Source: Escherichia phage BEK12A. Taken from it: a DNA stretch of 52,716 bases. Positions 1 through 52,716 of this stretch are shown here, in pieces. Location: the sequence record MN158210.1. One strand, written 5' to 3'. Numbering within the stretch: the stretch's first letter is position 1; each line of letters begins with the position of its first letter. The notes beneath the pieces are model-generated. The model made no database searches, had not been told where the DNA came from, and saw only the letters and a program-made list of their open reading frames with translations. The position numbers and the translations under genes were made by a program.

Positions 1-528
1 ATGGCTAAAAATGTTGAGCCTGCTGTAAAGGCATTAAATTTCAAAGAGTTATACAATAAAACTTATGGCGATATTGTCACGCTAAACAACCGCCACAAGT
101 ACACGCCGGAACAGGTTTTTGATATGGCGATCCGCTATTTCACTTGGGCCGAAGAGAATCACATCCAGGCGGCTGAAACTGCTTCCTTTCAGGGTGACGT
201 GTACGAGAGCAGAGTTTACAAGCCTCGCGTTTTCACGGTTAACGGATTCAGCTTGTATCTCGGCGTGACTGAGGCTGCCGTAAGCAAATGGCGTAAAGAG
301 CCTGGATTCTGCGATGTGATGGAGTTTGTTGATAAAGTAATTTACGAGCAAAAATTCCAGCTTGCGGCAAATAACATGATTAACGCTGGATTTATCGGTA
401 AAGAGATCGGAGTAGAGAAGCCAGCAACAGTGAGCGTTGAAGCGAGCGCGGCAGCTAATGCAAGCATTGACGCAGTAACTGCCGATGAGGTTAAAGAGGC
501 TGTGATTGATATTCTGGAGAAGATATAA
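1..528 (+). CDS. putative terminase small subunit
   Basis: 175-aa ORF directly upstream of the terL/HNH block; RBS GGAGGA sits at the extreme 3' end of the window (circular permutation); position-based call. Confidence 0.5.
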   Translation: MAKNVEPAVKALNFKELYNKTYGDIVTLNNRHKYTPEQVFDMAIRYFTWAEENHIQAAETASFQGDVYESRVYKPRVFTVNGFSLYLGVTEAAVSKWRKEPGFCDVMEFVDKVIYEQKFQLAANNMINAGFIGKEIGVEKPATVSVEASAAANASIDAVTADEVKEAVIDILEKI

Positions 529-1019
529 TGAACTACTCAGATTACTTTGTCTTATCTGACGAATCGCCAAGCGGCTTGAAATGGAAGGTTAACAAAGGTA
601 GATCTAAGGTTGGAGATAACGCGATAACTGCTATCAGTGGCGGCTACTATAAAGGCCGCCTTAACCAAAAAACTGTATATGCGCACAGAATTGTGTTTGC
701 ACTTTACTATGGCTTTGAGCCTGATGTTGTTGATCATATTGATGGTGATGGTTTGAACAATAATCCGTTAAATTTAAGGGATGGAACAAAAGCAACGAAT
801 AATCAAAACCGCGTGGTGTTTGGGGCTTACTATCACAAAAGGGATGGTGTTTTTTATTCCTCGATATGTGTTAACGGTGAAAGGTATCATTTAGGAACAT
901 TTAAAAGTGAGATTGAGGCAAGGGCTGCGTACATTTCAGCAAAGCCAAAATTTCACGAGTTCGCAAATATGGAGAGGTATAAACATGCTAATTTGGGAAG
1001 ACTTGACGCCAGCGCATAA
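528..1019 (+). CDS. HNH homing endonuclease (HNH plus AP2-like DNA-binding domain)
   Basis: HRIVFALYYG...DHIDGDGLNNNPLNLRDGTKATNNQNR motif; C-terminal AP2-like segment; overlaps terS stop (ATAATGA). Confidence 0.85.
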   Translation: MNYSDYFVLSDESPSGLKWKVNKGRSKVGDNAITAISGGYYKGRLNQKTVYAHRIVFALYYGFEPDVVDHIDGDGLNNNPLNLRDGTKATNNQNRVVFGAYYHKRDGVFYSSICVNGERYHLGTFKSEIEARAAYISAKPKFHEFANMERYKHANLGRLDASA

Positions 1020-2553
1020 AAGAGCAATCAAGGAAATGAGCGAGCACTCATTCGAAAAGATGATCAGAATATGGTTTCCTCTTTTGCAAGGTCAGAAATT
1101 CTTAGGAAACTGGCATTTCAGCTACCTATGTAGCGAAGTTGAAAAAATAATCAAAGGAGAGTCGCAGAATGTGATTTTCAACATTACGCCAGGTAGCGGT
1201 AAGACTGAGATTTTCTCGATCCACATGTCACCCTACGCGTCATTGAAAAGCCGGAAAGTGAGAAACCTTAACCTTTCGTTTAGTGATGGCCTTGTCCAGC
1301 AAAACAGCAACCGGATAAAGGAGATTATTGGTTCTCCTGAGTGGCAAGAGCTATGGCCTGGAAAACTGGCAAAGGCGAGCGCTAAAGATCTGATAGTCAC
1401 CGAAGGCGGCAAGGTTAAATTGCAAGTTAACTCACGTTCTATTGGCGGCCAGGTAACAGGTTTGCGTGGCGGCTATATGGATGATGGTTTTACTGGTATG
1501 CTGGTTCTTGACGATCCAGACAAGCCGGATGACATGCTTTCTAAGGTCAAGCGCGAGGCTATTCACATGCGGTTAAAAAACACAGTGCGATCGCGTCGAA
1601 TGAAAGACACCACGCCAATTGTTATGGTGCAACAGCGACTACACGTTAATGATTCCACCTGGTTCATGCTTAATGGCGGGATGGGTGGTATTGAGTTTAA
1701 AGTTGTGAGCATTCCGGCGCTGGTTACGAAAGAATACCGCGAAACGCTTCCTGATTGGTTAAGGCATGAGTTTGATCGCGATGTTTTGTCCAGCAAGCCA
1801 GTAATGATTGATGGAGTTGCTCATTATTCATTCTGGCCTGCTAAGGAAAGCGCGGAGGAATTACTTGCACTTCGCAATGCTGATCCGTACACGTTCGCTA
1901 GTCAGTACCAGCAACAGCCTGTTGCGCTTGGCGGTAACGTGTTTAAAACAGAGTGGTTTCAGTATTACGGCAGCAGCGAGAAATGCACGCTACCAAAACC
2001 GGATCGCTTTGAATATACATTTATCACGGTTGATACCGCGCAGAAAACAGGTGAGCTTAACGACTACTCCGTGATCTGTTATTGGGGGATGTATAAAGAT
2101 CGCGTTTACTTCATTGATGGTGTTCGCGGAAAATGGGAAGCACCAGACCTTGAGACTAATTTTGTTGCGTTCGTTAATCAGTGCTGGAAGCGCAATAAAG
2201 AATGCGGAACGTTGCGAAGGATTCATGTTGAAGATAAGTCATCTGGTACTGGCTTGATTCAGAGCGCAGCGAAAAAAATCATGATCAAGATCAATCCCGT
2301 TCAGCGAGATAAAGATAAGGTTACGCGAGCAATGGACGCAGCACCAGTAATGCGCGCCGGACGCGTGGCACTTCCAGAATCGCATCCTATGCTGGCTGAG
2401 ATACTCGCTGAAGTTGCGGCGTTTACATTCGATGATAGCCATCCTCATGATGATATTGTTGACACATTGATTGATGCCGTTAATATAGAAATGAACTTGG
2501 CAGACGATCCAGTTGGAAGAATGAAGAAGTTAGCAGGGCTTAGAAAGAGATGA
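985..2553 (+). CDS. terL: terminase large subunit
   Basis: ATG at codon 27 of the 907..2553 ORF preceded by GGAGAGG; Walker A-like NITPGSGKTE; C-terminal nuclease-like acidic residues; size typical. Confidence 0.85.
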   Translation: MLIWEDLTPAHKRAIKEMSEHSFEKMIRIWFPLLQGQKFLGNWHFSYLCSEVEKIIKGESQNVIFNITPGSGKTEIFSIHMSPYASLKSRKVRNLNLSFSDGLVQQNSNRIKEIIGSPEWQELWPGKLAKASAKDLIVTEGGKVKLQVNSRSIGGQVTGLRGGYMDDGFTGMLVLDDPDKPDDMLSKVKREAIHMRLKNTVRSRRMKDTTPIVMVQQRLHVNDSTWFMLNGGMGGIEFKVVSIPALVTKEYRETLPDWLRHEFDRDVLSSKPVMIDGVAHYSFWPAKESAEELLALRNADPYTFASQYQQQPVALGGNVFKTEWFQYYGSSEKCTLPKPDRFEYTFITVDTAQKTGELNDYSVICYWGMYKDRVYFIDGVRGKWEAPDLETNFVAFVNQCWKRNKECGTLRRIHVEDKSSGTGLIQSAAKKIMIKINPVQRDKDKVTRAMDAAPVMRAGRVALPESHPMLAEILAEVAAFTFDDSHPHDDIVDTLIDAVNIEMNLADDPVGRMKKLAGLRKR

Positions 2554-3032
2554 ATTGGCACGATATTTTCTATATAGAAGATGATAAGCTATTCAATAAA
2601 GTTGATAGGGGAGCAAGGGCAATGGCTGGCAAGGAGGCTGGCTGCTTGCATAAGAATAGCGGTTATGTAGTTGTAAGGGTTGACGATAAGCTGCTAAAAG
2701 CGCATAGGATAATTTACGAAATGCGCCACGGTGCAATACCAGAAGGAATGGAGGTTGACCACATAGACCACAATAGATCAAACAACTCTGACAGCAATCA
2801 TAGGCTGGTTACGCATAAGGAAAATACACAAAACGTAACAAGGAGAAAGACAAACAACAGTGGTTGCACTGGTGTTTATTGGTATGAGTCAAGATCAAAA
2901 TGGTGGTCTTTTATTGGAACTGGCAAGGGCAGAAAATCACTTGGCTATTATTCTGACTGGTTTGATGCCGTTTGCGCCAGAAAGAGAGCGGAGTTTGAGC
3001 TTGGTTATCACGAAAACCACGGCAAGAAATAG
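2550..3032 (+). CDS. HNH homing endonuclease
   Basis: HRIIYEMRHGAIPEGMEVDHIDHNRSNNSDSNHRLVTHKENTQN; paralog of 528..1019; overlaps terL stop. Confidence 0.85.
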   Translation: MNWHDIFYIEDDKLFNKVDRGARAMAGKEAGCLHKNSGYVVVRVDDKLLKAHRIIYEMRHGAIPEGMEVDHIDHNRSNNSDSNHRLVTHKENTQNVTRRKTNNSGCTGVYWYESRSKWWSFIGTGKGRKSLGYYSDWFDAVCARKRAEFELGYHENHGKK

Positions 3033-3058
3033 CACGAATCGACAAACCAATATATAAT
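3029..3058 (+). promoter_or_regulatory. variant copy of conserved 20-bp box (ATAGCACGAATCGACAAAC) with downstream TATAAT
   Basis: stop codon TAG of HNH gene embedded in box; same variant as copy near 49296. Confidence 0.35.
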
Positions 3059-3060
3059 CA

Positions 3061-3087
3061 AGGCTGGTAAATCCAGCCTTTTTTTAT
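3061..3087 (+). terminator. rho-independent terminator
   Basis: hairpin AGGCTGGTAAATCCAGCCT followed by TTTTTTTATT, then RBS GGAGG. Confidence 0.6.
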
Positions 3088-3100
3088 TGGAGGAAAGATA

Positions 3101-4381
3101 ATGAGTAAATCACGAATCGTTAAGGCTGACGGCTACAACGAGATCTTTAAAGGCGAGAATTGCAAATCGCGAGTAGAGCAACCATTCTACATGCAGTCAA
3201 TGCCATACAAGACGCTTGCTGACTTTTACGAAAAAGATGGCCTGGCAAAAAGGATTATTGACGTAGTACCAGAGGAAATGGTTTCCCCTGGCTTTACTGT
3301 TGACGGCGTGGCAGACGAGGCAGCATTCCGTTCTTTGTGGGATGAGAAGCGATTGAATGCAAAAATTATTGATGCGCTTTGCTGGTCGCGTTTGTTTGGC
3401 GGATCTGCAATCATTGCTCTTGTTCAGGATGGGCGAGCGCTCAAATCACCTGTAAAGCCTGGAGCTATTCTGGAAGATGTGCGCGTTTACGATCGCTATC
3501 AGATTCGCGTTGAAGCGCGCGAAACTAATCCCCGCAAGGTTCGCTATGGTGAGCCAGTGCTTTACACTGTAACGCCAGGCGGAGACTTGCCGGAATACCA
3601 GGTACACTACACGCGCGTTTGCATTATCGACGGTGAGCGGATAACTAACGCAAAGCGACGCAGCAATGATGGCTGGGGTGAGTCAGTTCTTAACAAGAGA
3701 CTTGTTGAGGCTATTGTTGATTATAACTATTGTGAAACATTAGCGACGCAATTATTGCGGCGTAAGCAGCAGGCAGTATGGAAAGCTAAAGGTCTTGCTG
3801 ACTTGTGTGATGATGAGGAAGGTGTTAGCGCGGCACGACTGAGACTTGCGCAGGTTGACGACGAGGGCGGTGTTGGCAAAGCAATTGGTATTGATGCTGA
3901 GGATGAGGAATATGATGTTCTTAATTCTGACATTAGCGGCGTTGATTCTTTTCTGGAAAAGAAAATGGATCGCATAGTTTCCCTTTCAGGTATTCATGAA
4001 ATAATCCTGAAAAATAAAAACGTTGGCGGCGTTAGCGCAAGCCAAAACACGGCGCTTGAAACATTCTATAAGCTGATTGAACGAAAACGCATTGAGGATT
4101 ACAAGCCTATCCTTGAATTTCTATTGCCGTTCATCATTAGCGAGCAGGAGTGGAGCATTGAGTTTTCACCTTTGAGCGTGCCTAGCGATAAAGATCAGGC
4201 TGAAATTCTGAATAAGAATATCGACTCAATCAGCAAGGCTATTGATGGTCAGTTCCTTGATGTTGAAGAAGCGCGAGACACGTTGCGAGCAATCGCCCCA
4301 AGCGTTAAACTAAAGGACACTAATAAAATCAAGCTGCCGGAGCCAGCGGAGCCGGAGCCAGGCACACAGGGGAATGAGTAA
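3101..4381 (+). CDS. portal protein
   Basis: 426 aa, immediately downstream of terL, acidic C-terminus; synteny with siphovirus head modules. Confidence 0.75.
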   Translation: MSKSRIVKADGYNEIFKGENCKSRVEQPFYMQSMPYKTLADFYEKDGLAKRIIDVVPEEMVSPGFTVDGVADEAAFRSLWDEKRLNAKIIDALCWSRLFGGSAIIALVQDGRALKSPVKPGAILEDVRVYDRYQIRVEARETNPRKVRYGEPVLYTVTPGGDLPEYQVHYTRVCIIDGERITNAKRRSNDGWGESVLNKRLVEAIVDYNYCETLATQLLRRKQQAVWKAKGLADLCDDEEGVSAARLRLAQVDDEGGVGKAIGIDAEDEEYDVLNSDISGVDSFLEKKMDRIVSLSGIHEIILKNKNVGGVSASQNTALETFYKLIERKRIEDYKPILEFLLPFIISEQEWSIEFSPLSVPSDKDQAEILNKNIDSISKAIDGQFLDVEEARDTLRAIAPSVKLKDTNKIKLPEPAEPEPGTQGNE

Positions 4382-5145
4382 TGAAAGTGAAGGGCGTCGT
4401 TAAACAATGGCGCTTTCCTGAAGCAAGCGAGCGGCAACTTAGCCGCTCAATTCAGGAGGCAATTAGAGATCTTGTAATTCTCATGCGCAAGCGAACAAAA
4501 GCGATGAAGTTTGACGCAACGGATAATGAGATCAACAGCGCAGAAGATGAAATTAACAGCCTGGCAACTGACCTTATAGCTGGCATTGTTTCCACTCTTC
4601 CTGCAATCGCGTTGACCATTTATAAATTCAATGCGAAGCAGTTTATCAATGTTGCCAAGTCAACTGGCGGAAAGGATAACACGGCGGTAATTGTTTTGAT
4701 CGCGGTTGGCGCTAACGCTAACGAGGAGTGGTATAAGACGCTTTACGGTCAATGGCACGGACTTACAGAATCATCGCTAAGGAAGTTATTCACAAATATT
4801 GTGTCTGACTGGTCAACAAACATTCGCAATGCAAACTTTCGCGGAAGCAATGATAAACAGGTTAATGATCTTGCAGAAAAGAGATTTGCTGTTTATAGCT
4901 CCTGGGGTAAAACGAGATCAGAAAACATTATCGGCGCGTGGAATAGTCGCCTGATGCGCCAGCGCCTTTATGATGCTAAGGTGACTCATTATTTCTGGCA
5001 TGGAATGTTAGATGATAGAGAGCGCTTGCAGCATGTGTTATGGGAAGGTAAAAGAATAGCGCTTGATGCAATTCATGATTTCCCTGGTGAGCCGTGGGGT
5101 TGTCGTTGCTGGGCGATTCCAGATTGGAATAATAAAGGAGAGTAA
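4381..5145 (+). CDS. head morphogenesis / minor head protein
   Basis: 254 aa after portal, ATGA overlap; position-based call (SPP1 gp7 / Mu F-like slot). Confidence 0.55.
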   Translation: MKVKGVVKQWRFPEASERQLSRSIQEAIRDLVILMRKRTKAMKFDATDNEINSAEDEINSLATDLIAGIVSTLPAIALTIYKFNAKQFINVAKSTGGKDNTAVIVLIAVGANANEEWYKTLYGQWHGLTESSLRKLFTNIVSDWSTNIRNANFRGSNDKQVNDLAEKRFAVYSSWGKTRSENIIGAWNSRLMRQRLYDAKVTHYFWHGMLDDRERLQHVLWEGKRIALDAIHDFPGEPWGCRCWAIPDWNNKGE

Positions 5146-5148
5146 TTA

Positions 5149-6261
5149 ATGAAGGCAAAACAAAGATTTGATAGCGTCCAGGTTAAGGCGCATTTTGATG
5201 ATAATGGCTTTTTAGTGGATCGCCCAATTGTGGCGCGAATTGGTTTGCAGGAGTACCGCACACCGTATGGAATCAGACGAGAGTTCCGACCAGCGTCAGA
5301 GGTGTTTAAGGCTGATTCGCTTGCTACGTTCGCAGGCAAGCCGATCACTATCGGTCACGTCACGGTAACGCCAGACAATGCGGATCAGGTTGTTGTTGGT
5401 TCATGCGCTGGCGCTGGTGTTCCAAATGGGATTGGCGTTGAAGTTCCGTTAAGCATTTACTCAAAGCGAGCAATTGAGAGTGCAAAAAAGAAAGACACGG
5501 CGGAAATTTCAGTTGGTTACACATCGGTTGATATTGACAAGCCAGGCTGGGGTAATAATAAAACTGGTGATTACTTGTTTGAGGAAGACCTCAAGGAAGA
5601 CTGGAAGCCTGATTCTTCTGATTGGGTTAAATTTGACGCCATTCAGACGAACATCCGTGTTAATCACATTGCACTTGTCTTTCGTGGTCGTGCTGGCATT
5701 GCCAAATTAAATCTTGATAGTGAACAGGATTTTCCGTATAGTGACGAGGTTCTAAATGACAAAGGAGATGAGGAAATGACAGTAAAAATTAAACTTGATG
5801 GCGCGGTAGAATTTGATGTTCCAAAGGCCGTTGCTGATCATATTGAGGCGTTAAAGGCAGATGCAAAAGCTGCAACCGAAAAAGCTGATGGCCTTGAGGC
5901 AGAGCGCGACGCCCTGAAAACTAAAGTCGATGGCATTCCGGCGCAGATTGCAGAAGCTGTTAAGAAGGCAAAGACTGACGCAGAAGAACACGCCAAGCTG
6001 GTTGCAGATGCAACTGAAATTGGCATCAAGTGTGACGGATTGGACGCTAAAGCGATCAAGGTTGCTTACGTCAAAGAAGTCACTGGCGCTGATATTTCAG
6101 AAAAAGCCGATGCATATATTGAAACAGCTTTTGACCTTGCGAAGCAGTCTGATAAAATGGCGGCGCAGCGTAAATCTGTTAAGGGCGATTCTTTCGAATC
6201 TGGCAAGAGTGAAAAAACCGACTCCCTTGATCCGACTGCGCGTTTGAAAAAACTTAAATAA
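5149..6261 (+). CDS. putative prohead protease / scaffolding protein
   Basis: 370 aa; N-terminal globular part plus Ala/Lys/Glu-rich coiled-coil C-terminus typical of scaffolds; position between portal and capsid. Confidence 0.5.
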   Translation: MKAKQRFDSVQVKAHFDDNGFLVDRPIVARIGLQEYRTPYGIRREFRPASEVFKADSLATFAGKPITIGHVTVTPDNADQVVVGSCAGAGVPNGIGVEVPLSIYSKRAIESAKKKDTAEISVGYTSVDIDKPGWGNNKTGDYLFEEDLKEDWKPDSSDWVKFDAIQTNIRVNHIALVFRGRAGIAKLNLDSEQDFPYSDEVLNDKGDEEMTVKIKLDGAVEFDVPKAVADHIEALKADAKAATEKADGLEAERDALKTKVDGIPAQIAEAVKKAKTDAEEHAKLVADATEIGIKCDGLDAKAIKVAYVKEVTGADISEKADAYIETAFDLAKQSDKMAAQRKSVKGDSFESGKSEKTDSLDPTARLKKLK

Positions 6262-6273
6262 GGAGAAATAAAC

Positions 6274-6786
6274 ATGGCTACAATTGGAGCAAGTTATTTT
6301 GCTGTAATGTCTCGTGCGTTACCTGGTCAGGTTTCTGACACTTCAGCTTATAATATTGATGGCGCTTGTGTTCTTGAGAATGCGGCAGGCAATCAGAATA
6401 AGTCTGTTTTTGTTGGTGTGGCGGTCCAGCATGGCGGCGTTGATGCTATGGGCAATAAGCTAATTAAGCCGATGGCGGCAAGCGGCAAGGCTTACGGCGT
6501 TGCAATTCGATCTCACTTTCAGACAACTTCGTCTGACGGTCGAATGATTTATGAATCTGGCGGCGGAATCAACGTAATGACTGAGGGGCGTGTTTGGATG
6601 TTGGCTAAAGACGCTTCCGCTCCAGCGTTCGGCGCTGCAATCAAACTTTCTGATGATGGTCAGGTTGATACCGCGTCTGGCACTATCGAAACAAACTGGA
6701 TCGCGACTGGTGATTTCACCGAGTTTCAAGGCTTGAAGCTGGTAGAGGTTCAGGTGCAAAAAGTTCCGGCAGTTTCAGCAGGTTAA
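6274..6786 (+). CDS. structural protein, possible head decoration protein
   Basis: 170 aa; paralogous to the next ORF (shared G-R-x-W-x-L block); location upstream of capsid gene. Confidence 0.4.
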   Translation: MATIGASYFAVMSRALPGQVSDTSAYNIDGACVLENAAGNQNKSVFVGVAVQHGGVDAMGNKLIKPMAASGKAYGVAIRSHFQTTSSDGRMIYESGGGINVMTEGRVWMLAKDASAPAFGAAIKLSDDGQVDTASGTIETNWIATGDFTEFQGLKLVEVQVQKVPAVSAG

Positions 6787-6792
6787 TAAATA

Positions 6793-6816
6793 TGGCGCTC
6801 ACTGAGCGCCTTTTTT
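6793..6816 (+). terminator. rho-independent terminator
   Basis: GGCGCTCACTGAGCGCC hairpin plus TTTTTTAT. Confidence 0.6.
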
Positions 6817-6831
6817 ATATTTGGGGTTATC

Positions 6832-7266
6832 ATGAGTGATTATTCAGTCATTGTTGGCGCTGAGTCGCCAGGGTGCATGGTCGATTCTTCAATAATGGTG
6901 ATTAACGGATCTTTCGTGTGCGGAGATGAATTTATTGCGCCAGGTAAGATTGTGCGACTATCACATATAATAAATGGATACAAAATAGCAAGTGTTAATG
7001 GGGATCTTGTTATTGGCGTGGCAGTAAGGCCGCCGGACTCGTGCATATATGAGGAGGGTGATCCCGTTAATGTGGTTAGTAGAGGTAGTGTGTGGTGCTT
7101 AACTTCTGAGAGCGAAGCGCCAGAATATGGAGATAAAGTATTTGTAACGCAAGATGGAGATGCTGCATACAGTGAAGGCGACTTGCTGAGCGGTTGGATC
7201 TTTACTGGCGAACATGTAAAGGTTGATCATGATTCATATATTGTCGGGGTAAGCATTAGCGCATAA
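6832..7266 (+). CDS. structural protein, paralog of 6274..6786
   Basis: 144 aa; shared motif with the preceding ORF. Confidence 0.4.
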   Translation: MSDYSVIVGAESPGCMVDSSIMVINGSFVCGDEFIAPGKIVRLSHIINGYKIASVNGDLVIGVAVRPPDSCIYEEGDPVNVVSRGSVWCLTSESEAPEYGDKVFVTQDGDAAYSEGDLLSGWIFTGEHVKVDHDSYIVGVSISA

Positions 7267-7284
7267 CACAAAATTATGTTGCAC

Positions 7285-7303
7285 GTTTAACAAAAAATGC
7301 TAT
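7285..7303 (-). promoter_or_regulatory. conserved 20-bp box, reverse orientation, abutting capsid gene leader
   Basis: GTTTAACAAAAAATGCTAT on the plus strand equals the box on the minus strand. Confidence 0.5.
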
Positions 7304-7349
7304 CATTGTGGCGTTACATACTAACGGCCTTTATATATGGAGGAAGAAA

Positions 7350-8324
7350 ATGGAAAAAGAAAAATTTGATCAGCTAGATGCGGATATTGTTTCTAGCTAT
7401 CTGGCTACTCGCGGCGTTAAGGGTGATGCTTCTGATATGGGTATCTGGACGGCGCAAGAGCTTCACAAGATCCGCTCAACTGCTTACGAGAAAGAATATC
7501 CGGCAGGTTCAGCGCTTCGTGTATTCCCTGTAACTAATGAGCTTTCTGATACTGATAAGACTTTTGAATATCAGATGTTTGACAAGGTTGGTTACGCAAA
7601 AATTATCGCTGATTACACCGACGATCTGCCGACCGTTGACGCGCTGATGTCCAGCGAATTTGGTAAAGTGTTCCGCTTGGGTAACGCGTTCTTGATCTCC
7701 ATTGACGAAATCAAGGCTGGTCAGCGCACTGGTAAGAGCCTTTCCACTCGCAAGGCAAACGCAGCGCAAAACGCTCATGATCAGGAAGTTAACCGCCTGG
7801 TGTTTAAGGGTTCAAAGCCGCATAAGATTCTTTCGGTGTTTGAGCACCCTAACCTGACAAAGATCGTGTCAACTGGCTGGTTAAGTGCTGATGAAAACAC
7901 TAAGTTCCCGCAGGCGGCATCTGATGAACTGGAAAAGGCTATTGAAACAATTCAGAACATCACCAATGGTCAGCACCGAGCAACCAACATCCTGATTCCG
8001 CCGTCTATGCGCAAGGTTCTTTCCGTTCGAATGGAAAACACCACTGAAAGTTATCTGGAATACTTCCAGAAACAAAACAGCGGAATCACCATTGACTCAA
8101 TCGCAGAGCTTGAGGATATTGATGGCACAGGAACGAAAGGTTGCCTGGTATATGAGAAAGACCCGATGAACATGTCGATCGAAATTCCAGAAGCATTTAA
8201 CATGCTTCCTGCGCAACCAAAAGATCTGCATTTCAAAGTTCCGTGTACTTCAAAATGTACTGGCCTGACGATTTACCGTCCGTTTACGCTAGTGCTTATT
8301 ACTGGCTTGAAAAAATCAAGTTAA
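7350..8324 (+). CDS. major capsid protein
   Basis: ATG at codon 15 of the 7308 ORF preceded by GGAGGA; about 324 aa; strong terminator downstream; position in module. Confidence 0.7.
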   Translation: MEKEKFDQLDADIVSSYLATRGVKGDASDMGIWTAQELHKIRSTAYEKEYPAGSALRVFPVTNELSDTDKTFEYQMFDKVGYAKIIADYTDDLPTVDALMSSEFGKVFRLGNAFLISIDEIKAGQRTGKSLSTRKANAAQNAHDQEVNRLVFKGSKPHKILSVFEHPNLTKIVSTGWLSADENTKFPQAASDELEKAIETIQNITNGQHRATNILIPPSMRKVLSVRMENTTESYLEYFQKQNSGITIDSIAELEDIDGTGTKGCLVYEKDPMNMSIEIPEAFNMLPAQPKDLHFKVPCTSKCTGLTIYRPFTLVLITGLKKSS

Positions 8325-8336
8325 TCGTATAGCATT

Positions 8337-8366
8337 GGGGAATCCTTAACTGGATTCCCTTTTTTA
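8337..8366 (+). terminator. rho-independent terminator
   Basis: GGGAATCCTTAACTGGATTCCC hairpin plus TTTTTTATT, then RBS GGAGG. Confidence 0.65.
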
Positions 8367-8380
8367 TTGGAGGTTATGAA

Positions 8381-8653
8381 ATGGCTAAAGAAAAAACTGT
8401 AACGCTAAAGGTTTCCGGCGTGTGCCTTATCATTGTTGATGGTGAGCATTATCATCCAGGCAAAGAGTTTGACGTAGAAGAATCAAAATTGAAAACAAGC
8501 GCGTTTGAATATCTAATTGCAAAAGGCGATCTGGAGGTTAAAGACAACTCCGCATTGAACGAAGAAATCAAACAGAGCGCAGCAAGCAAACGTAAAAAAG
8601 ACCCGCGAGAGGGCAAGAGCAAAGCCGAACTTGAAGACGGCGGCATCTATTAA
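8381..8653 (+). CDS. hypothetical head-associated protein
   Basis: 90 aa ORF with RBS, between two hairpins. Confidence 0.45.
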   Translation: MAKEKTVTLKVSGVCLIIVDGEHYHPGKEFDVEESKLKTSAFEYLIAKGDLEVKDNSALNEEIKQSAASKRKKDPREGKSKAELEDGGIY

Positions 8654-8657
8654 TAAA

Positions 8658-8682
8658 GAGGGCGCTATAAGCGCCCTTTGTC
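8658..8682 (+). terminator. possible weak terminator hairpin
   Basis: AGGGCGCTATAAGCGCCCT with a short T-run. Confidence 0.3.
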
Positions 8683-8700
8683 ACATCTGGAGAAAACAAA

Positions 8701-9120
8701 ATGGTAGATGAATTTTACACAGACGCTGAAATCATGCAGCAGATCGTAAAGTTAGCGCCGCCAATGCAACAGGTTGATCCCGATTTAATTGTGGCATGGA
8801 TTGAGCTTGCTAAAGAGTTTGTTTGCAAAAAGCGTTTTAAAAACTCATACCCGAAAGCAGTTGCGCTTTACACTCTTCACCTTATGACCTTAGACGGGGC
8901 AATGAAACAGGAAGGTGAAAGCGTAGAAAGCTATTCCCGCCGCGTCGCCTCGTTCACTCTGACTGGTGAGTTTAGTCAGACGTTTGATCGAATCTCTTCC
9001 GATACAAGCGGAAAGCAGATCCGACAAACGCCGTGGGGCAAAATGTACGAAGTGTTAAACCGTAAGCACGGTGGCGGTTTTGGCCTTGTAACTGGATTGC
9101 GCCGGAGATGTTGCCGATGA
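8701..9120 (+). CDS. putative head-tail connector / adaptor protein
   Basis: 139 aa; position after capsid; overlapping stop/start with the next gene. Confidence 0.45.
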
Positions 9121-9491
9121 ACTACAATGAGATTGCAAGAATGGCTACTGCTGGGATTAACTTTTTCAGCGACGCTAACGGTATGTTTAAGTGCATCACG
9201 CAGCAGGGAGGAGTTGAGATTATCGGCGGAGAGGAAGTTACCAAGCCGGAGATTTCAGTGATGATAAAGGGGCTTGTTAGATCCCCGAAAACTAGAGAGG
9301 TTGACGGTGAAACAATCCGAGTAACCGACAAGTTGGGGATATTCACCAATGAAACTGAGATCAAAAATGGTTATCAGATTGAGATTGATGGCGAACGTTA
9401 TGTTGTCGTTGAAGCAAGACCAGTCAGGCAGACTAACATCACGGCGGCTTATCGTCCGATATTAAGGAGGATTGCTGTGCATGGCGGATAA
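9108..9491 (+). CDS. putative head closure / neck protein
   Basis: 127 aa, translationally coupled in the connector block. Confidence 0.4.
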
Positions 9492-9924
9492 TTATAAGAT
9501 CAGGGAATTTCACGGCGATATAAGCAGGTGGATTGATTCAGTAAGCAGCGGCCTTGTTGATTGCGTTGAAATGTTCGCGACAAACGTCCACGAGGATCTT
9601 GTAAAGCGCTCGCCAGTTGATACGGGCCGATATAAAGCTAACTGGCAGATAACAGCAAACAAGCCGCCGCTATATGCGCTCAACCAATACGATCGCGATG
9701 GTAGTAAAACCATTGCAGAAGGCAAGCGAGCAATATATGCAATCATGCGTGGCGGTGGCGCGGTGCGGTCAATCTATTTTTCAAACATGCTAATTTACGC
9801 CAACGCGCTTGAATACGGTCATTCAAAACAAGCGCCGTCCGGCATACTTGGAATCGTGGCGGTAAAGCTGCGATCTTATATGGCTAAGGCAATAAAGGAT
9901 TCGAGGGCAAAAAATGCACTATGA
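9481..9924 (+). CDS. putative neck / tail completion protein
   Basis: ATG at codon 4 of the 9472 ORF (ORF-track start is TTG); coupled to the upstream stop. Confidence 0.4.
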   Translation: MADNYKIREFHGDISRWIDSVSSGLVDCVEMFATNVHEDLVKRSPVDTGRYKANWQITANKPPLYALNQYDRDGSKTIAEGKRAIYAIMRGGGAVRSIYFSNMLIYANALEYGHSKQAPSGILGIVAVKLRSYMAKAIKDSRAKNAL

Positions 9925-10315
9925 TTTAATGTTGGCGGCAAGAAAGGCGCTGGCGGCTGAATATGAATCACGATTTAAGATAGCCTATGAAAACGTTGAT
10001 TTTGTGCCGCCTGGAGATGGTTCTATGTGGTTAAAATTTAACTACATGGAAGCAGACACGGATCGCATATCTCTTGATAGAAAATGTGTTTCTTATATCG
10101 GTTTGGTTCAGGTTGGGATTGTCATTCCTCCTGGCGGTGGCACTGATAAAGCGCGTTTGCTGGCTAAAGAGATTGCGAGATTTTTCTATGATGGTAGAAT
10201 GATTGAAACTGGCTATATTAGCGAGGGGGCAAACGTCCACACATTACTAAAAAGTGAAACAGGTTGGTTCTTGCCGATCCGTTTCAGTGTTAGGCTTGAT
10301 ACAAAGGAGGAATAA
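9914..10315 (+). CDS. putative tail terminator / completion protein
   Basis: 133 aa, immediately upstream of major tail protein. Confidence 0.4.
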   Translation: MHYDLMLAARKALAAEYESRFKIAYENVDFVPPGDGSMWLKFNYMEADTDRISLDRKCVSYIGLVQVGIVIPPGGGTDKARLLAKEIARFFYDGRMIETGYISEGANVHTLLKSETGWFLPIRFSVRLDTKEE

Positions 10316-10317
10316 TC

Positions 10318-10980
10318 ATGCACTTGCCTAATGGTTCTCAAATTTTCATCGGCGTTAATATGGGCGATCCGATTCAGGCTACGGCTATCACTAACGCTAA
10401 TGAGCCTGTATTTACAGCGACCGACACAAAAAATATCAATAAGGGTGCTTATGTTCTGATTGAAACGTCTTCGTGGGGTAAGTTGGTTAGCCGCGTGTTG
10501 CGCGTTAAGGCCGTTACAGACAATGAAAGTGTTACCCTTGAAGGTGTAGACACAACCGATCAGAGCGTGTTTCCGGCTGGTTCTAATACAGCAACCTTCC
10601 GAGAAGTAAAATCATGGGTAGAGATTCCTTGCGTACAGGATCTTGCGCAGGACGGAGGCGAGCAACAGTATTACACTTATCAGTGTTTGGCTGATGACCA
10701 GGAGCAGCAGTTACCGACCTATAAGAGCGCCGTTTCTCTTACCTACACTTTCGCGCATGAATATGATAATCCGATTTATCCGATCTTGCGCGATGCTGAG
10801 GAATCAGGCGACGTAACCGCTTTGCGTATGTATGTTCCGAAAGCTAAAGAGATGCGTTGCTGGGCTGGGGCGTTGTCTTTTAATGACATTCCACAAACCA
10901 CTATGAACGAAATCGAGACTGTTTCCCTTTCCGTATCCCTGAAAGGTCGATTTACGTTCTTATCTTCCGACATTAATTAA
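10318..10980 (+). CDS. major tail protein
   Basis: 220 aa preceded by AAGGAGGAA RBS and followed by a strong terminator; position before chaperone and tape measure. Confidence 0.6.
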   Translation: MHLPNGSQIFIGVNMGDPIQATAITNANEPVFTATDTKNINKGAYVLIETSSWGKLVSRVLRVKAVTDNESVTLEGVDTTDQSVFPAGSNTATFREVKSWVEIPCVQDLAQDGGEQQYYTYQCLADDQEQQLPTYKSAVSLTYTFAHEYDNPIYPILRDAEESGDVTALRMYVPKAKEMRCWAGALSFNDIPQTTMNEIETVSLSVSLKGRFTFLSSDIN

Positions 10981-10985
10981 AACAA

Positions 10986-11006
10986 GGGGCGTTGCGCCCC
11001 TTTTTT
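10986..11006. terminator. rho-independent terminator (hairpin flanked by T-run; also readable from the minus strand)
   Basis: GGGGCGTTGCGCCCC plus TTTTTTC. Confidence 0.6.
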
Positions 11007-11046
11007 CATTCCTGTAAAATCAATCTATCAAATAAATCAATTACAC

Positions 11047-11064
11047 TTTTAACAAAAAGTGCTA
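11047..11064 (-). promoter_or_regulatory. conserved 20-bp box, reverse orientation, directly before chaperone RBS
   Basis: TTTTAACAAAAAGTGCTA followed by CAAGGAG and ATG. Confidence 0.5.
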
Positions 11065-11079
11065 CAAGGAGAAATTAAA

Positions 11080-11394
11080 ATGGCAAAGATGAAATTAACA
11101 CTTGGCCCACTGCCGGACTTCAAGCTACCAGTAAACTTCGTTATGCCTGACGGGAGCGAACAGAAAATCATTTTCACCGTGAAGCACAAGAAAGCGACGG
11201 AGGTCCAGGAGCTTTACCGGAAAGATGGGATCAAAGATTCCGACTTTATCATGAACATTGCGACGGGTTGGGATCTTGAAGAAGAATTTAACCACGAAAA
11301 CGCAAAACTGTTAGTCGATTATTACCCTGGGTCAGCGTTGGCGCTCGTTCAATCCTACTTAGGCGCTCTGGCTGGTCAGCGCGTAAAGGGTTAA
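11080..11394 (+). CDS. tail assembly chaperone
   Basis: 104 aa directly upstream of tape measure; RBS AAGGAG. Confidence 0.55.
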   Translation: MAKMKLTLGPLPDFKLPVNFVMPDGSEQKIIFTVKHKKATEVQELYRKDGIKDSDFIMNIATGWDLEEEFNHENAKLLVDYYPGSALALVQSYLGALAGQRVKG

Positions 11395-11705
11395 GGCGCG
11401 CGGTTTACCTGTTTTACCAGAAGCCACCGACAGACGCAGAGCTTGAAGCGGTCGGATTAACACGCGCCGACTACGAAGGCGAGGAGCCGCCGGAGGTTAT
11501 TTTCGATGAAAGCATGATGCAATCATGGGATGTTTTTTGTGCAATGCAAACGCAGTGGAGAAGCGCCGGATCTGGCGCTTACGGATTTGACTATAATGTT
11601 TTGCCGATGTTGTTCAGAATCTATAAAATAGAAGATGAAGAAATGGCCTTAAACGATTTGCGAATCATGGAACAAAAAGCATTAGAAATGATGCACCAAA
11701 AATAG
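11292..11705 (+). CDS. possible -1 frameshift extension of tail assembly chaperone (G/GT-like)
   Basis: the -1 frame is open from about 11292 to 11705, overlapping the 3' end of the chaperone ORF; no canonical slippery heptamer identified. Confidence 0.3.
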   Translation, partial: PRKRKTVSRLLPWVSVGARSILLRRSGWSARKGLRRAVYLFYQKPPTDAELEAVGLTRADYEGEEPPEVIFDESMMQSWDVFCAMQTQWRSAGSGAYGFDYNVLPMLFRIYKIEDEEMALNDLRIMEQKALEMMHQK

Positions 11706-11711
11706 CAATCA

Positions 11712-11735
11712 AAGCGCCTACTGGCGCTTTTTTAA
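11712..11735 (+). terminator. terminator-like hairpin
   Basis: AAGCGCCTACTGGCGCTT plus TTTTTAAT. Confidence 0.45.
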
Positions 11736-11753
11736 TATCTGGAGTAAATGAAC

Positions 11754-14678
11754 ATGGCTGATAAATACGCAGGCTTAACACTTGGCGTTGACGTGTCGCA
11801 GGTAACGAATGCTGTTAAATCATTGCAGCAGTTCAAGAAGGCCAACGACGACGCAAAGAGCAGCGTCGAGGGATTCGTTGATACTGAGGCAATCGCACGA
11901 CAGCAGGCTAAACAGCTTGCCGAGGAATTGCGCAGGCAGCGAGCGGAGTTTAGAAAAATTCAGGACTCCATTGATCCTACAGCGGCAAAAATGGATAAGT
12001 TGCGACAAGCGGCATCACAGCTTGATTCCCTTTGGAAAAAAGGCGTAGTGCCGGATGATACTTTTTTTGAGCTTGGCGCCATCTTGGAAACGCAGCAGAA
12101 TAAGCTGATCGCCACAAAGAAAGCATTAACCGAAGAAGGCCGAGCAGCAGCAGAGGAAGCGAAACAGAAAGCCCGTGCAGAGGCTGAGGCGCGTAAATTC
12201 ATCTCTGCATTGCAACAGCAAGCTGAGGCAGCAGGGAAAACCAGGGAGGAATTGCTGGAGATTCGCGCCGCGCAACTAGGGGTAAGTGCTGAAGCAGCGC
12301 CATTTATCTCGCAGATGAAAGCGCAGGATAAGCAAGCCCAAAAATTAGGCATCTCAATGGGGCAATATCGGCATGCTATGCAAATGCTTCCAGCGCAAAT
12401 CACTGACGTGGTTACTTCGCTTGCTTCCGGTATGCCTGTGTGGCTGGTTGCTATCCAGCAGGGGGGGCAGATTAAGGACTCTTTCGGCGGAATCTCTAAC
12501 ACGTTCAAAGTGTTGTTGTCGTACCTTAATCCGGTAAATGTTGGCGTTGGTGCGCTTGTTGTTTCCCTGGGTGCTTTGGTGAAAGCTGGTTATGATTCCT
12601 ACTCTTCGCAACGAAACTTGCATGAGGCGTTAGTCCTGACTGGAGGTTATGCAGGAACTAACGCGGCGCAATTCGAAAAGATGGCGCAGGACATCAACAG
12701 TAGCACGAATGCAACGATTGGAAGTATCCGCAATATTGCAACCGAGCTTGCAAGATCCGGTAAGTTTACGATTACCCAAATCAGGGCAATCACCAAAACG
12801 ACGACGCAATGGTCAGCGGTAACGGGCGAATCAAGCGGAAAGATTACGGAATACTTTAACAAGATTGCTGACGATCCGGTCAAAGGTCTTGCTAAGCTAA
12901 ACGAAGAATTTAACTTCCTGAAACAAGGCCAGCTAACCTATATCGCCGACCTTGAAAAAACCAGCGGCAAAACTGCGGCAGTAACACGTGCGACCGAGCT
13001 ATTCGCCGATGTAATGGAGCAACGCCTTGCCAACCTTGCCGATTCAGCAACGCCGTTAGAAAAGATGTGGGACGACGTGCGCAAGTGGGCTTCTGACGCC
13101 TGGGGATGGGTAGGCGATCACACAATTGGTGCGCTTAACCTGATCACTGACGTTGTGGCGGCAACGGTTGAGCAGGTTCGCTACTTGCTTAATCAGGGTG
13201 ATATTCTGATCGGTGAGTTTGTTATTTCTGCCACTAAAGCAATGCAGAACATCCCAGGACTTAGCGGTGTTGGCGATGAATTTATCAAGCAGCAGCAGGA
13301 AATCATCGACCAGAGCAAGAAGGAAAACGAAGAACTGGCGAAGTCCATCGAAGAACGCGACGCGCGAGTCAGAAATGGCGAGATGGGTTACATTGAAATG
13401 ATGCGTGAACGCGCGGCGACAGAGCAGCAGTATTCCGAGAAGACGCGCGAAGCAATCAGGAAAGAGGCCGAAGAACTGGCGAAGCGTGACAAAGCACGTT
13501 CTCAAAAGGTCAAAGTGTCGGCTGGAGACAGGATTGAGGATCAGTATCAGCGAGACATTGTTGCACTGGAGACTCAATTGCGAGTATTGAAGGAGCACGA
13601 AACTGTCATTGCATCAATCAGCCAGCAGCGCCGTGCGTTATGGACTGAGCAAGCAAAAATCCAGGTCTTGCAGGAAGCATCACAGAAACGCCAGCTTACT
13701 GACGAAGAAAAAAGCATTATTGCCAACAAGGATAAGATCCTTTCGCTGGCAGAGCAGCGGGCTATACTTGGCGACCAGATCCAGTTGCAGGATACATCAA
13801 TTAAATTCTTGCATCGTCAAAAGGAAACGCTTCAATCACTTGAGCTACAGCAAAAAGGCATGAGCGACCGAGAGACGCAAAGGGAGCTTGAACGGCAACG
13901 CATCGTAACTGACTGGCTGGCAAAAGGCGGTCAGCTTACTGATGCAAGACTCGCCGAGATGATTGATAAGATCAACGAAGTCTACGCAATGCAAGATGAG
14001 TTGAGCATGAATTCAATCGCAGGGATTGAACGCTCTACGAAAAACTGGATTGATTCGGCTATGGATTTGGGCGGTCAATTTGGTAACGTAATGACAAACG
14101 CGTTAAACGGAATTAGCGATCAGTTTGTGGAGCTATTGAGCACAGGCAAAAGCAGTTTTAAAGACTTCGCATCTTCAATCATCAAAATGATTATGAACAT
14201 CATTACGCAGTTGAGTATTGCCTACGCAATTCAGGCAGCAATGGGATGGGTTAGCGGAAGTCCTAAAACTGGCGGCGGATCTGGTCAGTCATTCCCCGTT
14301 CCGTCATTCCGTCCTCGCGGCTTCTCTGATGGCGGTTACACTGGCGACGGCGGGAAATATGAAGCGGCTGGAGTGGTTCACAAGGGTGAATTTGTCATGA
14401 CGAAGGAGGCAACGAAGCGGATCGGAGTTGGCAATCTTTACAAGCTGATGCGCGGTTATGCTAACGGCGGCGTGGTTGGTGGTTCCAGCTATAGCGGCGG
14501 TGGCATCAATGCTGGCGCGGCGCAATTCAATATCGGCGGGATTAGCGTTGATATTAACAACGGTAGCGATCCGAAGGGTATCGAAACTGGCGTTAAGATG
14601 ATCTTTACTGATATGATTAGACGTTCATGTATGCAGGGCGGGGAGGTTTACGAATTTGTTATGAGCAAGCGAGGTTGA
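11754..14678 (+). CDS. tail tape measure protein
   Basis: about 974 aa, long coiled-coil Ala/Gln/Glu-rich middle, Gly-rich C-terminal region; position after chaperone. Confidence 0.85.
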   Translation: MADKYAGLTLGVDVSQVTNAVKSLQQFKKANDDAKSSVEGFVDTEAIARQQAKQLAEELRRQRAEFRKIQDSIDPTAAKMDKLRQAASQLDSLWKKGVVPDDTFFELGAILETQQNKLIATKKALTEEGRAAAEEAKQKARAEAEARKFISALQQQAEAAGKTREELLEIRAAQLGVSAEAAPFISQMKAQDKQAQKLGISMGQYRHAMQMLPAQITDVVTSLASGMPVWLVAIQQGGQIKDSFGGISNTFKVLLSYLNPVNVGVGALVVSLGALVKAGYDSYSSQRNLHEALVLTGGYAGTNAAQFEKMAQDINSSTNATIGSIRNIATELARSGKFTITQIRAITKTTTQWSAVTGESSGKITEYFNKIADDPVKGLAKLNEEFNFLKQGQLTYIADLEKTSGKTAAVTRATELFADVMEQRLANLADSATPLEKMWDDVRKWASDAWGWVGDHTIGALNLITDVVAATVEQVRYLLNQGDILIGEFVISATKAMQNIPGLSGVGDEFIKQQQEIIDQSKKENEELAKSIEERDARVRNGEMGYIEMMRERAATEQQYSEKTREAIRKEAEELAKRDKARSQKVKVSAGDRIEDQYQRDIVALETQLRVLKEHETVIASISQQRRALWTEQAKIQVLQEASQKRQLTDEEKSIIANKDKILSLAEQRAILGDQIQLQDTSIKFLHRQKETLQSLELQQKGMSDRETQRELERQRIVTDWLAKGGQLTDARLAEMIDKINEVYAMQDELSMNSIAGIERSTKNWIDSAMDLGGQFGNVMTNALNGISDQFVELLSTGKSSFKDFASSIIKMIMNIITQLSIAYAIQAAMGWVSGSPKTGGGSGQSFPVPSFRPRGFSDGGYTGDGGKYEAAGVVHKGEFVMTKEATKRIGVGNLYKLMRGYANGGVVGGSSYSGGGINAGAAQFNIGGISVDINNGSDPKGIETGVKMIFTDMIRRSCMQGGEVYEFVMSKRG

Positions 14679-14680
14679 TA

Positions 14681-15031
14681 ATGAAGATGGATCAGTTTAA
14701 GTGGTGTACGCAGGTTCAGAACGGCGGCGGGGCAATGACGTCATCGAATAACGATCGAGAGATTGCATTCGGTAACGGATACACACAGGTAGCATCTGGA
14801 GGTTTTAACACAATCCGGCGAGAGTTTAGCATTGTTTACGCTGGGCTTGATTACAGAGATGTTGTCAAGTTCCTGAATGAGCACAGGCTAAAACCTTTCT
14901 TGTGGATCATGCCAGATGGAAGCCCTGGATTGTTTAGGGTGAAAAGCGGTAGCGTCGGGCTTACCCCATTGTCGCCAACCGTTCAGGAAGTAAAAGCCAC
15001 TTTTACGGAACAATTTACATCAATGCAGTAA
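14681..15031 (+). CDS. minor tail protein (lambda gpM-like slot)
   Basis: ATG at codon 19 of the 14627 ORF, 3 nt after tape measure stop; about 116 aa. Confidence 0.55.
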   Translation: MKMDQFKWCTQVQNGGGAMTSSNNDREIAFGNGYTQVASGGFNTIRREFSIVYAGLDYRDVVKFLNEHRLKPFLWIMPDGSPGLFRVKSGSVGLTPLSPTVQEVKATFTEQFTSMQ

Positions 15032-15034
15032 TTT

Positions 15035-15059
15035 AAAGCCGCCTTTGTGCGGCTTTTTT
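15035..15059 (+). terminator. rho-independent terminator
   Basis: AAAGCCGCCTTTGTGCGGCTTT plus TTTTC. Confidence 0.55.
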
Positions 15060-15093
15060 CTTGATGTTACAATGAGCAAAAAGGAGGTAGAAA

Positions 15094-15855
15094 ATGGCTA
15101 ATAAAGAATCAGGTAGAGTTGAATTTGAGAACTGCCTACAAAGTTTGTACCCAGGCGAGATTATAACGCTTGTAGAGATTGACGGGACGAAGTTCGGAGC
15201 AAATATTTACCGATTTCACAATGAGAACATCTCTTATACTGCCGAGGAATTAATGCAAGCGCAGCAAACCGGAGTATTGCCGCCGAAAGATATTATTTTC
15301 CAGGGTGAGGTTTACGGAGCGCGGCCTTTCGGTGTTAGCGGGATTAACTTCACAAGTAACGGCAGGGCAGATAAGCCTCAGCTTATGGTGTCAAACCTTG
15401 ACAGCAGGGTTAGCGCCATGATCAGAAATTACAATGGCATGATGCAAGCAAGGGTGACTTTCTGGATCACGGCAAAGGAATTTATCGGAGAAGGCGGAGC
15501 AATCAAAGATGGCGCTTACAGAAAATTGGTTTATTACATTGAGCGCCCAAGCCAGTATAATAGAGAGGTGGCGAAATTTGATCTGACATCGCCTTACGAT
15601 ATGGATGGATTAATGATCCCGCCGCGCATCACTCAAAGCGTTTGCTATTGGGCGCAAAGGGGGTGGTACAGGAGCGGAAAGGGTTGCTCTTATAACGGAT
15701 CGGCAATGTTCGATAAAGACAATAAGCCAGTAACAGATCCATCGCAAGACTATTGCGCAGGAACTGTAACGGCTTGCAAATTGAGATTCGGTCAGCAAAA
15801 CGAGTTGGATTTCGGCGGTTGCGCGGTGGCGTCACTGCTACGGAGGAATCAATAA
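15094..15855 (+). CDS. minor tail protein (lambda gpL-like)
   Basis: 253 aa; cysteine cluster near C-terminus; synteny M-L-K-I-J. Confidence 0.6.
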   Translation: MANKESGRVEFENCLQSLYPGEIITLVEIDGTKFGANIYRFHNENISYTAEELMQAQQTGVLPPKDIIFQGEVYGARPFGVSGINFTSNGRADKPQLMVSNLDSRVSAMIRNYNGMMQARVTFWITAKEFIGEGGAIKDGAYRKLVYYIERPSQYNREVAKFDLTSPYDMDGLMIPPRITQSVCYWAQRGWYRSGKGCSYNGSAMFDKDNKPVTDPSQDYCAGTVTACKLRFGQQNELDFGGCAVASLLRRNQ

Positions 15856-16586
15856 TGATTAGTGCAAAAATTAAACTTGAAATAATGCAGCACGTTAAAG
15901 AGGAATACCCTAAAGAGGCTTGCGGCGTCATAACTCAAAAGTCACGGGTACAGAAATATCACCGCATAACCAACGTGCATGACGATCCAGAAAATCATTT
16001 TGAAATGGACGCCGTAGAATACGCTGAATCGCTCGACAAAGGCGAATTAATCGCGGTGGTGCATTCCCATTGCGGTGATGGTGCTAGTACGATACCGAGC
16101 GCGCACGACTCATGTATGTGCGATGAAATGGGTGTGTCGTGGATTATAGTGTCATGGCCCGAAGGTGATATGAGAATTGTCGAGCCGCAGGAGAGGCCGC
16201 TTATCGGTCGCCCGTGGTCGCTTGGGTCGTTCGATTGCTGGGGTCTTATCATGGCGTGGCATAAACAGCACGGAGTAGTATTGAATGACTTCCGAAAGCC
16301 TTACGAGTGGTGGAAGTCAGAATATGGTGAAAATCTTTACCAGGATAATTATTTAAAAGAGGGATTTATTGAAACTAACGAGCCTCCAAAGCCTGGCGAT
16401 ATGGTTATCATGCAGCTATCATCGCCAGTCTGGAATCATGCGGGGATTTATTTGGGTAACAACCAGCTATTACATCATGCGTTTGGAAAGCTATCTCGCA
16501 TCGACTTGTATTCTGGATGGTATCAGGAGCACACTGTAAAAATTTGCCGACATAAGGATCTGAAATATGACATTGAAAGTAATTAA
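15855..16586 (+). CDS. tail assembly protein (lambda gpK-like, MPN/JAB plus NlpC/P60 peptidase)
   Basis: ATG at codon 35 of the 15753 ORF; EACGV..HSHCGDGASTIPSAHD (JAMM-like) and C/H peptidase-like residues. Confidence 0.7.
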   Translation: MISAKIKLEIMQHVKEEYPKEACGVITQKSRVQKYHRITNVHDDPENHFEMDAVEYAESLDKGELIAVVHSHCGDGASTIPSAHDSCMCDEMGVSWIIVSWPEGDMRIVEPQERPLIGRPWSLGSFDCWGLIMAWHKQHGVVLNDFRKPYEWWKSEYGENLYQDNYLKEGFIETNEPPKPGDMVIMQLSSPVWNHAGIYLGNNQLLHHAFGKLSRIDLYSGWYQEHTVKICRHKDLKYDIESN

Positions 16587-17163
16587 GCTATCTGGTTCCC
16601 TGGGTCGTAGATTTGGCGTCTTTCACAAAATGGCGGTTGACTCATACCCCGAAGCAATACGCGCGTTATCTTCCCAGGTTGAAGGGTTCAAGGACTACAT
16701 GCAAAGCGAAGTAGGATCGCGAATGAAGTATGCTGTATTCGTTGATGGAAAAAACGTTGGTCAGCATGATGAAAAATCATGGAAGTGCGCGCGAGAGGTT
16801 CGAATAGTTCCTGTTCCAACTGGTTCTAAGTCCGGCGGCCTGTTCAATGTTGTTTTTGGTGCTGTAATTATGGCTACTGCGTTCATTACTGGCGGTGCAA
16901 GCCTGGCGGCTATGGGCGCTTTTGCATCTTCCGCATTTATGATGGGTGGTGCTATCGCGCTTGGCGGTGTCATGCAAATGATCTCTCCGCAGCAGGGCGG
17001 AATGAAACTGCAAAGCCAATCAGCAGAAAACAAGCCTTCTTACGCTTTCGGCGGCGCAGTAAATACCACGGCGGCAGGTTATCCGGTTCCTTTGCCATAT
17101 GGATATAGGACAGTAGGCGGCGCGATCTGGTCGGCTGGCAGCTACGCAGAAGATAAGGCTTAA
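16567..17163 (+). CDS. tail assembly protein (lambda gpI-like)
   Basis: 198 aa with Gly/Ala-rich hydrophobic C-terminal half; synteny. Confidence 0.55.
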   Translation: MTLKVIKLSGSLGRRFGVFHKMAVDSYPEAIRALSSQVEGFKDYMQSEVGSRMKYAVFVDGKNVGQHDEKSWKCAREVRIVPVPTGSKSGGLFNVVFGAVIMATAFITGGASLAAMGAFASSAFMMGGAIALGGVMQMISPQQGGMKLQSQSAENKPSYAFGGAVNTTAAGYPVPLPYGYRTVGGAIWSAGSYAEDKA

Positions 17164-17178
17164 TTAAACTGGCGTTAA

Positions 17179-17207
17179 TTGACTTTTTATTTTAGTTGTG
17201 AATAATA
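17179..17207 (+). promoter_or_regulatory. sigma-70-like promoter (TTGACT-17-ATAATA)
   Basis: consensus-like hexamers with 17-bp spacer in the I-J intergenic gap. Confidence 0.5.
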
Positions 17208-17274
17208 CATGACACGTAGTGTTTTTGCCGAAGTACTACAGTAACATCTCAACTTAACAAATATAAATTACACA

Positions 17275-17304
17275 AAGACCGTGCATTGCACGGTCTTTTT
17301 TTTG
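17275..17304 (+). terminator. strong rho-independent terminator
   Basis: AAGACCGTGCATTGCACGGTCTT plus TTTTTTTT, only about 70 nt downstream of the promoter. Confidence 0.7.
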
Positions 17305-17348
17305 CCCGTATAATTCAACAAATCAAATAGCACAAAAGGTGAAAAAGC

Positions 17349-20300
17349 ATGGCTGAAAATATGATAACTGGCAGTAAGGGCGGAAGCAAAAAGCCATACG
17401 TGCCAAAAGAGATGGAAGATAACCTGATCTCGATAAACAAGATTAAAGTTTTGCTGGCTGTATCTGATGGCGAATGCGATCCAGATTTCACGTTGCGTGA
17501 TCTTTATCTTGATGATGTTCCGGTTATTGCCAGCGATGGCACTGTTAACTATGAGGGGGTAACGGCTGAATATAGACCAGGTACACAGACGCAAGATTAC
17601 ATCCAGGGGTTTACTGACACATCAAGCGAGGTGACAGTTTCGCGAGATATTACAGCAGACAATCCCTATATTATCTCTGTAACAAATAAAAATCTTTCTG
17701 CAATCAGAATCAAGATTCTGATGCCAGTTGGCATAAAACAGGAGGATAACGGCGATCTTGTTGGTGTAAGGGTTCAATATGCCGTAGATATGGCTGTTGA
17801 TGGCGGTTCTTATAACGAGGTTATGAGAGATGTAATTGATGGCAAGACAAGATCAGGATATGACCGCAGCAGAAGGATTGATCTTCCTAAGTTTGATGAG
17901 CGCGTTTTAATCAGGGTCAAGCGACTGACTCCAGACAGCACATCTTCAAAGGTGACTGATAAAATCAAACTGCAAAGTTACGCTGAGGTTGTGGATGCAA
18001 AATTCCGTTATCCTCTGACTGGCCTTGTATTCGTAGAATTTGACAGCGAATTGTTTCCTACGCAAATCCCTAACATTTCTATAAAAAAGAAATGGAAGAT
18101 TATTAATGTGCCAAGCAACTATGATCCAATATCTAGAGAATATCACGGGTCATGGGATGGGACTTTTAAAAAAGCGTGGTCAAATAATCCTGCTTGGGTT
18201 CTTTATGATCTGGTAACTAATCAGCGTTATGGACTTGACCAGCGAGAGTTAGGAATACAGATCGACAAGTGGAGCTTATACGAGGCTGGTGTTTACTGTG
18301 ATCAGAAAGTTCCAGACGGTAAGGGCGGTACAGAGCCTCGCTACCTATGCGATGTGGTGATCCAGAATCAGGTTGAGGCTTATCAGCTAATCCGTGACAT
18401 TTGCTCAATCTTTCGCGGAATGAGCTTTTGGAATGGAGAGAGCTTATCAATCGTAATTGATAAACCGCGCGATCCATCATACGTGTTTACTAATGAAAAC
18501 GTCATCAACGGTGATTTTCAGTACACAGCAGCAAGCGAAAAAAGCATGTACACGCAATGTAATGTGACGTTTGACGACGAACAAAACATGTATCAGCAGG
18601 ACGTAGAGGGGGTTTTTGATACTGAGGCGGCATTACGATTTGGATACAATCCAACAAGCATTACAGCGATCGGGTGTACACGCAGGAGCGAAGCGAATCG
18701 TCGCGGTCGGTGGGTTTTGAAAACAAACCTTAGAAGCACTACTGTAAACTTTGCTACCGGACTAGAGGGGATGATTCCATCCATAGGTGATGTGATTGCT
18801 ATCGCTGATAATTTTCAGAGCAGCAATCTAACGCTAAATCTTTCGGGCCGAGTAATGGAAGTTTCAGGCTTGCAAGTTTTCGTTCCGTTTAAGGTTGATG
18901 CGCGTCCTGGTGATTTTATTATCATCAACAAGCCGGACGGAAAGCCAGTTAAGCGAACGATCTCAAAGGTGAGCGCAGACGGAAAAACCATTGAGTTAAA
19001 TATTGGCTTTGGTTTTGATGTTAAGCCTGATACTGTTTTTGCGATTGACCGTACTGACCTTGCGTTGCAGCAATACGTTGTGACAACTATCAGCAAGGGT
19101 GATGACGAAAACGAGTTTACCTATTCAATCACGGCTGTAGAGTACGATCCGAACAAATACGACGAGATTGATTATGGAGTAAACATTGATGACAGGCCAA
19201 CTTCAATTGTTCAGCCTGACGTGATGGCAGCGCCTGAGAACGTGCAGATCTCTTCTTATTCTCGCGTCGTGCAGGGTGTAAGCGTTGAAACTATGGTTGT
19301 GTCGTGGGAAAAAGTGCCTTATGCATCGCTCTATGAAATGCAGTGGCGTAAAGGTGATGGAAACTGGCTGAATACACCACAGACCGCAAACAAAGAAATT
19401 GAGGTTGAAGGTATTTATTCAGGTAACTACCAAGTAAGGGTGAGATCTGTTTCTGCTTCCGGTTCTACGTCGCCGTGGTCAAAGATTGCAACCGCCACCC
19501 TGACAGGTAAAGTTGGCGAGCCAGGAGCGCCGATTAATCTTACAGCTTCTGATAATGAAGTTTTTGGCATTCGTGTCAAATGGGGTATGCCGGAAGGATC
19601 GGGCGATACGGCTTACATTGAGCTTCACCAATCGCCAGATGGGACGGTGGAAAACTCAAGTTTGCTTACGCTGATCCCGTATCCTCAATATGAGTATTGG
19701 CATAGCACGTTACCAGCGGGTCAAGTTGTATGGTATAGAATCCGTAGCGTTGACAGGATCGGCAACGTTTCCGGCTGGACTGACTTTGTTCGCGGCATGG
19801 CGTCAGATGATGTTGAATCTGTTTTAGGCGACATTCTGGACAAGATTTTTGATACCGAAGCGGGTCAAGAAATCAAAGAGAACGCCATAGACAGTGCAAA
19901 CAAAATCAAAGACCAGGCGCAATCAATCATCCAGAACGCATTGGCAAACGATGCCGATGTGAAGTGGACGCGAGTACAAAACGGAAAGCGTAAGGCTGAA
20001 TATGGTCATGCACTGGAGCTTATTGCTAACGAAACGGAGGCGCGAGTAACTCAAATCGAAGAGTTAAAGGCGTCAATTGATGAAGATATAGTTTCAAGTA
20101 TCAAAACCGTTCAGGAAGCGATTGCCAATGAATCAGAGACGCGAGCTACTCAAGTTCAGCAGCTTGATTCTAAATTTACGAAGGAAATAGACGGCGTAAA
20201 ACGAGATACGGCTGCAAGCATTGGCGAGGTAAGGCAAACCATTACCAATGAATCAGAAGCGCGTGCTCAAGCCGTTCAGCAGCTTGACGCTAAGTTCACG

Positions 20301-20927
20301 AAAGAGATAAACGACCTTGACGGAGTTATCAAAACAGAAGTCGAGGCTAACATCTCAGAAGTGAAACAGGCGATCGCCAATGAGACAGAGGCAAGGGTTC
20401 AGGCTGACCAGGCTTTAACAGCTAAATTCGGAGATGTTGAATCAGCACTAGCCGAAAAACTTGATTCGTGGGCTAACGTTAATTCTGTTGGCGCTAAGTA
20501 CTCTATGAAATTGGGCCTTACTTACAATGGTCAGAAGTACAGCGCAGGAATGATCATGCAGTTGTCGCAATCTTCTCAAGGCTTGATCTCGCAAATCTTG
20601 TTTGATGCTAACAGGTTCGCGATCATGACTAGCTCTACTGGCGGAACGTTTACTTTGCCTTTCGTTGTTGAAAACAACCAGGTTTTCATTAACAGCCTGC
20701 TAGTTAAAAACGGTTCAATTACAAATGCCATGATCGGTAATTATATTCAGTCGAATAACTTTGTTGCCAATCAGCAGGGTTGGAGGCTGGATAAAAACGG
20801 CAGATTTGAGAACTACGGAACTAGAGCGGGAGAAGGAGCTACAAAATTCACTAACGAAGGCTTAAAGGTGAAAGATGCAAATGGACGATTGAGAGTTGAG
20901 ATAGGGAGAATAACCGGAAGTTGGTAA
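17349..20927 (+). CDS. tail tip / central tail fiber protein (lambda gpJ-like host specificity protein)
   Basis: 1192 aa; follows M-L-K-I block; C-terminal coiled-coil repeats (NESEARA..VQQLD.KFTKEI repeated). Confidence 0.8.
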   Translation: MAENMITGSKGGSKKPYVPKEMEDNLISINKIKVLLAVSDGECDPDFTLRDLYLDDVPVIASDGTVNYEGVTAEYRPGTQTQDYIQGFTDTSSEVTVSRDITADNPYIISVTNKNLSAIRIKILMPVGIKQEDNGDLVGVRVQYAVDMAVDGGSYNEVMRDVIDGKTRSGYDRSRRIDLPKFDERVLIRVKRLTPDSTSSKVTDKIKLQSYAEVVDAKFRYPLTGLVFVEFDSELFPTQIPNISIKKKWKIINVPSNYDPISREYHGSWDGTFKKAWSNNPAWVLYDLVTNQRYGLDQRELGIQIDKWSLYEAGVYCDQKVPDGKGGTEPRYLCDVVIQNQVEAYQLIRDICSIFRGMSFWNGESLSIVIDKPRDPSYVFTNENVINGDFQYTAASEKSMYTQCNVTFDDEQNMYQQDVEGVFDTEAALRFGYNPTSITAIGCTRRSEANRRGRWVLKTNLRSTTVNFATGLEGMIPSIGDVIAIADNFQSSNLTLNLSGRVMEVSGLQVFVPFKVDARPGDFIIINKPDGKPVKRTISKVSADGKTIELNIGFGFDVKPDTVFAIDRTDLALQQYVVTTISKGDDENEFTYSITAVEYDPNKYDEIDYGVNIDDRPTSIVQPDVMAAPENVQISSYSRVVQGVSVETMVVSWEKVPYASLYEMQWRKGDGNWLNTPQTANKEIEVEGIYSGNYQVRVRSVSASGSTSPWSKIATATLTGKVGEPGAPINLTASDNEVFGIRVKWGMPEGSGDTAYIELHQSPDGTVENSSLLTLIPYPQYEYWHSTLPAGQVVWYRIRSVDRIGNVSGWTDFVRGMASDDVESVLGDILDKIFDTEAGQEIKENAIDSANKIKDQAQSIIQNALANDADVKWTRVQNGKRKAEYGHALELIANETEARVTQIEELKASIDEDIVSSIKTVQEAIANESETRATQVQQLDSKFTKEIDGVKRDTAASIGEVRQTITNESEARAQAVQQLDAKFTKEINDLDGVIKTEVEANISEVKQAIANETEARVQADQALTAKFGDVESALAEKLDSWANVNSVGAKYSMKLGLTYNGQKYSAGMIMQLSQSSQGLISQILFDANRFAIMTSSTGGTFTLPFVVENNQVFINSLLVKNGSITNAMIGNYIQSNNFVANQQGWRLDKNGRFENYGTRAGEGATKFTNEGLKVKDANGRLRVEIGRITGSW

Positions 20928-20930
20928 AAA

Positions 20931-20952
20931 AAGGGGGCATAGCCCCCTTTAA
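20931..20952. terminator. terminator between convergent genes
   Basis: AAGGGGGCATAGCCCCCTT flanked by A-run and T-run. Confidence 0.6.
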
Positions 20953-20954
20953 TT

Positions 20955-21569
20955 TTAATCATAGTGTGATGAATTTATAACCAAAACAGATGAAGCCGTG
21001 TAAATACCAACAGGACCAGAAGTTTGTGCAACCTGCCTAGATAAAGAATATACCCCGTTGCCATACGCGGCAGCTTGAGACTCAAATATCATGAATCCAC
21101 CTAAAGACGGATTACGCACAGAGTTTAAAGCTGTTAGTGACGGCATGATGGCGCAAGGGTATCCCAAGTTAACGTCAAAAGTGATCCCGCTTACAGATAC
21201 AAGTTTTGCATCTAAAGGCTTCATCTTTCCATGATAAACCATCTCACCATTAGCATTATAAAAAGCTATTCCGTGACTACCAGGAGGAGTAACCATATTG
21301 CTAAAAGCATAAACAAATACCTCACCTTGATTGTCTGACTTTTCTATCTTTATTGCGTGCTTCCCACCATTATTAAATTGAGTAAATGCTATGTATGATT
21401 TTGATGTTAACCTTACAAAAAAGAAGCACGGTATATTTATTGGTATAGAAGTATTAAAAACGGTTCCTGTTTTTGCTGATATTTTACCTTTATCTATAAG
21501 GTTAACAGGAGTGAAATCTGGACTTAACCACAATGATCCGTCTGGTTTTTTTATGCTCATCCCGTACAT
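20955..21569 (-). CDS. hypothetical protein, candidate receptor-binding protein
   Basis: about 204 aa (ORF-track start is TTG; first ATG at codon 5); last gene of lipoprotein-led leftward operon downstream of J. Confidence 0.4.
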   Translation of the reverse strand: MYGMSIKKPDGSLWLSPDFTPVNLIDKGKISAKTGTVFNTSIPINIPCFFFVRLTSKSYIAFTQFNNGGKHAIKIEKSDNQGEVFVYAFSNMVTPPGSHGIAFYNANGEMVYHGKMKPLDAKLVSVSGITFDVNLGYPCAIMPSLTALNSVRNPSLGGFMIFESQAAAYGNGVYSLSRQVAQTSGPVGIYTASSVLVINSSHYD

Positions 21570-21571
21570 TA

Positions 21572-21850
21572 TTACCCCCAAAAAGTATATATATATCTTG
21601 AGTCAGATCCAGAAAGTCCGCTCCATGTAACAGTATCACCGCTTACACCTAAACTTGGAGCGCCTGGATCGCCTCCTCGCCACGAATTCATTCCAACATA
21701 TATTGCTTTCAAAGACTTACCTGGAGGCCTGTTTGAGTAGGTCTTACTGCCGGATGATTGAGTAAATTTATCCAAGAAAAAAACTGGAGTTAAAAGGCCA
21801 GTAACATTTCTACCTTGCTCATCATATATTGCATACCCATATTCAGCCAT
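21572..21850 (-). CDS. hypothetical Gly/Ser-rich protein
   Basis: 92 aa, RBS GAGGTG; 3' end contains (TA)5 tract; coupled to lipoprotein gene stop. Confidence 0.4.
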   Translation of the reverse strand: MAEYGYAIYDEQGRNVTGLLTPVFFLDKFTQSSGSKTYSNRPPGKSLKAIYVGMNSWRGGDPGAPSLGVSGDTVTWSGLSGSDSRYIYTFWG

Positions 21851-22118
21851 TTTTGCACCTCAAATCAATGAATTTTCTTTCATCTTGCCAACGGTTGATA
21901 AATTTAACTTCTTTATTGTCAACGCTCAACCTGTATTGCTTTTGGCTGAATCTGTTTTCGCGGACCGCATTAATTTTAACTTCATGGAATCCGTTAACAG
22001 GGAATGTTTTAACGTTAAATTTTGCCGTGCAATCGATCTCCTTGAAGTTGCCAGTAGGCGAAGAAGAACATCCGGTCAGGGCGGCTACGGTGGCGATAAC
22101 TGCGATTAATTTTTTCAT
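21843..22118 (-). CDS. lipoprotein, candidate superinfection-exclusion (Cor/Llp-like) protein
   Basis: MKKLIAVIATVAALTGCSSS signal peptide with lipobox; RBS AAGGAG; first gene of leftward operon next to tail tip gene. Confidence 0.5.
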   Translation of the reverse strand: MKKLIAVIATVAALTGCSSSPTGNFKEIDCTAKFNVKTFPVNGFHEVKINAVRENRFSQKQYRLSVDNKEVKFINRWQDERKFIDLRCKNG

Positions 22119-22173
22119 CTTCAATACTCCTTAGTTGTTGTTGGCTGTAACTATACACGATCCGGCAAGCCGA

Positions 22174-22192
22174 GTTTAGCAAAAAGTGCTAT
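22174..22192 (-). promoter_or_regulatory. conserved 20-bp box upstream of leftward lipoprotein operon (variant GCTAAAC)
   Basis: minus strand reads ATAGCACTTTTTGCTAAAC, then 18 bp, then TATAGT. Confidence 0.5.
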
Positions 22193-22254
22193 TTGTTATT
22201 TTTTGTTTTCCGGTGTTATCGGATTTAAGACGGCGTAAATTTAGCGCAAATCTT

Positions 22255-22460
22255 AGCCAACATAAGAACAATAAATAATCAATAAAATAGATATATACAT
22301 ATAAAATCAATAGTTTATTTATTTATGTATGTATATTTGTTTTTTCTTGTTATCTGTGTTTCTTGTGGTTTTGGTTGTTTGTGGTGATTTTTCTTTCTGA
22401 GTATCTGTATGTGCCATCATTCATGTGTATGTATATAATCCGGCGTATCTGAGAGAACAA
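22255..22460. repeat. AT-rich noncoding repeat region A (homologous to 43890-44030)
   Basis: TATTTATTTATGTATGTATATTTG..TTGTTATCTGTG..TTGTGG..TTTGG..GTATCTGTATGTG shared with region B. Confidence 0.6.
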
Positions 22461-22561
22461 GGGAACAAGAAAAATAACACATATTAATCATTAACTTACT
22501 CGTCAAATTTGTTTTATTGCCATCTGAGAACGTTTAGAAAACAGAAAAAACAAAACAACTA

Positions 22562-22589
22562 TTGACTAAATCAACCAAATGGCTACAAT
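22562..22589 (+). promoter_or_regulatory. sigma-70 promoter (TTGACT-16-TACAAT) for recombination operon
   Basis: near-consensus hexamers about 30 nt upstream of the 22620 start. Confidence 0.6.
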
Positions 22590-22619
22590 GCACACACAAA
22601 GCAACGAGGAGCATTAAAG

Positions 22620-23675
22620 ATGAGTGATTTTAACGCCTATACTAGCGAAGAAATGAGTAACGAGCTTTATCACGATCCAGAAGCGTGGACGGCTGAATAT
22701 GTCAGCGGTTCCAGCCTGGCGGAGATTTACAGCACTTGCCCGGCGTACTGGAAGTACAAGCCTCGCCAGGAAACTAAGGCACTTGTTTTCGGTACGCAGT
22801 CGCATACCAATTTTGAAAGCAAGGAGTTATTCGAAAAAACATATCGCCGCGCACCGTCGCAGGATGATTTTAAAGATCTGATCACAAGTCAAACGGCGTT
22901 AGCCTCAAAGCTGAAATCTTTTGGCCTGAAAGGTACAACGGGTAAGCAATATCCAGAATTGCTGGAAATGCTGTACAAGTGCGGTGAGGATCTCAATGTA
23001 TGGTGGCTTATCGAAATGATGGCAGAATGCCAGGCCGCAGCGGACGGCGTGCAGTTAATCGACGCGAAAGATTATGATGCCTGTGTAGCGATGCGGCGCG
23101 TACTTGAGGCAATACCTGAGCATAATGCTTGCATGAATAGCCCAACCGCGCAGCGTGAAATGTCAATATTCGGGATCATCAATGGCGTAAAAGTTAAAGT
23201 GCGTCTTGATCACGTTGACGTAAACAAGGATGTAAAGGCCACAATCATTAACGGTTACGACGAAAAAGGCCGACCGATTTATGAAGAAGTCATCTATCCA
23301 GAAGCTGTGATTATCACTGACTATAAAACAACGGTTAGCGCAAATCCGGTTGACTTCCAGCGCCTGGCTTACAATCACGGCTATTATCTCAAAATGGCTT
23401 TGCAGCATGATTTATTTAAAAAGGCTTATCCAGACGAGGAAAGGCCAGTAATTGTGAGATTGCTTGCTCAAGAGAAGAAAGAGCCTTACTTGCCGCTCGC
23501 ATTCCGCATGAACATTGAGCAATTGAAGATTGGGCGTATCCAGTACATGAGCGTGATCAATAAGTTCAATGTTTGCCAGAAGTTAGATGAATGGCCTTCG
23601 TATGCAAACGGGCAGCCAGAAATTGATCTTGATACTCCTGATTGGGTCCGCGCCCAATTCAGGCAGTATCTATGA
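22620..23675 (+). CDS. PD-(D/E)XK family exonuclease (recombination exonuclease)
   Basis: RLDHVD ... VIITDYKT motif arrangement typical of RecB/lambda-Exo-like nucleases; followed by annealing protein and SSB. Confidence 0.55.
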   Translation: MSDFNAYTSEEMSNELYHDPEAWTAEYVSGSSLAEIYSTCPAYWKYKPRQETKALVFGTQSHTNFESKELFEKTYRRAPSQDDFKDLITSQTALASKLKSFGLKGTTGKQYPELLEMLYKCGEDLNVWWLIEMMAECQAAADGVQLIDAKDYDACVAMRRVLEAIPEHNACMNSPTAQREMSIFGIINGVKVKVRLDHVDVNKDVKATIINGYDEKGRPIYEEVIYPEAVIITDYKTTVSANPVDFQRLAYNHGYYLKMALQHDLFKKAYPDEERPVIVRLLAQEKKEPYLPLAFRMNIEQLKIGRIQYMSVINKFNVCQKLDEWPSYANGQPEIDLDTPDWVRAQFRQYL

Positions 23676-23747
23676 CAAACTAAACAAATAGCTAAACTTT
23701 TATAATGGTTGGTGATATAATTCGCCAACCAGATAACGGGAGAATGA

Positions 23748-24404
<657 letters not shown>

Positions 24405-24409
24405 TAAAC

Positions 24410-24428
24410 GGGGCGCTTGCGCCCCTTT
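24410..24428 (+). terminator. hairpin, weak terminator / attenuator before ssb
   Basis: GGGGCGCTTGCGCCCC plus TTTTG, then RBS AGGAGA. Confidence 0.35.
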
Positions 24429-24447
24429 TGTCATAGGAGAAAACAAA

Positions 24448-24900
24448 ATGCACGTTATTACAGGTGAGATCCGAAAAGAGCCAAAAGTAAAGCAAATGCC
24501 TAACGGCAGCACGCTATATGTTGTTGAGCTTTCAGAACGATATAAAGACCGTGAAGGCAATTGGCAGTATACAAACTATGTGTTTTTCTTTAACGCGAAA
24601 ACAGACGGCCTGAATGGTTGGTATGCTGAGGCGTTCCAGGTAGGCAAGGTTATTTCTGTTTCCTGCGAAACCTTGCGAGTTGAAACGCGAGAATACAACG
24701 GAAAGATTTACAGCACCGTGCAGCCTGGCGGATTTGCAAGCCTGCTATTTAGCCAGCGCGGAGAAAGTCAGCAACAATATCAGCAGCGAACGCAAGGAGG
24801 CTGGGGGCAACCACAACAGCAACAGCAACAAAACGCTCAACAGCAGCCGCAGCAAAGCAATCAGCCTCCGATTGACTTTGACGATGATATACCATTCTGA
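24448..24900 (+). CDS. ssb: single-stranded DNA-binding protein
   Basis: OB-fold-like N-terminus, Gly/Gln-rich linker and C-terminal acidic tail PIDFDDDIPF diagnostic of SSB. Confidence 0.85.
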   Translation: MHVITGEIRKEPKVKQMPNGSTLYVVELSERYKDREGNWQYTNYVFFFNAKTDGLNGWYAEAFQVGKVISVSCETLRVETREYNGKIYSTVQPGGFASLLFSQRGESQQQYQQRTQGGWGQPQQQQQQNAQQQPQQSNQPPIDFDDDIPF

Positions 24901-24903
24901 TAA

Positions 24904-24936
24904 CAAAAAGCCCCGCATGTGCGGGGCATTTTTTTA
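24904..24936. terminator. bidirectional rho-independent terminator
   Basis: GCCCCGCATGTGCGGGGC flanked by A-run and T-run between convergent ssb and tail fiber genes. Confidence 0.7.
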
Positions 24937-27333
24937 GTTAAGAGTAGTAGGATTGTTGATTAGCTTTGACAGCAACTCTTTTAACTCTGCAACCTCCTTT
25001 TCAAGTTTTGATATTCTTTCTTTGTTATCAACATCACGAGCGCGAAGCGCTTTTATTGCAGCCAGTCCATCCATCAGCAGCGGATTAGTGTCAAGAGTCA
25101 TAATTCCAGATACAGAATCGCTATGAACATACTCCCTATCTATCATCATGGCATCTTGAGCTATTATTCCGCGTCTTGCACTCCTTTCGTTGCTATCAAA
25201 TGTATACCTAAATAATTTGAAGTTCATCCTTGATATATTATCTAGCGCGCATTCAACATTAAGATTTCCTTTAACATCCTTGAATCTAATATCAGAGGTT
25301 CCAGACTTCTGTAATGTGTTCCAAGGCTTAGTTGTTTTGGCTACCTTCGGATCTCCTGTATCGTTATATCTAGTGTATGCATTCCCAGCCGTGTCAATCC
25401 AGAATTGAAATATCCTGTATTTATCATAGGATGATTGAAAACCACCTCCATTTGCAGGAGCCCACTTAGTACCGCTTAGATTATCACTTATAAACTGACA
25501 TCCGGCGTTTGTTATATCATTAGCAAGGCTTTTTACTTGACCAACTCCATATTTTGATGCTACAGGATGCCAAACCCAACCACTCCACTTCCACGAACCA
25601 GAAGCCTTGTCATAACTCCTTGAATAGTAAGATGGATCGTCAATAGGGTAATAATATTGATTTGCATGTTCTACCCCGTTCGCAGTAGAGCTTGTAACAA
25701 GAAGAACGCCAGCTTTTTGTACTGGATAGTTATTTTGAGGAGTTGCGTTAGCATTTGCACCCTGATAGTAATAACCAAAATTACTATAACCATATAAGTC
25801 ATTTAGGTTTCCGCTTAATGCACCCCTTTGCTGCCTCATTAAATTTAGGTTGTCTCTTGCCGACTCTGCTGATTTTGAACCAGTACCCCCCTTGCTTATT
25901 GGTAAAGCTATATCAGATTTCGATGTAGAATCCCACATTCCCCAATCGCCATTATTTTTTACGAAAATTCGCTTTGTTCCATCAGCACTTGAAACGACGG
26001 TCTCACCGGATGCATCAGTTCCCTGCACCAATCTATCTACGCCAAGATTCACCTTTGTAGTTTTCACATCTGACACTGAAATAGAATTTCCGATGAAATT
26101 ACCGCTAATGCTGAAATTTCCATCAATGTCAAGACCTGCATACTTGTTAACAGAGCTGTCAGCATTTGACAAATGAAGTGTTAACCATTCCTTATTGTCT
26201 CCGCGTATTTCACCATAAAACCTATATCCAAGCCTTTTTTGACCAGATGTATTATTCAGATACCCTGACAATATGCCAGCCGCAGCTTGCGGTGAGTCGC
26301 TTTTCTTAACAAGATTAATGTTTTGAAATTGAGGGGTATTATCATCTCCAAGCCCTATCCTTGTTCTGTATGTGTCAGTTGCCTCCTGAGAATAAAATGC
26401 AGACCATGCTGACCATACTTGTCTTGTTGGATCGTACCATCTCGAATAAAAGTAAGCCTGAGAATTGTAAGGCATGTAAATTTGATGGCAGGCATCGTTA
26501 CCGTTAGCCCTGTTTGAGATAACTTGCAAAGATCCGGCCAATTTTGCTGGATACCCCCTTTCAGGAGTAGCTAAAGCACTATCACCTTGAAAGTAAAGAC
26601 CAGCTTGCTCACCCTTAAGATTATCTATGTTTGTCTCATCAAGATTAACCCATGATTGATAGTATGCGCTTAAATTCTTTCGTGAGACAACCTTATCAGC
26701 AAGATCATTAAGATTTTGAGACTTAACAAGAAAATTACCAGGTTGAATGCTTTCTGCATACTGCTTAGCTTTATCTTCGCTTGCTTTTGCTGCATCCTGA
26801 CTACCCTTAGCGGCTGTTGCAGAATTTGCCGACGCATCTTGACTGGCCTTTGCAGCATTCTTGAATTGCTCGGCGTCATTTCTTGCATTAACAGCATTTG
26901 TTTCGCTTATTTTTGCAGCTTCCGCGCTTTGTTTTGCTGATTCAGCGCCTTGCTTCACCTGATTTACAAGATCTTTCAACCCATCAAGATCGAAATCTCT
27001 AAAAAATTCAAGCGCGTCAGCGATCTCTGTTTCCTTGCTTTGATAGTAACGCAGCGTTTCCGCTACGTCCTGCGCCAGCCCGTCAACCGTTAACGAGTCA
27101 TGAAGCAAGATCAGGTAATTTGTCTTCTGAACTACCGCGCCGCCAGTAGTAATTGCGCGAATGCTTGTATCGCTAATCACTTCTGTAATCACAGCAGCTT
27201 GCAAAGGTTGAGTAAGAAAGAAAATAGTTGCGCCTGGGCGAATCAAGGTTAATTGCTCACGCCATTTTGTGTCGTAACCAGTTACATAACCTTGCGCGTC
27301 CATAGACGCTTGGCCTTGTCTGTAAATTGCCAT
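24934..27333 (-). CDS. side tail fiber with C-terminal intramolecular chaperone (peptidase S74-like) domain
   Basis: 799 aa; C-terminus [21 protein letters not shown]...[12 protein letters not shown] resembles auto-cleaving chaperone domain of T5 L-shaped fiber / endosialidase; RBS AGGAGG. Confidence 0.75.
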
Positions 27334-27350
27334 TTGTAAAATCCTCCTAA

Positions 27351-27370
27351 ATAGCACTTTTTGCTAATGA
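27351..27370 (+). promoter_or_regulatory. conserved 20-bp box (variant), opposite orientation to adjacent tail fiber gene
   Basis: ATAGCACTTTTTGCTAATGA immediately upstream of the fiber RBS on the other strand. Confidence 0.4.
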
Positions 27371-27398
27371 CAATGCAGATAATAGCATTTTCAAATGC

Positions 27399-27422
27399 AA
27401 AAAAAAACCCCGCATAAGCGGG
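27399..27422 (-). terminator. rho-independent terminator of primase operon
   Basis: minus strand CCCCGCTTATGCGGGG followed by TTTTTTTT. Confidence 0.65.
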
Positions 27423-27439
27423 GCAATACTAGCGGAGTT

Positions 27440-28369
27440 TTATAGTAGTGATTCAGGCTTATAGAGTTTTCTTTCTACGCCCTGTTTAAAATTATCGTTA
27501 ACAGGCATCATTATGTCAAGACCTCTTTCCTCTGCTGCGATTATCACATCACGATCATCTTTCCGGCAGACTACGCGCATTCTTCTTTCTCCTTTATATC
27601 TATGCGCAACCATTTCAAGATTTGAAGGAGTAAAGCAGGCCCACACCTCTTGACCAGTTGACAAATGAACATGCTGGGAATCAACCCAATCAAGGCACAA
27701 ATAGATCGTCTTATCTGTGCTACCTGTTTTAACAACAGATCCGCGCGTGTAGTCGCGAGCTAAAAACCAATCCTTTCCATCCTCATCAATGAAAAGCACG
27801 TTACACATTTCATCATCCAGCCCGTCATCATGCACCAGGTGACAAGGTAGCGCGTGAATGTATCGACCATCCTTGACGCCGCAATCATAATAACAATCTT
27901 CCGGCGGATATATCCCCTCATAAACGCTTAAGGGTGTGCGATCGAATTTTAATGTTTTTGCCATCACTTTTTCGCAGCATTCATGACTTGCCTGTTTCCC
28001 GAACGAGTAACCAGAAGAACGCGAAGCGCGCTTGTTTGCTCTGATCCTGTAATCCTGCGGCACTTTTCCGAGGAAGCGGCCCAAAATGTTGATGGCCTCG
28101 CTGTAAGGTTCGCCAGTTAATTTCATTAACCAACCGATCCCCGTGTCGTTACCGCATACGTTGCAGATCGCGCCGCCATCGCCCTCTTCATTTAGCTTAT
28201 CAGTCCATCTAAAACGATCCTTACCGCCGCAGTGTGGGCAAGGCTGATGCTTTTTGTTGAAAACATCGCTATGCAGTCCGCAAATGCTTTGTAGTGCTTC
28301 ACGCCATAACCCCTTCATATATGGCAAAACGTCTTCTTTCTGATAGGTCATAAAGTTTTCAGTATTCAT
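27440..28369 (-). CDS. DNA primase (zinc-ribbon primase domain)
   Basis: CPHCGGKDRFRWTD...CNVCGN zinc-binding motif typical of primase-helicase Zn ribbons; start taken at MNTENF downstream of a hairpin; start uncertain. Confidence 0.6.
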   Translation of the reverse strand: MNTENFMTYQKEDVLPYMKGLWREALQSICGLHSDVFNKKHQPCPHCGGKDRFRWTDKLNEEGDGGAICNVCGNDTGIGWLMKLTGEPYSEAINILGRFLGKVPQDYRIRANKRASRSSGYSFGKQASHECCEKVMAKTLKFDRTPLSVYEGIYPPEDCYYDCGVKDGRYIHALPCHLVHDDGLDDEMCNVLFIDEDGKDWFLARDYTRGSVVKTGSTDKTIYLCLDWVDSQHVHLSTGQEVWACFTPSNLEMVAHRYKGERRMRVVCRKDDRDVIIAAEERGLDIMMPVNDNFKQGVERKLYKPESLL

Positions 28370-28381
28370 GGCAAACCCCAA

Positions 28382-28417
28382 TAAAAAAGCCCAGCAAATA
28401 TTATCATTTCGCTGGGC
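28382..28417 (-). terminator. terminator / attenuator hairpin between HTH gene and primase
   Basis: minus strand GCCCAGC-15 nt loop-GCTGGGC followed by TTTTTTAT. Confidence 0.4.
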
Positions 28418-28424
28418 CTTATCA

Positions 28425-28901
28425 TTAGCTATTCGTGCTGTTATCACCTTTGTAGAATCGTCCGCCTGGTTCGTAGTCTGAATTTTTGACTACGCGCAAC
28501 ATTTCGTATTTGTCGCAACGGGTAGTAAGAGGCTTGCCGTTAGAATCAAACCGCAGATCTGGACGACAAAACGAGGCGCGGTATCCTTTGCATCCATTAT
28601 ATTTGTAGTCGTTATGCACCTTTTGTGCTCCAGCGGCTGAAATCATACCACGCTTTCGCCATTGGTTAACAACTTGCTGAGATACGCGCAGACGTCGAGC
28701 CATAGCAGGAACGCCGCCGTAATACTCGATCAGAATGTCAAGGCGAGATTTCAGGCTTGCTTTTACCTCATCTCGCAGGATAAGAAATCCGGTTCGGTGT
28801 TTTCGTGGCTTTTTGTCTTTACCTCGTCGCGTTCCGTTGTTACCGTTAATAGTGCGCTTGTCGATCTCACCCGTAGACACTGCAATTCGTGCATCTTTCA
28901 T
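28425..28901 (-). CDS. HTH DNA-binding protein (Cro/YdaS-like helix-turn-helix)
   Basis: YGGVPAMARRLRVSQQVVNQWRKRG motif; RBS GAGGTG; first gene of leftward operon. Confidence 0.5.
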   Translation of the reverse strand: MKDARIAVSTGEIDKRTINGNNGTRRGKDKKPRKHRTGFLILRDEVKASLKSRLDILIEYYGGVPAMARRLRVSQQVVNQWRKRGMISAAGAQKVHNDYKYNGCKGYRASFCRPDLRFDSNGKPLTTRCDKYEMLRVVKNSDYEPGGRFYKGDNSTNS

Positions 28902-28913
28902 CTAGTCACCTCA

Positions 28914-28965
28914 TAGCATTTTTTGTTAAAACAGTTTATTGTAATGAGTCTATTATATACTCCAA
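28914..28965 (+). promoter_or_regulatory. conserved 20-bp box plus -10-like TATTAT upstream of helicase operon
   Basis: ATAGCATTTTTTGTTAAAAC, 18 bp, TATTAT; divergent from HTH gene. Confidence 0.55.
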
Positions 28966-28988
28966 ATGGCATTTTTTAAAGGTTTAAG

Positions 28989-30986
28989 ATGATTCCAAAT
29001 ATCGAAAAACAAATATCGGCGTTAGGCGAGGCAGTAATAAAAAGCATCCAAGAGCGATTCACGGTTGGCAATATAGTGCCTTATCCTTATCAGTGCGTTG
29101 CGTATGCCGAGATCGCAAAGCGCATGAAAAACTATGAGCATCCTTTCTTTGTTAAGGCTTCTGTGTCGGCTGGTAAAACATTGATGTTTGCGATGGTTGC
29201 GGCGCAATGCCGCAAGATGGGATTGAAAATGATGGTCCTTGCTCGCCAGGCTGAAATTGTTGATCAGGATTCAGAAGAGATCAGCAATCTTGGCGTGCCA
29301 AACTCAATCTATTGCGCCGGACTGAAAACAAAAAGCGCATACTTTCCGATCGTAGTCGGTTCTGAGGGCACTGTAGTAAACGGATTGTTTAAGTCGTTAG
29401 GTGATTATGTTCCGCACGTTATCGGTATTGATGAATGTCACCAGGTGGATTGGGAGGATCTCGCTGATGCGATAGAAAATAATGAATCTTACCAGCAGAT
29501 GACCACTAAGAAGGATTTGCCTGTACTGATTGGAGAAGAACAGCAATTTGATTCCAATGGCGATCCAATGTTCGGAACAGGGCGCACACAGTACACCGTA
29601 ATAATCATGGAAATGATGCGCAGGTGTCGCGAGGCATACGGGCATGAATTGCGAATATTCGGTATGACTGGATCTGAGTTTCGCGGCGTGGTTCCAATAC
29701 TGGTTGAAGATAAGAACAAAAAGGGATTCTGGCGTGAGCAGGTGACTAACATAGACACAAACTACTTAATCAAATTTGGTTCGGTAGTGCCAACAAATTT
29801 CGGCGACGTAGGCGACCTGGGGTATGACCTTTCAGAGTTCGAAGCCAGTAGCGAGGATGGCGTTTCAGACTTTGACGCTAAAACATTGCGCAAGATGGAA
29901 GAAAAGATCCATCAAGACGCAACAATGACACAGAAAATCATGGCTAAAGTCCATGAGATATGCAAAGACAGGAACGGAGTTTTAGTTACATGCGCAGGGG
30001 AAAGGCACTGCAAGGAGGCCGCCGCCGCACTGCCGCCAGGCGTTGAATACAGGATCATAACTGGCAAGACTGGAGACAATCAGCGTAAAGAGTGGCTAAG
30101 GGAGGCATACGAGGGAAAAGTAAAATACATCTTCCAGGTACAGGCGCTTACCACTGGCGTTAACGTTCCGTTTTGGGATACTTCTGTAATACTGAGAAAG
30201 ATAGGATCTCTAACATTGCTTATCCAGCTTTTGGGGCGCGGTATGCGACTGCTTAAGCAATGGCACATTGAGCAGGGATTCAAGAAAAAAGACCATCTTG
30301 TATTGGATTTTGCCGGTACTATGGATGAGTTAGGGGATTTGTATTTCGATCCAATCCTTGAGCAAGCGCAATTCCAAAAGAGATTTACAAACGGGAAAGA
30401 GCCTAAGACTTGTCCGATATGTGGAACGCTAAACAGCTTTTACGCTCGCCGATGTATGCACGTAGACGATAACGGGAAGAGATGCGAGCATTTTTGGACT
30501 TACAGAATTTGCGAGGACCAGGTAGATCCGAGAACGAAAAAGATAATCAAGCGCGGTTGCGGAACAAAAAATGACGTAGTGGCGAGAGTATGCCGTTGTT
30601 GCGATATTTCTCTTGTCGATCCTAACGAGAAGTTAAGCGGCAAGCACTACACCAAAAACGATTGGTGCAACGTTAAATCTTTCCGCGTTGATATGACGAA
30701 AAACCAGAAAGGAATTGTTTTTTGCTATGAGCTTGAGGCCAACGGCGACACGTTCAAGGCATACGAAAGATTTTTCCCTGAGTCAGAAAGCAACATTTGC
30801 CGGACGATATGGAGAAAAATAGCATTGCAGCACATACCGGATCGCAAGATTGCTGGTATGGTGGCGAGCTATAGAAATGCGCGTAAAATAATGTCATACG
30901 CTCATCACATCATGCCTCCTGTACGCGTAACGCATCGCAAAAACGGCAAAGGTGAGGATAACATTGCAAAACGGGAGTTTGTTTAA
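28989..30986 (+). CDS. SF2 DNA helicase (DEAD/DEAH-box type)
   Basis: Walker A SVSAGKT, motif II GIDECHQ; C-terminal Cys-rich zinc-finger-like region. Confidence 0.8.
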   Translation: MIPNIEKQISALGEAVIKSIQERFTVGNIVPYPYQCVAYAEIAKRMKNYEHPFFVKASVSAGKTLMFAMVAAQCRKMGLKMMVLARQAEIVDQDSEEISNLGVPNSIYCAGLKTKSAYFPIVVGSEGTVVNGLFKSLGDYVPHVIGIDECHQVDWEDLADAIENNESYQQMTTKKDLPVLIGEEQQFDSNGDPMFGTGRTQYTVIIMEMMRRCREAYGHELRIFGMTGSEFRGVVPILVEDKNKKGFWREQVTNIDTNYLIKFGSVVPTNFGDVGDLGYDLSEFEASSEDGVSDFDAKTLRKMEEKIHQDATMTQKIMAKVHEICKDRNGVLVTCAGERHCKEAAAALPPGVEYRIITGKTGDNQRKEWLREAYEGKVKYIFQVQALTTGVNVPFWDTSVILRKIGSLTLLIQLLGRGMRLLKQWHIEQGFKKKDHLVLDFAGTMDELGDLYFDPILEQAQFQKRFTNGKEPKTCPICGTLNSFYARRCMHVDDNGKRCEHFWTYRICEDQVDPRTKKIIKRGCGTKNDVVARVCRCCDISLVDPNEKLSGKHYTKNDWCNVKSFRVDMTKNQKGIVFCYELEANGDTFKAYERFFPESESNICRTIWRKIALQHIPDRKIAGMVASYRNARKIMSYAHHIMPPVRVTHRKNGKGEDNIAKREFV

Positions 30987-31405
30987 TGGCTATAACTGAT
31001 AAAGGCGATTATCTTGAGTTTTACGAAAGGGATCCAACCGACACGAGAAGGGAAGTTAATCACCAGATAGATAGTTTTCAGTGGTTGACTTATGCTCATC
31101 CTTATTTGCTGGCGTGGCATACGGTAAACGAGAATGAGAAGTCTAAAGCAACGGCGATGATTGATCAGCAGTCCGGCTTGGTTAAGGGAGTAAGCGATTT
31201 CATCATCCTGATTGGTTTAAACGGAAAATACCCCTTTGCAGCGATTGAGATCAAACGAGTGAATAAATCAGGCAAGGGGAAAGCATCACCAGTCAGCGAT
31301 GAACAAAAGGCTTTTTTGCGTCGCGTTCGCAGCTTAGGAGGATTCGCTGCGGTAGCCTACGGATTCAATCAGTTTAAGTTGGCTATTGAATACATGCTTA
31401 AATAG
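30986..31405 (+). CDS. VRR-NUC domain nuclease
   Basis: GVSDFIILIG...AAIEIKR arrangement (D..E.K) typical of VRR-NUC. Confidence 0.6.
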   Translation: MAITDKGDYLEFYERDPTDTRREVNHQIDSFQWLTYAHPYLLAWHTVNENEKSKATAMIDQQSGLVKGVSDFIILIGLNGKYPFAAIEIKRVNKSGKGKASPVSDEQKAFLRRVRSLGGFAAVAYGFNQFKLAIEYMLK

Positions 31406-31446
31406 CACTTTTTGTTAAAACTGGCGCGATGGATTGCGCCATAATA
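31402..31446 (+). promoter_or_regulatory. conserved box - hairpin - ATAATA module
   Basis: ATAGCACTTTTTGTTAAAAC, hairpin GGCGCGATGGATTGCGCC, ATAATA; stop TAG of upstream gene inside box. Confidence 0.6.
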
Positions 31447-31474
31447 CAGAAAAACAAAACACGGGGTTACTAAA

Positions 31475-31909
31475 ATGAAACTTAAATCATCTTTACTTAT
31501 CGCAGCTTTGGCATTAACAGGTTGTGGATTTAAAAAGACAGTGCACACTGATTTTAATATCAACTCTTGCACAAACTTAACAATGAATGTTGTGATGCAT
31601 TCAGCATCAAAGGCATACCATGATTCATGGTATAACAAAAACAGAGACACGATCAAATATATCGCTTACAGTGAGTGCAAGTCATCAATCGAAAACAATT
31701 TAATAGAAAACATCGGCACGAAATATAATTTTGTACGCGAAAAGGAAAAGTACATCACCCCATCAAAGCCTAGTGATATTGATATTTCAAATGTTCTTTC
31801 GGAAGTTCCAGAGATAATAACCTATGCTCACGCTGTAGGTTCAAAGCTCGCAACTACATCAAAGGTTGAGACTATCGAGATCTCAAAGAAGGCAAACGAA
31901 GTTTTTTAA
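31475..31909 (+). CDS. lipoprotein of unknown function
   Basis: MKLKSSLLIAALALTGCGF signal peptide with lipobox. Confidence 0.55.
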   Translation: MKLKSSLLIAALALTGCGFKKTVHTDFNINSCTNLTMNVVMHSASKAYHDSWYNKNRDTIKYIAYSECKSSIENNLIENIGTKYNFVREKEKYITPSKPSDIDISNVLSEVPEIITYAHAVGSKLATTSKVETIEISKKANEVF

Positions 31910-31925
31910 TAGCGGAGAAATGAAA

Positions 31926-32651
31926 ATGGCTAAATATATTTTAGATAAAGACACCCATGACGCATTCGTTAGCTTTGAGCAGTTGGAGAGAGAAACGTTT
32001 ATAGGGAATGCCCTTGCAACTGGAGGCCATTACCAGGCAGTAAAGCCAAATCAATATTATAAGGTAAGCGGCAACCGATACGCTGGAAGCACCACGCCGG
32101 ACGTTGTGCGAGATATGTGGAGCACGCCTCAAGAGATCGTGGAGTGGATGGAATCAGAATTTGGTGAATACGATCTCGACGCGGCAGCAAGCCAGGAAAA
32201 CGCAGTTTGCGAGAAGTTCTATAGCAAGGAAACAAACTGCTTAAAGCGTTGGTGGGGTAGCAACAAGCACGTATGGCTTAACCCGCCGTACAGCAACCCA
32301 ACTCCATTTATCAAGAAAGCAATTGAGCAAATGGAGCACAACAACCAAATTGATGTTTTGTTGCCAGCCGACAACTCTACAGCATGGTTTTATGAGTCGC
32401 AGAAAAACGCGGCTGAAATCATCTGGATCACTGGCGAGGTTTACGAAGAGGGTGGAGTAGAATACTCCCGCACCGGAAGAATCGCCTTTGTGTCTGGATT
32501 GACTGGCGAGCCTGTGCAGGGCAACAACAAGGGGAGCGTGATTTTTGTCATGCGCAAACTTAAAGAAGGAGAGGAGCAGAAAACGCGATACGTTAAGATC
32601 AGCGATATTTGCCCTTCTGTAACCGAACGCCGCGCGCGCAAACGGAGCTAA
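31926..32651 (+). CDS. dam: DNA N6-adenine methyltransferase (Dam-like)
   Basis: catalytic NPPY motif in HVWLNPPYSNP; start at second ATG after RBS (first ATG at 31920 possible). Confidence 0.75.
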   Translation: MAKYILDKDTHDAFVSFEQLERETFIGNALATGGHYQAVKPNQYYKVSGNRYAGSTTPDVVRDMWSTPQEIVEWMESEFGEYDLDAAASQENAVCEKFYSKETNCLKRWWGSNKHVWLNPPYSNPTPFIKKAIEQMEHNNQIDVLLPADNSTAWFYESQKNAAEIIWITGEVYEEGGVEYSRTGRIAFVSGLTGEPVQGNNKGSVIFVMRKLKEGEEQKTRYVKISDICPSVTERRARKRS

Positions 32652-32655
32652 CACG

Positions 32656-32913
32656 ATGAAAAAAGAGAGAAGCGTTTATTTAAATGAAACTGGCGAATGG
32701 TTGTTATTTCGCGCTATGGTGTGCGATGCACTTGATAAAAATCCTAACGTGAAAAAGATGATTGATTGCGATCCGTGGGAATTTTCAAGCGCATTAGATA
32801 TGAGCTTTGAGGAGACAAGAAAACTCCCGCTTGAAAAATGGCACGAACAAATCAGAAATGACATGCAAGAGTTTGTCGATTCGTGGAATTTTCAGCACGG
32901 AATGATCCACTAA
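32656..32913 (+). CDS. hypothetical protein
   Basis: 85 aa ORF ending in TAA that abuts the conserved box. Confidence 0.45.
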   Translation: MKKERSVYLNETGEWLLFRAMVCDALDKNPNVKKMIDCDPWEFSSALDMSFEETRKLPLEKWHEQIRNDMQEFVDSWNFQHGMIH

Positions 32914-32957
32914 TAGCACTTTTTGTTAAAACGCCCGGCCTAGTGTCGGGCATAATT
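32914..32957 (+). promoter_or_regulatory. conserved box - hairpin - CATAAT module
   Basis: ATAGCACTTTTTGTTAAAAC, CGCCCGGCCTAGTGTCGGGC, ATAATT; inverted twin at 36135-36173. Confidence 0.6.
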
Positions 32958-32988
32958 ATTTCAACGAAGCAAACATGAGGAAATAAAA

Positions 32989-33168
32989 ATGGTGGTATTC
33001 GATAAACGCGCTTTTAATCTTGCTCAAGAAGTAGCAAAAGGTTCAGTGGATGGCGGTTCAAAGGAAGGATTCCAGTTTGATTGGGAGATCGCAATGTTTT
33101 TACTGAAAGTTGCATACGGTCACGCACCAATTGAACAAGCGGAGGCATATTATAAGCATGAAGGTTGA
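32989..33168 (+). CDS. small hypothetical protein (59 aa, not in ORF track)
   Basis: ATG preceded by GAGGAAAT; stop overlaps next start (ATGA). Confidence 0.3.
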   Translation: MVVFDKRAFNLAQEVAKGSVDGGSKEGFQFDWEIAMFLLKVAYGHAPIEQAEAYYKHEG

Positions 33169-33400
33169 GCAAGGAAGAGATGCGGTATGGAATCACGCTA
33201 AAGAATGCGGTATTGCCGACGATATAAAGAAGATCGCGCAATACTTTGATATTGCAGATGTGAGCATAATTAGCGGCGACAAGATGACTTTCCTCAAGGA
33301 AAGGCCGCGAAAAATGGTAAGAGTTCCAGCAGTTCCAACAAAAATTGATTTCAAAGAGGCAATGGCTAAAATCCGAGAGCCTCGCAAATATTATAAATGA
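33158..33400 (+). CDS. hypothetical protein
   Basis: ATG at codon 17 of the 33110 ORF; about 80 aa. Confidence 0.4.
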   Translation: MKVEQGRDAVWNHAKECGIADDIKKIAQYFDIADVSIISGDKMTFLKERPRKMVRVPAVPTKIDFKEAMAKIREPRKYYK

Positions 33401-33494
33401 GGATAGTTATCATGTGGCGCTTGTTTGTTCTACCGTTACCCGTTATCATCGCTGTTACAGTTATGTACCATATAGTAATGAGATAGGTAGCAGA

Positions 33495-34610
33495 ATGAAA
33501 AATGTAAAAATTACAGATGAGCAATTCAAGATCGAACGGGCGGCAGGTAAGACATATAAACAGATCGCTCAAGAGTACGGAATGAATGTGAGAAGCGTCG
33601 AGCGTCGCGCGGCGCGTCTTGCAAAGCAAGGACAGTTATCGACCATTGGAGCGCCTGGTTTTGGTGTTCATGGTGAGTCAGTAATGACCGACAAAGAAGG
33701 CAACATAATCCTCAAGTGGACCAAAACCAGCAAGGACAAAGAGCAATTAGAAGCATTGATGCGCGCAGCAATGGAGGCGTTTAGCGAGGAAGTGCCGCGA
33801 TTAGATCCAGTTCCATTGCAGGAGCGTGACTATAATGAAACGCTTTCATTGTATCCGATCTTTGACATGCACTTAGGCGCTATGGCCCATAAGCACGAAT
33901 GCGGCGAAAATTGGGATACTGCGACGGCGGAGCGCGTTATGAATAACTTTATCGACTATGCTTTGATGTGCGCACCTGACAGTGAAAAGGCTGTTATCCT
34001 GATTGGTGGCGACATGCTTCATAGCGATGGCCTGGAGGCTGTGACCCCTGCAAGCGGTCACGTACTTGATCAAGATAGCCGATATGCAAAATTGGTTTAC
34101 GTTGCAATACGTGCAATGCGCCGCGCAATTAATAAAATGCTGTTAAAGCATAAACATGTTGAGGTCCAGATCGTTGAGGGCAATCACGACCAATCAGGAA
34201 TGATTTGGCTACGCGCAGCAATGGCGGCAGCATATGAGAACGAGCCGCGCGTTTACGTTGATGTTTCTCCTCGCGTTGTTCACCACACGCAATACGGAAA
34301 AACTTTCCTTGCGTACCATCACGGGCACACAGTGCGCAAACCTGAGACTTTGCTAATGATGTGCGCGTCAGATTGGCGGGAGGACTTCGGAAACTCAAAA
34401 ACGATGTATGCGCACGTAGGGCACTGGCATCACCAGACCGTGACGGAAACGTCGCTTGGGATCGTGGAGGTACATAGCACCCTGGCGGCAAAAGACGCAT
34501 ACGCCGCGCGCGGTGGCTGGAGATCTCGACGCCGTGCAGCGGTTATCATTTACGACAAAGAGCATGGAGAAGTTGGGCGATTTGTTCACTATCCAGAAAT
34601 GATGAATTGA
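33495..34610 (+). CDS. metallophosphoesterase with N-terminal HTH-like domain
   Basis: calcineurin-like motifs DMHLG, GGDMLH, GNHD, HHGH, GHWHH; N-terminal YKQIAQEYGMNVRSVERR helix-turn-helix-like. Confidence 0.6.
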   Translation: MKNVKITDEQFKIERAAGKTYKQIAQEYGMNVRSVERRAARLAKQGQLSTIGAPGFGVHGESVMTDKEGNIILKWTKTSKDKEQLEALMRAAMEAFSEEVPRLDPVPLQERDYNETLSLYPIFDMHLGAMAHKHECGENWDTATAERVMNNFIDYALMCAPDSEKAVILIGGDMLHSDGLEAVTPASGHVLDQDSRYAKLVYVAIRAMRRAINKMLLKHKHVEVQIVEGNHDQSGMIWLRAAMAAAYENEPRVYVDVSPRVVHHTQYGKTFLAYHHGHTVRKPETLLMMCASDWREDFGNSKTMYAHVGHWHHQTVTETSLGIVEVHSTLAAKDAYAARGGWRSRRRAAVIIYDKEHGEVGRFVHYPEMMN

Positions 34611-34658
34611 TGAATTTTTATTTAAATCAATGACAAATTAAATCAAAAACTTGCAAAG

Positions 34659-34686
34659 GGGCGGCGTTTGTCGCCTCTTTTTTTTG
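34659..34686 (+). terminator. rho-independent terminator
   Basis: GGCGGCGTTTGTCGCC hairpin plus TCTTTTTTTTG. Confidence 0.55.
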
Positions 34687-34755
34687 TTTAATTTTTTACC
34701 ATGTGCGTTTATCATGCGGTCAATATATTGACTTTAATTAATATGGAGAATAAAA

Positions 34756-34971
34756 ATGAAAGATTTTATTAACGCAGCTACCGCCGGATCTGGCGGTTCA
34801 TCTATCGCAAGCGCCGCTACAGGGCAGTTAACCATTGCTATTGCCAGCTTTGTTTTAATGGCTGCATTCGGTGCATGGGGCGCTTACCTTCGCTGGCGTG
34901 ATAGTAAAAAATTCCACGAGGCGATCGAAAAAGGTGATATTCAAAAAGCTATTGAAATCAGGGGCAAGTAA
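34756..34971 (+). CDS. holin
   Basis: 71 aa, hydrophobic TM segment and charged C-terminus, immediately upstream of endolysin. Confidence 0.6.
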
Positions 34972-35462
34972 TGAGCATAAAGAACAAGGTAGCGGCTGCG
35001 GCCTTTGGCGTTGCGGTTGCCTTGACTTCTCCACTTCTTGAAGAGATCGAAGGGGTAAGATACAAGCCATACAAAGATATTGCGGGAGTATGGACGGTTT
35101 GCGCAGGAATCACCGGACCTGATGTTATCCTGGGGAAAACGTACACTAAAAAAGAGTGTGATGCTTTGTTGGCTAAGCATATCCAGGTTGCTAAAAAGGA
35201 AGTTGACAAGCAAGTTAAGGTTGACATTCCTGATAGTATGCGTGCAGCAATGTACTCATTCACTTACAATGCAGGTGTGGGAGCTTTCAGAAATTCAACA
35301 ATGCTGAAACTCATCAACCAGGGGAAATTAAACGAGGCTTGCGATCAGCTTTATCGTTGGACGTATTACCATAACCCCAAAACAGGAAAGCGCGAGAAGT
35401 CTAAAGGCTTACTTAACAGGCGCAAGGTCGAATACAAATATTGCACGATGGATCTGAAATGA
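34971..35462 (+). CDS. endolysin (lysozyme, glycoside hydrolase family 24-like)
   Basis: catalytic E in LEEIEG and T4-lysozyme-like [16 protein letters not shown] block; ATGA overlaps. Confidence 0.75.
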
Positions 35463-35854
35463 TGAAGAAATTTTTACTTACACCAATCGCAATGGCGGTG
35501 ATCTTGTCTGGATGTTCAAGCGTTACGCCACTGACCGGATTAATCGGCAGTAAGCCGGAAATAACAGCACAGGCTGGCGCGGAGAACGTTAAGCAGACAG
35601 TTGGCATTACATCAAAGCAGGACGCCAGCACAAAACAGGAAACCACAATAAAGGAATCTGCGGTTGACAAGGTGGACACGTCCAGCAAGAAGGATTTCAC
35701 AACATCAACCATTCAGGCCAATACCATCAAGGCAGACAAAATTCAGGTCGTGCAGGGTAATAACGGCAGATGGTACGATCCAATAATCATATGCGTGGTT
35801 GTGTTCATTGTGCTGATTTGTCTTTACTGGAGGGAAAAGAAAAAGGAGGCTTAA
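35459..35854 (+). CDS. unimolecular spanin (lipoprotein with C-terminal transmembrane anchor)
   Basis: N-terminal lipobox AVILSGCSS and C-terminal [18 protein letters not shown] in a single 131-aa protein; last gene of lysis cassette. Confidence 0.65.
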
Positions 35855-35870
35855 TGCCTCCTTTATTTTT
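35844..35870. terminator. terminator between convergent operons
   Basis: AGGAGGCTTAATGCCTCCT plus TTTATTTTT. Confidence 0.55.
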
Positions 35871-36093
35871 ATGCGTCTGGCCACATATGAGTTTCGTTTG
35901 TTGGCTTGTTCGATTCGTCGTGCTGCCTTACTTCAATGCTGCAAGTGTCGCCGTACAGTTCTGCAATCTTGCGCTCATTTTCAACCGCCGATTGCTCGCT
36001 CCATCCAAAATCCCTGTCGTAAATTGTCGGTATTTCAGCAGAAGATCCGTTGTCATGATTATATACGCGAACTACTAAAAACTTGCTGGACAT
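35869..36093 (-). CDS. hypothetical protein
   Basis: 74 aa; RBS AAAAGG; last gene of leftward early operon. Confidence 0.45.
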   Translation of the reverse strand: MSSKFLVVRVYNHDNGSSAEIPTIYDRDFGWSEQSAVENERKIAELYGDTCSIEVRQHDESNKPTNETHMWPDA

Positions 36094-36129
36094 AATTTTA
36101 CCTTTTGGTTGTTTCGTTTCGATGAAACA

Positions 36130-36173
36130 AATATACCCGACACTAGGCCGGGCGTTTTAACAAAAAATGCTAT
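36130..36173 (-). promoter_or_regulatory. conserved box - hairpin - TATATT module (leftward)
   Basis: minus strand ATAGCATTTTTTGTTAAAAC, GCCCGGCCTAGTGTCGGG, TATATT, then CATCGAAACGAA box. Confidence 0.6.
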
Positions 36174-36364
36174 TCCATACGCTTTACCGTAACCAGTAAT
36201 ACACCATCATCATTGCATAAAACATGTTCAGTGGTGCTAAAAGCGCGCATATCTGAATAAAGTAGCGTAAGTAAAGCATGAATAAAATCCTCATGTGATA
36301 TTGAATTTACGGCGCAGTGCTTCAAGATCTTGTCTATTAGCTTTTGCCTGGAACAATTCATCAT
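36170..36364 (-). CDS. hypothetical small protein (start uncertain)
   Basis: stop TAG lies inside the conserved box like other early genes; 5' end overlaps upstream gene; possible RBS GGGGAGA. Confidence 0.3.
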   Translation of the reverse strand: MMNCSRQKLIDKILKHCAVNSISHEDFIHALLTLLYSDMRAFSTTEHVLCNDDGVLLVTVKRME

Positions 36365-36686
36365 CGCCCATCTCCCCTATTCTCGCCATATCCCTGATCC
36401 AGTCGTTGCGCATACCATCCAGGCTATACAATTCGAATCCGAAAGGCCGCTTTGATGATCCTTTGGACCAGTATTTTCCGCAGACCCCATCTATATAACC
36501 AGCCGTCATCATTCTTGCGCAAAATTCCTTAGATGCAAGGCTGGCGAACATTCGCGGCGTAAGTCCGGCGGCCCGCGCGAGCCGCTCGCATTCTCTATGC
36601 TGATAGATAAATTTGGCTATGTGCTGCCTGTTAAACCAGTCGTATGACTCACACCATTTATACAGATCAAGCAAAAACATAATCAT
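36291..36686 (-). CDS. hypothetical protein
   Basis: 131 aa, start overlaps stop of ATPase gene. Confidence 0.45.
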   Translation of the reverse strand: MIMFLLDLYKWCESYDWFNRQHIAKFIYQHRECERLARAAGLTPRMFASLASKEFCARMMTAGYIDGVCGKYWSKGSSKRPFGFELYSLDGMRNDWIRDMARIGEMGDDELFQAKANRQDLEALRRKFNIT

Positions 36687-38263
36687 CCCAGCAGTATTGG
36701 ATTGACAAAAATAACACCATTAATCACGCAAACATAATTTCTTTCTTCCAGCATTGGCAGCAAGTGCCCCTCTATCCTCTTCATTACGCCAGCCTGACCA
36801 ACGAAAGGTTTTACCTTTCTCGCTGATTCGTACAGGGCGCGAATATTCAGGATCCCTTTGTTAGCCTTGCCGTGCCTCGTGATCAATTCAATCAATTTAC
36901 CCATTTCAGCATCATCACCAGCATAACCAGAAGCATTGGCGGCGCTAATGTATGTTTTGCTCAATTCATGAAACATGATCAGCGCCTCTTGCATTGTTTC
37001 AACGTCGATCTCTTTCGACTTCTGCGGGTATCCAGCAGGATTAAACCAGTTGCGGATAACATGCAGGACGGAAGCAAGCCTGATCACCTGTTTATCCATT
37101 TTACCCAGCGCACCGCGTAACATTGTATGAGAATACTTTCCGCCGTCTGCAAGATGCGGTTCCATATCCTGGCGAGCAATGTTGAGCACTCGCATAGCTG
37201 AACGGCTTATTTTCAGCGATATATTTGATTCGCTCATGATGTTATGCACCAATTGATAATATTGGGCCTTCAATTCAGGATCCACCGCCTCATAGGTAGA
37301 ATCACCATTTTCATCAATGAATGAGCGACGGCCTAAGAATGATTCCTCACGGACCAACAAAAAGCGCTCACTCACACCGATACCGCGCGATCCAGCGTCC
37401 ATGATTCCGCTTATCGTTTCATCCTGGGCTATAACGCTCATACATCCAAGCGCGCGAAAACTCATGTTATTGTCAGCATTAGCACGGGCGATTGATACGT
37501 GACCATTATCCCACGCCTTAAGCACTAGCTCGCTGTTAGTCTTCCTTTCGCTATTGGCATATGTCAAGCCTAACAGGCTGTTAATACTTGTTGCTTCGTC
37601 AGATATTACGGCAAAGTTACCTTGCTTGTTGTTGATTTTCGCCAAGCCTTCTGGAGTTGTATCTGAAACAGGGAAAGTTATATCACACATTTTTTCCAGC
37701 TTCTCCTCCAGATCCTCTTTTTCCTGGTATAGAGATTCCATATCAGCGCCTGATCTTTCGCTTTTCATCTCCTTTGCAAGACCTGCCAACTTTGCCTGTA
37801 TTTTCTTTCTTTCCTTGCGGCGTTGCTCGTTGATCTTCTCAACTTCCGCAATCATCGGAGCAATAGCCATGCTGTTGATCGCAGATTTACCAGTTGACGG
37901 CGGCTGGCTTGTAACGACGTAAAGCGCAGTCGGCTGATCGGTCCCGTGATAGTCAACCGTAAAGCGTCCAAGCATGGCGGCAGAAATGCAGCCGATAAAG
38001 TGCATGTAAGCCGATGATTCAGGGAATTGAATGGATCGCGCAATACTGCGTGATAACTTTCCGACAACATCAATATCATTACCAAGAGAAATGACGGGGT
38101 AGCGATCGTGACCGCTATTTACATCCTTTACGTCGCCCCAAAAGCTGGACGACTGGCGATAGCCGTTAGCCTGAATTGATACGCGAACTGGTGAAAGGTT
38201 CTGGCTTTCAGCCATAGCGATTATTTGCTGTGGAGTTAATTTGTTCGTTTCTAATGAAAACAT
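36683..38263 (-). CDS. P-loop NTPase of unknown function
   Basis: Walker A-like QPPSTGKS and Walker B-like AVISDEAT separated by a charged coiled-coil segment; RBS AAAGGAG. Confidence 0.5.
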   Translation of the reverse strand: MFSLETNKLTPQQIIAMAESQNLSPVRVSIQANGYRQSSSFWGDVKDVNSGHDRYPVISLGNDIDVVGKLSRSIARSIQFPESSAYMHFIGCISAAMLGRFTVDYHGTDQPTALYVVTSQPPSTGKSAINSMAIAPMIAEVEKINEQRRKERKKIQAKLAGLAKEMKSERSGADMESLYQEKEDLEEKLEKMCDITFPVSDTTPEGLAKINNKQGNFAVISDEATSINSLLGLTYANSERKTNSELVLKAWDNGHVSIARANADNNMSFRALGCMSVIAQDETISGIMDAGSRGIGVSERFLLVREESFLGRRSFIDENGDSTYEAVDPELKAQYYQLVHNIMSESNISLKISRSAMRVLNIARQDMEPHLADGGKYSHTMLRGALGKMDKQVIRLASVLHVIRNWFNPAGYPQKSKEIDVETMQEALIMFHELSKTYISAANASGYAGDDAEMGKLIELITRHGKANKGILNIRALYESARKVKPFVGQAGVMKRIEGHLLPMLEERNYVCVINGVIFVNPILLG

Positions 38264-38294
38264 TCGTTAGCTTCTCCTTTGTGGGCCGTAAATT

Positions 38295-38335
38295 TTAACG
38301 GCCCAATACTACCCCGTTTTGTCAAAAAGTGCTAT
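38295..38335 (-). promoter_or_regulatory. conserved box (variant TTGACAAAAC) - hairpin module (leftward)
   Basis: minus strand ATAGCACTTTTTGACAAAAC, then 18 bp, then TAAAAT inside hairpin GGGCCGTTAAAATTTACGGCCC. Confidence 0.55.
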
Positions 38336-38553
38336 TTGATCCGCTCTATTGCAACCAGAAGTCGATCAGGCTGGCGGTCGCTGTAGCATTCTCCTGTAAT
38401 CCCATCCTTAAACGTAAAGTAAAGCGCCTTATGATATGAAAAACCAATCAGCCAACCTACCGACGTTTTTTTGATGGGCCTGACTATATCGCCAGGCTTG
38501 AAGGTTTTTGTTGCTGAATTAGTAACCTTATAGCGATATTCAGTCTTGATCAT
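38332..38553 (-). CDS. hypothetical protein
   Basis: ATG at codon 40 of the 38670 ORF, overlapping HNH stop; about 73 aa; stop TAG in box. Confidence 0.4.
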   Translation of the reverse strand: MIKTEYRYKVTNSATKTFKPGDIVRPIKKTSVGWLIGFSYHKALYFTFKDGITGECYSDRQPDRLLVAIERIK

Positions 38554-39061
38554 AAGGCTTCTCGCTTCCGTGGTTTTCGTGGAATCCGTACTTTTTCCAA
38601 ATAGCATCTCTTGATGATACAGCGCTATCAATTGATGCATGATAACCACCAGAAATACACCTGCCATCAACAGTTACTTGTACGCACCATTTAGACACCC
38701 TCTTATTCCACATCACGCCAGTATAACCAGATTTATTTGTCGATCTCCTTGTGTGGTTTTGTGAGTTTTGTTTTCTTGTGACAAGCCGGAGGTTTTCGAT
38801 TCTATTGTCATCTCTTATGTGATTCACGTGATCTATCTCCATTCCTTTTGGTATTGTTTTTCCATGCATCCACCAAACAATCCAATGCGCCGGATACTCT
38901 CTGCCACCAATACCTATACGTCTATATCCGTTTTTAGTTATATAACCTGCCTCATCGCCAATTTTTGCCCGTCTTCCTGATGGGCTTTTCCATAATAGAC
39001 GACCATTTTCATATATAAATAAATTTAGAAGTACTTGCCTTGAAATTCCGCTATTGCACAT
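38540..39061 (-). CDS. HNH homing endonuclease
   Basis: HWIVWWMHG...EIDHVNHIRDDNRIENLRLVTRKQNSQN. Confidence 0.8.
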   Translation of the reverse strand: MCNSGISRQVLLNLFIYENGRLLWKSPSGRRAKIGDEAGYITKNGYRRIGIGGREYPAHWIVWWMHGKTIPKGMEIDHVNHIRDDNRIENLRLVTRKQNSQNHTRRSTNKSGYTGVMWNKRVSKWCVQVTVDGRCISGGYHASIDSAVSSRDAIWKKYGFHENHGSEKPYDQD

Positions 39062-39252
39062 TTAAATCCCACCTCGCGTCTTTCAAGAGTCCATTGCTCA
39101 CCTTGAGCATCAACAACGTAACCAGCTACAGCGCCTAAAACCCTTCCCATAATTATCTCATAGCGTTTCCCTTCCTTAAAATGCTGACCTGGCTTTACGC
39201 TGTTCATGTGGTGGTAAACTTTTGTGCATTTTATTGTTCTCTTCTTTGTCAT
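39025..39252 (-). CDS. hypothetical protein
   Basis: 75 aa; RBS AAAGGAGAAATAAACG. Confidence 0.45.
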   Translation of the reverse strand: MTKKRTIKCTKVYHHMNSVKPGQHFKEGKRYEIIMGRVLGAVAGYVVDAQGEQWTLERREVGFKCAIAEFQGKYF

Positions 39253-39283
39253 CGTTTATTTCTCCTTTCGTTTCGGTGAAGTG

Positions 39284-39327
39284 ATTATGCCAGGTTTTTA
39301 CACCTGGCTTTTAACAAAAAGTGCTAT
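39284..39327 (-). promoter_or_regulatory. conserved box - hairpin - CATAAT module (leftward)
   Basis: minus strand ATAGCACTTTTTGTTAAAAG, CCAGGTGTAAAAACCTGG, CATAAT, CACCGAAACGAA. Confidence 0.6.
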
Positions 39328-40010
39328 TTTGAGTTTGACTCAAAGACGGCGCGAGCAAATCCGCGCGGAGTGAGGGAGCGTAGTTGCTTTGTTCTGGCAG
39401 ACTTACCGCCTAAAAACTTCCAACCCCAAAAGAACATTACGCCCTCATCATTGGATAACGGCTTGCGTTCCGGTTCTGTAAATCCGTTGCCGCACCAGAT
39501 AGCAGTCCTTTTTGTGTAGCCATCCTTTAGCGGCATCTTGGGGTGAAAAGATCCATCGGATTCGTCCAGGTAGTTACCAAAATCGCGAGGATTGAAATAA
39601 AAATCAGGCTTGCGCCATAGCGTTGATAGTCGGCCTACAGGATTCTCAGCCATCCAGGGAACACCGAAATGATTCCCGACAGTTTCAACCATGATTGCAT
39701 TTTTGAGCGCAACCTGAATATCATCATCGCTTCGCACGTGCTTGATTCCTGATTGGGCAAACATGGTGCAGTCTGGAAATCCAAATACAATATCTGGTTT
39801 TGGAATACCAATCTTACTGATTCTTTCAATGAAATTTTCATCAATCCACATATTCACATAATGCAGATTTTCATGTTTCATCTTGATGAAATATTCGCCG
39901 TGATTGCCTTCATCAGCGTTAAAGCAATAGCATTGATAGCCAGCCTTCGCATATTCAAGCAGCATGATTCCAGATCCATCAAACATTGAGTAAGCAACTT
40001 TATTTCCCAT
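39324..40010 (-). CDS. putative DNA methyltransferase-like protein (divergent C5-cytosine MTase-like motifs)
   Basis: FDGSG (motif I-like), GFPDCTMFAQSG (PC-motif-like with an insertion), ENPVG (ENV-like); divergent, so assignment is tentative. Confidence 0.35.
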   Translation of the reverse strand: MGNKVAYSMFDGSGIMLLEYAKAGYQCYCFNADEGNHGEYFIKMKHENLHYVNMWIDENFIERISKIGIPKPDIVFGFPDCTMFAQSGIKHVRSDDDIQVALKNAIMVETVGNHFGVPWMAENPVGRLSTLWRKPDFYFNPRDFGNYLDESDGSFHPKMPLKDGYTKRTAIWCGNGFTEPERKPLSNDEGVMFFWGWKFLGGKSARTKQLRSLTPRGFARAVFESNSK

Positions 40011-40527
40011 GATTTTTATGATACCCCAATTCATTCTCGGCTTTACGTTTTGCGGCAACAGCATCTCCAAAACTGGAAAAACAACCTATATAAATCCTAC
40101 TTCCTCTCCTTCCGCCTCCAACCCTTACAACCCATTTGCCATGTTTATTTTTATGCACACCTGGTATGCCACTTGTATTGTTTTTCTGCTTTGATGTGTT
40201 TCGCATATTTCCTTTGTGATCTTTTAACTCAAAGTTTATTGCTCTGTTATCAGTCGTAATGTGATTTACGTGATCAACCTCCTTTCCTTCCGGTATAGGC
40301 CCATAGTGCATTTCATAGCATATTCTATGAACTTTCAGGTTATAACGTTTTCCGTTTACAGTAAGTGCAGTTTCTAAATATCTGCCACCACTACCCAAAG
40401 AGCCAACCTCATTACCAGCATTGCAAGCATTCCATTGTTTAACTCTTGATGGGTGAATATCTTTTCTTTCTTTCCAGAACAGCTTTCCAGTTTCTGGATT
40501 GTATGTAAAGTAATCGTGCCAATTCAT
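40000..40527 (-). CDS. HNH homing endonuclease (HNH plus AP2-like)
   Basis: HRICYEMHYGPIPEGKEVDHVNHITTDNRAIN; C-terminal AP2-like segment similar to 528..1019. Confidence 0.8.
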   Translation of the reverse strand: MNWHDYFTYNPETGKLFWKERKDIHPSRVKQWNACNAGNEVGSLGSGGRYLETALTVNGKRYNLKVHRICYEMHYGPIPEGKEVDHVNHITTDNRAINFELKDHKGNMRNTSKQKNNTSGIPGVHKNKHGKWVVRVGGGRRGSRIYIGCFSSFGDAVAAKRKAENELGYHKNHGK

Positions 40528-40535
40528 TCATTACC

Positions 40536-40763
40536 TCAAAACGGAAAACAGCGCGCACAACCAGGATCGAAATCGCATCCACAATCATTAACAATCATAG
40601 TGGGATCTGCAAATATTGCGCTTGATTCAAGATCCATATCCATATCACCTAAAGCCTCATCAAGAGTCTTAATTTTATATGCCACTTCAAGCGCCGCCTC
40701 TTTATTTAGTCCGGCATCTTCTGCCATTTGAAGGCGATCAAAAAAACCGTCCTGACTCATCAC
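40536..40763 (-). CDS. hypothetical acidic protein
   Basis: 75 aa with C-terminal Cys cluster CGCDFDPGCARC. Confidence 0.4.
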   Translation of the reverse strand: MMSQDGFFDRLQMAEDAGLNKEAALEVAYKIKTLDEALGDMDMDLESSAIFADPTMIVNDCGCDFDPGCARCFPF

Positions 40764-40873
40764 ATAACTCCCTTAATAACAGCCAAGATAATAGCCAGAC
40801 CAGCAGCAGTAACCAAAAAACCAACCGCGCCAATAATCGAATAAAAAAAGAAATCAATAGCTTTATCTATCAT
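40762..40873 (-). CDS. small hydrophobic membrane peptide (about 37 aa, not in ORF track)
   Basis: MIDKAIDFFFYSIIGAVGFLVTAAGLAIILAVIKGVM; RBS GAGGTGG; coordinates approximate. Confidence 0.3.
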
Positions 40874-40887
40874 TTTCCACCTCATTT

Positions 40888-40912
40888 AAAAGGCGGCAAA
40901 ACGCCGCCAGAT
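40888..40912 (-). terminator. hairpin with T-run (leftward), attenuator-like
   Basis: minus strand GGCGGCGTTTTGCCGCC plus TTTT. Confidence 0.35.
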
Positions 40913-40915
40913 TAA

Positions 40916-41143
40916 TTAAAGAGCGCGCCAACTTTGAATATAGAAAGCGTTTTCTTCCAGTAATTCTTTTAACTGATCTTTATTGTATTTGCGCACCTTG
41001 CCGCCTGGATGGATACCAATAAGATAGCCGCCTTTGCCCTCTGTGATAGTGATTTGGCTAATTCCGCAGGACTTATCAAGTTTTACAGCCACGCGGTGAT
41101 GAGCGTCAATAGTTGCCATAATGTTTAAAACTTTTGCTTTCAT
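40916..41143 (-). CDS. hypothetical protein
   Basis: 75 aa; RBS GAGGA. Confidence 0.45.
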   Translation of the reverse strand: MKAKVLNIMATIDAHHRVAVKLDKSCGISQITITEGKGGYLIGIHPGGKVRKYNKDQLKELLEENAFYIQSWRAL

Positions 41144-41255
41144 TTAAATATCCTCAATTGAAATATGAATGACGTGGCGCTCTTTTTCCGTCGCCTCCGT
41201 AATGGTCATTTGCAACAGCTACCATCCAGGAATTATGGAATATTATTAGCTTCAT

Positions 41256-41537
41256 CTAATTAATGCCAACAACGTTAAAACTTACAGCTTTTGTTGCGCT
41301 AAATACATACGCTTCAACAGCCTCACCAAATACACGAATTTTACCCTGGCCGTACTGCGCATTCATATTTCGCCAAACCGTTCTATTAGAGCAGAATGCG
41401 CTACCAGTCTTAATAAGCGTATCCATCTCTTTTCTTAGATCGCGATAGTCAAGCCAGAATCTAAAGGCGCGCTGTTTAATTCGCGCCGCCTTGATTTTTT
41501 CTCTTGCGCTATTGAAATCATTCTTTTCGTATGCCAT
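41256..41537 (-). CDS. hypothetical protein
   Basis: 93 aa, basic. Confidence 0.45.
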   Translation of the reverse strand: MAYEKNDFNSAREKIKAARIKQRAFRFWLDYRDLRKEMDTLIKTGSAFCSNRTVWRNMNAQYGQGKIRVFGEAVEAYVFSATKAVSFNVVGIN

Positions 41538-41734
41538 TAAATGATCTCCATGTATGTTTCAAAGCCATTTAACTTGAACAGGCCGTTTTCACATTTGCGC
41601 ACGTTCCAAGTTAGCCCTGAGTGGTACGCCTCCATATCATCAAGGTCAATGGTGATTTCAGCACCTTTCTTAAACAAACCTTTTTCGTGAGACTTGTCGC
41701 GCTTAACAACTTTAACATCAACCTGATTTTCCAT
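41537..41734 (-). CDS. hypothetical protein
   Basis: ATG at codon 18 of the 41785 ORF with RBS GAGGA; about 65 aa. Confidence 0.45.
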   Translation of the reverse strand: MENQVDVKVVKRDKSHEKGLFKKGAEITIDLDDMEAYHSGLTWNVRKCENGLFKLNGFETYMEII

Positions 41735-41764
41735 CTTTAAATCCTCGTTCGTTGTCGATGGGTG

Positions 41765-41809
41765 TAATATACCATTCAGGCGCACATCGTTTTTAACAAA
41801 AAGTGCTAT
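41765..41809 (-). promoter_or_regulatory. conserved box - TATATT - CATCGACAACGAA module (leftward)
   Basis: minus strand ATAGCACTTTTTGTTAAAAAC, then 17-18 bp, then TATATT. Confidence 0.6.
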
Positions 41810-42096
41810 TCAACAACTTTTCCAGTTAAAGAGATAAGTTGCCTTGTAATATTGTGGCGGCGATACTGACGCGCAACAACAGGAAGGCTTTCACCGCTTT
41901 GATGACCAAAACAGATCGGCAATTCACCTTCAAGGGAGCGGAAGCCACCAAATTCAAGATCCCGCACTGGCTTCGTGCGCCAGGCTTCAATAAATCCGCG
42001 CTCGTCACGAGTGATATAGCGGTATATATTTGGGAGGGGCAATTGTATCCCCTCAAAATCCACTGTGTCGGTGTAGCTGTAAAACTTAGAACTCAT
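41806..42096 (-). CDS. hypothetical protein
   Basis: ATG at codon 18 of the 42147 ORF; stop TAG in box. Confidence 0.4.
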   Translation of the reverse strand: MSSKFYSYTDTVDFEGIQLPLPNIYRYITRDERGFIEAWRTKPVRDLEFGGFRSLEGELPICFGHQSGESLPVVARQYRRHNITRQLISLTGKVVE

Positions 42097-42239
42097 AGTC
42101 AACAACTCCAAACTCGTTAACGATTTGCGCCTTGTAGAATCCGCCATTTTTCGCCAGGTTGTAACAAGCGGCTACGGTTTCAAATTCGCGCGCTTCCGGC
42201 TGGCTGTTTTCGTGTTCCCAGGTAATCAGAGTAACCATT
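42087..42239 (-). CDS. small hypothetical protein (about 50 aa, not in ORF track)
   Basis: MVTLITWEHENSQPEAREFE...; first ORF after the 42273-42316 module; coordinates approximate. Confidence 0.3.
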
Positions 42240-42272
42240 TTCAAATCCTCGCATTCGTTGTCGATGCGTGTA

Positions 42273-42316
42273 ATGTACAGGAATGCGAGGATTGAGTTTT
42301 AACAAAAAGTGCTATT
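42273..42316 (-). promoter_or_regulatory. conserved box - TACATT - CATCGACAACGAA module (leftward)
   Basis: minus strand ATAGCACTTTTTGTTAAAAC, then 18 bp, then TACATT; stop TAA of upstream gene abuts box. Confidence 0.6.
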
Positions 42317-42579
42317 TAGTCCAGGAATTCGATTTCACGCTCTCCAGTTAACGGATCTACAAGCCAGAATCCGAGCGGTTCGCCGTGAACACCGCCATAG
42401 AATCCAAGCGCCGTCAGATCTTCACCTTTAACAAATACCAGGTTTCCGCTACGGCTTACGTGAGACACGTTAACGATAACCGGAAATGTGCGATCCTTAA
42501 ATGCGGGCCGCAGGGCGTAGCATCCGTTGTTGAGCAAACGTGCTTTGCGCTTAACTGGAATAGGTGCATTAATTTTCAT
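42316..42579 (-). CDS. hypothetical protein
   Basis: 87 aa; RBS AAGGAG. Confidence 0.5.
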   Translation of the reverse strand: MKINAPIPVKRKARLLNNGCYALRPAFKDRTFPVIVNVSHVSRSGNLVFVKGEDLTALGFYGGVHGEPLGFWLVDPLTGEREIEFLD

Positions 42580-42591
42580 GGTTATTACTCC

Positions 42592-42804
42592 TTATCGTAA
42601 AGATTTAAAGACGTATAGTTTATTGCGGTAACTATATATCCGCATTGTTATTTCTCGCAGTGCAATATATTCCTTCCTGTTTTCCGGCAGACTGGCGAGC
42701 AACAACAGGCAGTATTTATAAGCGCGGTCAAGATTTCTTTCCGTGCCCCTGCAATATCCCTTGTTGCGCCTGGAGCGGTACAGCCATAACAATTTCTTGA
42801 ACAT
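42592..42804 (-). CDS. hypothetical protein (start uncertain)
   Basis: internal ATG chosen to avoid overlap with upstream gene. Confidence 0.3.
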   Translation of the reverse strand: MFKKLLWLYRSRRNKGYCRGTERNLDRAYKYCLLLLASLPENRKEYIALREITMRIYSYRNKLYVFKSLR

Positions 42805-42805
42805 T

Positions 42806-43015
42806 TCAGATACGCCCATACAGATCACAGACTTCGTTGATAAAACAGCGTTGAGACTCTTTATCCTGCTTCTCAAACATCGCAAGGCATTCAAACTTAT
42901 GATTATGCACGATGACTACAACCATGTTTTCAGGCATTGAGCGGTTATAGCGTTGCGCATCACTGATTGAAACGTCCATACCCATTTCATGTGCTTTCTT
43001 GATCACATCCAACAT
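42806..43015 (-). CDS. hypothetical protein
   Basis: ATG at codon 9 of the 43039 ORF (ORF-track start is TTG). Confidence 0.4.
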   Translation of the reverse strand: MLDVIKKAHEMGMDVSISDAQRYNRSMPENMVVVIVHNHKFECLAMFEKQDKESQRCFINEVCDLYGRI

Positions 43016-43269
43016 TTTTTCTTCTCCTGCAATAAGCAAACATCATTGATAAAATCAGCACGGCCCTTAATGTTGCTGATGTGGAACGTCTTTTCAGCGT
43101 ACAGGCCATCACCTTCAATCACGATCATTACGCGAGTCGGTTTATTCACGGGCGCACACGAAAAGAGTGGTCGCGCCGGAAGAAATTTAGTCATCACATC
43201 CAGGTTAGCCCTGGCGGCCCTGCAAAATGCCTCCGCCAGATCCAAATCATTTTCGGTAATCACCGCCAT
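43003..43269 (-). CDS. hypothetical protein
   Basis: 88 aa, ATGA-type coupling to upstream gene. Confidence 0.45.
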   Translation of the reverse strand: MAVITENDLDLAEAFCRAARANLDVMTKFLPARPLFSCAPVNKPTRVMIVIEGDGLYAEKTFHISNIKGRADFINDVCLLQEKKKCWM

Positions 43270-43541
43270 TACTTCTTGATCTCCTCACTGATAAATTTCA
43301 GCACCTGACGTAAGAAAACCTCGTTGTTGATAGTCGCTGGCAATTCTTCTTTCACTTCTTGCGGCAGATAGATATTGCCGTGCCAGGTCAAGCAATCGTA
43401 GTTGATGCGATAAGAGCAAAGCCACTCGCAATCGTTATCTGCTTCCCAAATGCAGAGTTGCAGAACATCGCCAAAATCCTCAACAGTCAGATCCAGACCG
43501 TGACGCTTAGCGAAGTTGAAAGTGGTTTTGCTGATGTTCAT
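43269..43541 (-). CDS. hypothetical protein (first gene of leftward early operon)
   Basis: 90 aa; RBS CAGGAGA. Confidence 0.5.
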   Translation of the reverse strand: MNISKTTFNFAKRHGLDLTVEDFGDVLQLCIWEADNDCEWLCSYRINYDCLTWHGNIYLPQEVKEELPATINNEVFLRQVLKFISEEIKK

Positions 43542-43575
43542 TGCTATCTCCTGAGCGGTTCGTTTCGATGTGTGT

Positions 43576-43619
43576 AATGTACCCGATCAGGTGGTCTGAG
43601 TTTTAACAAAAAGTGCTAT
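43576..43619 (-). promoter_or_regulatory. conserved box - TACATT - CATCGAAACGAA module heading the leftward early operon
   Basis: minus strand ATAGCACTTTTTGTTAAAAC, then 18 bp, then TACATT; no gene upstream, so it acts as operon leader. Confidence 0.6.
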
Positions 43620-43644
43620 TTGACGGTTAGCGCCAGGATTGTGA

Positions 43645-43745
43645 TCGAAATAATCAAAAGTAATCATTCGTAATCAAATCACGTCAAAATGATGATTGCC
43701 TTTGCAAATTTTATGAGAAAAGTAATCACGTTTAATCATTGGTTG
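43645..43745. repeat. phased TAATCA direct repeats (iteron-like)
   Basis: TAATCA at about 43651, 43661, 43671 (10-bp phasing) and again near 43723 and 43734. Confidence 0.5.
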
Positions 43746-43889
43746 CAGGGGAGATAGTGAAACCTTCCCCTCTTGCCTCACTTTTTTGCCTGGCTGTCAG
43801 TGGTTGTTATGTTCCGTTCCCTCCTGTTCTTTTGTTGACCTTCCGCAAAATACGATAACAAAAAATAACAAACAATACCTATATAATAC

Positions 43890-44030
43890 ATTGAAAAATA
43901 AGGATTATTTATTTATATGTATCTATATATTCTCTTTTGTTATCTTGGTTATTGTGGTATTTGGTGGGGGTATATAGTTTTTGTGTATCTGTATGTGTGT
44001 ATGGGTATGTAGGGGCATATATATCTATAT
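43890..44030. repeat. AT-rich noncoding repeat region B (homologous to 22255-22460)
   Basis: TATTTATTTATATGTATCTATAT..TTTTGTTATCTTGG..TTGTGG..TTTGGTG..GTATCTGTATGTG. Confidence 0.6.
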
Positions 44031-44158
44031 GGCGCTTTCCGCGAGAAAACTTCGATAACAGGCAATGATAACATTGATTTATAAGGAAAAATAACTCCTA
44101 TATTGTTATTGTGCCACCATATAAAATTGATAAAACACGCAGGAACAAGAAAAAACAG

Positions 44159-44187
44159 TTGACACATTAAATAGCATTATTGATAAT
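44159..44187 (+). promoter_or_regulatory. consensus sigma-70 promoter (TTGACA-17-GATAAT) for rightward early operon
   Basis: perfect -35, 17-bp spacer, good -10, about 30 nt upstream of 44216 start. Confidence 0.7.
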
Positions 44188-44215
44188 GCCCACACCTAAC
44201 AACCAGGAGGCAGAA

Positions 44216-44680
44216 ATGAGCGAGCAATCATTCACTGACACGCTGCGCCGTGCCGCTATTATGCTGGCTAATGGCGAGGAAGAGACGATCAAGATTCCTG
44301 ACGCGTATTTGCAGGTCCACATGTTCGGCAAGAAGTCGGCAAGCAATCCGGCGGCCTACATTCGCCAGATCATGAGTCGAGTGCCAGAAGTCGCCGAGCG
44401 GGGGCGCGTATCCGTTACCCGTGGCGTTTACGGGCCGGAAGATGAAAACTTCGGTAGCACTTTCTACGAGGTGCGCATTGTTGAAGGCCGTCGCAAGGTT
44501 TACAACAAAGAGGCACTGGAAAGGGCAGTACGCCAGGCTAAGCGCAAGGTTGCAGAGGCGATCATTGATATGTCACCAAACCTGGCAAACTATGCGCCGG
44601 AAGAGTACGAAACATTATCAAAGGCCGTCGCTGACTTTCACGCGATGATCAAAAAAACTTTCCTGGAGGATGAGCAATGA
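44216..44680 (+). CDS. hypothetical early protein
   Basis: ATG at codon 13 of the 44180 ORF with RBS AGGAGG; about 154 aa. Confidence 0.5.
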   Translation: MSEQSFTDTLRRAAIMLANGEEETIKIPDAYLQVHMFGKKSASNPAAYIRQIMSRVPEVAERGRVSVTRGVYGPEDENFGSTFYEVRIVEGRRKVYNKEALERAVRQAKRKVAEAIIDMSPNLANYAPEEYETLSKAVADFHAMIKKTFLEDEQ

Positions 44681-44949
44681 AAAAGGCATTAATCAGCGTT
44701 TTGGTGGCAATGGCATTCCTGACCGGATGTAAAGAGGATGGCGCGCATGTTGGCAATGTGCAGATGGCTAACCCTGGCGATAACTACAGCGTAAGGGAGC
44801 TATTCACCGTTGACGGTTGCACCGTTTACCGATTCTATGACGATCGCACTGTTTACTTCACCAACTGCAAGGGCACTACTAGCTGGGGAGTGTCGAAAAG
44901 CAATGGCAAAGGCACGAAGACAGAACATATGACCGTCGAGACAAAATAG
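44677..44949 (+). CDS. lipoprotein of unknown function
   Basis: MKKALISVLVAMAFLTGCKE lipobox signal; ATGA coupling. Confidence 0.5.
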   Translation: MKKALISVLVAMAFLTGCKEDGAHVGNVQMANPGDNYSVRELFTVDGCTVYRFYDDRTVYFTNCKGTTSWGVSKSNGKGTKTEHMTVETK

Positions 44950-44989
44950 CACTTTTTGTTAAAACTCGAAAACGATAACCAGACATAAT
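44946..44989 (+). promoter_or_regulatory. conserved box - CATAAT module
   Basis: ATAGCACTTTTTGTTAAAAC, 18 bp, CATAAT, then hairpin GGGCGGCACGGCGTCGCCC; stop TAG in box. Confidence 0.6.
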
Positions 44990-45043
44990 AAATCACATAG
45001 GGCGGCACGGCGTCGCCCACAAAACCAATCAGGAGAAAGCACC

Positions 45044-45940
45044 ATGTTAAAACTTGCTGACATTAAATTCCCGATCACCTTCGAATCTCGCGGCATTGGT
45101 CATTACATTTTTACTGATGAAAAAACATGCCATAGAGTTGATTTGCATAGCTACAAGCGTGCGCCATCAATCATGGAGATTGAACACTTCATTGATGCAC
45201 ATAACAAGCACTACAACGCCCTTAAAGACTATGGCTATGCAATGCCAGGCTACACATGTTTGCACTACAAGCCATATAAGGGCCAGGTTCTACCAGTGCG
45301 ACCGATGCAACCATTGCGACCGCAGGACGTAGCAAGCCAGACAACTTACAAGCGATTAGATGAAGTGATCAAGAAATCAGTGAAAGAAGCGACTAAGCTG
45401 ACGGTTGATAAAATCAAGTATCCGATCACGTTCCATACAGTAGGAAACAGTAAGGTAACTTTCACATCGCGCGAAGATGGCAAATACGAAAGCGGTAACG
45501 CGACTGGTTACAAGGTTGATTACTTTGTTGACTGCCACAATGATTACAATCCTGAAAACGAAAAAGGTATAGTTTACTACGTGGAAGACCTTGCAAAGCA
45601 CATTTTTTCGATTCCAGACTACTGGAAGATTAACAAGGTGGGCGACGCTATTCACAACCAGGTAGAGCAATCCCTAAACGACCGTTGCAAGACTTTACGC
45701 ATCGAAAAAGGCGAAGTGGTCACTATTGGGCGCATTGAGTCCATGCCGCTTGGGGCCAAACTCCTGGCTATCCAGGACGACGAGGGCAACTATCAAGATG
45801 TGGTAATGCCGATCGTTAAAATTGAAGTGCACGACGACAACATTTGTCTACTGTCACATTTTGGCGGGTACAAGAGCAAGCGGTTTACGGCTGAGCTAAA
45901 TATCAAGCGCGGAACGTTTGCTAAGTGGAAGTTTGACTGA
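45044..45940 (+). CDS. hypothetical protein with internal tandem duplication
   Basis: 298 aa; IKFPITFESRG...HFIDAHNKHYN and IKYPITFHTVG...YFVDCHNDYN repeat units. Confidence 0.5.
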   Translation: MLKLADIKFPITFESRGIGHYIFTDEKTCHRVDLHSYKRAPSIMEIEHFIDAHNKHYNALKDYGYAMPGYTCLHYKPYKGQVLPVRPMQPLRPQDVASQTTYKRLDEVIKKSVKEATKLTVDKIKYPITFHTVGNSKVTFTSREDGKYESGNATGYKVDYFVDCHNDYNPENEKGIVYYVEDLAKHIFSIPDYWKINKVGDAIHNQVEQSLNDRCKTLRIEKGEVVTIGRIESMPLGAKLLAIQDDEGNYQDVVMPIVKIEVHDDNICLLSHFGGYKSKRFTAELNIKRGTFAKWKFD

Positions 45941-45982
45941 TAGCACTTTTTGTTAAAACTCAAATGTGGGGCCAGATATAAT
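45940..45982 (+). promoter_or_regulatory. conserved box - hairpin - TATAAT module
   Basis: ATAGCACTTTTTGTTAAAAC, GGGCCAGATATAATGGCCC with TATAAT 17-18 bp after box; stop TGA abuts box. Confidence 0.6.
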
Positions 45983-46012
45983 GGCCCTACTTTCAACGAG
46001 AGGGGAAACGCG

Positions 46013-46240
46013 ATGGAAAGTTTAATCATCCAGAAAAAAATGAAGTGTGTCAGTGTAGCGCCAGGTTGCGGCTTTATGTTCACAGTGGGGCATATCTACT
46101 CCGCGCAGAAAATGAGAACATCAACCGGATCGTTTTACGTCAATAACAATCAAGGATTCCGTATGTTCCTGAACGGTCAAAACGGCAACGCAATTTGCGC
46201 TTACGCCGACCTTATCGCAACCTTTGAGGAAGTCAAATAA
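46013..46240 (+). CDS. hypothetical protein
   Basis: ATG at codon 22 of the 45950 ORF with RBS GAGAGGGG. Confidence 0.4.
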   Translation: MESLIIQKKMKCVSVAPGCGFMFTVGHIYSAQKMRTSTGSFYVNNNQGFRMFLNGQNGNAICAYADLIATFEEVK

Positions 46241-46599
46241 TGTTCAAGAGCTACAAAGACGTTGATTTTCGCGTAAGCCATATCATCGAACGCAACCAGT
46301 CAGTAGATCAGATTGGTCACAATGTGGCGATGAAAATCGTAGCGAAAAAGGACGAGCTAACCAAAAAGGCCGTCAAGGAATTTTACGGGATTGACGATCC
46401 CTACTTGGCTGTTTCCCGTGTAGCTCGCATATCAGACAATTGGGGACGCGAGCGATTCATTGATGGCGAAACTGGCGAGGCCATCATTGAATTTAATAAT
46501 CAGCAATCGCGCATTGCAAGCGGCGGCCTGGCTGATTATTGCGTCGCGATTATCAAAGCGAAGGTTAACAGCAAAATTGCTCACGCGTTTAAGGATTAA
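46240..46599 (+). CDS. hypothetical protein
   Basis: 119 aa ORF, coupled. Confidence 0.45.
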   Translation: MFKSYKDVDFRVSHIIERNQSVDQIGHNVAMKIVAKKDELTKKAVKEFYGIDDPYLAVSRVARISDNWGRERFIDGETGEAIIEFNNQQSRIASGGLADYCVAIIKAKVNSKIAHAFKD

Positions 46600-46601
46600 T
46601 C

Positions 46602-46811
46602 ATGGACCAGAACAAAACAGCAAAATATAAATTCACTGACGACTACGGAGACACTATCGACGTTTATCAGCGTGGGAATCAGATCTTTATAGATGGCACT
46701 TTCGAATATGGCCGGATGCCAGACTTTCGGGGAATACTTTCGGCAGAGAGCGCGCGCCGCATGGCGAACGTGTTAAATAAACTGGCGGCAAAGATTGAGG
46801 CGATGCAATGA
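46602..46811 (+). CDS. hypothetical protein
   Basis: 69 aa ORF. Confidence 0.4.
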   Translation: MDQNKTAKYKFTDDYGDTIDVYQRGNQIFIDGTFEYGRMPDFRGILSAESARRMANVLNKLAAKIEAMQ

Positions 46812-47602
46812 AAAAATACACTTTCGAACTGTGGGGCAAGAAGTACGAATTAATGACCAGTAAGCCGATTGTTATCGTTGACCTGGACGGCACACTATCG
46901 GACGGATCGCATCGTTTGCATTTGCTGCCAACTGAAAACTTGCACCTTACGGAATCGTGGCGCGAGTTTAACAGGGCCGCCGCCGGAGATTCACCGATTA
47001 AAAGCACTATCGCGGTTATTAACGGTTTATGGGTGTCGGGATTTGCCATCGTCATCTTGACCGGACGCAGCGACGAGGTTCGCTATGAAACCTGCAAATG
47101 GTTGAATGAGAACGGCGTGAAGTTTGACGAAATCATCATGCGCCGCCAGGATGACAACCGAAAGGATACGGTTATTAAAGAAGAAGCCTTGCGCGCTATT
47201 GGCCTGGGCAACATTGTTTGCGCCTTTGACGATTCGCCGAACGTGGTTAAGCACTTCCGCAGCTTGGGAATCACAACCTATCAGGTCACGGAATACGACA
47301 AGCCACACGCTCACATACAATCTCACGGCGTGGATGAATTGAAGCCAAAAATCGAATGCGAAGGCGAGCACTGTTTTAGTGTGGTTGATGGTAAATGTTT
47401 GCGTTGCGGCGTGGAATCAATCAAGATCACGAAGCGCGCCCGATTCGTTGGCAGCAAAGATAGCCTTGTCAATGCCAACTTTATAAAAGATAAGGTTTAT
47501 GATGTTTGGAGCTACAACGAAACGGCGTTTCTCGTGTGTGATGAGGCAGGAACGGCCTGGCAGTTTAAGCACGACGACGGCGATTTTGTTAATGCGGAGT
47601 AA
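46808..47602 (+). CDS. HAD-superfamily phosphatase with C-terminal Cys-rich domain (polynucleotide 3'-phosphatase / nucleotidase-like)
   Basis: motif I VIVDLDGTL (DxDGT), motif II-like VILTGR, distal DD; C-terminal CEGEHC...CLRCG zinc-ribbon-like. Confidence 0.55.
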   Translation: MKKYTFELWGKKYELMTSKPIVIVDLDGTLSDGSHRLHLLPTENLHLTESWREFNRAAAGDSPIKSTIAVINGLWVSGFAIVILTGRSDEVRYETCKWLNENGVKFDEIIMRRQDDNRKDTVIKEEALRAIGLGNIVCAFDDSPNVVKHFRSLGITTYQVTEYDKPHAHIQSHGVDELKPKIECEGEHCFSVVDGKCLRCGVESIKITKRARFVGSKDSLVNANFIKDKVYDVWSYNETAFLVCDEAGTAWQFKHDDGDFVNAE

Positions 47603-47608
47603 TTATAA

Positions 47609-47800
47609 ATGGCTGACTTTATGCATCAAATGATTGTTGTATTTAAGGGCAGTGAAGATGAAGAGGTTCGCGAATGCTTCACCATTGAGAAATCATACAG
47701 CGCATCTTTAACCAGTTTTGGCAACATATCTATGATTGATGATAATGGCGATCCGTGGATTTTTGAAGATGATACGGATTGCTTTGAGATTAAAGAATAG
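47609..47800 (+). CDS. hypothetical acidic protein
   Basis: 63 aa; stop TAG in box. Confidence 0.4.
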   Translation: MADFMHQMIVVFKGSEDEEVRECFTIEKSYSASLTSFGNISMIDDNGDPWIFEDDTDCFEIKE

Positions 47801-47840
47801 CACTTTTTGCAAAAACAGATTGTCGGGCTTGCGGTATAGT
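47797..47840 (+). promoter_or_regulatory. conserved box (variant GCAAAAAC) - hairpin - TATAGT module
   Basis: ATAGCACTTTTTGCAAAAAC, GGGCTTGCGGTATAGTAAGCCC, then CATCAACAAACGAGGA. Confidence 0.55.
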
Positions 47841-47868
47841 AAGCCCATCAACAAACGAGGATTAAATC

Positions 47869-48132
47869 ATGGCTAACAAGATCGAGTTTTTTAAAGCGGT
47901 AGACATTATTGATGGCGCTCCGAGCTTCTTTGCCATCCATTCTATTGACGGCAAGGATATTGGGTACAATGTTATCCGTCGAGATGGAATCTCAAAACTT
48001 AGTGACCTGGTAGGTCGAGTTGCGTCAGACGGTAAATGCTCATGCCCCGATTCGAAACGAGAGCCACGCCGCCGCGACATGGTAGAGCCTGTTCTGCTTT
48101 ACACCCTGGTAGTAGAAGGAGAAAATAAATGA
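47869..48132 (+). CDS. hypothetical protein
   Basis: 87 aa ORF with RBS CGAGGA. Confidence 0.4.
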   Translation: MANKIEFFKAVDIIDGAPSFFAIHSIDGKDIGYNVIRRDGISKLSDLVGRVASDGKCSCPDSKREPRRRDMVEPVLLYTLVVEGENK

Positions 48133-48370
48133 TTTGATTACTTGCTTTTTTGGTTGTTTTTCTTTACATTTCAGGCTTATTCACGTTCCGCGCGTTTGCG
48201 AAATATTCTGGCGCGACAGACAAGGACGATAAAATAGTTCTCGCTTTCTGGTTTGTTTGGGTGTGGTTAGTAATTTACGAGATCATCAGAGACAAACAGA
48301 AATTTGATTGGTGATTCTTGCTATGGCGCATTCATGCAGTGCGCCATGTTGAGAAAACCTAAAGGGGGAA

Positions 48371-48514
48371 ATGATGCGTAACTTTGAAAAAATCATTACC
48401 AAAAAGAAGCGTCGCGGGTACGATGAGCATGTGGAGTTTGTGAACAAACAGCGCAAGAAGCGCCATAGACGCGAAATGCTGCATAATATCAACTCACGCT
48501 ATGGAGAAAACTAA
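48371..48514 (+). CDS. small basic protein (47 aa, not in ORF track)
   Basis: ATG after RBS AAAGGGGGA; Lys/Arg-rich; stop abuts next start. Confidence 0.3.
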   Translation: MMRNFEKIITKKKRRGYDEHVEFVNKQRKKRHRREMLHNINSRYGEN

Positions 48515-48706
48515 ATGCAATTGCCACCATTTGACAAAAAAAGCGAAGAGATTGCCAAAACTGCATGTCACCTTCGAGAGCTTGCCGACATGATAGAGCG
48601 CGGTCAGGTTATGATTGTCAATATGACGATCAAAAGCGAGAATAGAAATTTCAAGGTTTTAAGCGAGACAACAGAAATTACCGTCTTGAAAGCAAGGGGA
48701 GAGTAA
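48515..48706 (+). CDS. hypothetical protein
   Basis: 63 aa ORF. Confidence 0.4.
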   Translation: MQLPPFDKKSEEIAKTACHLRELADMIERGQVMIVNMTIKSENRNFKVLSETTEITVLKARGE

Positions 48707-48708
48707 TC

Positions 48709-49299
48709 ATGAAACGAGACATTATCATCCTTAATGGGCCTCCAGGTTGCGGGAAGGACACTATTGCAGCTTACCTAACGGGCCATCGTTACCAAGCGGT
48801 TAAGGCATCATTCAAGCAACCTATGTTCGACATTGCTTTTTCTATGCTTGGCCCGACTCGATACGATGAATTTATGGACCTGTACAACGACCGAGAGCAA
48901 AAAGAAAAGCCTCAAGTTATCTTAGGCGGCAAGTCACCTCGACAATTCATGATCTGGATTAGCGAGGATGTAATGAAGCCAGTTTTTGGGGATCACTATT
49001 TCGGGCGTCGAATGGTTGAAGAGATTCACGAGATGTACCGAGATTTGGCGGTTGTGATCAGTGATGGCGGATTCCCCGAAGAAATCAAGCCGCTCGTTAA
49101 GGCGGGGCATGAGGTGCATATTTGCCGATTGCATCGCTACGGCTTCACGTTTGCTGGCGATTCGAGAGACTACATTGACCTGAGCGGTTATCACTATCGA
49201 ATCCATCACTATGATTTCCACTTGCAGGACGGTAAGCCGGAACTGGCTGTAAACGAGATCGTCAATGCTGTCAAATGGAAGCACACACAGATTAAATAG
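48709..49299 (+). CDS. P-loop kinase (nucleotide / polynucleotide kinase-like)
   Basis: Walker A ILNGPPGCGKDT at extreme N-terminus, typical of small NMP/polynucleotide kinases. Confidence 0.5.
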   Translation: MKRDIIILNGPPGCGKDTIAAYLTGHRYQAVKASFKQPMFDIAFSMLGPTRYDEFMDLYNDREQKEKPQVILGGKSPRQFMIWISEDVMKPVFGDHYFGRRMVEEIHEMYRDLAVVISDGGFPEEIKPLVKAGHEVHICRLHRYGFTFAGDSRDYIDLSGYHYRIHHYDFHLQDGKPELAVNEIVNAVKWKHTQIK

Positions 49300-49339
49300 C
49301 ACGAATTGCTAAACGCGGGGTTATCGGCCCCGCTATAAT
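49296..49339 (+). promoter_or_regulatory. variant conserved box - hairpin - TATAAT module
   Basis: ATAGCACGAATTGCTAAAC, GCGGGGTTATCGGCCCCGC, TATAAT; stop TAG in box. Confidence 0.45.
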
Positions 49340-49369
49340 GCTCACATCAACAAGCAAGAGGAAATCACA

Positions 49370-49750
49370 ATGGTTAACATTCGAAAAATCCGCGTCGGCA
49401 CTAAATTCTTAGTTACTTACGCAATTCCAGATAGCGGAATGAAGAAGGGCCAGATTGTTAAGGTTGATAGCAAAAGGTTCGGAATCCCTGGTATCAATGG
49501 CTATCTAATCAATAGAGATCTTGGATTCGACGGCTTCGCTATCCGTGCGCTTGAGGGTATTGTTGCCACTCTTAAGCGAATCACTAATCATCGCGGTTGT
49601 CCAATCAAGACGATTAAAGCGCCAACCAATTACGGCAAACTGGATAATCGTCGAATCCGCCGCCTGGCGCGTAACGCGTTAAAATTCCGTGGCGTAGGCG
49701 ATGATTTCTACTATGGTTACAAGAGGATTGCGCGCAATGCTGGGAAATAA
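49370..49750 (+). CDS. hypothetical basic protein
   Basis: 126 aa ORF. Confidence 0.45.
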   Translation: MVNIRKIRVGTKFLVTYAIPDSGMKKGQIVKVDSKRFGIPGINGYLINRDLGFDGFAIRALEGIVATLKRITNHRGCPIKTIKAPTNYGKLDNRRIRRLARNALKFRGVGDDFYYGYKRIARNAGK

Positions 49751-49849
49751 CAATAACGCAACGAATCCTAAGCCACCTTTTGATTTTCATTCCGCAATGA
49801 TTGCGGTATTATTAATGCTAATTTTTCTTTATAGCATGAGGGCGCTACT

Positions 49850-50098
49850 ATGGTTTTTAACGCATTGAAACGACTGTTTAAGCCGGAATACCGGATCGTA
49901 TTTTGCCGCGACTGTTCTACTTATCATGTGCAGCGACGCAGCTTAGGCGGCAATTGGCACTATGTTACAGACGACTTTTTCGGCATCATTGCCACTGAAT
50001 TTAAGTATTACAGTGATGCTTATATGTACGTCAAGAAGCGCCACCGCTTACGCAAGTGTCGTTTTTCCGTACTGATTCACGTTAATGATTGTTACTGA
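49850..50098 (+). CDS. hypothetical protein
   Basis: 82 aa ORF with RBS GAGGG. Confidence 0.4.
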   Translation: MVFNALKRLFKPEYRIVFCRDCSTYHVQRRSLGGNWHYVTDDFFGIIATEFKYYSDAYMYVKKRHRLRKCRFSVLIHVNDCY

Positions 50099-50105
50099 GG
50101 TGAAA

Positions 50106-50288
50106 ATGAAAACTGGTATTATTATTCTTTTCCTGATCCTTTTCGGCAGCCATTTAACCATTAACTATGAGGGCATTATGGCCTTTTGGGGCAACTTGAT
50201 GATTTTTGCCGCTGGTTCAATTACTGGCTACTCTGACGGGAAAAAGGACGGCGTTCGCAAGATGCTGATGGGACTTAAACAAAAATAA
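50106..50288 (+). CDS. small membrane protein
   Basis: ATG at codon 8 of the 50085 ORF; two hydrophobic segments. Confidence 0.4.
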   Translation: MKTGIIILFLILFGSHLTINYEGIMAFWGNLMIFAAGSITGYSDGKKDGVRKMLMGLKQK

Positions 50289-50299
50289 GGGGATCTGAA

Positions 50300-50590
50300 A
50301 TGGCAAACAAAACTTACCGCAAACTACTGGTTAACGCTTTTGAAAACATCGCGCAGTCTAACAAGTGGAACGACTCTAAACACTCGCCAGTCACAATGAA
50401 GCGCGTCGGATTCAAAAATGCTCGTTCATGGGCGCGAGCTTTCGCAGCTTGCTATATGCCGGATGGTGGGCTAGGAGCGATGAACGATTTTTTGATCAAC
50501 ATGATAGAGGAAGCGGCGCGAGAGGATCGACCGCTGACACAGCGAGATTTTGACGACTTCGCGCGCGATGAGCTTTACTATCTGAGCTAA
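50300..50590 (+). CDS. hypothetical protein
   Basis: 96 aa; stop TAA abuts box. Confidence 0.45.
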   Translation: MANKTYRKLLVNAFENIAQSNKWNDSKHSPVTMKRVGFKNARSWARAFAACYMPDGGLGAMNDFLINMIEEAAREDRPLTQRDFDDFARDELYYLS

Positions 50591-50631
50591 TAGCACTTTT
50601 TGTTAAAACTTCCGCAAGGGCATTTGATAAA
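50590..50631 (+). promoter_or_regulatory. conserved box - hairpin - GATAAA module
   Basis: ATAGCACTTTTTGTTAAAAC, AAGGGCATTTGATAAAGTGCCCTT, then GAAGCGAAACAGAGGA. Confidence 0.55.
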
Positions 50632-50665
50632 GTGCCCTTATTGAAGCGAAACAGAGGAAAGCGCA

Positions 50666-50878
50666 ATGAAAATCAAAATCACCAAAATCGACACTATCAA
50701 CGGCGACGGATCAATCACTCTTGAGCAATGCGGTTTGGTTGTTGGTGATGTGCTGGAGGTTGACGGTCATTTCAGCGACGGATCTTATTGTGTTATTGCG
50801 CCGCGTAACAGCGAGTTTATCAAGGCTGGCGATAATATTAGTGTTAACCATGACGAATGCGAGGTAGTAGAAGAATGA
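50666..50878 (+). CDS. hypothetical protein
   Basis: 70 aa ORF. Confidence 0.45.
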   Translation: MKIKITKIDTINGDGSITLEQCGLVVGDVLEVDGHFSDGSYCVIAPRNSEFIKAGDNISVNHDECEVVEE

Positions 50879-51138
50879 TCACGATTAACCTGTCAGAGCA
50901 GCAAGCGCGCATTATGTTAGCGGCCTTTGGCTGGCGAGATGATGACGGCATCCAGGCAACGGTTAAAATTCCTGAGCCAGTTGCGCGTGAAGTTTTCAGC
51001 CAGCTAGAACACGCATTTGATCCTGCTGGGACTGAGCAAGCGGAAACTGCCGCATGGTTCGGAGAGAACGGATACAGAGATCAGCAAGTCGAAAACTGGA
51101 AGCGCATAAACGAGACTATGGAGGAATCAGGTTTATGA
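50875..51138 (+). CDS. hypothetical protein
   Basis: ATG at codon 7 of the 50857 ORF, ATGA coupling. Confidence 0.45.
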   Translation: MITINLSEQQARIMLAAFGWRDDDGIQATVKIPEPVAREVFSQLEHAFDPAGTEQAETAAWFGENGYRDQQVENWKRINETMEESGL

Positions 51139-51449
51139 TTTACATTCACTACTACCAAATCGGAACTAACGAGAACAAAAAAGAGCATCGTTTCATCCAC
51201 GATGATTTGGACAAGGCAAAGGCACAGCAACAGGTTTTAGGCGGCGTCATTCAGGCTTTTGAGCCTGTAGAAGATATTGAGTACCGCGAGCATTTAAAAG
51301 ATGTTGTTATTGATGAGATCTCTTGCTTGATTGATGATATGACAAATCACGGCCCTGGTTCCCCGTGGGAAGACGCAGGATCTGTAACGTGGGACAAGGC
51401 CAAAATTAAGACGCTAAACAACTTTCGAGAGATTCTCGACGGTTTTTAA
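51135..51449 (+). CDS. hypothetical protein
   Basis: ATG at codon 28 of the 51054 ORF, ATGA coupling. Confidence 0.4.
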   Translation: MIYIHYYQIGTNENKKEHRFIHDDLDKAKAQQQVLGGVIQAFEPVEDIEYREHLKDVVIDEISCLIDDMTNHGPGSPWEDAGSVTWDKAKIKTLNNFREILDGF

Positions 51450-51648
51450 TTAAAAAACGCATAGCCGTTAGAGCGCCTCAATCGCATTCTAACGAGCTAT
51501 TTTTCTGGTAAGGTGATTTAATGGATGAGTACAAACAACCTTCGCAGTGGTGCAAAGAGAAGCAAGAAGAGGCACTGGAGCGCGGAGATGTGGAAGAAGC
51601 TATGAACTATTTCAAACTTGCGGAAGAATGGAAGGGGAGAGGATACTG

Positions 51649-51879
51649 ATGTTCGGCATGAATGAGGCGCAATTCAACGCAGCTAAACGCCAGGCTAAAA
51701 AGTGCGGCGAGGCGATGAAAGCGGATGTGGAAAAGCGCGGGAAGTATGTTGATGAAGTAATGAAGGGCATCATTGCAGAACACTACCAACCAATCGCGCC
51801 AATGTTGACGATCACTCAATTCATTTGGCTATGTGGTTACTTGCGCGGACGCTGGGGGAACGCTTTCGACAGGGAATGA
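51649..51879 (+). CDS. hypothetical protein
   Basis: ATG at codon 35 of the 51547 ORF; preceded by a possible 42-aa ORF at about 51521..51649. Confidence 0.35.
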   Translation: MFGMNEAQFNAAKRQAKKCGEAMKADVEKRGKYVDEVMKGIIAEHYQPIAPMLTITQFIWLCGYLRGRWGNAFDRE

Positions 51880-52150
51880 TTGACAACTCTTTCCTGATTG
51901 GTTAGCATGGCGTCGTTTACATAAGAGCGGCTTAGTCCGAACGCGTGACGCGATAGTCACACAACAACGGCGATATGCAGGAGGTTTTTGCAATGCAAAA
52001 TAATCCGTAAGACGTATCGCCTTTTTTAATGGAGATCCAAAATGATTAAATACAAATTAACCGTTTCTTTCCGTGATACCGTTATTCATCCTTTCTACAA
52101 TAGCTTTGTTAACAGCTTTACAGTAGAAGTTACAGAGGATTAGCTAGACG

Positions 52151-52417
52151 GTGACGAAACTTGCATTTCTATTGGAAATGTTGCTTACCCGATTCACAAC
52201 ATTACCAGCATTAAGCGTGAGGTTGTCGCTGATGAATTACAAAGTGAAGATGACGATCCGGCGAATGGGGCGTAATTGCCAATCATGCAAACAGGAATAT
52301 GAATGCGTAGTTGATGCTCTTGATGAACTGGAAGCAGTAGCAAAAGCAAAAGAGCAATCGGGCGCTAATCCTGAAACACATCAATTTTCAATTAACCTTG
52401 TGAGGGCTTTACAATGA
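52151..52417 (+). CDS. hypothetical protein
   Basis: 88 aa ORF. Confidence 0.4.
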   Translation: MTKLAFLLEMLLTRFTTLPALSVRLSLMNYKVKMTIRRMGRNCQSCKQEYECVVDALDELEAVAKAKEQSGANPETHQFSINLVRALQ

Positions 52418-52638
52418 TCGCATTATCTTTCTTCATTGGTTTTATCATGGCTATCATTATCTTTTCCGTTGTCATGCGCTTTGCTTATAAGTTCGTTATT
52501 AATAAAGGCTGGTACGCTTCTGCAATCTGGAGCGAAAAACAAAAGAAATGGCTTGTACGTGGTCAATACCTGATGATCGGCAGCAAGATCCTAAATTCCA
52601 TTCGAGCCAAAGATGGAAAAGTAAAATATACAGCTTAA
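52414..52638 (+). CDS. small membrane protein
   Basis: N-terminal TM segment ALSFFIGFIMAIIIFSVVM; last gene before terminator. Confidence 0.4.
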   Translation: MIALSFFIGFIMAIIIFSVVMRFAYKFVINKGWYASAIWSEKQKKWLVRGQYLMIGSKILNSIRAKDGKVKYTA

Positions 52639-52644
52639 AAATTA

Positions 52645-52668
52645 CCCGCCGCACGGCGGGTTTTTTAT
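52645..52668 (+). terminator. strong rho-independent terminator
   Basis: CCCGCCGCACGGCGGG plus TTTTTTATT. Confidence 0.75.
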
Positions 52669-52679
52669 TGCCCGTTGTC

Positions 52680-52716
52680 TGGTATAATCAGGCATCTAAC
52701 AAAAGGAGGATTGACA
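52680..52716 (+). promoter_or_regulatory. extended -10 promoter (TGGTATAAT) and RBS (AGGAGG) for the ORF at base 1
   Basis: TGnTATAAT followed by AAAAGGAGGATTGACA at the window end; ATG at base 1 lies 7 nt after the SD when the ends are joined. Confidence 0.55.

What the first reader, a model, noticed from the sequence alone, without database searches (positions are those of the whole stretch)
22130..22620. Long AT-rich noncoding region A with internal repeats feeding a sigma-70 promoter; homologous to region B
About 490 bp without a credible ORF separates the leftward lipoprotein operon from the rightward recombination operon. It contains TG/TA-rich oligo-repeats (ATGTATGTATAT, TTGTGGTTTTGGTTGTTTGTGGTG, GTATCTGTATGTG) and ends in TTGACT-16-TACAAT. 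A block of about 110 bp is clearly homologous to 43890-44030. Such repeat-rich, gene-free regions at divergent early promoters are candidates for replication origin, host-factor (IHF/Fis) binding, or packaging signals.
Basis: seen in the sequence. Interest (0 to 1): 0.6.

Follow-up and report, generated by a model that had tools for sequence, protein, structure and literature searches.

The report
Paired origin-like AT-rich modules, T1-like phage
The gene-free stretch is one of two sister copies of a conserved DNA element (short phased repeats around the most easily melted DNA of the genome, set between two outward-pointing promoters) found in all T1-like phages examined, and it is the best available candidate for the still-unmapped replication origin of this classic phage family.

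Summary
The window is the whole genome of Escherichia phage BEK26, a T1-like phage (Drexlerviridae). About 500 bp (22119-22619) carry no conserved ORF. The listed oligo-repeats exist, TTGACT-16-TACAAT is conserved, and region B is the only other homologous place in the genome. The homology covers nearly the whole intergenic region, not just 110 bp.

- The A and B cores are the two least stable duplex segments of the genome. The same holds at the same two gene positions in phages Rtp and T1.
- Heptamers TGTTNTN, often 10 bp apart, occur 10 and 9 times against 1.5 and 1.0 expected. They point right on the left side and left on the right side.
- T1 uses other words, found almost only in its two modules.
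- A and B within one genome resemble each other more than their counterparts in other subfamilies do.
- The core is more conserved than third codon positions next door.
- I found no RNA family, no conserved internal promoter and no DnaA box.
- The packaging-end region maps to a B-only insert.

Best reading (about 45%): a replication-origin-type element, bound by a phage protein and present twice. This is inferred, not shown.

The parts
21843..22118 (-). Flank: Cor-like superinfection-exclusion lipoprotein gene, first gene of the leftward unit.
   Evidence: ORF. Matches phrog_1119 (Cor), E = 6e-8. Lipobox LTGC is present. AAGGAG (reverse complement of 22127-22132) lies 8 nt before ATG 22118 (read).
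22150..22195 (-). Leftward promoter of the family-wide '21-nt repeat' type. The repeat AAATAGCACTTTTTGCTAAAC has a palindromic core, TAGCA-N5-TGCTA, at about 22174-22195. TAAACT-17-TATAGT follows, with the -10 at 22150-22155.
   Evidence: 16 strict copies in the genome, each about 18-19 nt upstream of a TAYAWT-like hexamer. Conserved in 12 of 12 A regions. The repeat is described for phage TLS with function unknown (PMC11447400).
22194..22220 (+). Left heptamer array: TGTTATT, TGTTTTC and TGTTATC at 22194, 22204 and 22214, exactly 10 bp apart.
   Evidence: The columns are conserved in the 12-sequence alignment. Hanrivervirus has TGTTCT/TGTTCTC/TGTTCTC at the same places.
22236..22244 (.). Invariant small palindromic box TAAATTTAG within a GC-richer spacer.
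   Evidence: Invariant in 12 of 12 A regions.
22261..22367 (.). AT-rich core, the candidate DNA-unwinding element. It is the least stable duplex segment of the whole genome (22262-22362, 84% A+T). In this genus it is also a 107-bp imperfect palindrome.
   Evidence: Nearest-neighbour stability scan: rank 1 at window sizes 50, 100, 200 and 350 bp, z = 4.0-4.8. Self reverse-complement match of 73% over 109 nt, E = 6.5e-9. DNA hairpin z-score only -1.7.
22305..22317 (+). IHF core consensus AATCAATAGTTTA at the centre of the palindrome.
   Evidence: One of 4 matches in the genome, a chance-level count. AAATCAAT is invariant in 12 of 12 A regions. Absent from B.
22338..22354 (+). Heptamer pair TGTTTTT and TGTTATC, 10 bp apart. 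TTGTTATCT is invariant.
22355..22437 (+). T/G-rich tract with almost no A on the plus strand. It contains alternating purine-pyrimidine runs, including GTATCTGTATGTG (shared with B) and a second TGTATGTATAT.
   Evidence: 76% identity to Hanrivervirus, the best-conserved sub-block of the core.
22438..22445 (.). Conserved GC box ATCCGGCG closing the AT/TG-rich part.
   Evidence: Conserved in 12 of 12 A regions, with one C-to-A variant. B has GGCGC/CCGCG here. Rtp has TCCGCGGAA only in its two modules.
22453..22479 (-). Right heptamer array in the opposite orientation: GAGAACA, GGGAACA and AATAACA at 22453, 22463 and 22473, 10 bp apart.
   Evidence: GAACAAGRGAAC is invariant in 12 of 12 A regions.
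22532..22561 (+). A-rich block AGAAAACAGAAAAAACAAAACAAC directly upstream of the -35 hexamer. It looks like an UP element.
   Evidence: Conserved in A and B of both genera. Its function is inferred from position only.
22562..22589 (+). Rightward sigma-70 promoter TTGACT-16-TACAAT for the exonuclease VIII / Erf / SSB unit.
   Evidence: Conserved in 12 of 12. The TLS paper lists a promoter P51 before the exonuclease gene.
22606..22622 (+). Ribosome-binding site GAGGAG and the ATG (22620) of the exonuclease VIII gene.
43784..44158 (+). Sister copy: the B core. It has the same layout, with its AT-rich minimum at 43847-43947, which is the second least stable segment of the genome.
43622..43783 (+). 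B-only insert, absent from A. It carries TAATCA-type repeats and a conserved GGGGA...TCCCC hairpin. It is the probable packaging-start (pac) region.
   Evidence: The T1 and Rtp GenBank records open inside the equivalent insert, and T1 annotates a repeat_region at 1-2800. PMC7718038 places the end of phage SU57 in this untranslated region. The pac assignment is inferred.
44159..44187 (+). Rightward sigma-70 promoter of B, TTGACA-17-GATAAT.

Best explanation
Region A is one of two sister copies (A and B) of a cis-acting DNA element built like a replication origin. Arrays of short heptamers, spaced one helical turn apart, lie on both sides in opposite orientation. Between them is the most easily melted DNA of the genome.

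Proposed mechanism (inferred):
1. A phage-encoded sequence-specific protein binds the heptamer arrays.
2. Transcription moving outwards from the two flanking promoters leaves negative supercoils in the untranscribed core.
3. The AT-rich core melts.
4. The phage helicase (DUF3987, MCM-like fold) and the zinc-ribbon primase are loaded, and host DNA polymerase III extends the primers.
5. The exonuclease/Erf/SSB genes just downstream of A then support recombination-driven formation of concatemers.

Shown here: the anatomy, its statistical support, its conservation and its duplication across three subfamilies. Inferred: protein binding, melting, and that replication starts here.
For: 1. Duplex stability. 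The A core (22262-22362) and B core (43847-43947) rank first and second as least stable duplex in 52.7 kb at every window size tried, z = 3.9-4.8.

2. The same two gene positions behave alike in other subfamilies. In Rtp they rank first and second. In T1 they are the only places with at least 31 of 34 A/T.

3. Heptamers. TGTT[ACT]T[CTG] occurs 10 times (A) and 9 times (B), against 1.5 and 1.0 expected from dinucleotide shuffles of the cores themselves (P < 0.001). Spacings of 10 bp recur: 22194/22204/22214, 22338/22348, 22453/22463/22473 and 43854/43864. Copies on the left mostly point right, and copies on the right point left.

4. T1 has its own words, almost exclusive to its two modules. All 7 genome copies of GTGTWACA lie there, four of them flanking the AT core of the A counterpart. 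Five of the 6 copies of TGTTAATC lie in the B counterpart. Rtp has TCCGCGGAA only in its modules.

5. Co-evolution of the two copies. A-B similarity within a genome is 59 bits (BEK26), 50 (T1) and 128 (Rtp). Comparisons across subfamilies reach at most 39 bits.

6. Purifying selection. The A core is 70% identical between BEK26 and Hanrivervirus. Third codon positions of the adjacent exonuclease gene are only 53-55% identical.

7. The core is probably untranscribed. Only the two outward-pointing flanking promoters are positionally conserved in 12 A regions.

8. The phage encodes the needed machinery but no DNA polymerase gene is annotated: a zinc-ribbon primase, and a DUF3987 helicase whose model (pLDDT 88) most resembles MCM helicases and ends in a winged-helix-like H-E-H-H-E-E unit.

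9. The origin of T1-like phages is reported as not found (PMC11447400; PMC7718038).
Against: - There are no replication data of any kind: no marker frequency, no origin-test plasmid, no binding assay.
- The heptamer is short and degenerate, and its exact word differs between subfamilies.
- No candidate initiator gene is adjacent. The primase lies about 5 kb from A and the helicase about 5.3 kb from B.
- Iteron arrays in inverted orientation are not the commonest layout for phage origins.
- The same anatomy (protein sites, bendable AT-rich DNA, divergent promoters) also fits a transcription-control region.
- Why a lytic phage would keep two such elements is unexplained.
- The large palindrome seen in BEK26 is not present in T1 or Rtp.
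Confidence: 0.45

Rival explanations
1. The core is a transcription-control region for the two early/middle promoters that flank it. A phage regulator (or IHF/Fis) binds the heptamers and the AT-rich DNA to switch the divergent promoters on or off during infection. It has no role in replication.
For: - Both copies always sit between a consensus sigma-70 promoter and a 21-nt-repeat promoter, in one fixed orientation.
- An A-rich, UP-like block abuts the -35 hexamer.
- An IHF consensus lies at the centre of A.
- The phage encodes a Cro/YdaS-like helix-turn-helix protein, phrog_2856 'transcriptional regulator'.
Against: - The core is 365 bp long, far more than promoters normally use.
- The distance from the AT core to the rightward promoter is not conserved: about 230-330 bp in BEK26 against about 50-100 bp in Rtp A.
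- The other roughly 14 promoters of the 21-nt-repeat type work without such a core.
- The more obvious operator for the helix-turn-helix protein is the palindromic 21-nt repeat itself.
- Being the least stable duplex of the genome in three subfamilies is not needed for regulation.
Confidence: 0.25
2. The element is a packaging or recombination signal: a second pac-like site, or a preferred site for end formation or strand invasion that seeds recombination-dependent replication.
For: - B lies about 200 bp from the position where the T1 and Rtp GenBank records open.
- A lies directly upstream of the exonuclease/Erf/SSB genes.
- Two GenBank records (BEK26 and BEC3) open inside region A.
Against: - The record starts of T1 and Rtp fall in the insert that only B has. 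A lacks it entirely.
- The record starts of BEK26 and BEC3 may simply be assembly breaks in AT-rich DNA.
Confidence: 0.07
3. The region encodes a small RNA or a small protein.
For: - Some GenBank records annotate 'hypothetical proteins' here.
- One minus-strand ORF of 40-44 codons recurs at a similar place.
Against: - No Rfam match at gathering thresholds, and nothing credible at E <= 1.
- RNA folding z-scores are only -1.9, -1.2 and -1.1.
- No conserved promoter lies inside the core.
- ORFs differ in frame, start and end between relatives, and indels are not multiples of three.
Confidence: 0.05
4. It is merely an AT-rich spacer kept open by the needs of the two promoters, with no sequence-specific role. 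The repeats are a by-product of biased composition.
For: - Composition is strongly biased, so short T/G-rich words recur easily.
- Predicted intrinsic curvature is unremarkable: z = 3.0, with more than 12 higher sites in the genome.
Against: - The heptamer excess survives dinucleotide shuffling of the cores themselves.
- In T1 the words are exclusive to the two modules.
- The core is 70% conserved where third codon positions are 53-55%.
- The two copies resemble each other more than their counterparts across subfamilies.
Confidence: 0.08

Closest known systems
Bacillus phage SPP1 oriL / oriR (from my own knowledge, not checked in the paper library)
   Same: A lytic, pac-type headful-packaging siphovirus with two related origin regions far apart in the genome. 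Each has short binding sites for a phage initiator next to an AT-rich stretch.
   Different: In SPP1 the initiator (G38P) and its binding to both regions are shown by experiment, and oriL lies inside the initiator gene. Here no binder is known, both copies are intergenic between divergent promoters, and there is no sequence similarity.
Satellite phage P4 ori plus crr (from my own knowledge; the library search gave nothing usable)
   Same: Two separate cis regions carry the same short repeat (remembered as TGTTCACC), which is bound by the replication protein. T1's primase is annotated as similar to P4-type alpha primases. The word resembles TGTTCTC/TGTTATC.
   Different: P4 alpha joins primase, helicase and a C-terminal DNA-binding domain in one protein. 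T1-like phages split primase and helicase, and the helicase is DUF3987/MCM-like. No sequence match to any solved chain, P4 alpha included, was found. The resemblance between the words is only a lead.
Origins of staphylococcal pathogenicity islands (SaPI ori), herpes simplex oriS and the SV40 core origin (from my own knowledge)
   Same: Sets of short initiator/helicase binding sites flank an AT-rich segment that melts first. The sets can be in inverted orientation.
   Different: Those systems are unrelated, and binding and melting are demonstrated for them. None occurs as two co-evolving copies in one genome.
Lambda ori and E. coli oriC 'transcriptional activation' (from my own knowledge)
   Same: Nearby transcription helps origin opening. 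Here two promoters fire away from the core, which by the twin-supercoil-domain idea would leave the core underwound.
   Different: Lambda ori has four direct iterons inside gene O. oriC uses DnaA boxes. Neither module here has a DnaA box.
The 21-nt intergenic repeat of TLS/T1 (PMC11447400)
   Same: The left border of region A is one copy of this known repeat (aaATAGCACnnnTTGnTAAAA), in the direction of the leftward gene.
   Different: The repeat is a promoter-associated element present about 16-21 times per genome. The AT-rich core with its heptamers is a different element, present only twice, and is not described in that paper. That paper states that no iteron-like repeats were found.

Membership tests
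Iteron-plus-unwinding-element replication origin (phage or plasmid type) | A discrete AT-rich segment of unusually low duplex stability | tested here: met
   A and B rank first and second in the genome, z = 3.9-4.8. The same two gene positions stand out in Rtp and T1.
Iteron-plus-unwinding-element replication origin (phage or plasmid type) | Several copies of a short repeat next to the AT-rich segment, in helical phase, more frequent than composition predicts | tested here: met
   10 and 9 copies against 1.5 and 1.0 expected. Spacings of 10 bp recur. In T1 the words are almost exclusive to the modules.
Iteron-plus-unwinding-element replication origin (phage or plasmid type) | A cognate initiator protein binds the repeats | not testable with these tools
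   Candidates only: the MCM-like DUF3987 helicase with a winged-helix-like C-terminal unit, the helix-turn-helix protein, and small early proteins.
Iteron-plus-unwinding-element replication origin (phage or plasmid type) | Replication starts there, or the segment supports replication in trans | not testable with these tools
   No sequencing-depth or plasmid data are available. The papers found say the origin is unknown.
Iteron-plus-unwinding-element replication origin (phage or plasmid type) | The origin lies in or next to the initiator/replication genes (common, not universal) | tested here: inconclusive
   A adjoins the exonuclease/Erf/SSB genes and lies about 5 kb from the primase. B lies about 5.3 kb from the DUF3987 helicase.
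DnaA-dependent origin | DnaA boxes TTWTNCACA | tested here: not met
   5 in the genome (6.0 expected), none in A or B.
Sigma-70 promoter (right edge of the finding) | -35 and -10 hexamers at 16-18 bp spacing, conserved in relatives, upstream of a gene | tested here: met
   TTGACT-16-TACAAT matches 10 of 12 consensus positions. Conserved in 12 of 12. Activity was not measured.
pac (headful packaging start) site | Coincides with the mapped end of the first packaged genome | tested here: not met
   For A: the record starts of T1 and Rtp map to the B-only insert, which A lacks. For BEK26 itself the ends are unmapped.
Structured non-coding RNA | Match to a known family, or folding and covariation above background, with its own promoter | tested here: not met
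   No Rfam match. Folding z-scores from -1.1 to -1.9. No conserved internal promoter.
IHF binding site | WATCAANNNNTTR with an AT-rich 5' flank | tested here: inconclusive
   One perfect match at 22305-22317, conserved in A regions. The genome-wide count is at chance, and B has none.
Cruciform-forming palindrome | A long inverted repeat conserved across relatives | tested here: not met
   Present in BEK26 A and B but absent in T1 and Rtp, where z is 0.3 to 1.5.

The most novel reading that the evidence does not exclude
T1-like phages use a two-site replication system. Two co-evolving origin modules are recognised directly by the phage's MCM-like helicase, through its C-terminal winged-helix unit, without any separate initiator or DnaA. 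Divergent transcription opens the core. This would be a bacterial-virus counterpart of initiator-helicases such as SV40 large T antigen, and of the P4 ori/crr pair.
Probability: 0.12. Interest if true: 0.75.

Novelty: new member of a known kind. Interest (0 to 1): 0.55.

Why it matters
T1 is one of the seven original T phages and a notorious laboratory contaminant, yet the papers I could read state that the replication origin of T1-like phages has not been found.

This analysis narrows the search to two elements of about 370 bp. Both are defined to the base and conserved across three subfamilies. Clear, cheap tests are available: sequencing depth during infection, origin-test plasmids and binding assays.

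If confirmed, the result would:
- give phage engineers the cis element needed to build T1-based replicons;
- explain why these two intergenic regions resist change;
- show how a phage that encodes an MCM-like helicase but has no annotated DNA polymerase gene starts replication.

If the element turns out to be a transcription switch instead, it is still the main unannotated control region of the family.

Tried and rejected
- Structured RNA: no Rfam match at gathering or E <= 1 thresholds. Folding is not clearly better than shuffles.
- tRNA or tmRNA: none.
- Small protein: ORFs are not conserved.
- Internal promoters: none is positionally conserved. The GTGCCA-17-TATAAT site at 22411-22439 is specific to BEK26.
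- DnaA boxes: none.
- Cruciform: the palindrome is limited to Tempevirinae.
- Intrinsic curvature: peaks of z about 3, but more than 12 stronger sites exist elsewhere. The wedge parameters were recalled from memory, so this result is weak either way.
- GC skew: it follows gene orientation and says nothing about an origin.
- Related DNA in E. coli genomes or plasmids (satellites, prophages): no match.
- Literature on T1 replication origins, T1-like transcriptomes, and the T1 and Rtp genome papers: nothing held or nothing relevant.
- Solved structures related to the DUF3987 helicase by sequence: none.
- A technical limit: only some fetched loci reached the scripting machine. The T1 genome was therefore analysed with pattern searches rather than the stability script.
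Full report
**Identity of the window.** The window is the complete 52,716-bp genome of Escherichia phage BEK26 (MN158216.1; Drexlerviridae, Tempevirinae, Warwickvirus), a T1-like virulent siphovirus. It is rotated so that window = record + 22177 and position 1 is the start of the small terminase gene. Region A lies between a Cor-like lipoprotein gene read leftwards (21843-22118; phrog_1119) and the exonuclease VIII / Erf / SSB genes read rightwards (ATG 22620). Region B (43541-44216) lies between two long runs of small early genes that diverge from it.

**Check of the observation.**
- The gap is about 500 bp. Its short ORFs change frame, start and end among six relatives.
- A search of A against the whole genome finds B as the only other homologous place: 22267-22413 versus 43857-43997, 70% identity, E = 4e-11.
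- A full alignment shows that homology runs from the leftward ribosome-binding site to the rightward one.
- B carries an extra insert of about 160 nt (43622-43783) that A lacks.

**Anatomy of A, from left to right.**
1. A leftward promoter of the family-wide '21-nt repeat' type (about 22150-22195).
2. Three heptamers TGTTNTY exactly 10 bp apart (22194, 22204, 22214).
3. An invariant TAAATTTAG box (22236-22244).
4. An 84% A+T core (22261-22367). In this genus it is also a 107-bp imperfect palindrome with an IHF core consensus at its centre (22305-22317).
5. A heptamer pair (22338, 22348).
6. A T/G-rich tract with alternating purine-pyrimidine runs (to 22437).
7. A GC box ATCCGGCG (22438-22445).
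8. Three heptamers in the opposite orientation, 10 bp apart (22453, 22463, 22473).
9. An A-rich block that looks like an UP element.
10. The promoter TTGACT-16-TACAAT (22562-22589).

B repeats this order. In 12 A-type regions from two genera, only the two outward-pointing flanking promoters are positionally conserved promoter-like sites. The core is therefore most likely an untranscribed spacer between divergent promoters.

**Is it more than chance?**
- With nearest-neighbour energies, the A and B cores are the first and second least stable duplex segments of the genome at windows of 50, 100, 200 and 350 bp (z = 3.9-4.8).
- The heptamer TGTT[ACT]T[CTG] occurs 10 and 9 times in the two cores. 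Dinucleotide shuffles of those same cores give 1.5 and 1.0 (P < 0.001).
- Thirteen of the 53 genome copies of the stricter TGTT[AC]T[CT] lie in the 2.2% of the genome made up by A plus B.

**Conservation across the family.**
- The A/B pair exists in Hanrivervirus, in T1 (Tunavirinae) and in Rtp (Braunvirinae), at the same two gene positions.
- In Rtp the two modules are again the two least stable segments.
- In T1 they are the only two places with at least 31 of 34 A/T.
- T1 has its own words. All seven genome copies of GTGTWACA lie in the two modules, four of them bracketing the AT core of the A counterpart. Five of six copies of TGTTAATC lie in the B counterpart.
- Rtp has TCCGCGGAA only in its modules.
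- Within each genome A and B are more alike (59, 50 and 128 bits) than any cross-subfamily pair (at most 39 bits). The two copies therefore evolve together, as expected if both must fit the same partner.
- Between BEK26 and Hanrivervirus the A core is 70% identical, while third codon positions in the neighbouring exonuclease gene are 53-55% identical. This indicates purifying selection along the whole core.

**What it is not.**
- No RNA family, tRNA or convincing RNA fold.
- No conserved ORF.
- No DnaA box.
- The palindrome is not family-wide.
- Predicted curvature is not exceptional.
- Nothing similar occurs in E. coli genomes or plasmids.
- A packaging role for A is unlikely. The T1 record opens inside the T1 counterpart of the B-only insert and annotates a repeat_region at 1-2800. 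The Rtp record opens at the homologous spot. A lacks that insert. PMC7718038 likewise places the end of phage SU57 in this untranslated region.

**Most likely function.** The layout is that of an initiator-dependent replication origin: phased short repeats on both sides of the weakest duplex of the genome, held between promoters that fire outwards.
- The repeat words differ between phages that share one host, which points to a phage-encoded binder.
- The phage has a zinc-ribbon primase and a DUF3987 helicase.
- An AlphaFold model of the helicase (pLDDT 88) ends in a winged-helix-like unit. Its 48 best matches among solved structures are all MCM subunits, with modest scores (E from 6e-5, TM about 0.33).
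- No DNA polymerase gene is annotated.
- The papers I could read say the origin of T1-like phages has not been found, and that no iteron-like repeats were seen in TLS.

I therefore rate 'replication-origin-type element, present twice' at about 0.45. Binding, melting and initiation are all inferred. The main rival, at 0.25, is a transcription-control region for the flanking promoters. Against it stand the size of the core, the unconserved distance to the promoter (about 230-330 bp in BEK26, about 50-100 bp in Rtp A), and the many promoters of the same type that lack such a core.

**Comparison with known systems** (from my own knowledge unless a call is cited). The nearest parallels are:
- SPP1 oriL/oriR: two related origins in a pac-type lytic phage.
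- P4 ori plus crr: two cis regions sharing one short repeat. T1's primase is annotated as P4-alpha-like.
- SaPI, herpes simplex oriS and SV40 origins: binding sites flanking an AT-rich stretch.

Membership in the general class is met for the two features that can be read from sequence. It cannot be tested for the two functional features.

**Verdict.** It matters mainly because it turns an old open question about T1 into a direct experiment.

Noticed in passing
16 strict copies, e.g. 22176-22192(-), 27351(+), 31402(+), 43603-43619(-), 44946(+), 50590(+): The known 21-nt intergenic repeat of T1-like phages (PMC11447400, function unknown) has a palindromic core, TAGCA-N5-TG(C/T)TA. It sits at a fixed distance, with its centre about 41 bp upstream of the likely start and 18-19 nt before a TAYAWT hexamer. 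That is the classic position of an activator overlapping the -35 region. The Cro/YdaS-like helix-turn-helix protein (window 28425-28901, minus strand; phrog_2856) is a candidate binder.
   Followed up: partly
43622-43783: An insert found only in region B. It has TAATCA-type repeats and a conserved GGGGA...TCCCC hairpin. The T1 and Rtp GenBank records open inside its counterpart, so this is probably the packaging-start (pac) region.
   Followed up: partly
36683-38263 (-): The DUF3987 'DNA helicase' gives a confident model (pLDDT 88). Its 48 best matches among solved structures are all MCM2-7 or archaeal MCM subunits (E from 6e-5, TM about 0.33). It ends in a winged-helix-like H-E-H-H-E-E unit (residues about 450-525). 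No sequence match to any solved chain.
   Followed up: partly
22178 and 22330: The GenBank record of BEK26 starts at window 22178, and that of the near-identical phage BEC3 at about 22330. Both lie inside region A. This may be an assembly break in AT-rich DNA, or something about the ends.
   Followed up: no
32912-32973 and 36113-36174: A 62-nt inverted repeat, 89% complementary. Two nearly identical units of 21-nt repeat plus GC hairpin plus -10 hexamer face each other across the lysis genes.
   Followed up: no
528-1019 and 2550-3032 (record 31067-31558, 33089-33571); also 38540-39061, 40000-40527: Four annotated homing (HNH) endonuclease genes. One is wedged between the small and large terminase genes and one lies right after the large terminase gene. 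A 44-nt inverted match (2734-2777 / 38813-38856) links two of them.
   Followed up: no
7264-7302 and 11026-11064: Two copies of the 21-nt repeat lie in the late (structural) region in the orientation opposite to the surrounding genes. One sits directly before a ribosome-binding site. This does not fit the simple rule that the repeat points with transcription.
   Followed up: no
20116-20328: Two 93-nt direct repeats (72% identity, 120 bp apart) inside the 1192-codon tail-tip (J-like) gene. They encode repeated coiled-coil-like segments.
   Followed up: no

What the first reader, a model, noticed from the sequence alone, without database searches (positions are those of the whole stretch)
24934..27333. 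Side tail fiber with intramolecular chaperone domain encoded outside the structural module, convergent with ssb
The 799-aa leftward gene has a C-terminal domain characteristic of auto-cleaving intramolecular chaperones of trimeric fibers (T5 L-shaped fiber / endosialidase type). It lies about 4 kb from the tail genes, in an operon with an HTH protein and primase, and has a reverse-oriented box at its leader. This suggests a mobile host-range cassette with distinct regulation.
Basis: partly seen in the sequence, partly recalled or inferred. Interest (0 to 1): 0.5.

Follow-up and report, generated by a model that had tools for sequence, protein, structure and literature searches.

The report
T1-type phage lateral tail fibre gene
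This is the ordinary lateral (side) tail fibre gene of a T1-like coliphage, with a self-cleaving folding domain at its end, sitting where all phages of this family keep it; the only fresh detail is an oddly oriented regulatory box in front of it.

Summary
The window is Escherichia phage BEK26 (MN158216.1, Drexlerviridae, Warwickvirus). The 799-aa leftward gene (24934-27333) is real and is already annotated as a tail fibre. Its C-terminus is a genuine Peptidase_S74 intramolecular chaperone. The Pfam hit is above the curated cut-off, Ser680/Asp681/Lys685 are invariant in 123/123 homologues, and the predicted fold matches solved chaperone domains. The predicted Thr679|Ser680 cut mirrors T5 pb1.

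The position between ssb and primase, about 4 kb from gpJ, is the fixed family-wide lateral-fibre locus. Its conserved 5' end and hypervariable remainder were published in 2021. BEK26's fibre is a three-part mosaic whose distal half is closer to a phage of another genus than the flanks are.

"Operon with HTH and primase" is doubtful. Strong terminator hairpins separate HTH from primase and primase from the fibre, and the fibre has its own conserved candidate promoter.

The "reverse-oriented box" is real. It is a reversed copy of the published T1-family 21-nt repeat, abutting the ribosome-binding site. It is conserved in 6 of the 9 fibre leaders compared (four genera); reversed copies also precede the head gene and follow the tail-tube gene in BEK26 and T1.

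Verdict: observation correct, thing already known, low interest. The reversed box is a modest untested lead.

The parts
24934..27333 (-). Lateral tail fibre gene, 799 aa plus stop (GenBank QGH77482.1, 'tail fibers protein'). Precursor 88.0 kDa.
   Evidence: PHROG tail fibre families at E 1e-96
26689..27333 (-). aa 1-215: conserved N-terminal virion-anchor domain (about aa 1-125) followed by an Ala/Ser/Gln-rich helical stalk.
   Evidence: aa 1-171 match the N-terminus of the Klebsiella phage depolymerases 7LZJ/7VYV at E 5.6e-57. This is the only part conserved across Drexlerviridae (PMC8594841).
26311..26685 (-). aa 217-341: first knob-like domain.
   Evidence: PHROG 6578 best stretch is 217-341. 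It is paralogous to aa 509-590 at 35% identity, E 8e-13.
25534..25926 (-). aa 470-600: second knob-like domain, R-pyocin-fibre type.
   Evidence: Weak phmmer hits to 6CT8/6CL6. AF2 model of aa 470-799 has pLDDT 73. Its best Foldseek hit is the R1 pyocin fibre 6CL5, E 1.4e-4, prob 0.99, but with low TM-score.
25297..25533 (-). aa 601-679: distal tip preceding the cleavage site; presumed receptor-binding end of the mature fibre.
   Evidence: Module table. Position relative to Ser680. The receptor-binding role is inferred by analogy with T5 pb1 (PMC4690869).
24937..25296 (-). aa 680-799: Peptidase_S74 intramolecular chaperone domain ending in a long C-terminal helix. Predicted released fragment 13.7 kDa. 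The Ser680 codon is 25294-25296 and the Lys685 codon is 25279-25281.
   Evidence: Pfam PF13884 above cut-off. S680/D681/K685/G722/Q726 invariant in 123/123. phmmer hit to 8HQZ_d, an L-shaped tail fibre, E 4e-5. AF2 pLDDT 85. Foldseek hits 7DC3 (TM 0.70, E 1e-5), 3GW6, 4UW8, 3GUD.
27343..27348 (-). Shine-Dalgarno AGGAGG, 9 nt before the ATG at 27333.
27351..27367 (+). Reversed copy of the T1-family repeat: ATAGCACTTTTTGCTAA on the + strand, a perfect TAGCA-N5-TGCTA palindrome. It lies in the fibre leader, 2 nt from the SD. It is identical over 19 nt to the copy at 22176-22194.
   Evidence: (I5). Conserved at this place in T1, LHE71, IME253, GS166 and tinuso.
27379..27387 (-). Candidate extended -10 promoter TGCTATTAT for the fibre gene (inferred, not shown).
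   Evidence: The same ATGCTATTATCTGC is found in Fulano1, G29-2, tinuso and Klebsiella phage F13. IME253 has TGCTACAAT. T1 and LHE71 have TTGCAA-17-TAAAAT at this place.
27398..27424 (-). Intrinsic terminator between primase and fibre: GCCCCGCTTATGCGGGG followed by T9.
   Evidence: dG -14.7 kcal/mol, z -3.2. Conserved in 9 relatives and annotated as a terminator in Sip and G29-2.
24910..24927 (.). Bidirectional intrinsic terminator shared by ssb (+) and the fibre gene (-).
   Evidence: dG -17.7 and -17.4 kcal/mol, z about -4.2 on both strands.
28383..28419 (-). Hairpin plus T6 between the HTH gene stop (28425) and the primase ATG (28369).
   Evidence: dG -26.2 kcal/mol, z -5.65. Annotated as a terminator in phage Sip.
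27440..28369 (-). DNA primase gene (context).
28425..28901 (-). Cro/YdaS-like HTH transcriptional regulator gene (context). It is a candidate binder of the repeat, but this is untested.
24448..24900 (+). ssb gene (context), convergent with the fibre gene.

Best explanation
The gene encodes the lateral (side) tail fibre of a T1-like siphovirus.

Domain order (shown):
- a conserved N-terminal anchor of about 125 aa that docks the fibre on the tail
- an Ala-rich helical stalk
- two paralogous knob domains separated by a beta-rich segment
- a distal tip
- a C-terminal S74 intramolecular chaperone

Processing (inferred from T5 pb1 and K1F endosialidase): three chains associate through the C-terminal helices. 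The chaperone templates folding of the distal trimer. Ser680, activated by Lys685, then cuts the Thr679-Ser680 bond. This releases a 13.7-kDa fragment and leaves a 74-kDa mature fibre with its receptor-binding tip exposed.

Function (inferred): the fibre probably mediates reversible first contact with a surface glycan (O-antigen or LPS). gpJ and the downstream receptor-binding locus mediate irreversible binding.

Locus (shown): the gene sits at the family's fixed fibre locus between ssb and primase. Host-range variation arises by recombination downstream of the anchor. BEK26 combines a Warwickvirus-type anchor, a tonijn-like middle and a Fulano1-like (Hanrivervirus) distal half.

Transcription (shown in part): terminators on both sides are seen in the sequence. 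A separate unit with its own sigma-70-type promoter is inferred. A reversed copy of the family's quasi-palindromic repeat lies between that promoter and the SD. Its role is not known; an operator function is my hypothesis.
For: Identity and annotation:
- 100% match to BEK26 MN158216.1, where the gene is annotated as 'tail fibers protein'.
- PHROG tail fibre families at E 1e-96.
- The N-terminal 171 aa match 7LZJ/7VYV at E 5.6e-57.

S74 chaperone:
- Pfam S74 hit above the gathering score.
- Ser680, Asp681, Lys685, Gly722 and Gln726 are invariant in 123/123 C-termini.
- The S-x4-K spacing and the preceding Thr are identical to T5 pb1 Thr1263|Ser1264/Lys1269 (PMC4690869).
- phmmer hit to the 8HQZ L-shaped tail fibre, with the Ser and Lys aligned.
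- AF2 model of the domain has pLDDT 85. Its top Foldseek hits are only intramolecular chaperone domains: 7DC3 (TM 0.70), 3GW6, 4UW8, 3GUD.

Family context:
- 2152 homologues were found. All of the top 120 carry PF13884, mostly on ~50-kb contigs.
- Synteny holds in T1, tinuso, Sip, tonijn and Fulano1.
- The locus is described in the literature (PMC8594841).
- The TLS paper reports a 78-kDa virion structural protein in connection with Gp55, which HHpred links to T5 pb1; I take Gp55 to be the TLS counterpart of this fibre, which I did not check by alignment or map (PMC11447400).

Mosaic:
- Same-genus phages are 96-98% identical in the flanks but lose homology at aa 105-127.
- tonijn is 89.7% identical over aa 179-435.
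- Fulano1 is 91.5% identical over aa 431-798, while its flanks are only 76-79% identical. The module table agrees.

Transcription unit:
- Terminators.
- Conserved leader elements.
Against: - Nothing here shows cleavage, presence in BEK26 virions, or the receptor.
- The isolation host, K514, is as far as I know a K-12 derivative without O-antigen. On that host the fibre may be dispensable, as proposed for the family.
- The promoter assignment is weak. The generic sigma-70 scan finds no site in the leader, and its hit count overall is not above shuffles.
- ATGCTATNAT occurs twice in the window, and 17% of shuffles reach that count.
- Primase has no visible promoter of its own. Its upstream hairpin must therefore be read through, so the fibre could also receive read-through transcripts.
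- The 330-aa multi-domain model gave only low TM-scores.
Confidence: 0.88

Rival explanations
1. One reading: the fibre is the third gene of an HTH-primase-fibre operon, driven by the promoter upstream of the HTH gene and therefore expressed with early replication genes.
For: - All three genes are co-oriented.
- A 10/12 sigma-70 match (TTTAAA-17-TATAAT) lies upstream of the HTH gene at 28980-28952.
- Primase has only 20 nt between the upstream hairpin and its ATG, so at least that hairpin must be read through. This shows that terminators here can be leaky.
Against: - Two strong hairpin-plus-T-run elements separate the genes (-26.2 and -14.7 kcal/mol, z -5.65 and -3.2).
- The primase/fibre terminator is conserved in 9 relatives.
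- It is followed by conserved promoter-like sequence, a near-consensus TTGCAA-17-TAAAAT in T1.
- In Klebsiella phage F13 the upstream neighbour is ssb, not primase, yet the terminator and ATGCTATTAT leader persist.
- T1 late genes are described as terminator-flanked 'transcriptons' (PMC11447400).
Confidence: 0.25
2. The whole gene is a self-contained mobile host-range cassette (a moron-like insertion) that landed among replication genes in this phage.
For: - Lower GC (0.40-0.41) and opposite skew over 25-27 kb.
- The distal sequence is shared with T5-like and Queuovirinae phages.
Against: - The locus and the 5' ~315-430 nt of the gene are conserved and syntenic in every Drexlerviridae phage examined, including T1.
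- Homology breakpoints lie inside the gene, after the anchor, not at its borders.
- No integrase, transposase or flanking repeats are present.
- The skew simply reflects the minus-strand orientation.
Confidence: 0.05
3. The protein is an enzymatic tailspike or depolymerase rather than a fibre.
For: - The N-terminal 171 aa are 60-70% identical to Klebsiella phage capsule depolymerases 7LZJ/7VYV.
- S74 chaperones also serve endosialidase tailspikes.
Against: - Similarity to the depolymerases ends at aa 171. Their beta-helix part does not align.
- No glycosidase, lyase or beta-helix Pfam domain is detected.
- The remainder consists of knob-type domains like R-pyocin fibres.
Confidence: 0.05
4. 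The S74-like domain is a degenerate remnant that is not cleaved.
For: The Pfam score is only modestly above threshold (26.5 against 22).
Against: - The catalytic Ser and Lys, and other signature residues, are invariant across 123 homologues that are otherwise 30-99% identical.
- The fold is predicted with confidence and matches solved active domains.
Confidence: 0.05

Closest known systems
Lateral tail fibre locus of Drexlerviridae (T1 fibre AZS32460.1; BASEL phages; TLS Gp55, which I take to be the TLS counterpart without having checked it)
   Same: - Same position between the recombination/ssb genes and primase.
- Same conserved N-terminal anchor and same hypervariable remainder (PMC8594841).
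- The TLS paper reports a 78-kDa virion structural protein in connection with Gp55 and an HHpred link to T5 pb1 (PMC11447400).
   Different: - BEK26's particular module combination has no full-length match above 51% identity among the listed hits (P0012).
- T1's own fibre ends in PF25670 rather than S74.
- tinuso splits the function over several genes.
[quoted passage not shown]
   Same: - C-terminal S74 intramolecular chaperone with a Thr|Ser scissile bond and a Lys five residues on.
- C-terminal coiled-coil helix.
- Role as a dispensable O-antigen-binding side fibre (PMC4690869).
- T5-like Salmonella phage SE11 shares aa 143-636 at 49% identity.
   Different: - The T5 fibre is much longer (1396 aa).
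- It attaches through a different N-terminus and has a bullet-shaped tip not detected here.
- Its gene lies in the T5 structural region.
K1F endosialidase endoNF chaperone (3GW6), GA-1 neck appendage (3GUD), eukaryotic MyRF ICA domain (7DC3)
   Same: Same fold for aa 668-799: Foldseek TM 0.70 to 7DC3, and probabilities of 0.82-0.97 to 3GW6, 4UW8 and 3GUD. Same Ser/Lys dyad.
   Different: The passenger domains are unrelated: sialidase beta-propeller, appendage, and transcription factor respectively.
Klebsiella T1-like phage capsule depolymerases (7LZJ, 7VYV, 7VZ3)
   Same: Homologous N-terminal anchor over aa 1-171, E 5.6e-57.
   Different: Those proteins carry a depolymerase body. BEK26 carries knob domains and an S74 chaperone.
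T1-family 21-nt direct repeat aaATAGCACnnnTTGnTAAAA (TLS DR1-18)
   Same: The leader box has the same core sequence. The window holds 17 copies of ATAGCA-N5-TGYTAA.
   Different: - Published copies are described as pointing with transcription, about 76 nt upstream of start codons.
- The fibre-leader copy is inverted and lies 17 nt from the ATG.
- It lacks the -10-like hexamer that follows normal copies at offset 38.
- No copy at the fibre leader is listed in the TLS table.

Membership tests
Peptidase S74 / intramolecular chaperone auto-processing domain (PF13884) | Match to the family profile above the curated threshold | tested here: met
   PF13884 matches aa 680-735 at 26.5 bits against a gathering score of 22, E 8.2e-6.
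Peptidase S74 / intramolecular chaperone auto-processing domain (PF13884) | Catalytic Ser-Lys dyad with S-x4-K spacing at the start of the domain | tested here: met
   Ser680 and Lys685 (SDIRFK) are invariant in 123/123 homologous C-termini. They align with the S and K of the 8HQZ fibre. The geometry matches T5 pb1 T1263|S1264/K1269.
Peptidase S74 / intramolecular chaperone auto-processing domain (PF13884) | Fold of solved chaperone domains (alpha/beta body, hairpin, C-terminal coiled-coil helix) at the extreme C-terminus | tested here: met
   AF2 model has pLDDT 85 with a terminal helix over aa 749-793. Foldseek hits are 7DC3 at TM 0.70 and E 1e-5, then 3GW6, 4UW8 and 3GUD. This is a monomer model, so the trimer was not assessed.
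Peptidase S74 / intramolecular chaperone auto-processing domain (PF13884) | Autoproteolytic release after trimer folding | not testable with these tools
   Needs expression of the wild type and S680A. Predicted products are 74.3 and 13.7 kDa.
Drexlerviridae lateral tail fibre | Conserved N-terminal anchor shared across the family | tested here: met
   aa 1-125 to 1-200 are 50-95% identical in hundreds of Drexlerviridae proteins. E 5.6e-57 to the 7LZJ N-terminus.
Drexlerviridae lateral tail fibre | Syntenic locus between the recombination/ssb genes and primase/helicase | tested here: met
   Gene order exoVIII-Erf-ssb | fibre | primase-HTH | helicase in BEK26, T1, tinuso, Sip, tonijn and Fulano1. 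Matches the published description.
Drexlerviridae lateral tail fibre | Component of the virion that binds a surface glycan | not testable with these tools
   Only indirect evidence is available. The TLS paper reports a 78-kDa structural protein in connection with Gp55. The BASEL paper states that the glycan-binding role has never been directly demonstrated for this family.
T1-family 21-nt direct repeat (leader box) | Consensus aaATAGCACnnnTTGnTAAAA | tested here: met
   27349-27369 reads AAATAGCACTTTTTGCTAATG. The 17-nt core matches; the 3' AAAA is replaced by ATG.
T1-family 21-nt direct repeat (leader box) | Oriented with transcription, about 70-76 nt upstream of the start codon, followed by a -10-like hexamer at fixed distance | tested here: not met
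   The copy is inverted relative to the fibre gene and lies 17 nt from the ATG. TTTCAA occupies offset 38-43, where 12 of the 14 forward-oriented copies in BEK26 have nAnnnT and the other two have it one base earlier. It is a sequence member but a functional outlier.

The most novel reading that the evidence does not exclude
Proposal:
- The family's 21-nt repeat may be a 17-bp quasi-palindromic operator (TAGCA-N5-TGYTA) for a dimeric phage DNA-binding protein. The Cro/YdaS-like HTH protein encoded two genes upstream is one candidate.
- At normal copies the site is centred about 42 bp upstream of the inferred start, 30 bp upstream of a -10-like hexamer. That is the geometry of class II activation.
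- The inverted, promoter-less copies may act as repressing or timing operators for late structural genes. They lie between promoter and SD in the lateral fibre leader and overlap the candidate -10 of the major head gene. A third inverted copy follows the tail-tube gene.
- The fibre copy is conserved in four genera and the other two in BEK26 and T1.
- One protein would then switch genes on at some sites and hold back virion genes at others.

The geometry and conservation are shown here. Binding and effect are pure inference.
Probability: 0.25. Interest if true: 0.5.

Novelty: already known. Interest (0 to 1): 0.17.

Why it matters
For the fibre itself, little is new. It is an annotated gene of a well-described type at a well-described locus. 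Its mosaic make-up is one more example of the module shuffling that sets host range in T1-like phages. That has practical use only as a catalogue of swap points (after aa ~105-145 and at aa ~431-435) for engineering fibres.

The repeat is listed in the TLS paper as an open question for T1-like phages. The inverted copies at late-gene leaders, together with the fixed distance to a -10-like hexamer at normal copies, give that question a concrete and cheap test: gel shift with the HTH protein, and inversion or deletion of the box.

Tried and rejected
- A search of the 5.8-billion-protein collection with only the C-terminal 215 aa returned 2 hits, because of the word index. The full-length query was needed.
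- Foldseek with the 330-aa multi-domain monomer model gave low TM-scores (0.2-0.27) and only a hint of pyocin-fibre similarity. The chaperone had to be modelled alone.
- phmmer of the whole protein against PDB did not find the chaperone domain. The isolated C-terminus did.
- I considered that the leader box acts as an RNA hairpin masking the SD. The predicted leader fold is -5.9 kcal/mol with z -0.47, no better than shuffles, so I rejected this as the main explanation.
- I considered that the inverted box is a divergent promoter making antisense RNA to primase. The -10-like hexamer expected at offset 38 is absent in both BEK26 (TTTCAA) and T1 (TACCTG), so this is unlikely. It stays possible for the copy after the tail-tube gene, which has TAGATT/TAAGAT.
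- The generic sigma-70 scan gives no more hits than shuffles and none in the leader, so the promoter call rests on conservation only.
- A full-text search for the motif strings found no relevant paper.
- No paper on BEK26 was found.
- PMC10373560 on Warwickvirus attachment says nothing about this fibre.
Full report
**What the window is.** Megablast of 24500-29000 gives a 100% full-length match to Escherichia phage BEK26, MN158216.1. This is a 52,716-bp record of Drexlerviridae, Tempevirinae, Warwickvirus, and the window is a rotated copy of it (window position = record position + 22177). The gene in question is annotated there as 'tail fibers protein' QGH77482.1.

**Checking the observation.** The ORF list shows 24934..27357 on the minus strand.
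- The biological start is the ATG at 27333, giving 799 aa. It is preceded by AGGAGG at 27343-27348, and homologues begin with the same MAIYR sequence.
gpJ (17349-20927) ends 4.0 kb away. A Cor-type exclusion cluster on the minus strand follows, then exoVIII, Erf and ssb on the plus strand. The fibre, primase and a Cro/YdaS-like HTH protein are on the minus strand, followed by helicase on the plus strand.
- ssb and the fibre converge on one bidirectional terminator, 24910-24927, with -17.7 and -17.4 kcal/mol on the two strands.

**The chaperone domain.**
- Pfam PF13884 (Peptidase_S74) matches aa 680-735 above its gathering score, 26.5 against 22 bits.
- In an alignment of the C-termini of 122 homologues plus BEK26, Ser680, Asp681, Lys685, Gly722 and Gln726 are invariant (123/123).
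- The motif T679-S680-D-I-R-F-K685 has the same Thr|Ser scissile pair and the same Ser-to-Lys spacing as T5 pb1 (Thr1263|Ser1264, Lys1269). In pb1, S1264A blocks auto-proteolysis, and only the cleaved form competes for the receptor (PMC4690869).
- The isolated C-terminus hits a solved L-shaped tail fibre (8HQZ_d, E 4e-5) with the Ser and Lys aligned.
- An AlphaFold2 model of aa 668-799 has pLDDT 85. Its significant Foldseek matches in the PDB are exclusively intramolecular chaperone domains: MyRF ICA 7DC3 (TM 0.70, E 1e-5), endoNF 3GW6, T5 pb1 4UW8 and GA-1 3GUD.
- The predicted products are 74.3 kDa (aa 1-679) and 13.7 kDa (aa 680-799), from an 88.0-kDa precursor.
- Cleavage itself is inferred, not shown.

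**Rest of the architecture.**
- aa 1-171 match the N-terminus of the Klebsiella phage depolymerases 7LZJ/7VYV (E 5.6e-57). Similarity stops where their enzymatic body begins.
- An Ala/Ser/Gln-rich stalk follows.
- aa 235-320 and 509-590 are paralogous (35% identity, E 8e-13).
- The second copy weakly resembles R-pyocin fibre knobs by sequence. It also does by fold, with 6CL5 at E 1.4e-4 and probability 0.99, but TM-scores are low because the query was a multi-domain monomer model.
- No enzymatic domain is detected.

**The locus is the family's normal fibre locus.**
- tblastn finds relatives in 1247 phage records. Almost all share only the first 16-29% of the protein.
- T1, tinuso, Sip, tonijn and Fulano1 all have a fibre gene between ssb and primase in the same orientation.
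- Maffei et al. 2021 describe exactly this. In Drexlerviridae the flanks of the lateral tail fibre locus (recombination genes, primase/helicase) are conserved and syntenic. Only the far 5' end of the largest fibre gene is conserved and the rest is hypervariable. The fibres are presumed to bind O-antigen without being essential, which 'has never been directly demonstrated' (PMC8594841).
- The TLS reannotation reports a 78-kDa virion structural protein in connection with Gp55, which HHpred relates to T5 pb1 4UW8 (PMC11447400). I take Gp55 to be the TLS counterpart of this fibre but did not check that by alignment or map.
- Among 2152 homologues in the large protein collection, all of the top 120 carry PF13884. 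They sit mostly on ~50-kb contigs, with some on ~60-kb (Queuovirinae) and ~107-kb (T5-like) contigs.
- The finding is therefore correct but already known.

**Cassette swapping, quantified.**
- Same-genus phages tinuso and Sip are 96-98% identical in the flanks. They lose all DNA homology inside the gene at window 27018 and 26953 (aa 105 and 127) and regain it at the stop codon or terminator.
- tonijn extends to aa 144 and again matches aa 179-435 at 89.7%.
- Fulano1 belongs to another genus and its flanks are only 76-79% identical. It is nevertheless 91.5% identical over 24940-26042, which is aa 431-798.
- The protein module table agrees. P0010 shares the anchor and first knob (95% and 90%). 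P0003-P0009 share the second knob, tip and chaperone (88-99%) but lack the first knob. The best co-linear full-length match is 51% (P0012).
- The content of the locus also varies. T1's fibre ends in PF25670 without S74. tinuso has a 657-aa fibre without S74, plus a separate 224-aa ORF with a marginal S74 match. Sip, tonijn and Fulano1 are S74-terminated.
- So modules downstream of the anchor move between genera and families. The gene as a unit does not.

**Operon or not.**
- A hairpin plus T6 (28383-28419; -26.2 kcal/mol, z -5.65) lies between the HTH stop and the primase ATG.
- A hairpin plus T9 (27398-27424; -14.7 kcal/mol, z -3.2) lies between primase and the fibre.
- The latter is present in all nine Drexlerviridae leaders I compared, from Warwickvirus, Hanrivervirus, Tlsvirus, Tunavirus, Rtpvirus and a Klebsiella phage. 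It is annotated as a terminator in Sip and G29-2.
- Downstream of it, T1 and LHE71 have TTGCAA-17-TAAAAT. BEK26, tinuso, Fulano1, G29-2 and Klebsiella phage F13 share ATGCTATTATCTGC, an extended -10 (TGnTATTAT). IME253 has TGCTACAAT.
- I therefore read the fibre as its own terminator-bounded unit. This fits the 'transcripton' layout described for T1 late genes.
- This is inference. The generic promoter scan is uninformative. Primase evidently depends on read-through of its upstream hairpin, so some read-through into the fibre cannot be excluded.

**The reverse-oriented box.**
- AAARTGCYAT occurs 19 times in the window, against 1.3 expected. All copies are intergenic.
- It is the reverse complement of the 21-nt repeat aaATAGCACnnnTTGnTAAAA reported for TLS. 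That repeat has 18 intergenic copies, 'in the direction of transcription', about 76 nt upstream of start codons. It is also found in T1, Rtp and Rogue1. Its function is unknown and is explicitly listed as an open question.
- In BEK26 the stricter pattern has 17 copies against 0.025 expected. T1 has 18.
- Three things follow from my tabulation of these 35 copies.
  1. The core is a quasi-palindrome, TAGCA-N5-TG(C/T)TA. It is symmetric at four of the six half-site positions in 94-100% of copies, and at a fifth in 43%. The spacer is variable.
  2. Copies that point with transcription are followed at offset 38-43 (plus or minus 1) by a -10-like nAnnnT hexamer. Often CATCGA follows, and then the SD and the ATG at about 70-76 nt. 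This places the centre of the palindrome about 30 bp upstream of the hexamer, near -42. That is the geometry of class II activators (my inference).
  3. Three copies are inverted relative to the genes around them, at the same three places in BEK26 and T1.
     - One lies upstream of the major head gene (7287-7303; T1 15086).
     - One lies after the major tail protein gene (11049-11065; T1 18850).
     - One lies in the lateral fibre leader (27351-27367; T1 34902).
- The head and fibre copies lack the -10-like hexamer at offset 38 in both phages.
- The fibre copy abuts the SD, 11-24 nt from the ATG, in BEK26, tinuso, T1, LHE71, IME253 and GS166.
- The TLS table lists the head-gene copy (DR7, 'neg') without comment and lists no fibre-leader copy.
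An RNA-hairpin role is not supported.
- A plausible but untested reading is an operator placed downstream of the fibre promoter, which would give the fibre distinct timing.

**Verdict.** The protein is a bona fide S74-terminated lateral tail fibre. Its location and modular variability are textbook features of the family and are already published and annotated. The operon claim is doubtful. The reversed repeat is a small, genuine regulatory oddity worth a bench test.

Noticed in passing
window-wide; e.g. 31402-31418, 36157-36173, 41793-41809, 49296-49312: There are 17 copies of a 17-bp quasi-palindrome, ATAGCA-N5-TG(C/T)TAA, against 0.025 expected by chance. This is the published T1-family 21-nt repeat. 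Copies that point with transcription are followed at a fixed offset of 38-43 by a -10-like hexamer, and often by CATCGA. That places the palindrome centre near -42, which suggests activator-dependent promoters.
   Followed up: partly
7287-7303 (-) and 11049-11065 (-); T1 locus L012 15086 and 18850: Two further inverted copies of the repeat lie in the plus-strand structural module. One is directly upstream of the major head gene (7350-8324), where its end forms TGCTATCAT, an extended -10. The other is after the major tail protein gene. Both are conserved in T1.
   Followed up: partly
28383-28419 (-): A very stable hairpin (-26.2 kcal/mol, z -5.65) plus T6 lies between the HTH gene and primase, only 20 nt before the primase ATG. 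Primase therefore seems to depend on read-through or antitermination.
   Followed up: partly
22134-22620: A ~490-bp AT-rich non-coding stretch (GC about 0.38) lies between the Cor cluster and exoVIII. It has nested inverted repeats at 22270-22349 and T-rich direct repeats at 22190-22354. It could be an origin or a regulatory region.
   Followed up: no
20955-22124 (-): A leftward cluster lies right after gpJ. It comprises a Cor-like exclusion protein (21843-22124), an outer-membrane-protein family ORF (21572-21850) and a membrane-associated protein (20955-21581). It is preceded by a normal-orientation repeat at 22176-22192 that is identical over 19 nt to the fibre-leader copy.
   Followed up: partly
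L002 (tinuso) 5974-6939; L005 (Fulano1) 5340-6837: In some close relatives the fibre locus holds extra small genes. In tinuso these include a separate 224-aa ORF with a marginal S74 match (21.9 bits against 22). This points to split, two-component fibres at the same locus.
   Followed up: partly
GenBank MG065636-MG065687 (hits H44, H78-H82, H94): Fourteen records named 'Campylobacter phage' with host C. jejuni hit the locus query. Their fibre gene starts with the same T1-type anchor and aligns over up to 83% of the BEK26 fibre. The host attribution looks doubtful.
   Followed up: no
24814-24861 (+): There is a tandem CAACAG-type repeat near the 3' end of ssb, which encodes a Gln-rich linker before the acidic tail.
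   Followed up: no

Follow-up and report, generated by a model that had tools for sequence, protein, structure and literature searches.

Intergenic boxes of Escherichia phage BEK12A match marboxes in class II position and are predicted to head host-activated promoter cassettes

The analyzed stretch of Escherichia phage BEK12A (sequence record MN158210.1), a T1-like coliphage of the family Drexlerviridae, covered 52,716 nucleotides and is referred to here as the window. The box repeated in its intergenic gaps is a near-consensus marbox, i.e., a predicted MarA/SoxS/Rob/RamA site, in class II position and forward orientation. Each box is reasonably likely to be the upstream half of an approximately 75-bp early/middle promoter cassette, a class II marbox that would be served by a host activator of the MarA/SoxS/Rob family. 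Through these borrowed activators, the phage probably turns on the majority of its early genes.

Searching both strands of the whole window for the box ATAGCACTTTTTGTTAAAAC with ≤3 mismatches gave 16 matches against 0.00 expected. Three weaker or degenerate copies were present at 27351 (+), 49296 (+, variant ATAGCACGAATTGCTAAACG), and 3029 (+), in line with the approximately 19 recurring copies of the original prediction; the range assigned to the element (28914–50631) was too narrow, since copies also occurred outside it. Box strand tracked the strand of the downstream gene, as had been claimed, and comparison of ORF ends with box coordinates bore out the claim that the box holds the upstream stop codon, which lay in or abutted the box as the TAG of aTAGcac or as a TAA/TGA ending on box base 1. 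A generic host REP-like element, named as an alternative, fails because the box is nearly absent from bacterial genomes: exact copies numbered only 3 in 100,044 bacterial species genomes, one of the three being a phage contig. The module was present in 1009 phage records, nearly all from Enterobacterales hosts.

The published marbox pattern gcannwwntgnnaaa had 17 matches in the window where 1.73 were expected, every one of them a box. With AYnGCACnnWnnRYYAAAY, which we take to be the marbox consensus, 15 matches were obtained at ≤1 mismatch (1.14 expected), 13 of which were boxes. On a position weight matrix (PWM) built from 73 Salmonella ChIP-seq MarA/SoxS/Rob/RamA sites, the boxes scored 14.9–17.4 bits and ranked 2nd to 16th of 73, compared with a median of 11.2 and a maximum of 17.9 for the ChIP sites and 13.9 for micF; for a random 15-mer, the probability of scoring as high as the commonest box is approximately 5e-7. 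Some box cores were identical to sites bound in vivo, e.g., GCACTTTTTGCAAAA, the core of the marbox at 47797–47816 and of a Salmonella RamA/SoxS ChIP site. Positions left unconstrained by the search followed the marbox degeneracy, with W at 9 and 10 (98% each) and Y at 14 (92%). The box was less variable than chromosomal marboxes (A3 98%, T11 97%, and A19 72% where the consensus has Y), and such invariance could mean a reader more specific than MarA/SoxS/Rob. Searches of the phage for a MarA/SoxS/Rob homologue were negative (lowest tblastn E 0.96, top HMM score 8.7 bits), and none of 10 early proteins had an AraC-type domain; since the phage encodes no such protein itself, the partner is likely to be a host activator. 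The proposal of a phage-specific promoter class could not be upheld: far from being private to the phage, the sequence of the box is close to an optimal host marbox, and its position is that of class II.

On the forward strand, the cassette preceding the helicase gene (28913–28988) consisted of a marbox at 28913–28932 (ATAGCATTTTTTGTTAAAAC), a −10 hexamer TATTAT at 28951–28956, and a start codon at 28989. The hexamer CATAAT was shared by the cassettes at 31402–31474 (marbox 31402–31421, spacer hairpin GGCGCg..GCGCC, −10 31440–31445, start codon 31475), 32913–32988 (marbox 32913–32932, hairpin GCCCG..CGGGC, −10 32951–32956, start codon 32989), and 44946–45043, which had a longer leader (marbox 44946–44965, −10 44984–44989, start codon 45044). 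In the cassette at 45940–46012 (marbox 45940–45959, start codon 46013), the −10 TATAAT at 45977–45982 had a 17-bp spacing and lay in the loop of the hairpin GGGGCCAGA..TGGCCC, and at 47797–47868 (start codon 47869) the −10 TATAGT (47835–47840) fell within a hairpin. The 'GAA' subtype cassette at 49296–49369 carried the variant marbox at 49296–49315, with 0 mismatches to AYnGCACnnWnnRYYAAAY, TATAAT at 49334–49339, and a start codon at 49370, while that at 50590–50665 (marbox 50590–50609, start codon 50666) placed TGaTAAAGT (50625–50633) in a hairpin loop.

On the complementary strand, co-oriented cassettes were located at 22119–22192 (marbox 22173–22192, −10 TATAGT 22150–22155 at 17 bp, start codon 22116–22118) and 36094–36173 (marbox 36154–36173, −10 TATATT 36130–36135, start codon 36091–36093), the latter with the same spacer hairpin as the cassette at 32913. 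A TTGACA variant of the marbox (38316–38335) preceded the gene for a 526-aa helicase-like protein, with the −10 TAAAAT (38292–38297) in a hairpin loop (cassette 38264–38335). Further cassettes occupied 39253–39327 (marbox 39308–39327, hairpin CCAGG..CCTGG, −10 CATAAT 39284–39289), 41735–41809 (marbox 41790–41809, −10 TATATT 41766–41771), and 42239–42315 (marbox 42296–42315, −10 TACATT 42272–42277), where an 11-bp stem (42281–42291 with 42246–42256) paired the spacer with the Shine-Dalgarno sequence. The first leftward cassette, in the divergent gap, was at 43542–43619 (marbox 43600–43619, −10 TACATT 43576–43581).

The three copies described as reverse-oriented did run against their neighbours. 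The late-region antisense module at 11022–11065 (−) carried a marbox at 11046–11065 and TGaTAGATT at 11019–11027 and faced the terminator of the major tail gene; the box before the major capsid gene (7284–7303, −; module 7260–7303) had a poor −10-like TATGCG; and the degenerate box at 27351–27370 (+; ATAGCACTTTTTGCTAATGA), between the primase terminator and the tail-fibre start, had no −10. At 3029–3048 (+; ATAGCACGAATCGACAAACC), after an HNH gene and followed by a terminator, the copy originally listed was found as a degenerate box and lacked a properly spaced −10.

Of the co-oriented copies, 13 had a TAnnnT/CAnnnT hexamer 18 bp past the box and two had it at 17 bp, which agrees with the near-constant spacing of 17–19 bp noted earlier. 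Among 381 non-redundant modules of relatives, spacer columns 21–33 held <0.25 bit each, yet the 18-bp spacing was kept in 231, with TAnnnT starting at box position 39; any other offset occurred ≤23 times. The predicted GC hairpin was supported by a mean minimum free energy (MFE) of −11.3 kcal/mol over box positions 19–58 versus −5.0 for shuffles, and by MFE ≤ −8 kcal/mol in 71% of modules versus 5% of coding controls. Several pair types occurred in its commonest register, and no Rfam family matched. The claimed absence of a −35 also held: matches to TTGACA at 16–18 bp from the −10 averaged only 0.9–2.4 of 6, and the TTGnTA of the box stood 22 bp from the −10. G at −14 occurred in 77% of modules, TG at −15/−14 in 42%, and T at −17 in 59%, and the G at −14 gives the predicted promoters a partial extended −10 character. 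The conserved leader was C(−1)A(+1)TCGAAAC, and the start codon followed approximately 77 nt downstream, counted from the box start. The G, the TG, and the leader had been overlooked in the original prediction. Canonical sigma-70 promoters were not enriched (33 found versus 40.4 expected); the box cassettes are therefore the main promoter candidates.

In the proposed mechanism, host sigma-70 RNA polymerase would read cassettes that open with the stop codon of the preceding gene. The 20-bp marbox comes next (approximately −51 to −32), then a non-conserved spacer of 18 bp that would usually form a GC hairpin ending at −1. G or TG at −14/−15 and TAtagT from −12 to −7 are part of the same order, after which come C(−1)A(+1), the leader AUCGAAACGAA, the Shine-Dalgarno sequence, and the start codon. 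A monomer of a MarA/SoxS/Rob-family activator, for which RamA would be the counterpart in Klebsiella and Salmonella, may contact the box via GCAC and YAAA, substitute for −35 recognition, and recruit polymerase by contacts with sigma region 4 and the alpha C-terminal domain, the arrangement seen in the solved micF complexes. We infer from the sequence the actual binding to the box, the activator, and the transcription start site (TSS); pre-existing Rob would be our guess for unstressed cells. The position of the hairpin ahead of the TSS of its own cassette would restrict its action to DNA or to read-through transcripts, and attenuation or insulation, as in PeSL cassettes, is its most likely role.

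MarA and SoxS are scarce without stress, and T1-like phages grow fast in broth. Such growth, despite Rob being mostly sequestered under standard conditions, counts against activation by the host family, as do the often merely 2–4-fold effects of these activators and the three reversed copies, which break class I and class II rules. A Keio screen of the TLS-like phage LL5 yielded just receptor/LPS genes plus secB and ppiB, and the paper makes no mention of rob, marA, or soxS. Activator redundancy or basal activity (−10, G−14) could mask an effect in such a screen, and strict dependence on any one of the three genes is unlikely.

The original reading of activator promoters lacking a −35 is retained insofar as a bound protein replacing −35 recognition is most likely, given the fixed 18-bp phasing, the near-consensus −10, and the distance to the start codon; its phage-encoded factor is not. 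The box is unlikely to be the operator of the regulator encoded at 28425–28901, whether that protein were to activate in class II-like fashion or to repress and shut off all early promoters. This Cro-type HTH protein of the T1 gp23 family, named earlier as a candidate binder, had 849 matching phage records, all T1-like genomes of 44–52 kb among those listed; the gene directly adjoins a box, the promoter belonging to it overlaps with the helicase cassette, and within the box there is a partial dyad, TAGCA-N5-TGCTA, which 54% of modules have in perfect form. However, Cro-type HTH proteins are expected to bind dyads, which makes this one an unlikely reader of an asymmetric 20-bp site conserved into AAAAC. 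The dyad is inherent to optimal marboxes (ChIP PWM optimum GCACAAATTGCTAAA) and is broken in the commonest box form (TGTTA), a repressor would not need phasing to the −10 exact to 1 bp, and Slopekvirus (~175 kb) keeps the module, with no homologue in phages of that size among the matches listed.

Quite unlikely, too, is recognition by host RNA polymerase alone at partly extended −10 promoters, with the box UP-like or weakly −35-like. The frequencies of G, TG, and T upstream of near-consensus hexamers, the T-tract and A-tract of the box, and the Keio screen without an activator fit this; an UP element without activator was among the ideas of German et al. 2024 (PMC11447400). Against it stand the 22 bp between TTGnTA and the −10 and the lack of a full TG in more than half of the modules. 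The alpha-CTD binds the minor groove and cannot account for the invariant GCAC and TTG, and UP elements lie at −59 to −38, not at −51 to −32. It is highly improbable that the box is no transcription signal but a gene-cassette recombination linker, a stoperator-like silencer, or an RNA signal on read-through transcripts. In its favour, small ORFan and HNH genes are bordered by the cassettes, which include the stop codon of the preceding gene; the module reached Slopekvirus unaccompanied by its gene; PeSL cassettes recombine (PMC2839356); and stoperators were suggested by German et al. (PMC11447400). Yet shuffling may simply follow from the repetition of any 75-bp cassette, and the marbox code with its fixed phasing would be left unexplained; the phage's family is described as virulent (TLS), no repressor/immunity module was noticed in the annotation, and there is no Rfam match.

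The element itself is not new, being already published for TLS, T1, and Rtp. German, DeGiulio, Ramsey, Kropinski, and Misra (2024, PMC11447400) described 21-nt intergenic direct repeats in TLS, and also in T1, Rtp, and Rogue1, proposed stoperators, enhancer sites, or UP elements, listed the function as an open question, and found only 3 sigma-70-like promoters in TLS. The TLS repeat is the same element (aaATAGCACnnnTTGnTAAAA; TTT/GAA/AAA subtypes; transcription direction; ~76 nt before start codons), and no link to a −10 or to marboxes was drawn there. PeSL (promoter-early stem-loop) cassettes of the T4-type phages RB49/phi1 (Arbiol et al. 2010, PMC2839356) are alike in their order (upstream stop codon, AT-rich stretch, promoter, stem-loop, SD, ATG), in a stem-loop of GGGG..CCCC type that covers the −10 or lies between it and the −35, in flanking small ORFan genes, and in mobility between genomes. 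They differ in having a consensus sigma-70 −35 where the present cassettes have a marbox.

T4 MotA/AsiA middle promoters likewise combine a TAnnnT −10, no −35, and an upstream activator-read box, and the copy in Slopekvirus KP15, retained ahead of a T4-family gene, is annotated 'putative middle promoter'. MotA boxes (TGCTTtA) have their centre at −30 and stand 11–13 bp from the −10, whereas the present box is centred at about −41 and ends 18 bp from it; the suggested MotA analogy does not fit this geometry, and the factor would here be host-encoded. Close resemblance was seen to micF of E. coli, the structurally solved class II archetype with its soxbox centred at −41.5: ACAGCACTGAATGTCAAAAC + 18 nt + TAGAAT + 7 nt + TSS, against the phage box + 18 nt + TAtagT, with 15 of 20 box bases identical. 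Class II promoters lack a −35, and forward marboxes cluster at −41; the phage cassettes similarly have an asymmetric 20-bp forward marbox over the −35 position (centre ~−41.5) and no recognisable −35. Unlike their chromosomal counterparts, they belong to a virulent phage, occur in 15–20 copies per 50-kb genome, are far nearer consensus than most chromosomal sites, and add G/TG at −14/−15, a GC hairpin at −30 to −1, and a common leader. The likeness is one of sequence and geometry, from which activation by a host factor is predicted.

The window corresponds to the complete genome of BEK26 (MN158216.1; Drexlerviridae, Tempevirinae, Warwickvirus) in rotated form, with window position equal to record position + 22177. 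The repeated box of the original prediction, ATAGCACTTTTTGTTAAAAC, could be confirmed as 16 copies at ≤3 mismatches in the window compared to 0 expected, and weaker copies were present at 27351(+), 49296(+), and 3029(+). The box lay on the strand of the genes, + at 28.9–33 kb and 44.9–50.6 kb and − at 36.1–43.6 kb and 22173, and was reversed relative to its neighbours in three copies (7284−, 11046−, and 27351+). Wherever a co-oriented copy had a downstream gene (15 copies), a TAnnnT or CAnnnT hexamer was located 18 bp after the box (17 bp in two), and the start codon followed 73–99 nt from the box start. The upstream gene usually ended with the TAG of the box or at its first A. Within 3029–3090, a degenerate copy after the HNH endonuclease gene was followed by a strong terminator (GGCTGG..CCAGCC + T7) ahead of the portal gene, and resembles the decayed remnant of a cassette that arrived with the homing endonuclease.

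The anatomy of the module (box, spacer, −10 hexamer, and leader) was determined on 381 non-redundant modules from T1, Rtp, BEK26, and IMG/VR contigs, with the first box base as position 1. Positions 1–20 were nearly invariant apart from 8–10 (TTT 169, GAA 118, TAA 34, and AAA 14 modules) and 14 (C 54%, T 38%), with G4, C5, C7, and G13 among the invariant bases. Spacer positions 21–33 each carried less than 0.25 bit and were followed by T34 (59%), T36 (46%), and G37 (77%) upstream of the hexamer at positions 39–44 (T 68%, A 83%, T 69%, n, n, T 84%), for which TATAGT was the commonest form. TAnnnT started at position 39 in 231 of the 381 modules, with at most 23 at every other offset. Downstream, C50 (66%) and A51 (76%) preceded TCGAAAC, and transcription is predicted to start at the A of ATCGAAAC, 6–8 nt past each hexamer. 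In 325 modules a Shine-Dalgarno sequence and start codon could be identified, the median position being 77. The box covers −50 to −31 when A51 is taken as +1; a start one base downstream, as in the E. coli micF promoter, would make this −51 to −32. No −35 hexamer was detected at 16–18 bp from the −10 in the 381 modules, with a mean of 0.9–2.4 of six matches to TTGACA. G at −14 was present in 77% of the modules and TG at −15/−14 in 42%; the full TGn occurred in only 3–4 of the 15 cassettes of BEK26 itself. G−14 or TG together with good −10 hexamers may confer substantial basal promoter activity.

Folding of positions 19–58 revealed a mean of −11.3 kcal/mol compared to −5.0 kcal/mol for shuffled sequences, and 71% of the modules reached −8 kcal/mol or lower compared to 5% of coding controls. 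The paired positions were 21–35 and 43–50, equivalent to −30 to −1. The commonest stem register, 27–32 with 45–50 (61 of 231 modules), placed the −10 in the loop, and its GC, AT, TA, and CG pairs were 3–5 sd over column shuffles. Ending at −1, the stem is not contained in the cassette's own transcript. Some modules carried a true terminator inside the spacer, the U-tract of which provides T−17 and TG−15/−14. At 42246–42291 (−), a perfect 11-bp stem (−20.6 kcal/mol) joined the promoter spacer to the downstream gene's Shine-Dalgarno sequence; read-through transcripts would have a masked ribosome site, and only those begun at the cassette would leave it accessible.

Among the candidates considered, only the 20-bp marbox, the binding site of the host activators MarA, SoxS, and Rob, could be fitted to the whole box, which is best described as a putative marbox. 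The Grainger laboratory marbox, gcannwwntgnnaaa, is non-palindromic and lies in forward orientation over the −35 at class II promoters. This consensus matched the window exactly 17 times compared to 1.73 expected, and all 17 matches were boxes. All 15 copies followed by both a −10 at the proper spacing and a gene were in the forward orientation. An older consensus, AYnGCACnnWnnRYYAAAYn, reportedly that of Martin et al. in 1999, gave 15 matches at ≤1 mismatch compared to 1.14 expected, and 13 of these were boxes. When the 73 ChIP-seq sites listed in a Salmonella study were used to build a position weight matrix, the phage boxes scored 14.9–17.4 bits, compared to a median of 11.2 and a maximum of 17.9 for the ChIP sites and 13.9 for micF. 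The boxes ranked 2–16 among the 73 sites, and the probability of a random 15-mer reaching the score of the commonest box was ~5e-7. The box positions left free in the module search were W, W, and Y, as the marbox consensus predicts.

The box is the same element as the published 21-nt repeat of TLS and T1, with which it agrees in consensus, intergenic placement, and distance. In TLS, 21 copies of aaATAGCACnnnTTGnTAAAA, 18 of them intergenic, are co-oriented with transcription and precede start codons by about 76 nt; their subtypes are TTT, GAA, and AAA, and similar repeats were noted in T1, Rtp, and Rogue1 (German, DeGiulio, Ramsey, Kropinski, Misra 2024, PMC11447400). The repeat was not connected to a −10 in that study. 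Its authors, who found only three sigma-70-like promoters in TLS, posed the function as an open question, with stoperators, enhancer sites, or UP elements as their suggestions (PMC11447400). BLAST of one module returned 1009 phage records, nearly all T1-like, and the hosts of these T1-like phages included Klebsiella, Escherichia, Shigella, Salmonella, Citrobacter, Enterobacter, Cronobacter, and Pantoea. Three records labelled as Campylobacter phages, A13a, A127, and A123 (MG065679, MG065667, and MG065669), carried modules 80–90% identical to the BEK26 module and a regulator 80% identical to that of BEK26, like E. coli T1-like phages; their host label looks doubtful.

Outside the T1-like phages, a full module (box, 18 bp, TATAGT, and the leader CATCGAAAC) was found in the T4-like Klebsiella phage KP15 (Slopekvirus) at record positions 10042–10105, where it is annotated as 'putative middle promoter; discovered using MEME'. 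Downstream of it lies KP15_13A, which has homologues in T4-like phages only; the regulatory module alone is thus in common, and transfer of a gene cassette from Drexlerviridae was rejected. A second copy 340 bp upstream was degenerate with a terminator inserted in the spacer, and the first 50 kb of KP15 contained a single intact module. The module is intact in KP15 and so functions, or is at least maintained, in the absence of Drexlerviridae proteins.

The original prediction had proposed that a phage factor resembling T4 MotA replaces −35 recognition. An activator in place of the −35 was the right form; the phage factor gave way to a host MarA/SoxS/Rob-family protein, which would most likely be the activator. 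A homologue of MarA, SoxS, or Rob was not found in the phage by tblastn (best E 0.96), and neither a MarA-like protein by a three-sequence HMM over all 481 ORFs (best 8.7 bits) nor an AraC-type domain by Pfam in ten early proteins could be detected. The host protein is favoured because no such homologue was detected in the phage and the module occurs in KP15. The only annotated regulator of the phage (28425..28901), a candidate for box binding in the original prediction, is a Cro-type HTH protein present in 849 phage records, and the records listed were all 44–52 kb. Rob is a pre-made, high-affinity DNA binder but is mostly sequestered without inducers (Salmonella ChIP-seq study), and SoxS acts as a kind of co-sigma through pre-recruitment. 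In LL5, a TLS-like phage, the genes reported from a Keio screen did not include rob, marA, or soxS; dependence on these activators would therefore be redundant or partial and not strict on any one. In the literature, no account of a marbox reading for T1 or Drexlerviridae and none of Drexlerviridae transcription start site data could be found, and a search by the box sequence itself likewise yielded nothing.

Several other readings were compared with the module. MotA boxes are centred at −30, 11–13 bp upstream of the −10; the phage box ends 18 bp from the −10 with its centre near −41, which does not agree with a T4 MotA box. Sigma-54 promoters have GG(−24)/GC(−12) at fixed spacing (TGGCAC-N5-TTGCW), and sequence inspection of the look-alike in the box revealed AG for GG and a spacing 2 bp short, with the fixed −10 left unexplained. 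UP elements are A/T-only sequences at −59 to −38 read by alpha-CTD, which does not agree with a box at about −51 to −32 that holds G4, C5, C7, and G13. A TTGnTA within the box, taken as a −35 with a long spacer, would be 22 bp from the −10. The TAGCA and TGCTA arms fit the Lrp consensus yAGhAwATTwTdCTr, and the centre differs (C at position 6 and variable TTT/GAA); the dyad TAGCA-N5-TGCTA is part of the optimal marbox, which is better over all 20 bp. By-eye comparison with the consensuses of IHF, Fis, CRP/FNR, ArcA, and lambda CII-type TTGC repeats gave no fit. No polymerase or sigma gene was reported in TLS (PMC11447400). A generic host REP-like repeat disagrees with the rarity of the exact 20-mer, of which only three copies occurred among 100,044 bacterial species (one genome each). 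One of the three lies on a 46.7-kb contig with complete T1-like modules in a Nitratidesulfovibrio liaohensis assembly (NZ_VSMK01000220.1), probably a Drexlerviridae phage contig and not host DNA. Rfam and tRNA scans of the sequence gave no matches.

A two-hexamer promoter scan of 28–48 kb produced 33 sites compared to 40.4 expected, which was no enrichment. Its sole near-consensus sigma-70 promoter, TTGACA-17-GATAAT at 44159–44187 (+), falls in the gap 43620–44187, possibly an immediate-early promoter or origin region. This gap and 22190–22620 are AT-rich, divergent, and non-coding, about 430–560 bp long, with many short repeats; TTGTTATC was not clearly enriched in the AT-rich gaps (6 compared to 2.3 expected). 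At 28951–28980, the −10 of the helicase cassette (TATTAT, 28951–28956, +) overlaps that of a − strand TTTAAA-17-TATAAT promoter, which would drive the Cro-like regulator and primase as part of an overlapping divergent promoter pair.

The reversed copies fit no marbox class. The module at 11019–11065 (−) retains, at 18 bp, the extended −10 TGaTAGATT and is aimed at the major tail gene's bidirectional terminator; the same putative antisense promoter, with TGaTA[ACG]GAT, is kept in T1 (18850−) and several IMG/VR relatives. The boxes at 27351–27370 (+), flanked by the primase terminator and the tail-fibre start, and at 7284–7303 (−), ahead of the major capsid gene, lack a good −10 and follow the marbox rules of neither class I nor class II. 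Their positions are conserved, the former in T1 (34902+) and Rtp (33762+) and the latter in T1 (15086−) and TLS (DR7).

It is a tentative and rather doubtful proposal that a virulent enterobacterial phage family with >1000 sequenced Drexlerviridae leaves recognition of its main promoters to host activators of the antibiotic and oxidative stress responses. If true, host mar/sox/rob/ram status would tune early expression and, through it, the speed and yield of infection, with bile, salicylate, redox stress, and the marR/ramR mutations of multidrug-resistant clinical strains as inputs, and the near-optimal phage marboxes might also pull activator–polymerase complexes off host promoters. If the class II marbox reading is correct, this would be, to our knowledge, the first virulent phage family with principal promoters dependent on MarA/SoxS/Rob/RamA, and phage gene expression would be tied to the switch behind intrinsic multidrug resistance. 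TolC is a member of the mar/sox/rob regulon, and since several T1-like phages use it, this link would matter for phage therapy, with a bearing on phage–antibiotic synergy and the success of T1-like phages in the gut. For annotation, the module provides a rule of about 15–20 promoters per Drexlerviridae genome, and it may yield compact, portable, stress-responsive promoter cassettes. The repeat itself is known and its marbox reading would be new; a class II marbox is directly testable and would answer the question posed for the 21-nt repeat (PMC11447400).

Comparison with known systems revealed that the BEK26 modules share their order of stop codon, AT-rich stretch, promoter, stem-loop at the core promoter, Shine-Dalgarno sequence, and ATG with the PeSL (promoter-early stem-loop) cassettes of the T4-type phages RB49 and phi1, in which a GGGG..CCCC stem-loop lies between −35 and −10 or over the −10. 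PeSL cassettes recombine, and their stem-loops attenuate transcription from upstream; unlike them, the BEK26 modules have no −35 and so no consensus sigma-70 −35/−10 pair. Agreement was also seen with micF, the archetypal class II promoter (site at −41 to −41.5), for which complexes of RamA, SoxS, and Rob with RNA polymerase have been solved. The micF promoter consists of ACAGCACTGAATGTCAAAAC, 18 nt, TAGAAT, and 7 nt to the transcription start, and the phage cassette of ATAGCACTTTTTGTTAAAAC, 18 nt, and TAtagT. The spacing is equal in both, and the boxes agree at 15 of 20 bases, among them the terminal AAAAC. Forward marboxes cluster at −41 genome-wide in the Salmonella ChIP-seq study, where class II promoters lack a −35, and the phage cassettes share with class II marbox promoters the forward box, its placement over the −35 position, the fixed distance to the −10, and the lack of a recognisable −35.

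Follow-up and report, generated by a model that had tools for sequence, protein, structure and literature searches.

Genes and signals at the locus

The window analysed here, 52,716 nucleotides recorded for Escherichia phage BEK12A (MN158210.1), is a 100% match to the record of coliphage BEK26 (MN158216.1; Drexlerviridae, Warwickvirus). The original prediction placed two DNA methyltransferase genes in the interval 31926-40010. Both open reading frames were found there (Table 1), and the BEK26 GenBank record annotates the same two coding sequences, the rightward one as 'DNA adenine methyltransferase' and the leftward one as a 'hypothetical protein' (QGH77503.1). However, the 8 kb between the outer ends of the two genes does not hold together as one unit because unrelated genes intervene, namely, small open reading frames and genes for an exonuclease/phosphoesterase, a holin, an endolysin, a spanin, a DUF3987 helicase and an HNH endonuclease. 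The adenine methyltransferase gene is part of a rightward cluster of DNA-metabolism genes, and the other methyltransferase gene is part of a leftward cluster of small genes.

Table 1. Positions of the two methyltransferase genes, their motifs and the adjacent features in the window
Feature	Positions	Strand	Residues	Basis or remark
Dam, T1-type DNA N6-adenine methyltransferase	31926..32651	+	241 aa	PF05869, TIGR01712, PHROG 111
Motif IV of Dam, NPPY (catalytic)	32280..32291	+	119-122	Direct reading; WLNPPYS in T1 Dam
Terminator-like hairpin, bidirectional	35842-35864			Between the two methyltransferase genes
Minimal C5-cytosine DNA methyltransferase ('Dcm-like'), FPDC allele	39324..40010	-	228 aa	PHROG 757
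Motif IX-like C-terminal helix, RSLTPRGFARAVFESN	39333..39380	-		R211, P215, G217, A221 at least 90% conserved
Very short TRD-like segment with conserved WGWKFLGGKSARTK loop	39381..39479	-	178-210	
Motif VIII-like YTKRT	39504..39518	-	Y165, K167, T169 invariant	Invariant alignment columns
Motif VI, ENPVG	39633..39647	-	122-126; Glu122, predicted N3 protonator	hhalign to ENV of E. coli Dcm
Motif IV, GFPDC	39768..39782	-	77-81; catalytic Cys81	Aligned to M.HaeIII GGPPC
Motif I (AdoMet loop), FDGSG	39969..39983	-	10-14	Aligned to M.HaeIII FSGAGG and E. coli Dcm FAGIGG
HNH homing endonuclease gene	40000..40527	-		PF13392, PHROG 99; head-to-tail with the dcm-like gene, stop overlapping the dcm start

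The rightward gene encodes a Dam-type N6-adenine methyltransferase, as anticipated from its NPPY motif. The protein scores 206.3 bits against PF05869 (3.2e-61; cutoff 28.1) and 181.6 bits against the equivalog model TIGR01712, phage_N6A_met (8.1e-54; cutoff 97.05), matches PHROG 111 (6e-86), and is 66% identical over 218 aa to Dam of phage T1 (M.EcoT1Dam, ST20), with NPPY common to both. The T1 gene occupies the same genomic position, after helicase and VRR-NUC genes, and there is no notable difference between the two proteins. A GGAG is located 8 nt upstream of the start ATG at 31926. Enzymes of the T1 type form a sequence family unrelated to E. coli Dam. T1 Dam methylates GATC, and, given the similarity of the two sequences, the window enzyme most likely modifies the adenine of GATC on phage DNA. 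Neither GATC (298 observed, 192 expected) nor CCWGG (127 observed, 55 expected) is avoided in the phage genome, although such counts cannot establish the specificity of an enzyme.

For the leftward gene, the ATG at 40010 is likely to be the true start, because it matches the N-termini of the family and because the HNH gene upstream (PF13392, 2.9e-14; PHROG 99, 1.4e-50) ends in a stop that overlaps it. Longer readings of 244-248 aa run into the HNH gene.

Family, motifs and fold of the leftward protein

An HMM search, proposed together with the original prediction, had a mixed outcome: the leftward protein matched PHROG 757 (1.4e-77, aa 3-227), but neither PF00145 nor any other Pfam or NCBIfam model. 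The proposal that this is a divergent C5-cytosine methyltransferase-like protein is nevertheless sustained by the PHROG assignment, a match to M.HaeIII, the profile alignment with E. coli Dcm and the fold. M.HaeIII was the best PDB sequence match in a single-sequence phmmer search, a weak one with motifs I and IV in register; a family-profile search of the PDB sequences yielded no match. The hhalign comparison of the family profile with E. coli Dcm (E 0.097) covered motifs I to VI only, with no similarity in the TRD. The fold is that of a complete C5 DNA methyltransferase catalytic domain, and not the unrelated fold named at the outset as evidence against the assignment; the AF2 model is disordered exactly in the catalytic loop (residues 84-89).

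Orthology with E. coli Dcm or EcoRII-type enzymes, which would bring CCWGG specificity, was rejected on the strength of the same alignment. Hence neither the name 'Dcm' nor CCWGG specificity is established by homology, and the family name implies a specificity that homology does not support.

Clustering at 50% identity divides the family into at least 779 clusters, with nearly all members between 210 and 250 aa, and PF00145 is matched, weakly, by just 4 of 67 members (best E 0.0067). It is represented in 1493 of 50,697 phage records, about 3% of the phages sequenced, and yet neither Pfam nor NCBIfam detects it, which constitutes an annotation blind spot. At about 225 aa, this Pfam-invisible group may comprise the smallest natural DNA C5-methyltransferase.

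Among canonical C5-methyltransferases, M.HhaI and M.HaeIII (about 325-330 aa) exceed the protein in length by roughly 100 residues or more, and E. coli Dcm (472 aa) is twice as long. Unlike the canonical PF00145 set (M.HhaI, M.HaeIII and E. coli Dcm, as well as the DNMT3A/B catalytic domains), the window protein falls below all curated HMM thresholds. The motifs also take distinct forms, PxC-T, ENP and YxKxT, and no clear copy of motif X (GN) follows the motif IX-like helix.

The blocks FDGSG, GFPDC and ENPVG that had been singled out in the original prediction are located in the most conserved columns of the family and are not chance strings. Each residue of the motif I block (F10, D11, G12, S13, G14) is at least 90% conserved in close homologues, with the consensus LFDxTG in the wider family. 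Cys81 is invariant in all 67 wide-family and all 53 close-clade sequences, and is accompanied by Pro79 in 64 of the former; in motif VI, the corresponding counts among the 67 are 67 for E122, 62 for N123 and 66 for P124. Motif VIII has the invariant form YxKxT in place of QxRxR. Thus, over 67 sequences with 26-54% identity, Cys81, Glu122, Tyr165, Lys167 and Thr169 do not vary, and Pro79, Asn123 and Pro124 are at least 90% conserved. The close FPDC/FPSC clade retains all five invariant residues, which indicates purifying selection. The distance from W172 to R211 is only about 38 residues, and the TRD-like segment within this interval, by virtue of its position between motifs VIII and IX, is the putative target-recognition region. 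The pattern of the RSLTPRGFA helix resembles canonical motif IX (R..TPRE.ARLQGF), suggesting that the two are equivalent.

The two insertions that had been perceived at the catalytic PC and ENV positions are better explained otherwise. GFPDC pairs without gaps with GGPPC of M.HaeIII, so the first is a Pro-to-Asp substitution at position 80, immediately before Cys81, and ENPV is the family-wide form of ENV rather than a lesion of this gene. The consensus at position 80 in the wide family is Pro (FPPC), and the residues found there are P, D, S, V, E and Q (wide family, P48/V7/E6/D4; close clade, D37/S12/P3/Q1). Because this position is naturally variable, Asp80 is not a lesion.

Relatives, a tested homologue and allele exchange

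The K42/KarlJaspers Dcm (bas06_0055; 236 aa) belongs to the same PHROG family as the window protein and is encoded in the same syntenic slot, which in Warwickvirus atuna is occupied by gp78. The K42 enzyme (711 bp, C82) has been shown by LC-MS to raise 5mC on the msDNA of retron Ec86, with the gain lost in a C82A/E128A/K175A/K176A mutant; it triggers the retron Ec86/Eco1 defence, and four escaper phages carried lesions within dcm or just upstream (bioRxiv 10.1101/2023.08.16.553469, later published as Cell Rep 2024;43:114857). The CCWGG specificity claimed in that work derives from the name and from mutants of the msDNA stem rather than from a mapped methylome (bioRxiv 10.1101/2023.08.16.553469). 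When we searched the literature for methylomes that bear directly on the Dcm-like enzymes of Drexlerviridae, annotation-level mentions were all that came up. The residues mutated in K42 Dcm map to C81, E122, K167 and R168 of the window protein.

The two alleles are 45% identical and differ in motif IV, which is FPPC in KarlJaspers (Bas06) and FPDC in the window. The catalytic loop of the window protein is 5 aa shorter than that of the KarlJaspers allele and identical in 8 of 30 positions; together with the TRD-like loop (10 of 29), it is one of the two most diverged regions, whereas the C-termini are almost identical (18 of 22). Given the overall divergence and its concentration in the catalytic and the roughly 30-aa TRD-like loops, the sequence contexts that the alleles methylate may differ or be much more relaxed, although we consider functional non-equivalence of the FPDC allele and the tested FPPC allele a tentative and rather unlikely proposition.

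Unlike the K42/KarlJaspers allele, the window gene is accompanied by the HNH homing endonuclease gene. When the window is compared with Warwickvirus atuna, the flanks are 97-98% identical and homology is lost across 39411-40527. The HNH gene and the FPDC allele travel together as a mosaic cassette, and the two allele versions are swapped in this form between phages with such closely matching flanks.

Among the sister phages, PeterMerian (Bas05) carries essentially the same gene (bas05_0050, annotated Dcm-like; 96.7% nucleotide identity), which differs from the BEK26 copy by its annotated start (741 bp versus 687 bp) and its name alone. The loci of Poky, JLBYU19 and mar001J1 are 97.7-98.4% identical to an 8.8 kb query, and the gene is annotated there as a DNA cytosine methyltransferase or methylase. 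The family is therefore an ordinary one, already known from annotation, and both genes of the window belong to phage methyltransferase families that have been described before, so that little is new in this respect.

Interpretation of the two genes

The joint explanation that we favour, with a probability of about 0.8, is that Dam and the leftward protein are two independent, orphan, AdoMet-dependent DNA methyltransferases encoded in different transcription units. As part of this explanation, the leftward protein would be a C5-cytosine DNA methyltransferase that retains little more than the catalytic Rossmann domain, with the activity of the FPDC allele presumed by analogy with its homologue. 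Judging from the chemistry of the family, the target cytosine would be flipped out and attacked at C6 by Cys81, Glu122 would protonate N3, and Lys167 would stand in for the arginine of motif VIII; transfer of the methyl group from AdoMet to C5 would then be followed by beta-elimination, which would free the enzyme. For target recognition, such an enzyme would depend on the catalytic loop and on a stretch of about 35 aa that links motifs VIII and IX.

The original prediction suggested that the leftward protein might be degenerate or repurposed, and a catalytically dead or repurposed methyltransferase-like protein, serving, for instance, as a decoy that binds DNA, as an anti-restriction factor or as a regulator, is the alternative that fares best, although it appears improbable. 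The lack of Pfam and NCBIfam matches, the Asp in place of Pro beside the catalytic Cys, the shortened and diverged catalytic loop, and a length of just 228 aa, in which the TRD is minimal and motif X is not obvious, would all be compatible with such a protein. However, members throughout the family are similarly short and have these motif forms, among them the K42 enzyme, a syntenic homologue reported to be active; Cys81, Glu122, Lys167 and the AdoMet loop are strongly conserved in close clade and wide family alike; and the catalytic-domain fold is complete. The invariance of Cys81, Glu122 and Lys167 across the family, in particular, leaves the notion of degeneracy or repurposing unsupported.

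It seems very improbable that the enzyme is active but transfers some other group in place of methyl (such as carboxymethyl from Cx-SAM), or that its main substrate is ssDNA or RNA rather than duplex DNA. Cx-SAM is made in E. coli by CmoA.

The least plausible reading, which we regard as next to negligible, takes the two genes as working together, or as what is left of a restriction-modification module that extended over 31926-40010, as the presence of two DNA methyltransferases in one phage, and their grouping in the original prediction, might suggest; this is rejected because T1 has Dam with no dcm-like gene (tblastn, no significant match) and no restriction endonuclease is encoded in the vicinity, where HNH homing endonucleases are the only nucleases, and, furthermore, the genes are 6.7 kb apart on opposite strands with the lysis cassette and the hairpin between them, and the dcm-like allele is exchanged independently of Dam.

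Under the favoured explanation of two independent methyltransferases, the likely benefit of the cytosine enzyme would be the shielding of phage DNA from cytosine-sensitive restriction, and the likely cost would be sensing by retron Ec86/Eco1, by analogy with the K42 enzyme. An anti-restriction role, which had been raised in the original prediction, is plausible; however, restriction resistance was not linked in any simple way to these methyltransferase genes in the BASEL study, and our check of the alleles agrees. The allele type does not explain resistance to restriction-modification in BASEL: of two resistant phages, FritzSarasin (Bas04) carries FPPC and PeterMerian FPDC. If the alleles do differ in function, which we consider rather unlikely, turnover between FPDC and FPPC could reflect a tug-of-war between escape from restriction and escape from sensors of the retron Ec86 type that read cytosine methylation of phage DNA.

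In view of these findings, the annotation of QGH77503.1, now 'hypothetical protein', should read Dcm-like C5-cytosine methyltransferase. With the protein so annotated, the prediction for BEK26, by analogy with K42, is that it may trigger retron Ec86/Eco1, a property that would matter for predictions on host range and phage therapy.

The two loci and the Dam gene

The 8.8 kb around both genes matches Escherichia phage BEK26 (MN158216.1, 52,716 bp; Drexlerviridae, Tempevirinae, Warwickvirus) at 100% identity, and a further 23 phage records span 80% or more of this query. The open reading frames that the original prediction placed at the two ends of the 31926-40010 span were both found and coincide with annotated BEK26 coding sequences, but the span is ruled out as a single feature because unrelated genes lie in between (see the table). 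For the leftward, dcm-like gene, the ATG at 40010 is the most plausible start codon because it agrees with the N-termini of homologues and shares bases with the stop codon of the HNH gene upstream; longer annotated versions, of 741 bp in PeterMerian and of 244 aa in metagenomes, extend into that HNH gene.

Features of the methyltransferase region (window coordinates)
Feature	Position	Strand	Matches and annotation
144-aa ORF	31475-31909	+	PHROG 3739 (function unknown), weak
Dam gene	31926-32651	+	BEK26: 'DNA adenine methyltransferase'
NPPY motif of Dam, aa 119-122	32280-32291	+	
Repeated element, copy 1	32905-32990	+	
Three small ORFs			
DNA-repair exonuclease/phosphoesterase			PHROG 704
Holin, endolysin, spanin			
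Terminator-like hairpin	35842-35864	bidirectional	
Repeated element, copy 2	36110-36180	-	
Small leftward ORFs		-	
DUF3987 helicase	36683-38263	-	PF13148 (8e-44); PHROG 2373 'DNA helicase'; hypothetical in BEK26
HNH_3 homing endonuclease, downstream	38540-39061	-	PF13392; PHROG 99
Repeated element, copy 3	39255-39328	-	
dcm-like gene	39324-40010	-	BEK26: 'hypothetical protein'
Homology to atuna lost	39411-40527		
HNH_3 homing endonuclease, upstream	40000-40527	-	PF13392; PHROG 99

The rightward protein contains the NPPY motif that had been noticed in it, and its reading as a Dam-type enzyme holds: it matches PF05869 (3.2e-61; 206 bits, cutoff 28), the equivalog TIGR01712 'phage N-6-adenine-methyltransferase' (8.1e-54) and PHROG 111 (6e-86), and shares 66% identity with phage T1 Dam (ST20), whose gene likewise follows those for the helicase and VRR-NUC. 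The T1 enzyme is a GATC-specific m6A methyltransferase, and the window Dam is an ordinary gene of an already known kind.

The ORF between the VRR-NUC gene and dam encodes 144 aa, has a lipoprotein-type signal (MKLKSSLLIAALALTGC) and is missing from PeterMerian and the other close relatives, in which similarity begins at ~31904. Its only match is a weak one, to a PHROG, and it may be a moron specific to BEK26 or a lipoprotein for superinfection exclusion.

A minimal C5-cytosine methyltransferase family

The suggestion that the leftward protein is a divergent relative of C5 methyltransferases is supported by family, fold and motif alignments. In the profile search proposed for it, PHROG 757 'DNA methyltransferase' covered its full length (1.4e-77), and Pfam and NCBIfam gave no match. 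The top match in a search of PDB sequences was a weak one, M.HaeIII (E 0.026), in which FDGSG falls opposite motif I and GFPDC aligns with GGPPC without gaps. A profile of the family found no match among PDB sequences, PF00145 weakly touches only 4 of 67 family members, and the hhalign alignment between the family and E. coli Dcm was marginal (E 0.097), with motifs I, IV and VI in register. The question of fold is decided by structure: the AlphaFold2 model built with 53 homologues is confident (pLDDT 89.6, pTM 0.88), its sole disordered part being the loop of residues 84-89 shortly after the catalytic Cys, and Foldseek searches of the PDB and of viral models concur with a C5-cytosine methyltransferase fold. 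By predicted fold and by family, we accordingly assign the gene to the C5-cytosine methyltransferases, remote from the curated models.

The three motif blocks described for this protein are all present (FDGSG, aa 10-14; GFPDC, aa 77-81; ENPVG, aa 122-126). In an alignment of 67 sequences with 26-54% identity, C81, E122, P141, Y165, K167, T169, W172 and P180 are invariant, and the positions conserved in at least 90% of the sequences include F78, P79, T82, G88, N123, P124, R211, P215 and G217. The family consensus of motif IV is FPPCTDLA, and position 80, between the fixed Pro79 and Cys81, is variable both in the 67-sequence family (P 48, V 7, E 6, D 4) and in the close clade of the window protein (D 37, S 12, P 3, Q 1), so that the apparent insertion at PC is a substitution at a naturally variable position. 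Similarly, ENPV is the form that ENV takes throughout the family rather than a peculiarity of this gene. A dead or repurposed protein, as these two supposed insertions had suggested, is unlikely: the catalytic residues are invariant in the close clade and in the whole family, and the suggestion of degeneration appears to be wrong.

Motif VIII in the family is YxKxT, not QxRxR. Only ~38 residues separate W172 from R211, where the helix RSLTPRGFARAV resembles motif IX; no motif X is evident, and the protein terminates 17 residues after R211. It is a C5 methyltransferase stripped almost to the catalytic domain, which explains both its small length and its being missed by PF00145.

Homologues of this mini-MTase are present in 1493 of 50,697 phage records, including those of Drexlerviridae, Klebsiella siphophages, rV5-like myophages and Dhillonvirus, and further in prophage-like contexts of Enterobacterales; an exhaustive search yielded 779 clusters at 50% identity, nearly all of 210-250 aa. 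BASEL phage PeterMerian carries a near-identical gene (96.7% nucleotide identity) annotated 'Dcm-like C5 cytosine methyltransferase', and in several other relatives the matching locus carries a gene annotated 'putative DNA cytosine methyltransferase'. Both methyltransferases are of known kinds, the dcm-like gene being already annotated in sister phages, and the residual interest is modest: the target recognition of a minimal, Pfam-invisible C5 methyltransferase family, and a cassette-exchanged allele.

A 63%-identical homologue is recorded on the 3.6 Mb chromosome of Bdellovibrio sp. 22V, an unexpected host for a gene of enterobacterial-phage type, and an uncultured-phage protein of 1397 aa named 'Helicase/UvrB, N-terminal' (BFVD A0A6J5SE15) matches the mini-MTase model over ~233 alignment columns with 27% identity.

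Activity, specificity and retron triggering

The present analysis establishes the family, its fold, the conservation of residues and synteny; for a 45%-identical allele, others have shown that 5mC is formed in a Cys-dependent manner and that the retron is triggered. Wang et al. studied the 711-bp dcm of K42, a KarlJaspers-like phage of the Drexlerviridae (bioRxiv 10.1101/2023.08.16.553469; Cell Rep 2024;43:114857). They reported that four phages escaping retron Ec86 had lesions within or just upstream of dcm, that Dcm expression was toxic solely with the retron present, and that such a Dcm is encoded by 34 of 35 Ec86-sensitive phages (bioRxiv 10.1101/2023.08.16.553469). By LC-MS, 5mC in msDNA was high when Dcm was expressed, but not with C82A/E128A/K175A/K176A or empty vector (bioRxiv 10.1101/2023.08.16.553469). 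The 236-aa proteins KarlJaspers bas06_0055 and atuna gp78 share the genomic slot of the window gene and are the 45%-identical counterparts; C82, E128, K175 and K176 are located at these positions in atuna gp78 and correspond to C81, E122, K167 and R168 in the window protein.

By the chemistry of the family, the window enzyme would flip out the target cytosine, with Cys81 attacking C6, Glu122 protonating N3, Lys167 taking the place of the motif VIII arginine and AdoMet donating the methyl group; such modification of phage DNA may protect it against restriction. Transfer of a carboxymethyl group, as by CmoX, is unlikely: CmoX requires an Arg replacing the motif X Asn, plus a phage CmoA; of the proteins that were scanned or are annotated near the dcm-like locus, none was noted as a homologue of CmoA or CmoY; and the homologous K42 Dcm produces 5mC. 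We reject a functional pair or restriction-modification remnant formed with Dam, given that T1 carries Dam without a dcm-like gene and that the two genes belong to separate transcription units and their alleles move independently.

Homology does not support the CCWGG specificity that the name 'Dcm' suggests, because the TRD shows no similarity to E. coli Dcm; for K42 Dcm, this specificity is based on msDNA stem mutations, not methylome mapping (bioRxiv 10.1101/2023.08.16.553469). Both CCWGG (127 sites against 55 ± 7 expected from dinucleotide shuffles) and GATC (298 against 192 ± 13) are clearly over-represented in the whole window. The phage does not avoid Dcm/EcoRII- or Dam/DpnII-type sites; the CCWGG count is compatible with CCWGG specificity but is not evidence for it.

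Allele exchange and neighbouring elements

Against Warwickvirus atuna, which is 97-98% identical in the flanks, homology is lost over the body of the dcm-like gene and the upstream HNH gene; the final ~30 dcm codons are common to both phages. Hence, the window version (FPDC allele) together with the HNH homing endonuclease gene replaces, as a mosaic cassette, the FPPC allele. Divergence between the two alleles is greatest in the catalytic loop of motif IV, where 8/30 residues are identical and the window allele carries a 5-aa deletion, and in the TRD-like loop (10/29 identical), in contrast to the C-terminal helix (18/22). The idea that allele type accounts for why some BASEL Drexlerviridae are unusually resistant to restriction was rejected, resistant FritzSarasin being FPPC and resistant PeterMerian FPDC; KarlJaspers likewise carries FPPC.

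The two HNH_3 genes (35% mutual identity) flank the dcm-like gene and a 75-aa ORF, and relative to atuna each is an insertion or replacement in DNA that elsewhere matches at 97-98% identity. The upstream gene reaches into the start of dcm and occurs together with the divergent allele, which suggests that homing drove the allele replacement.

The DUF3987 gene lies downstream of the dcm-like gene in a common leftward cluster. Between this cluster and the convergent spanin gene lies a hairpin with a perfect 9-bp stem (AAAGGAGGC..GCCTCCTTT) and adjoining T-runs on both strands, which resembles an intrinsic terminator acting in both directions and dividing two transcription units.

Three intergenic regions contain a conserved element of ~70 bp that points in the direction of transcription and consists of AATAGCACTTTTTGTTAAAA, followed by a G+C hairpin and ATAAT..TTCACCGAAACGAA. 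In the third copy, which lies between the stop of dcm and the following gene, the stem is GCCAGG/CCTGGC instead of GCCCGGCC/GGGC elsewhere, with the hairpin kept. Copies are also present in PeterMerian and KarlJaspers, and in the T1 record, comparable intergenic sites are annotated as rho-independent terminators.
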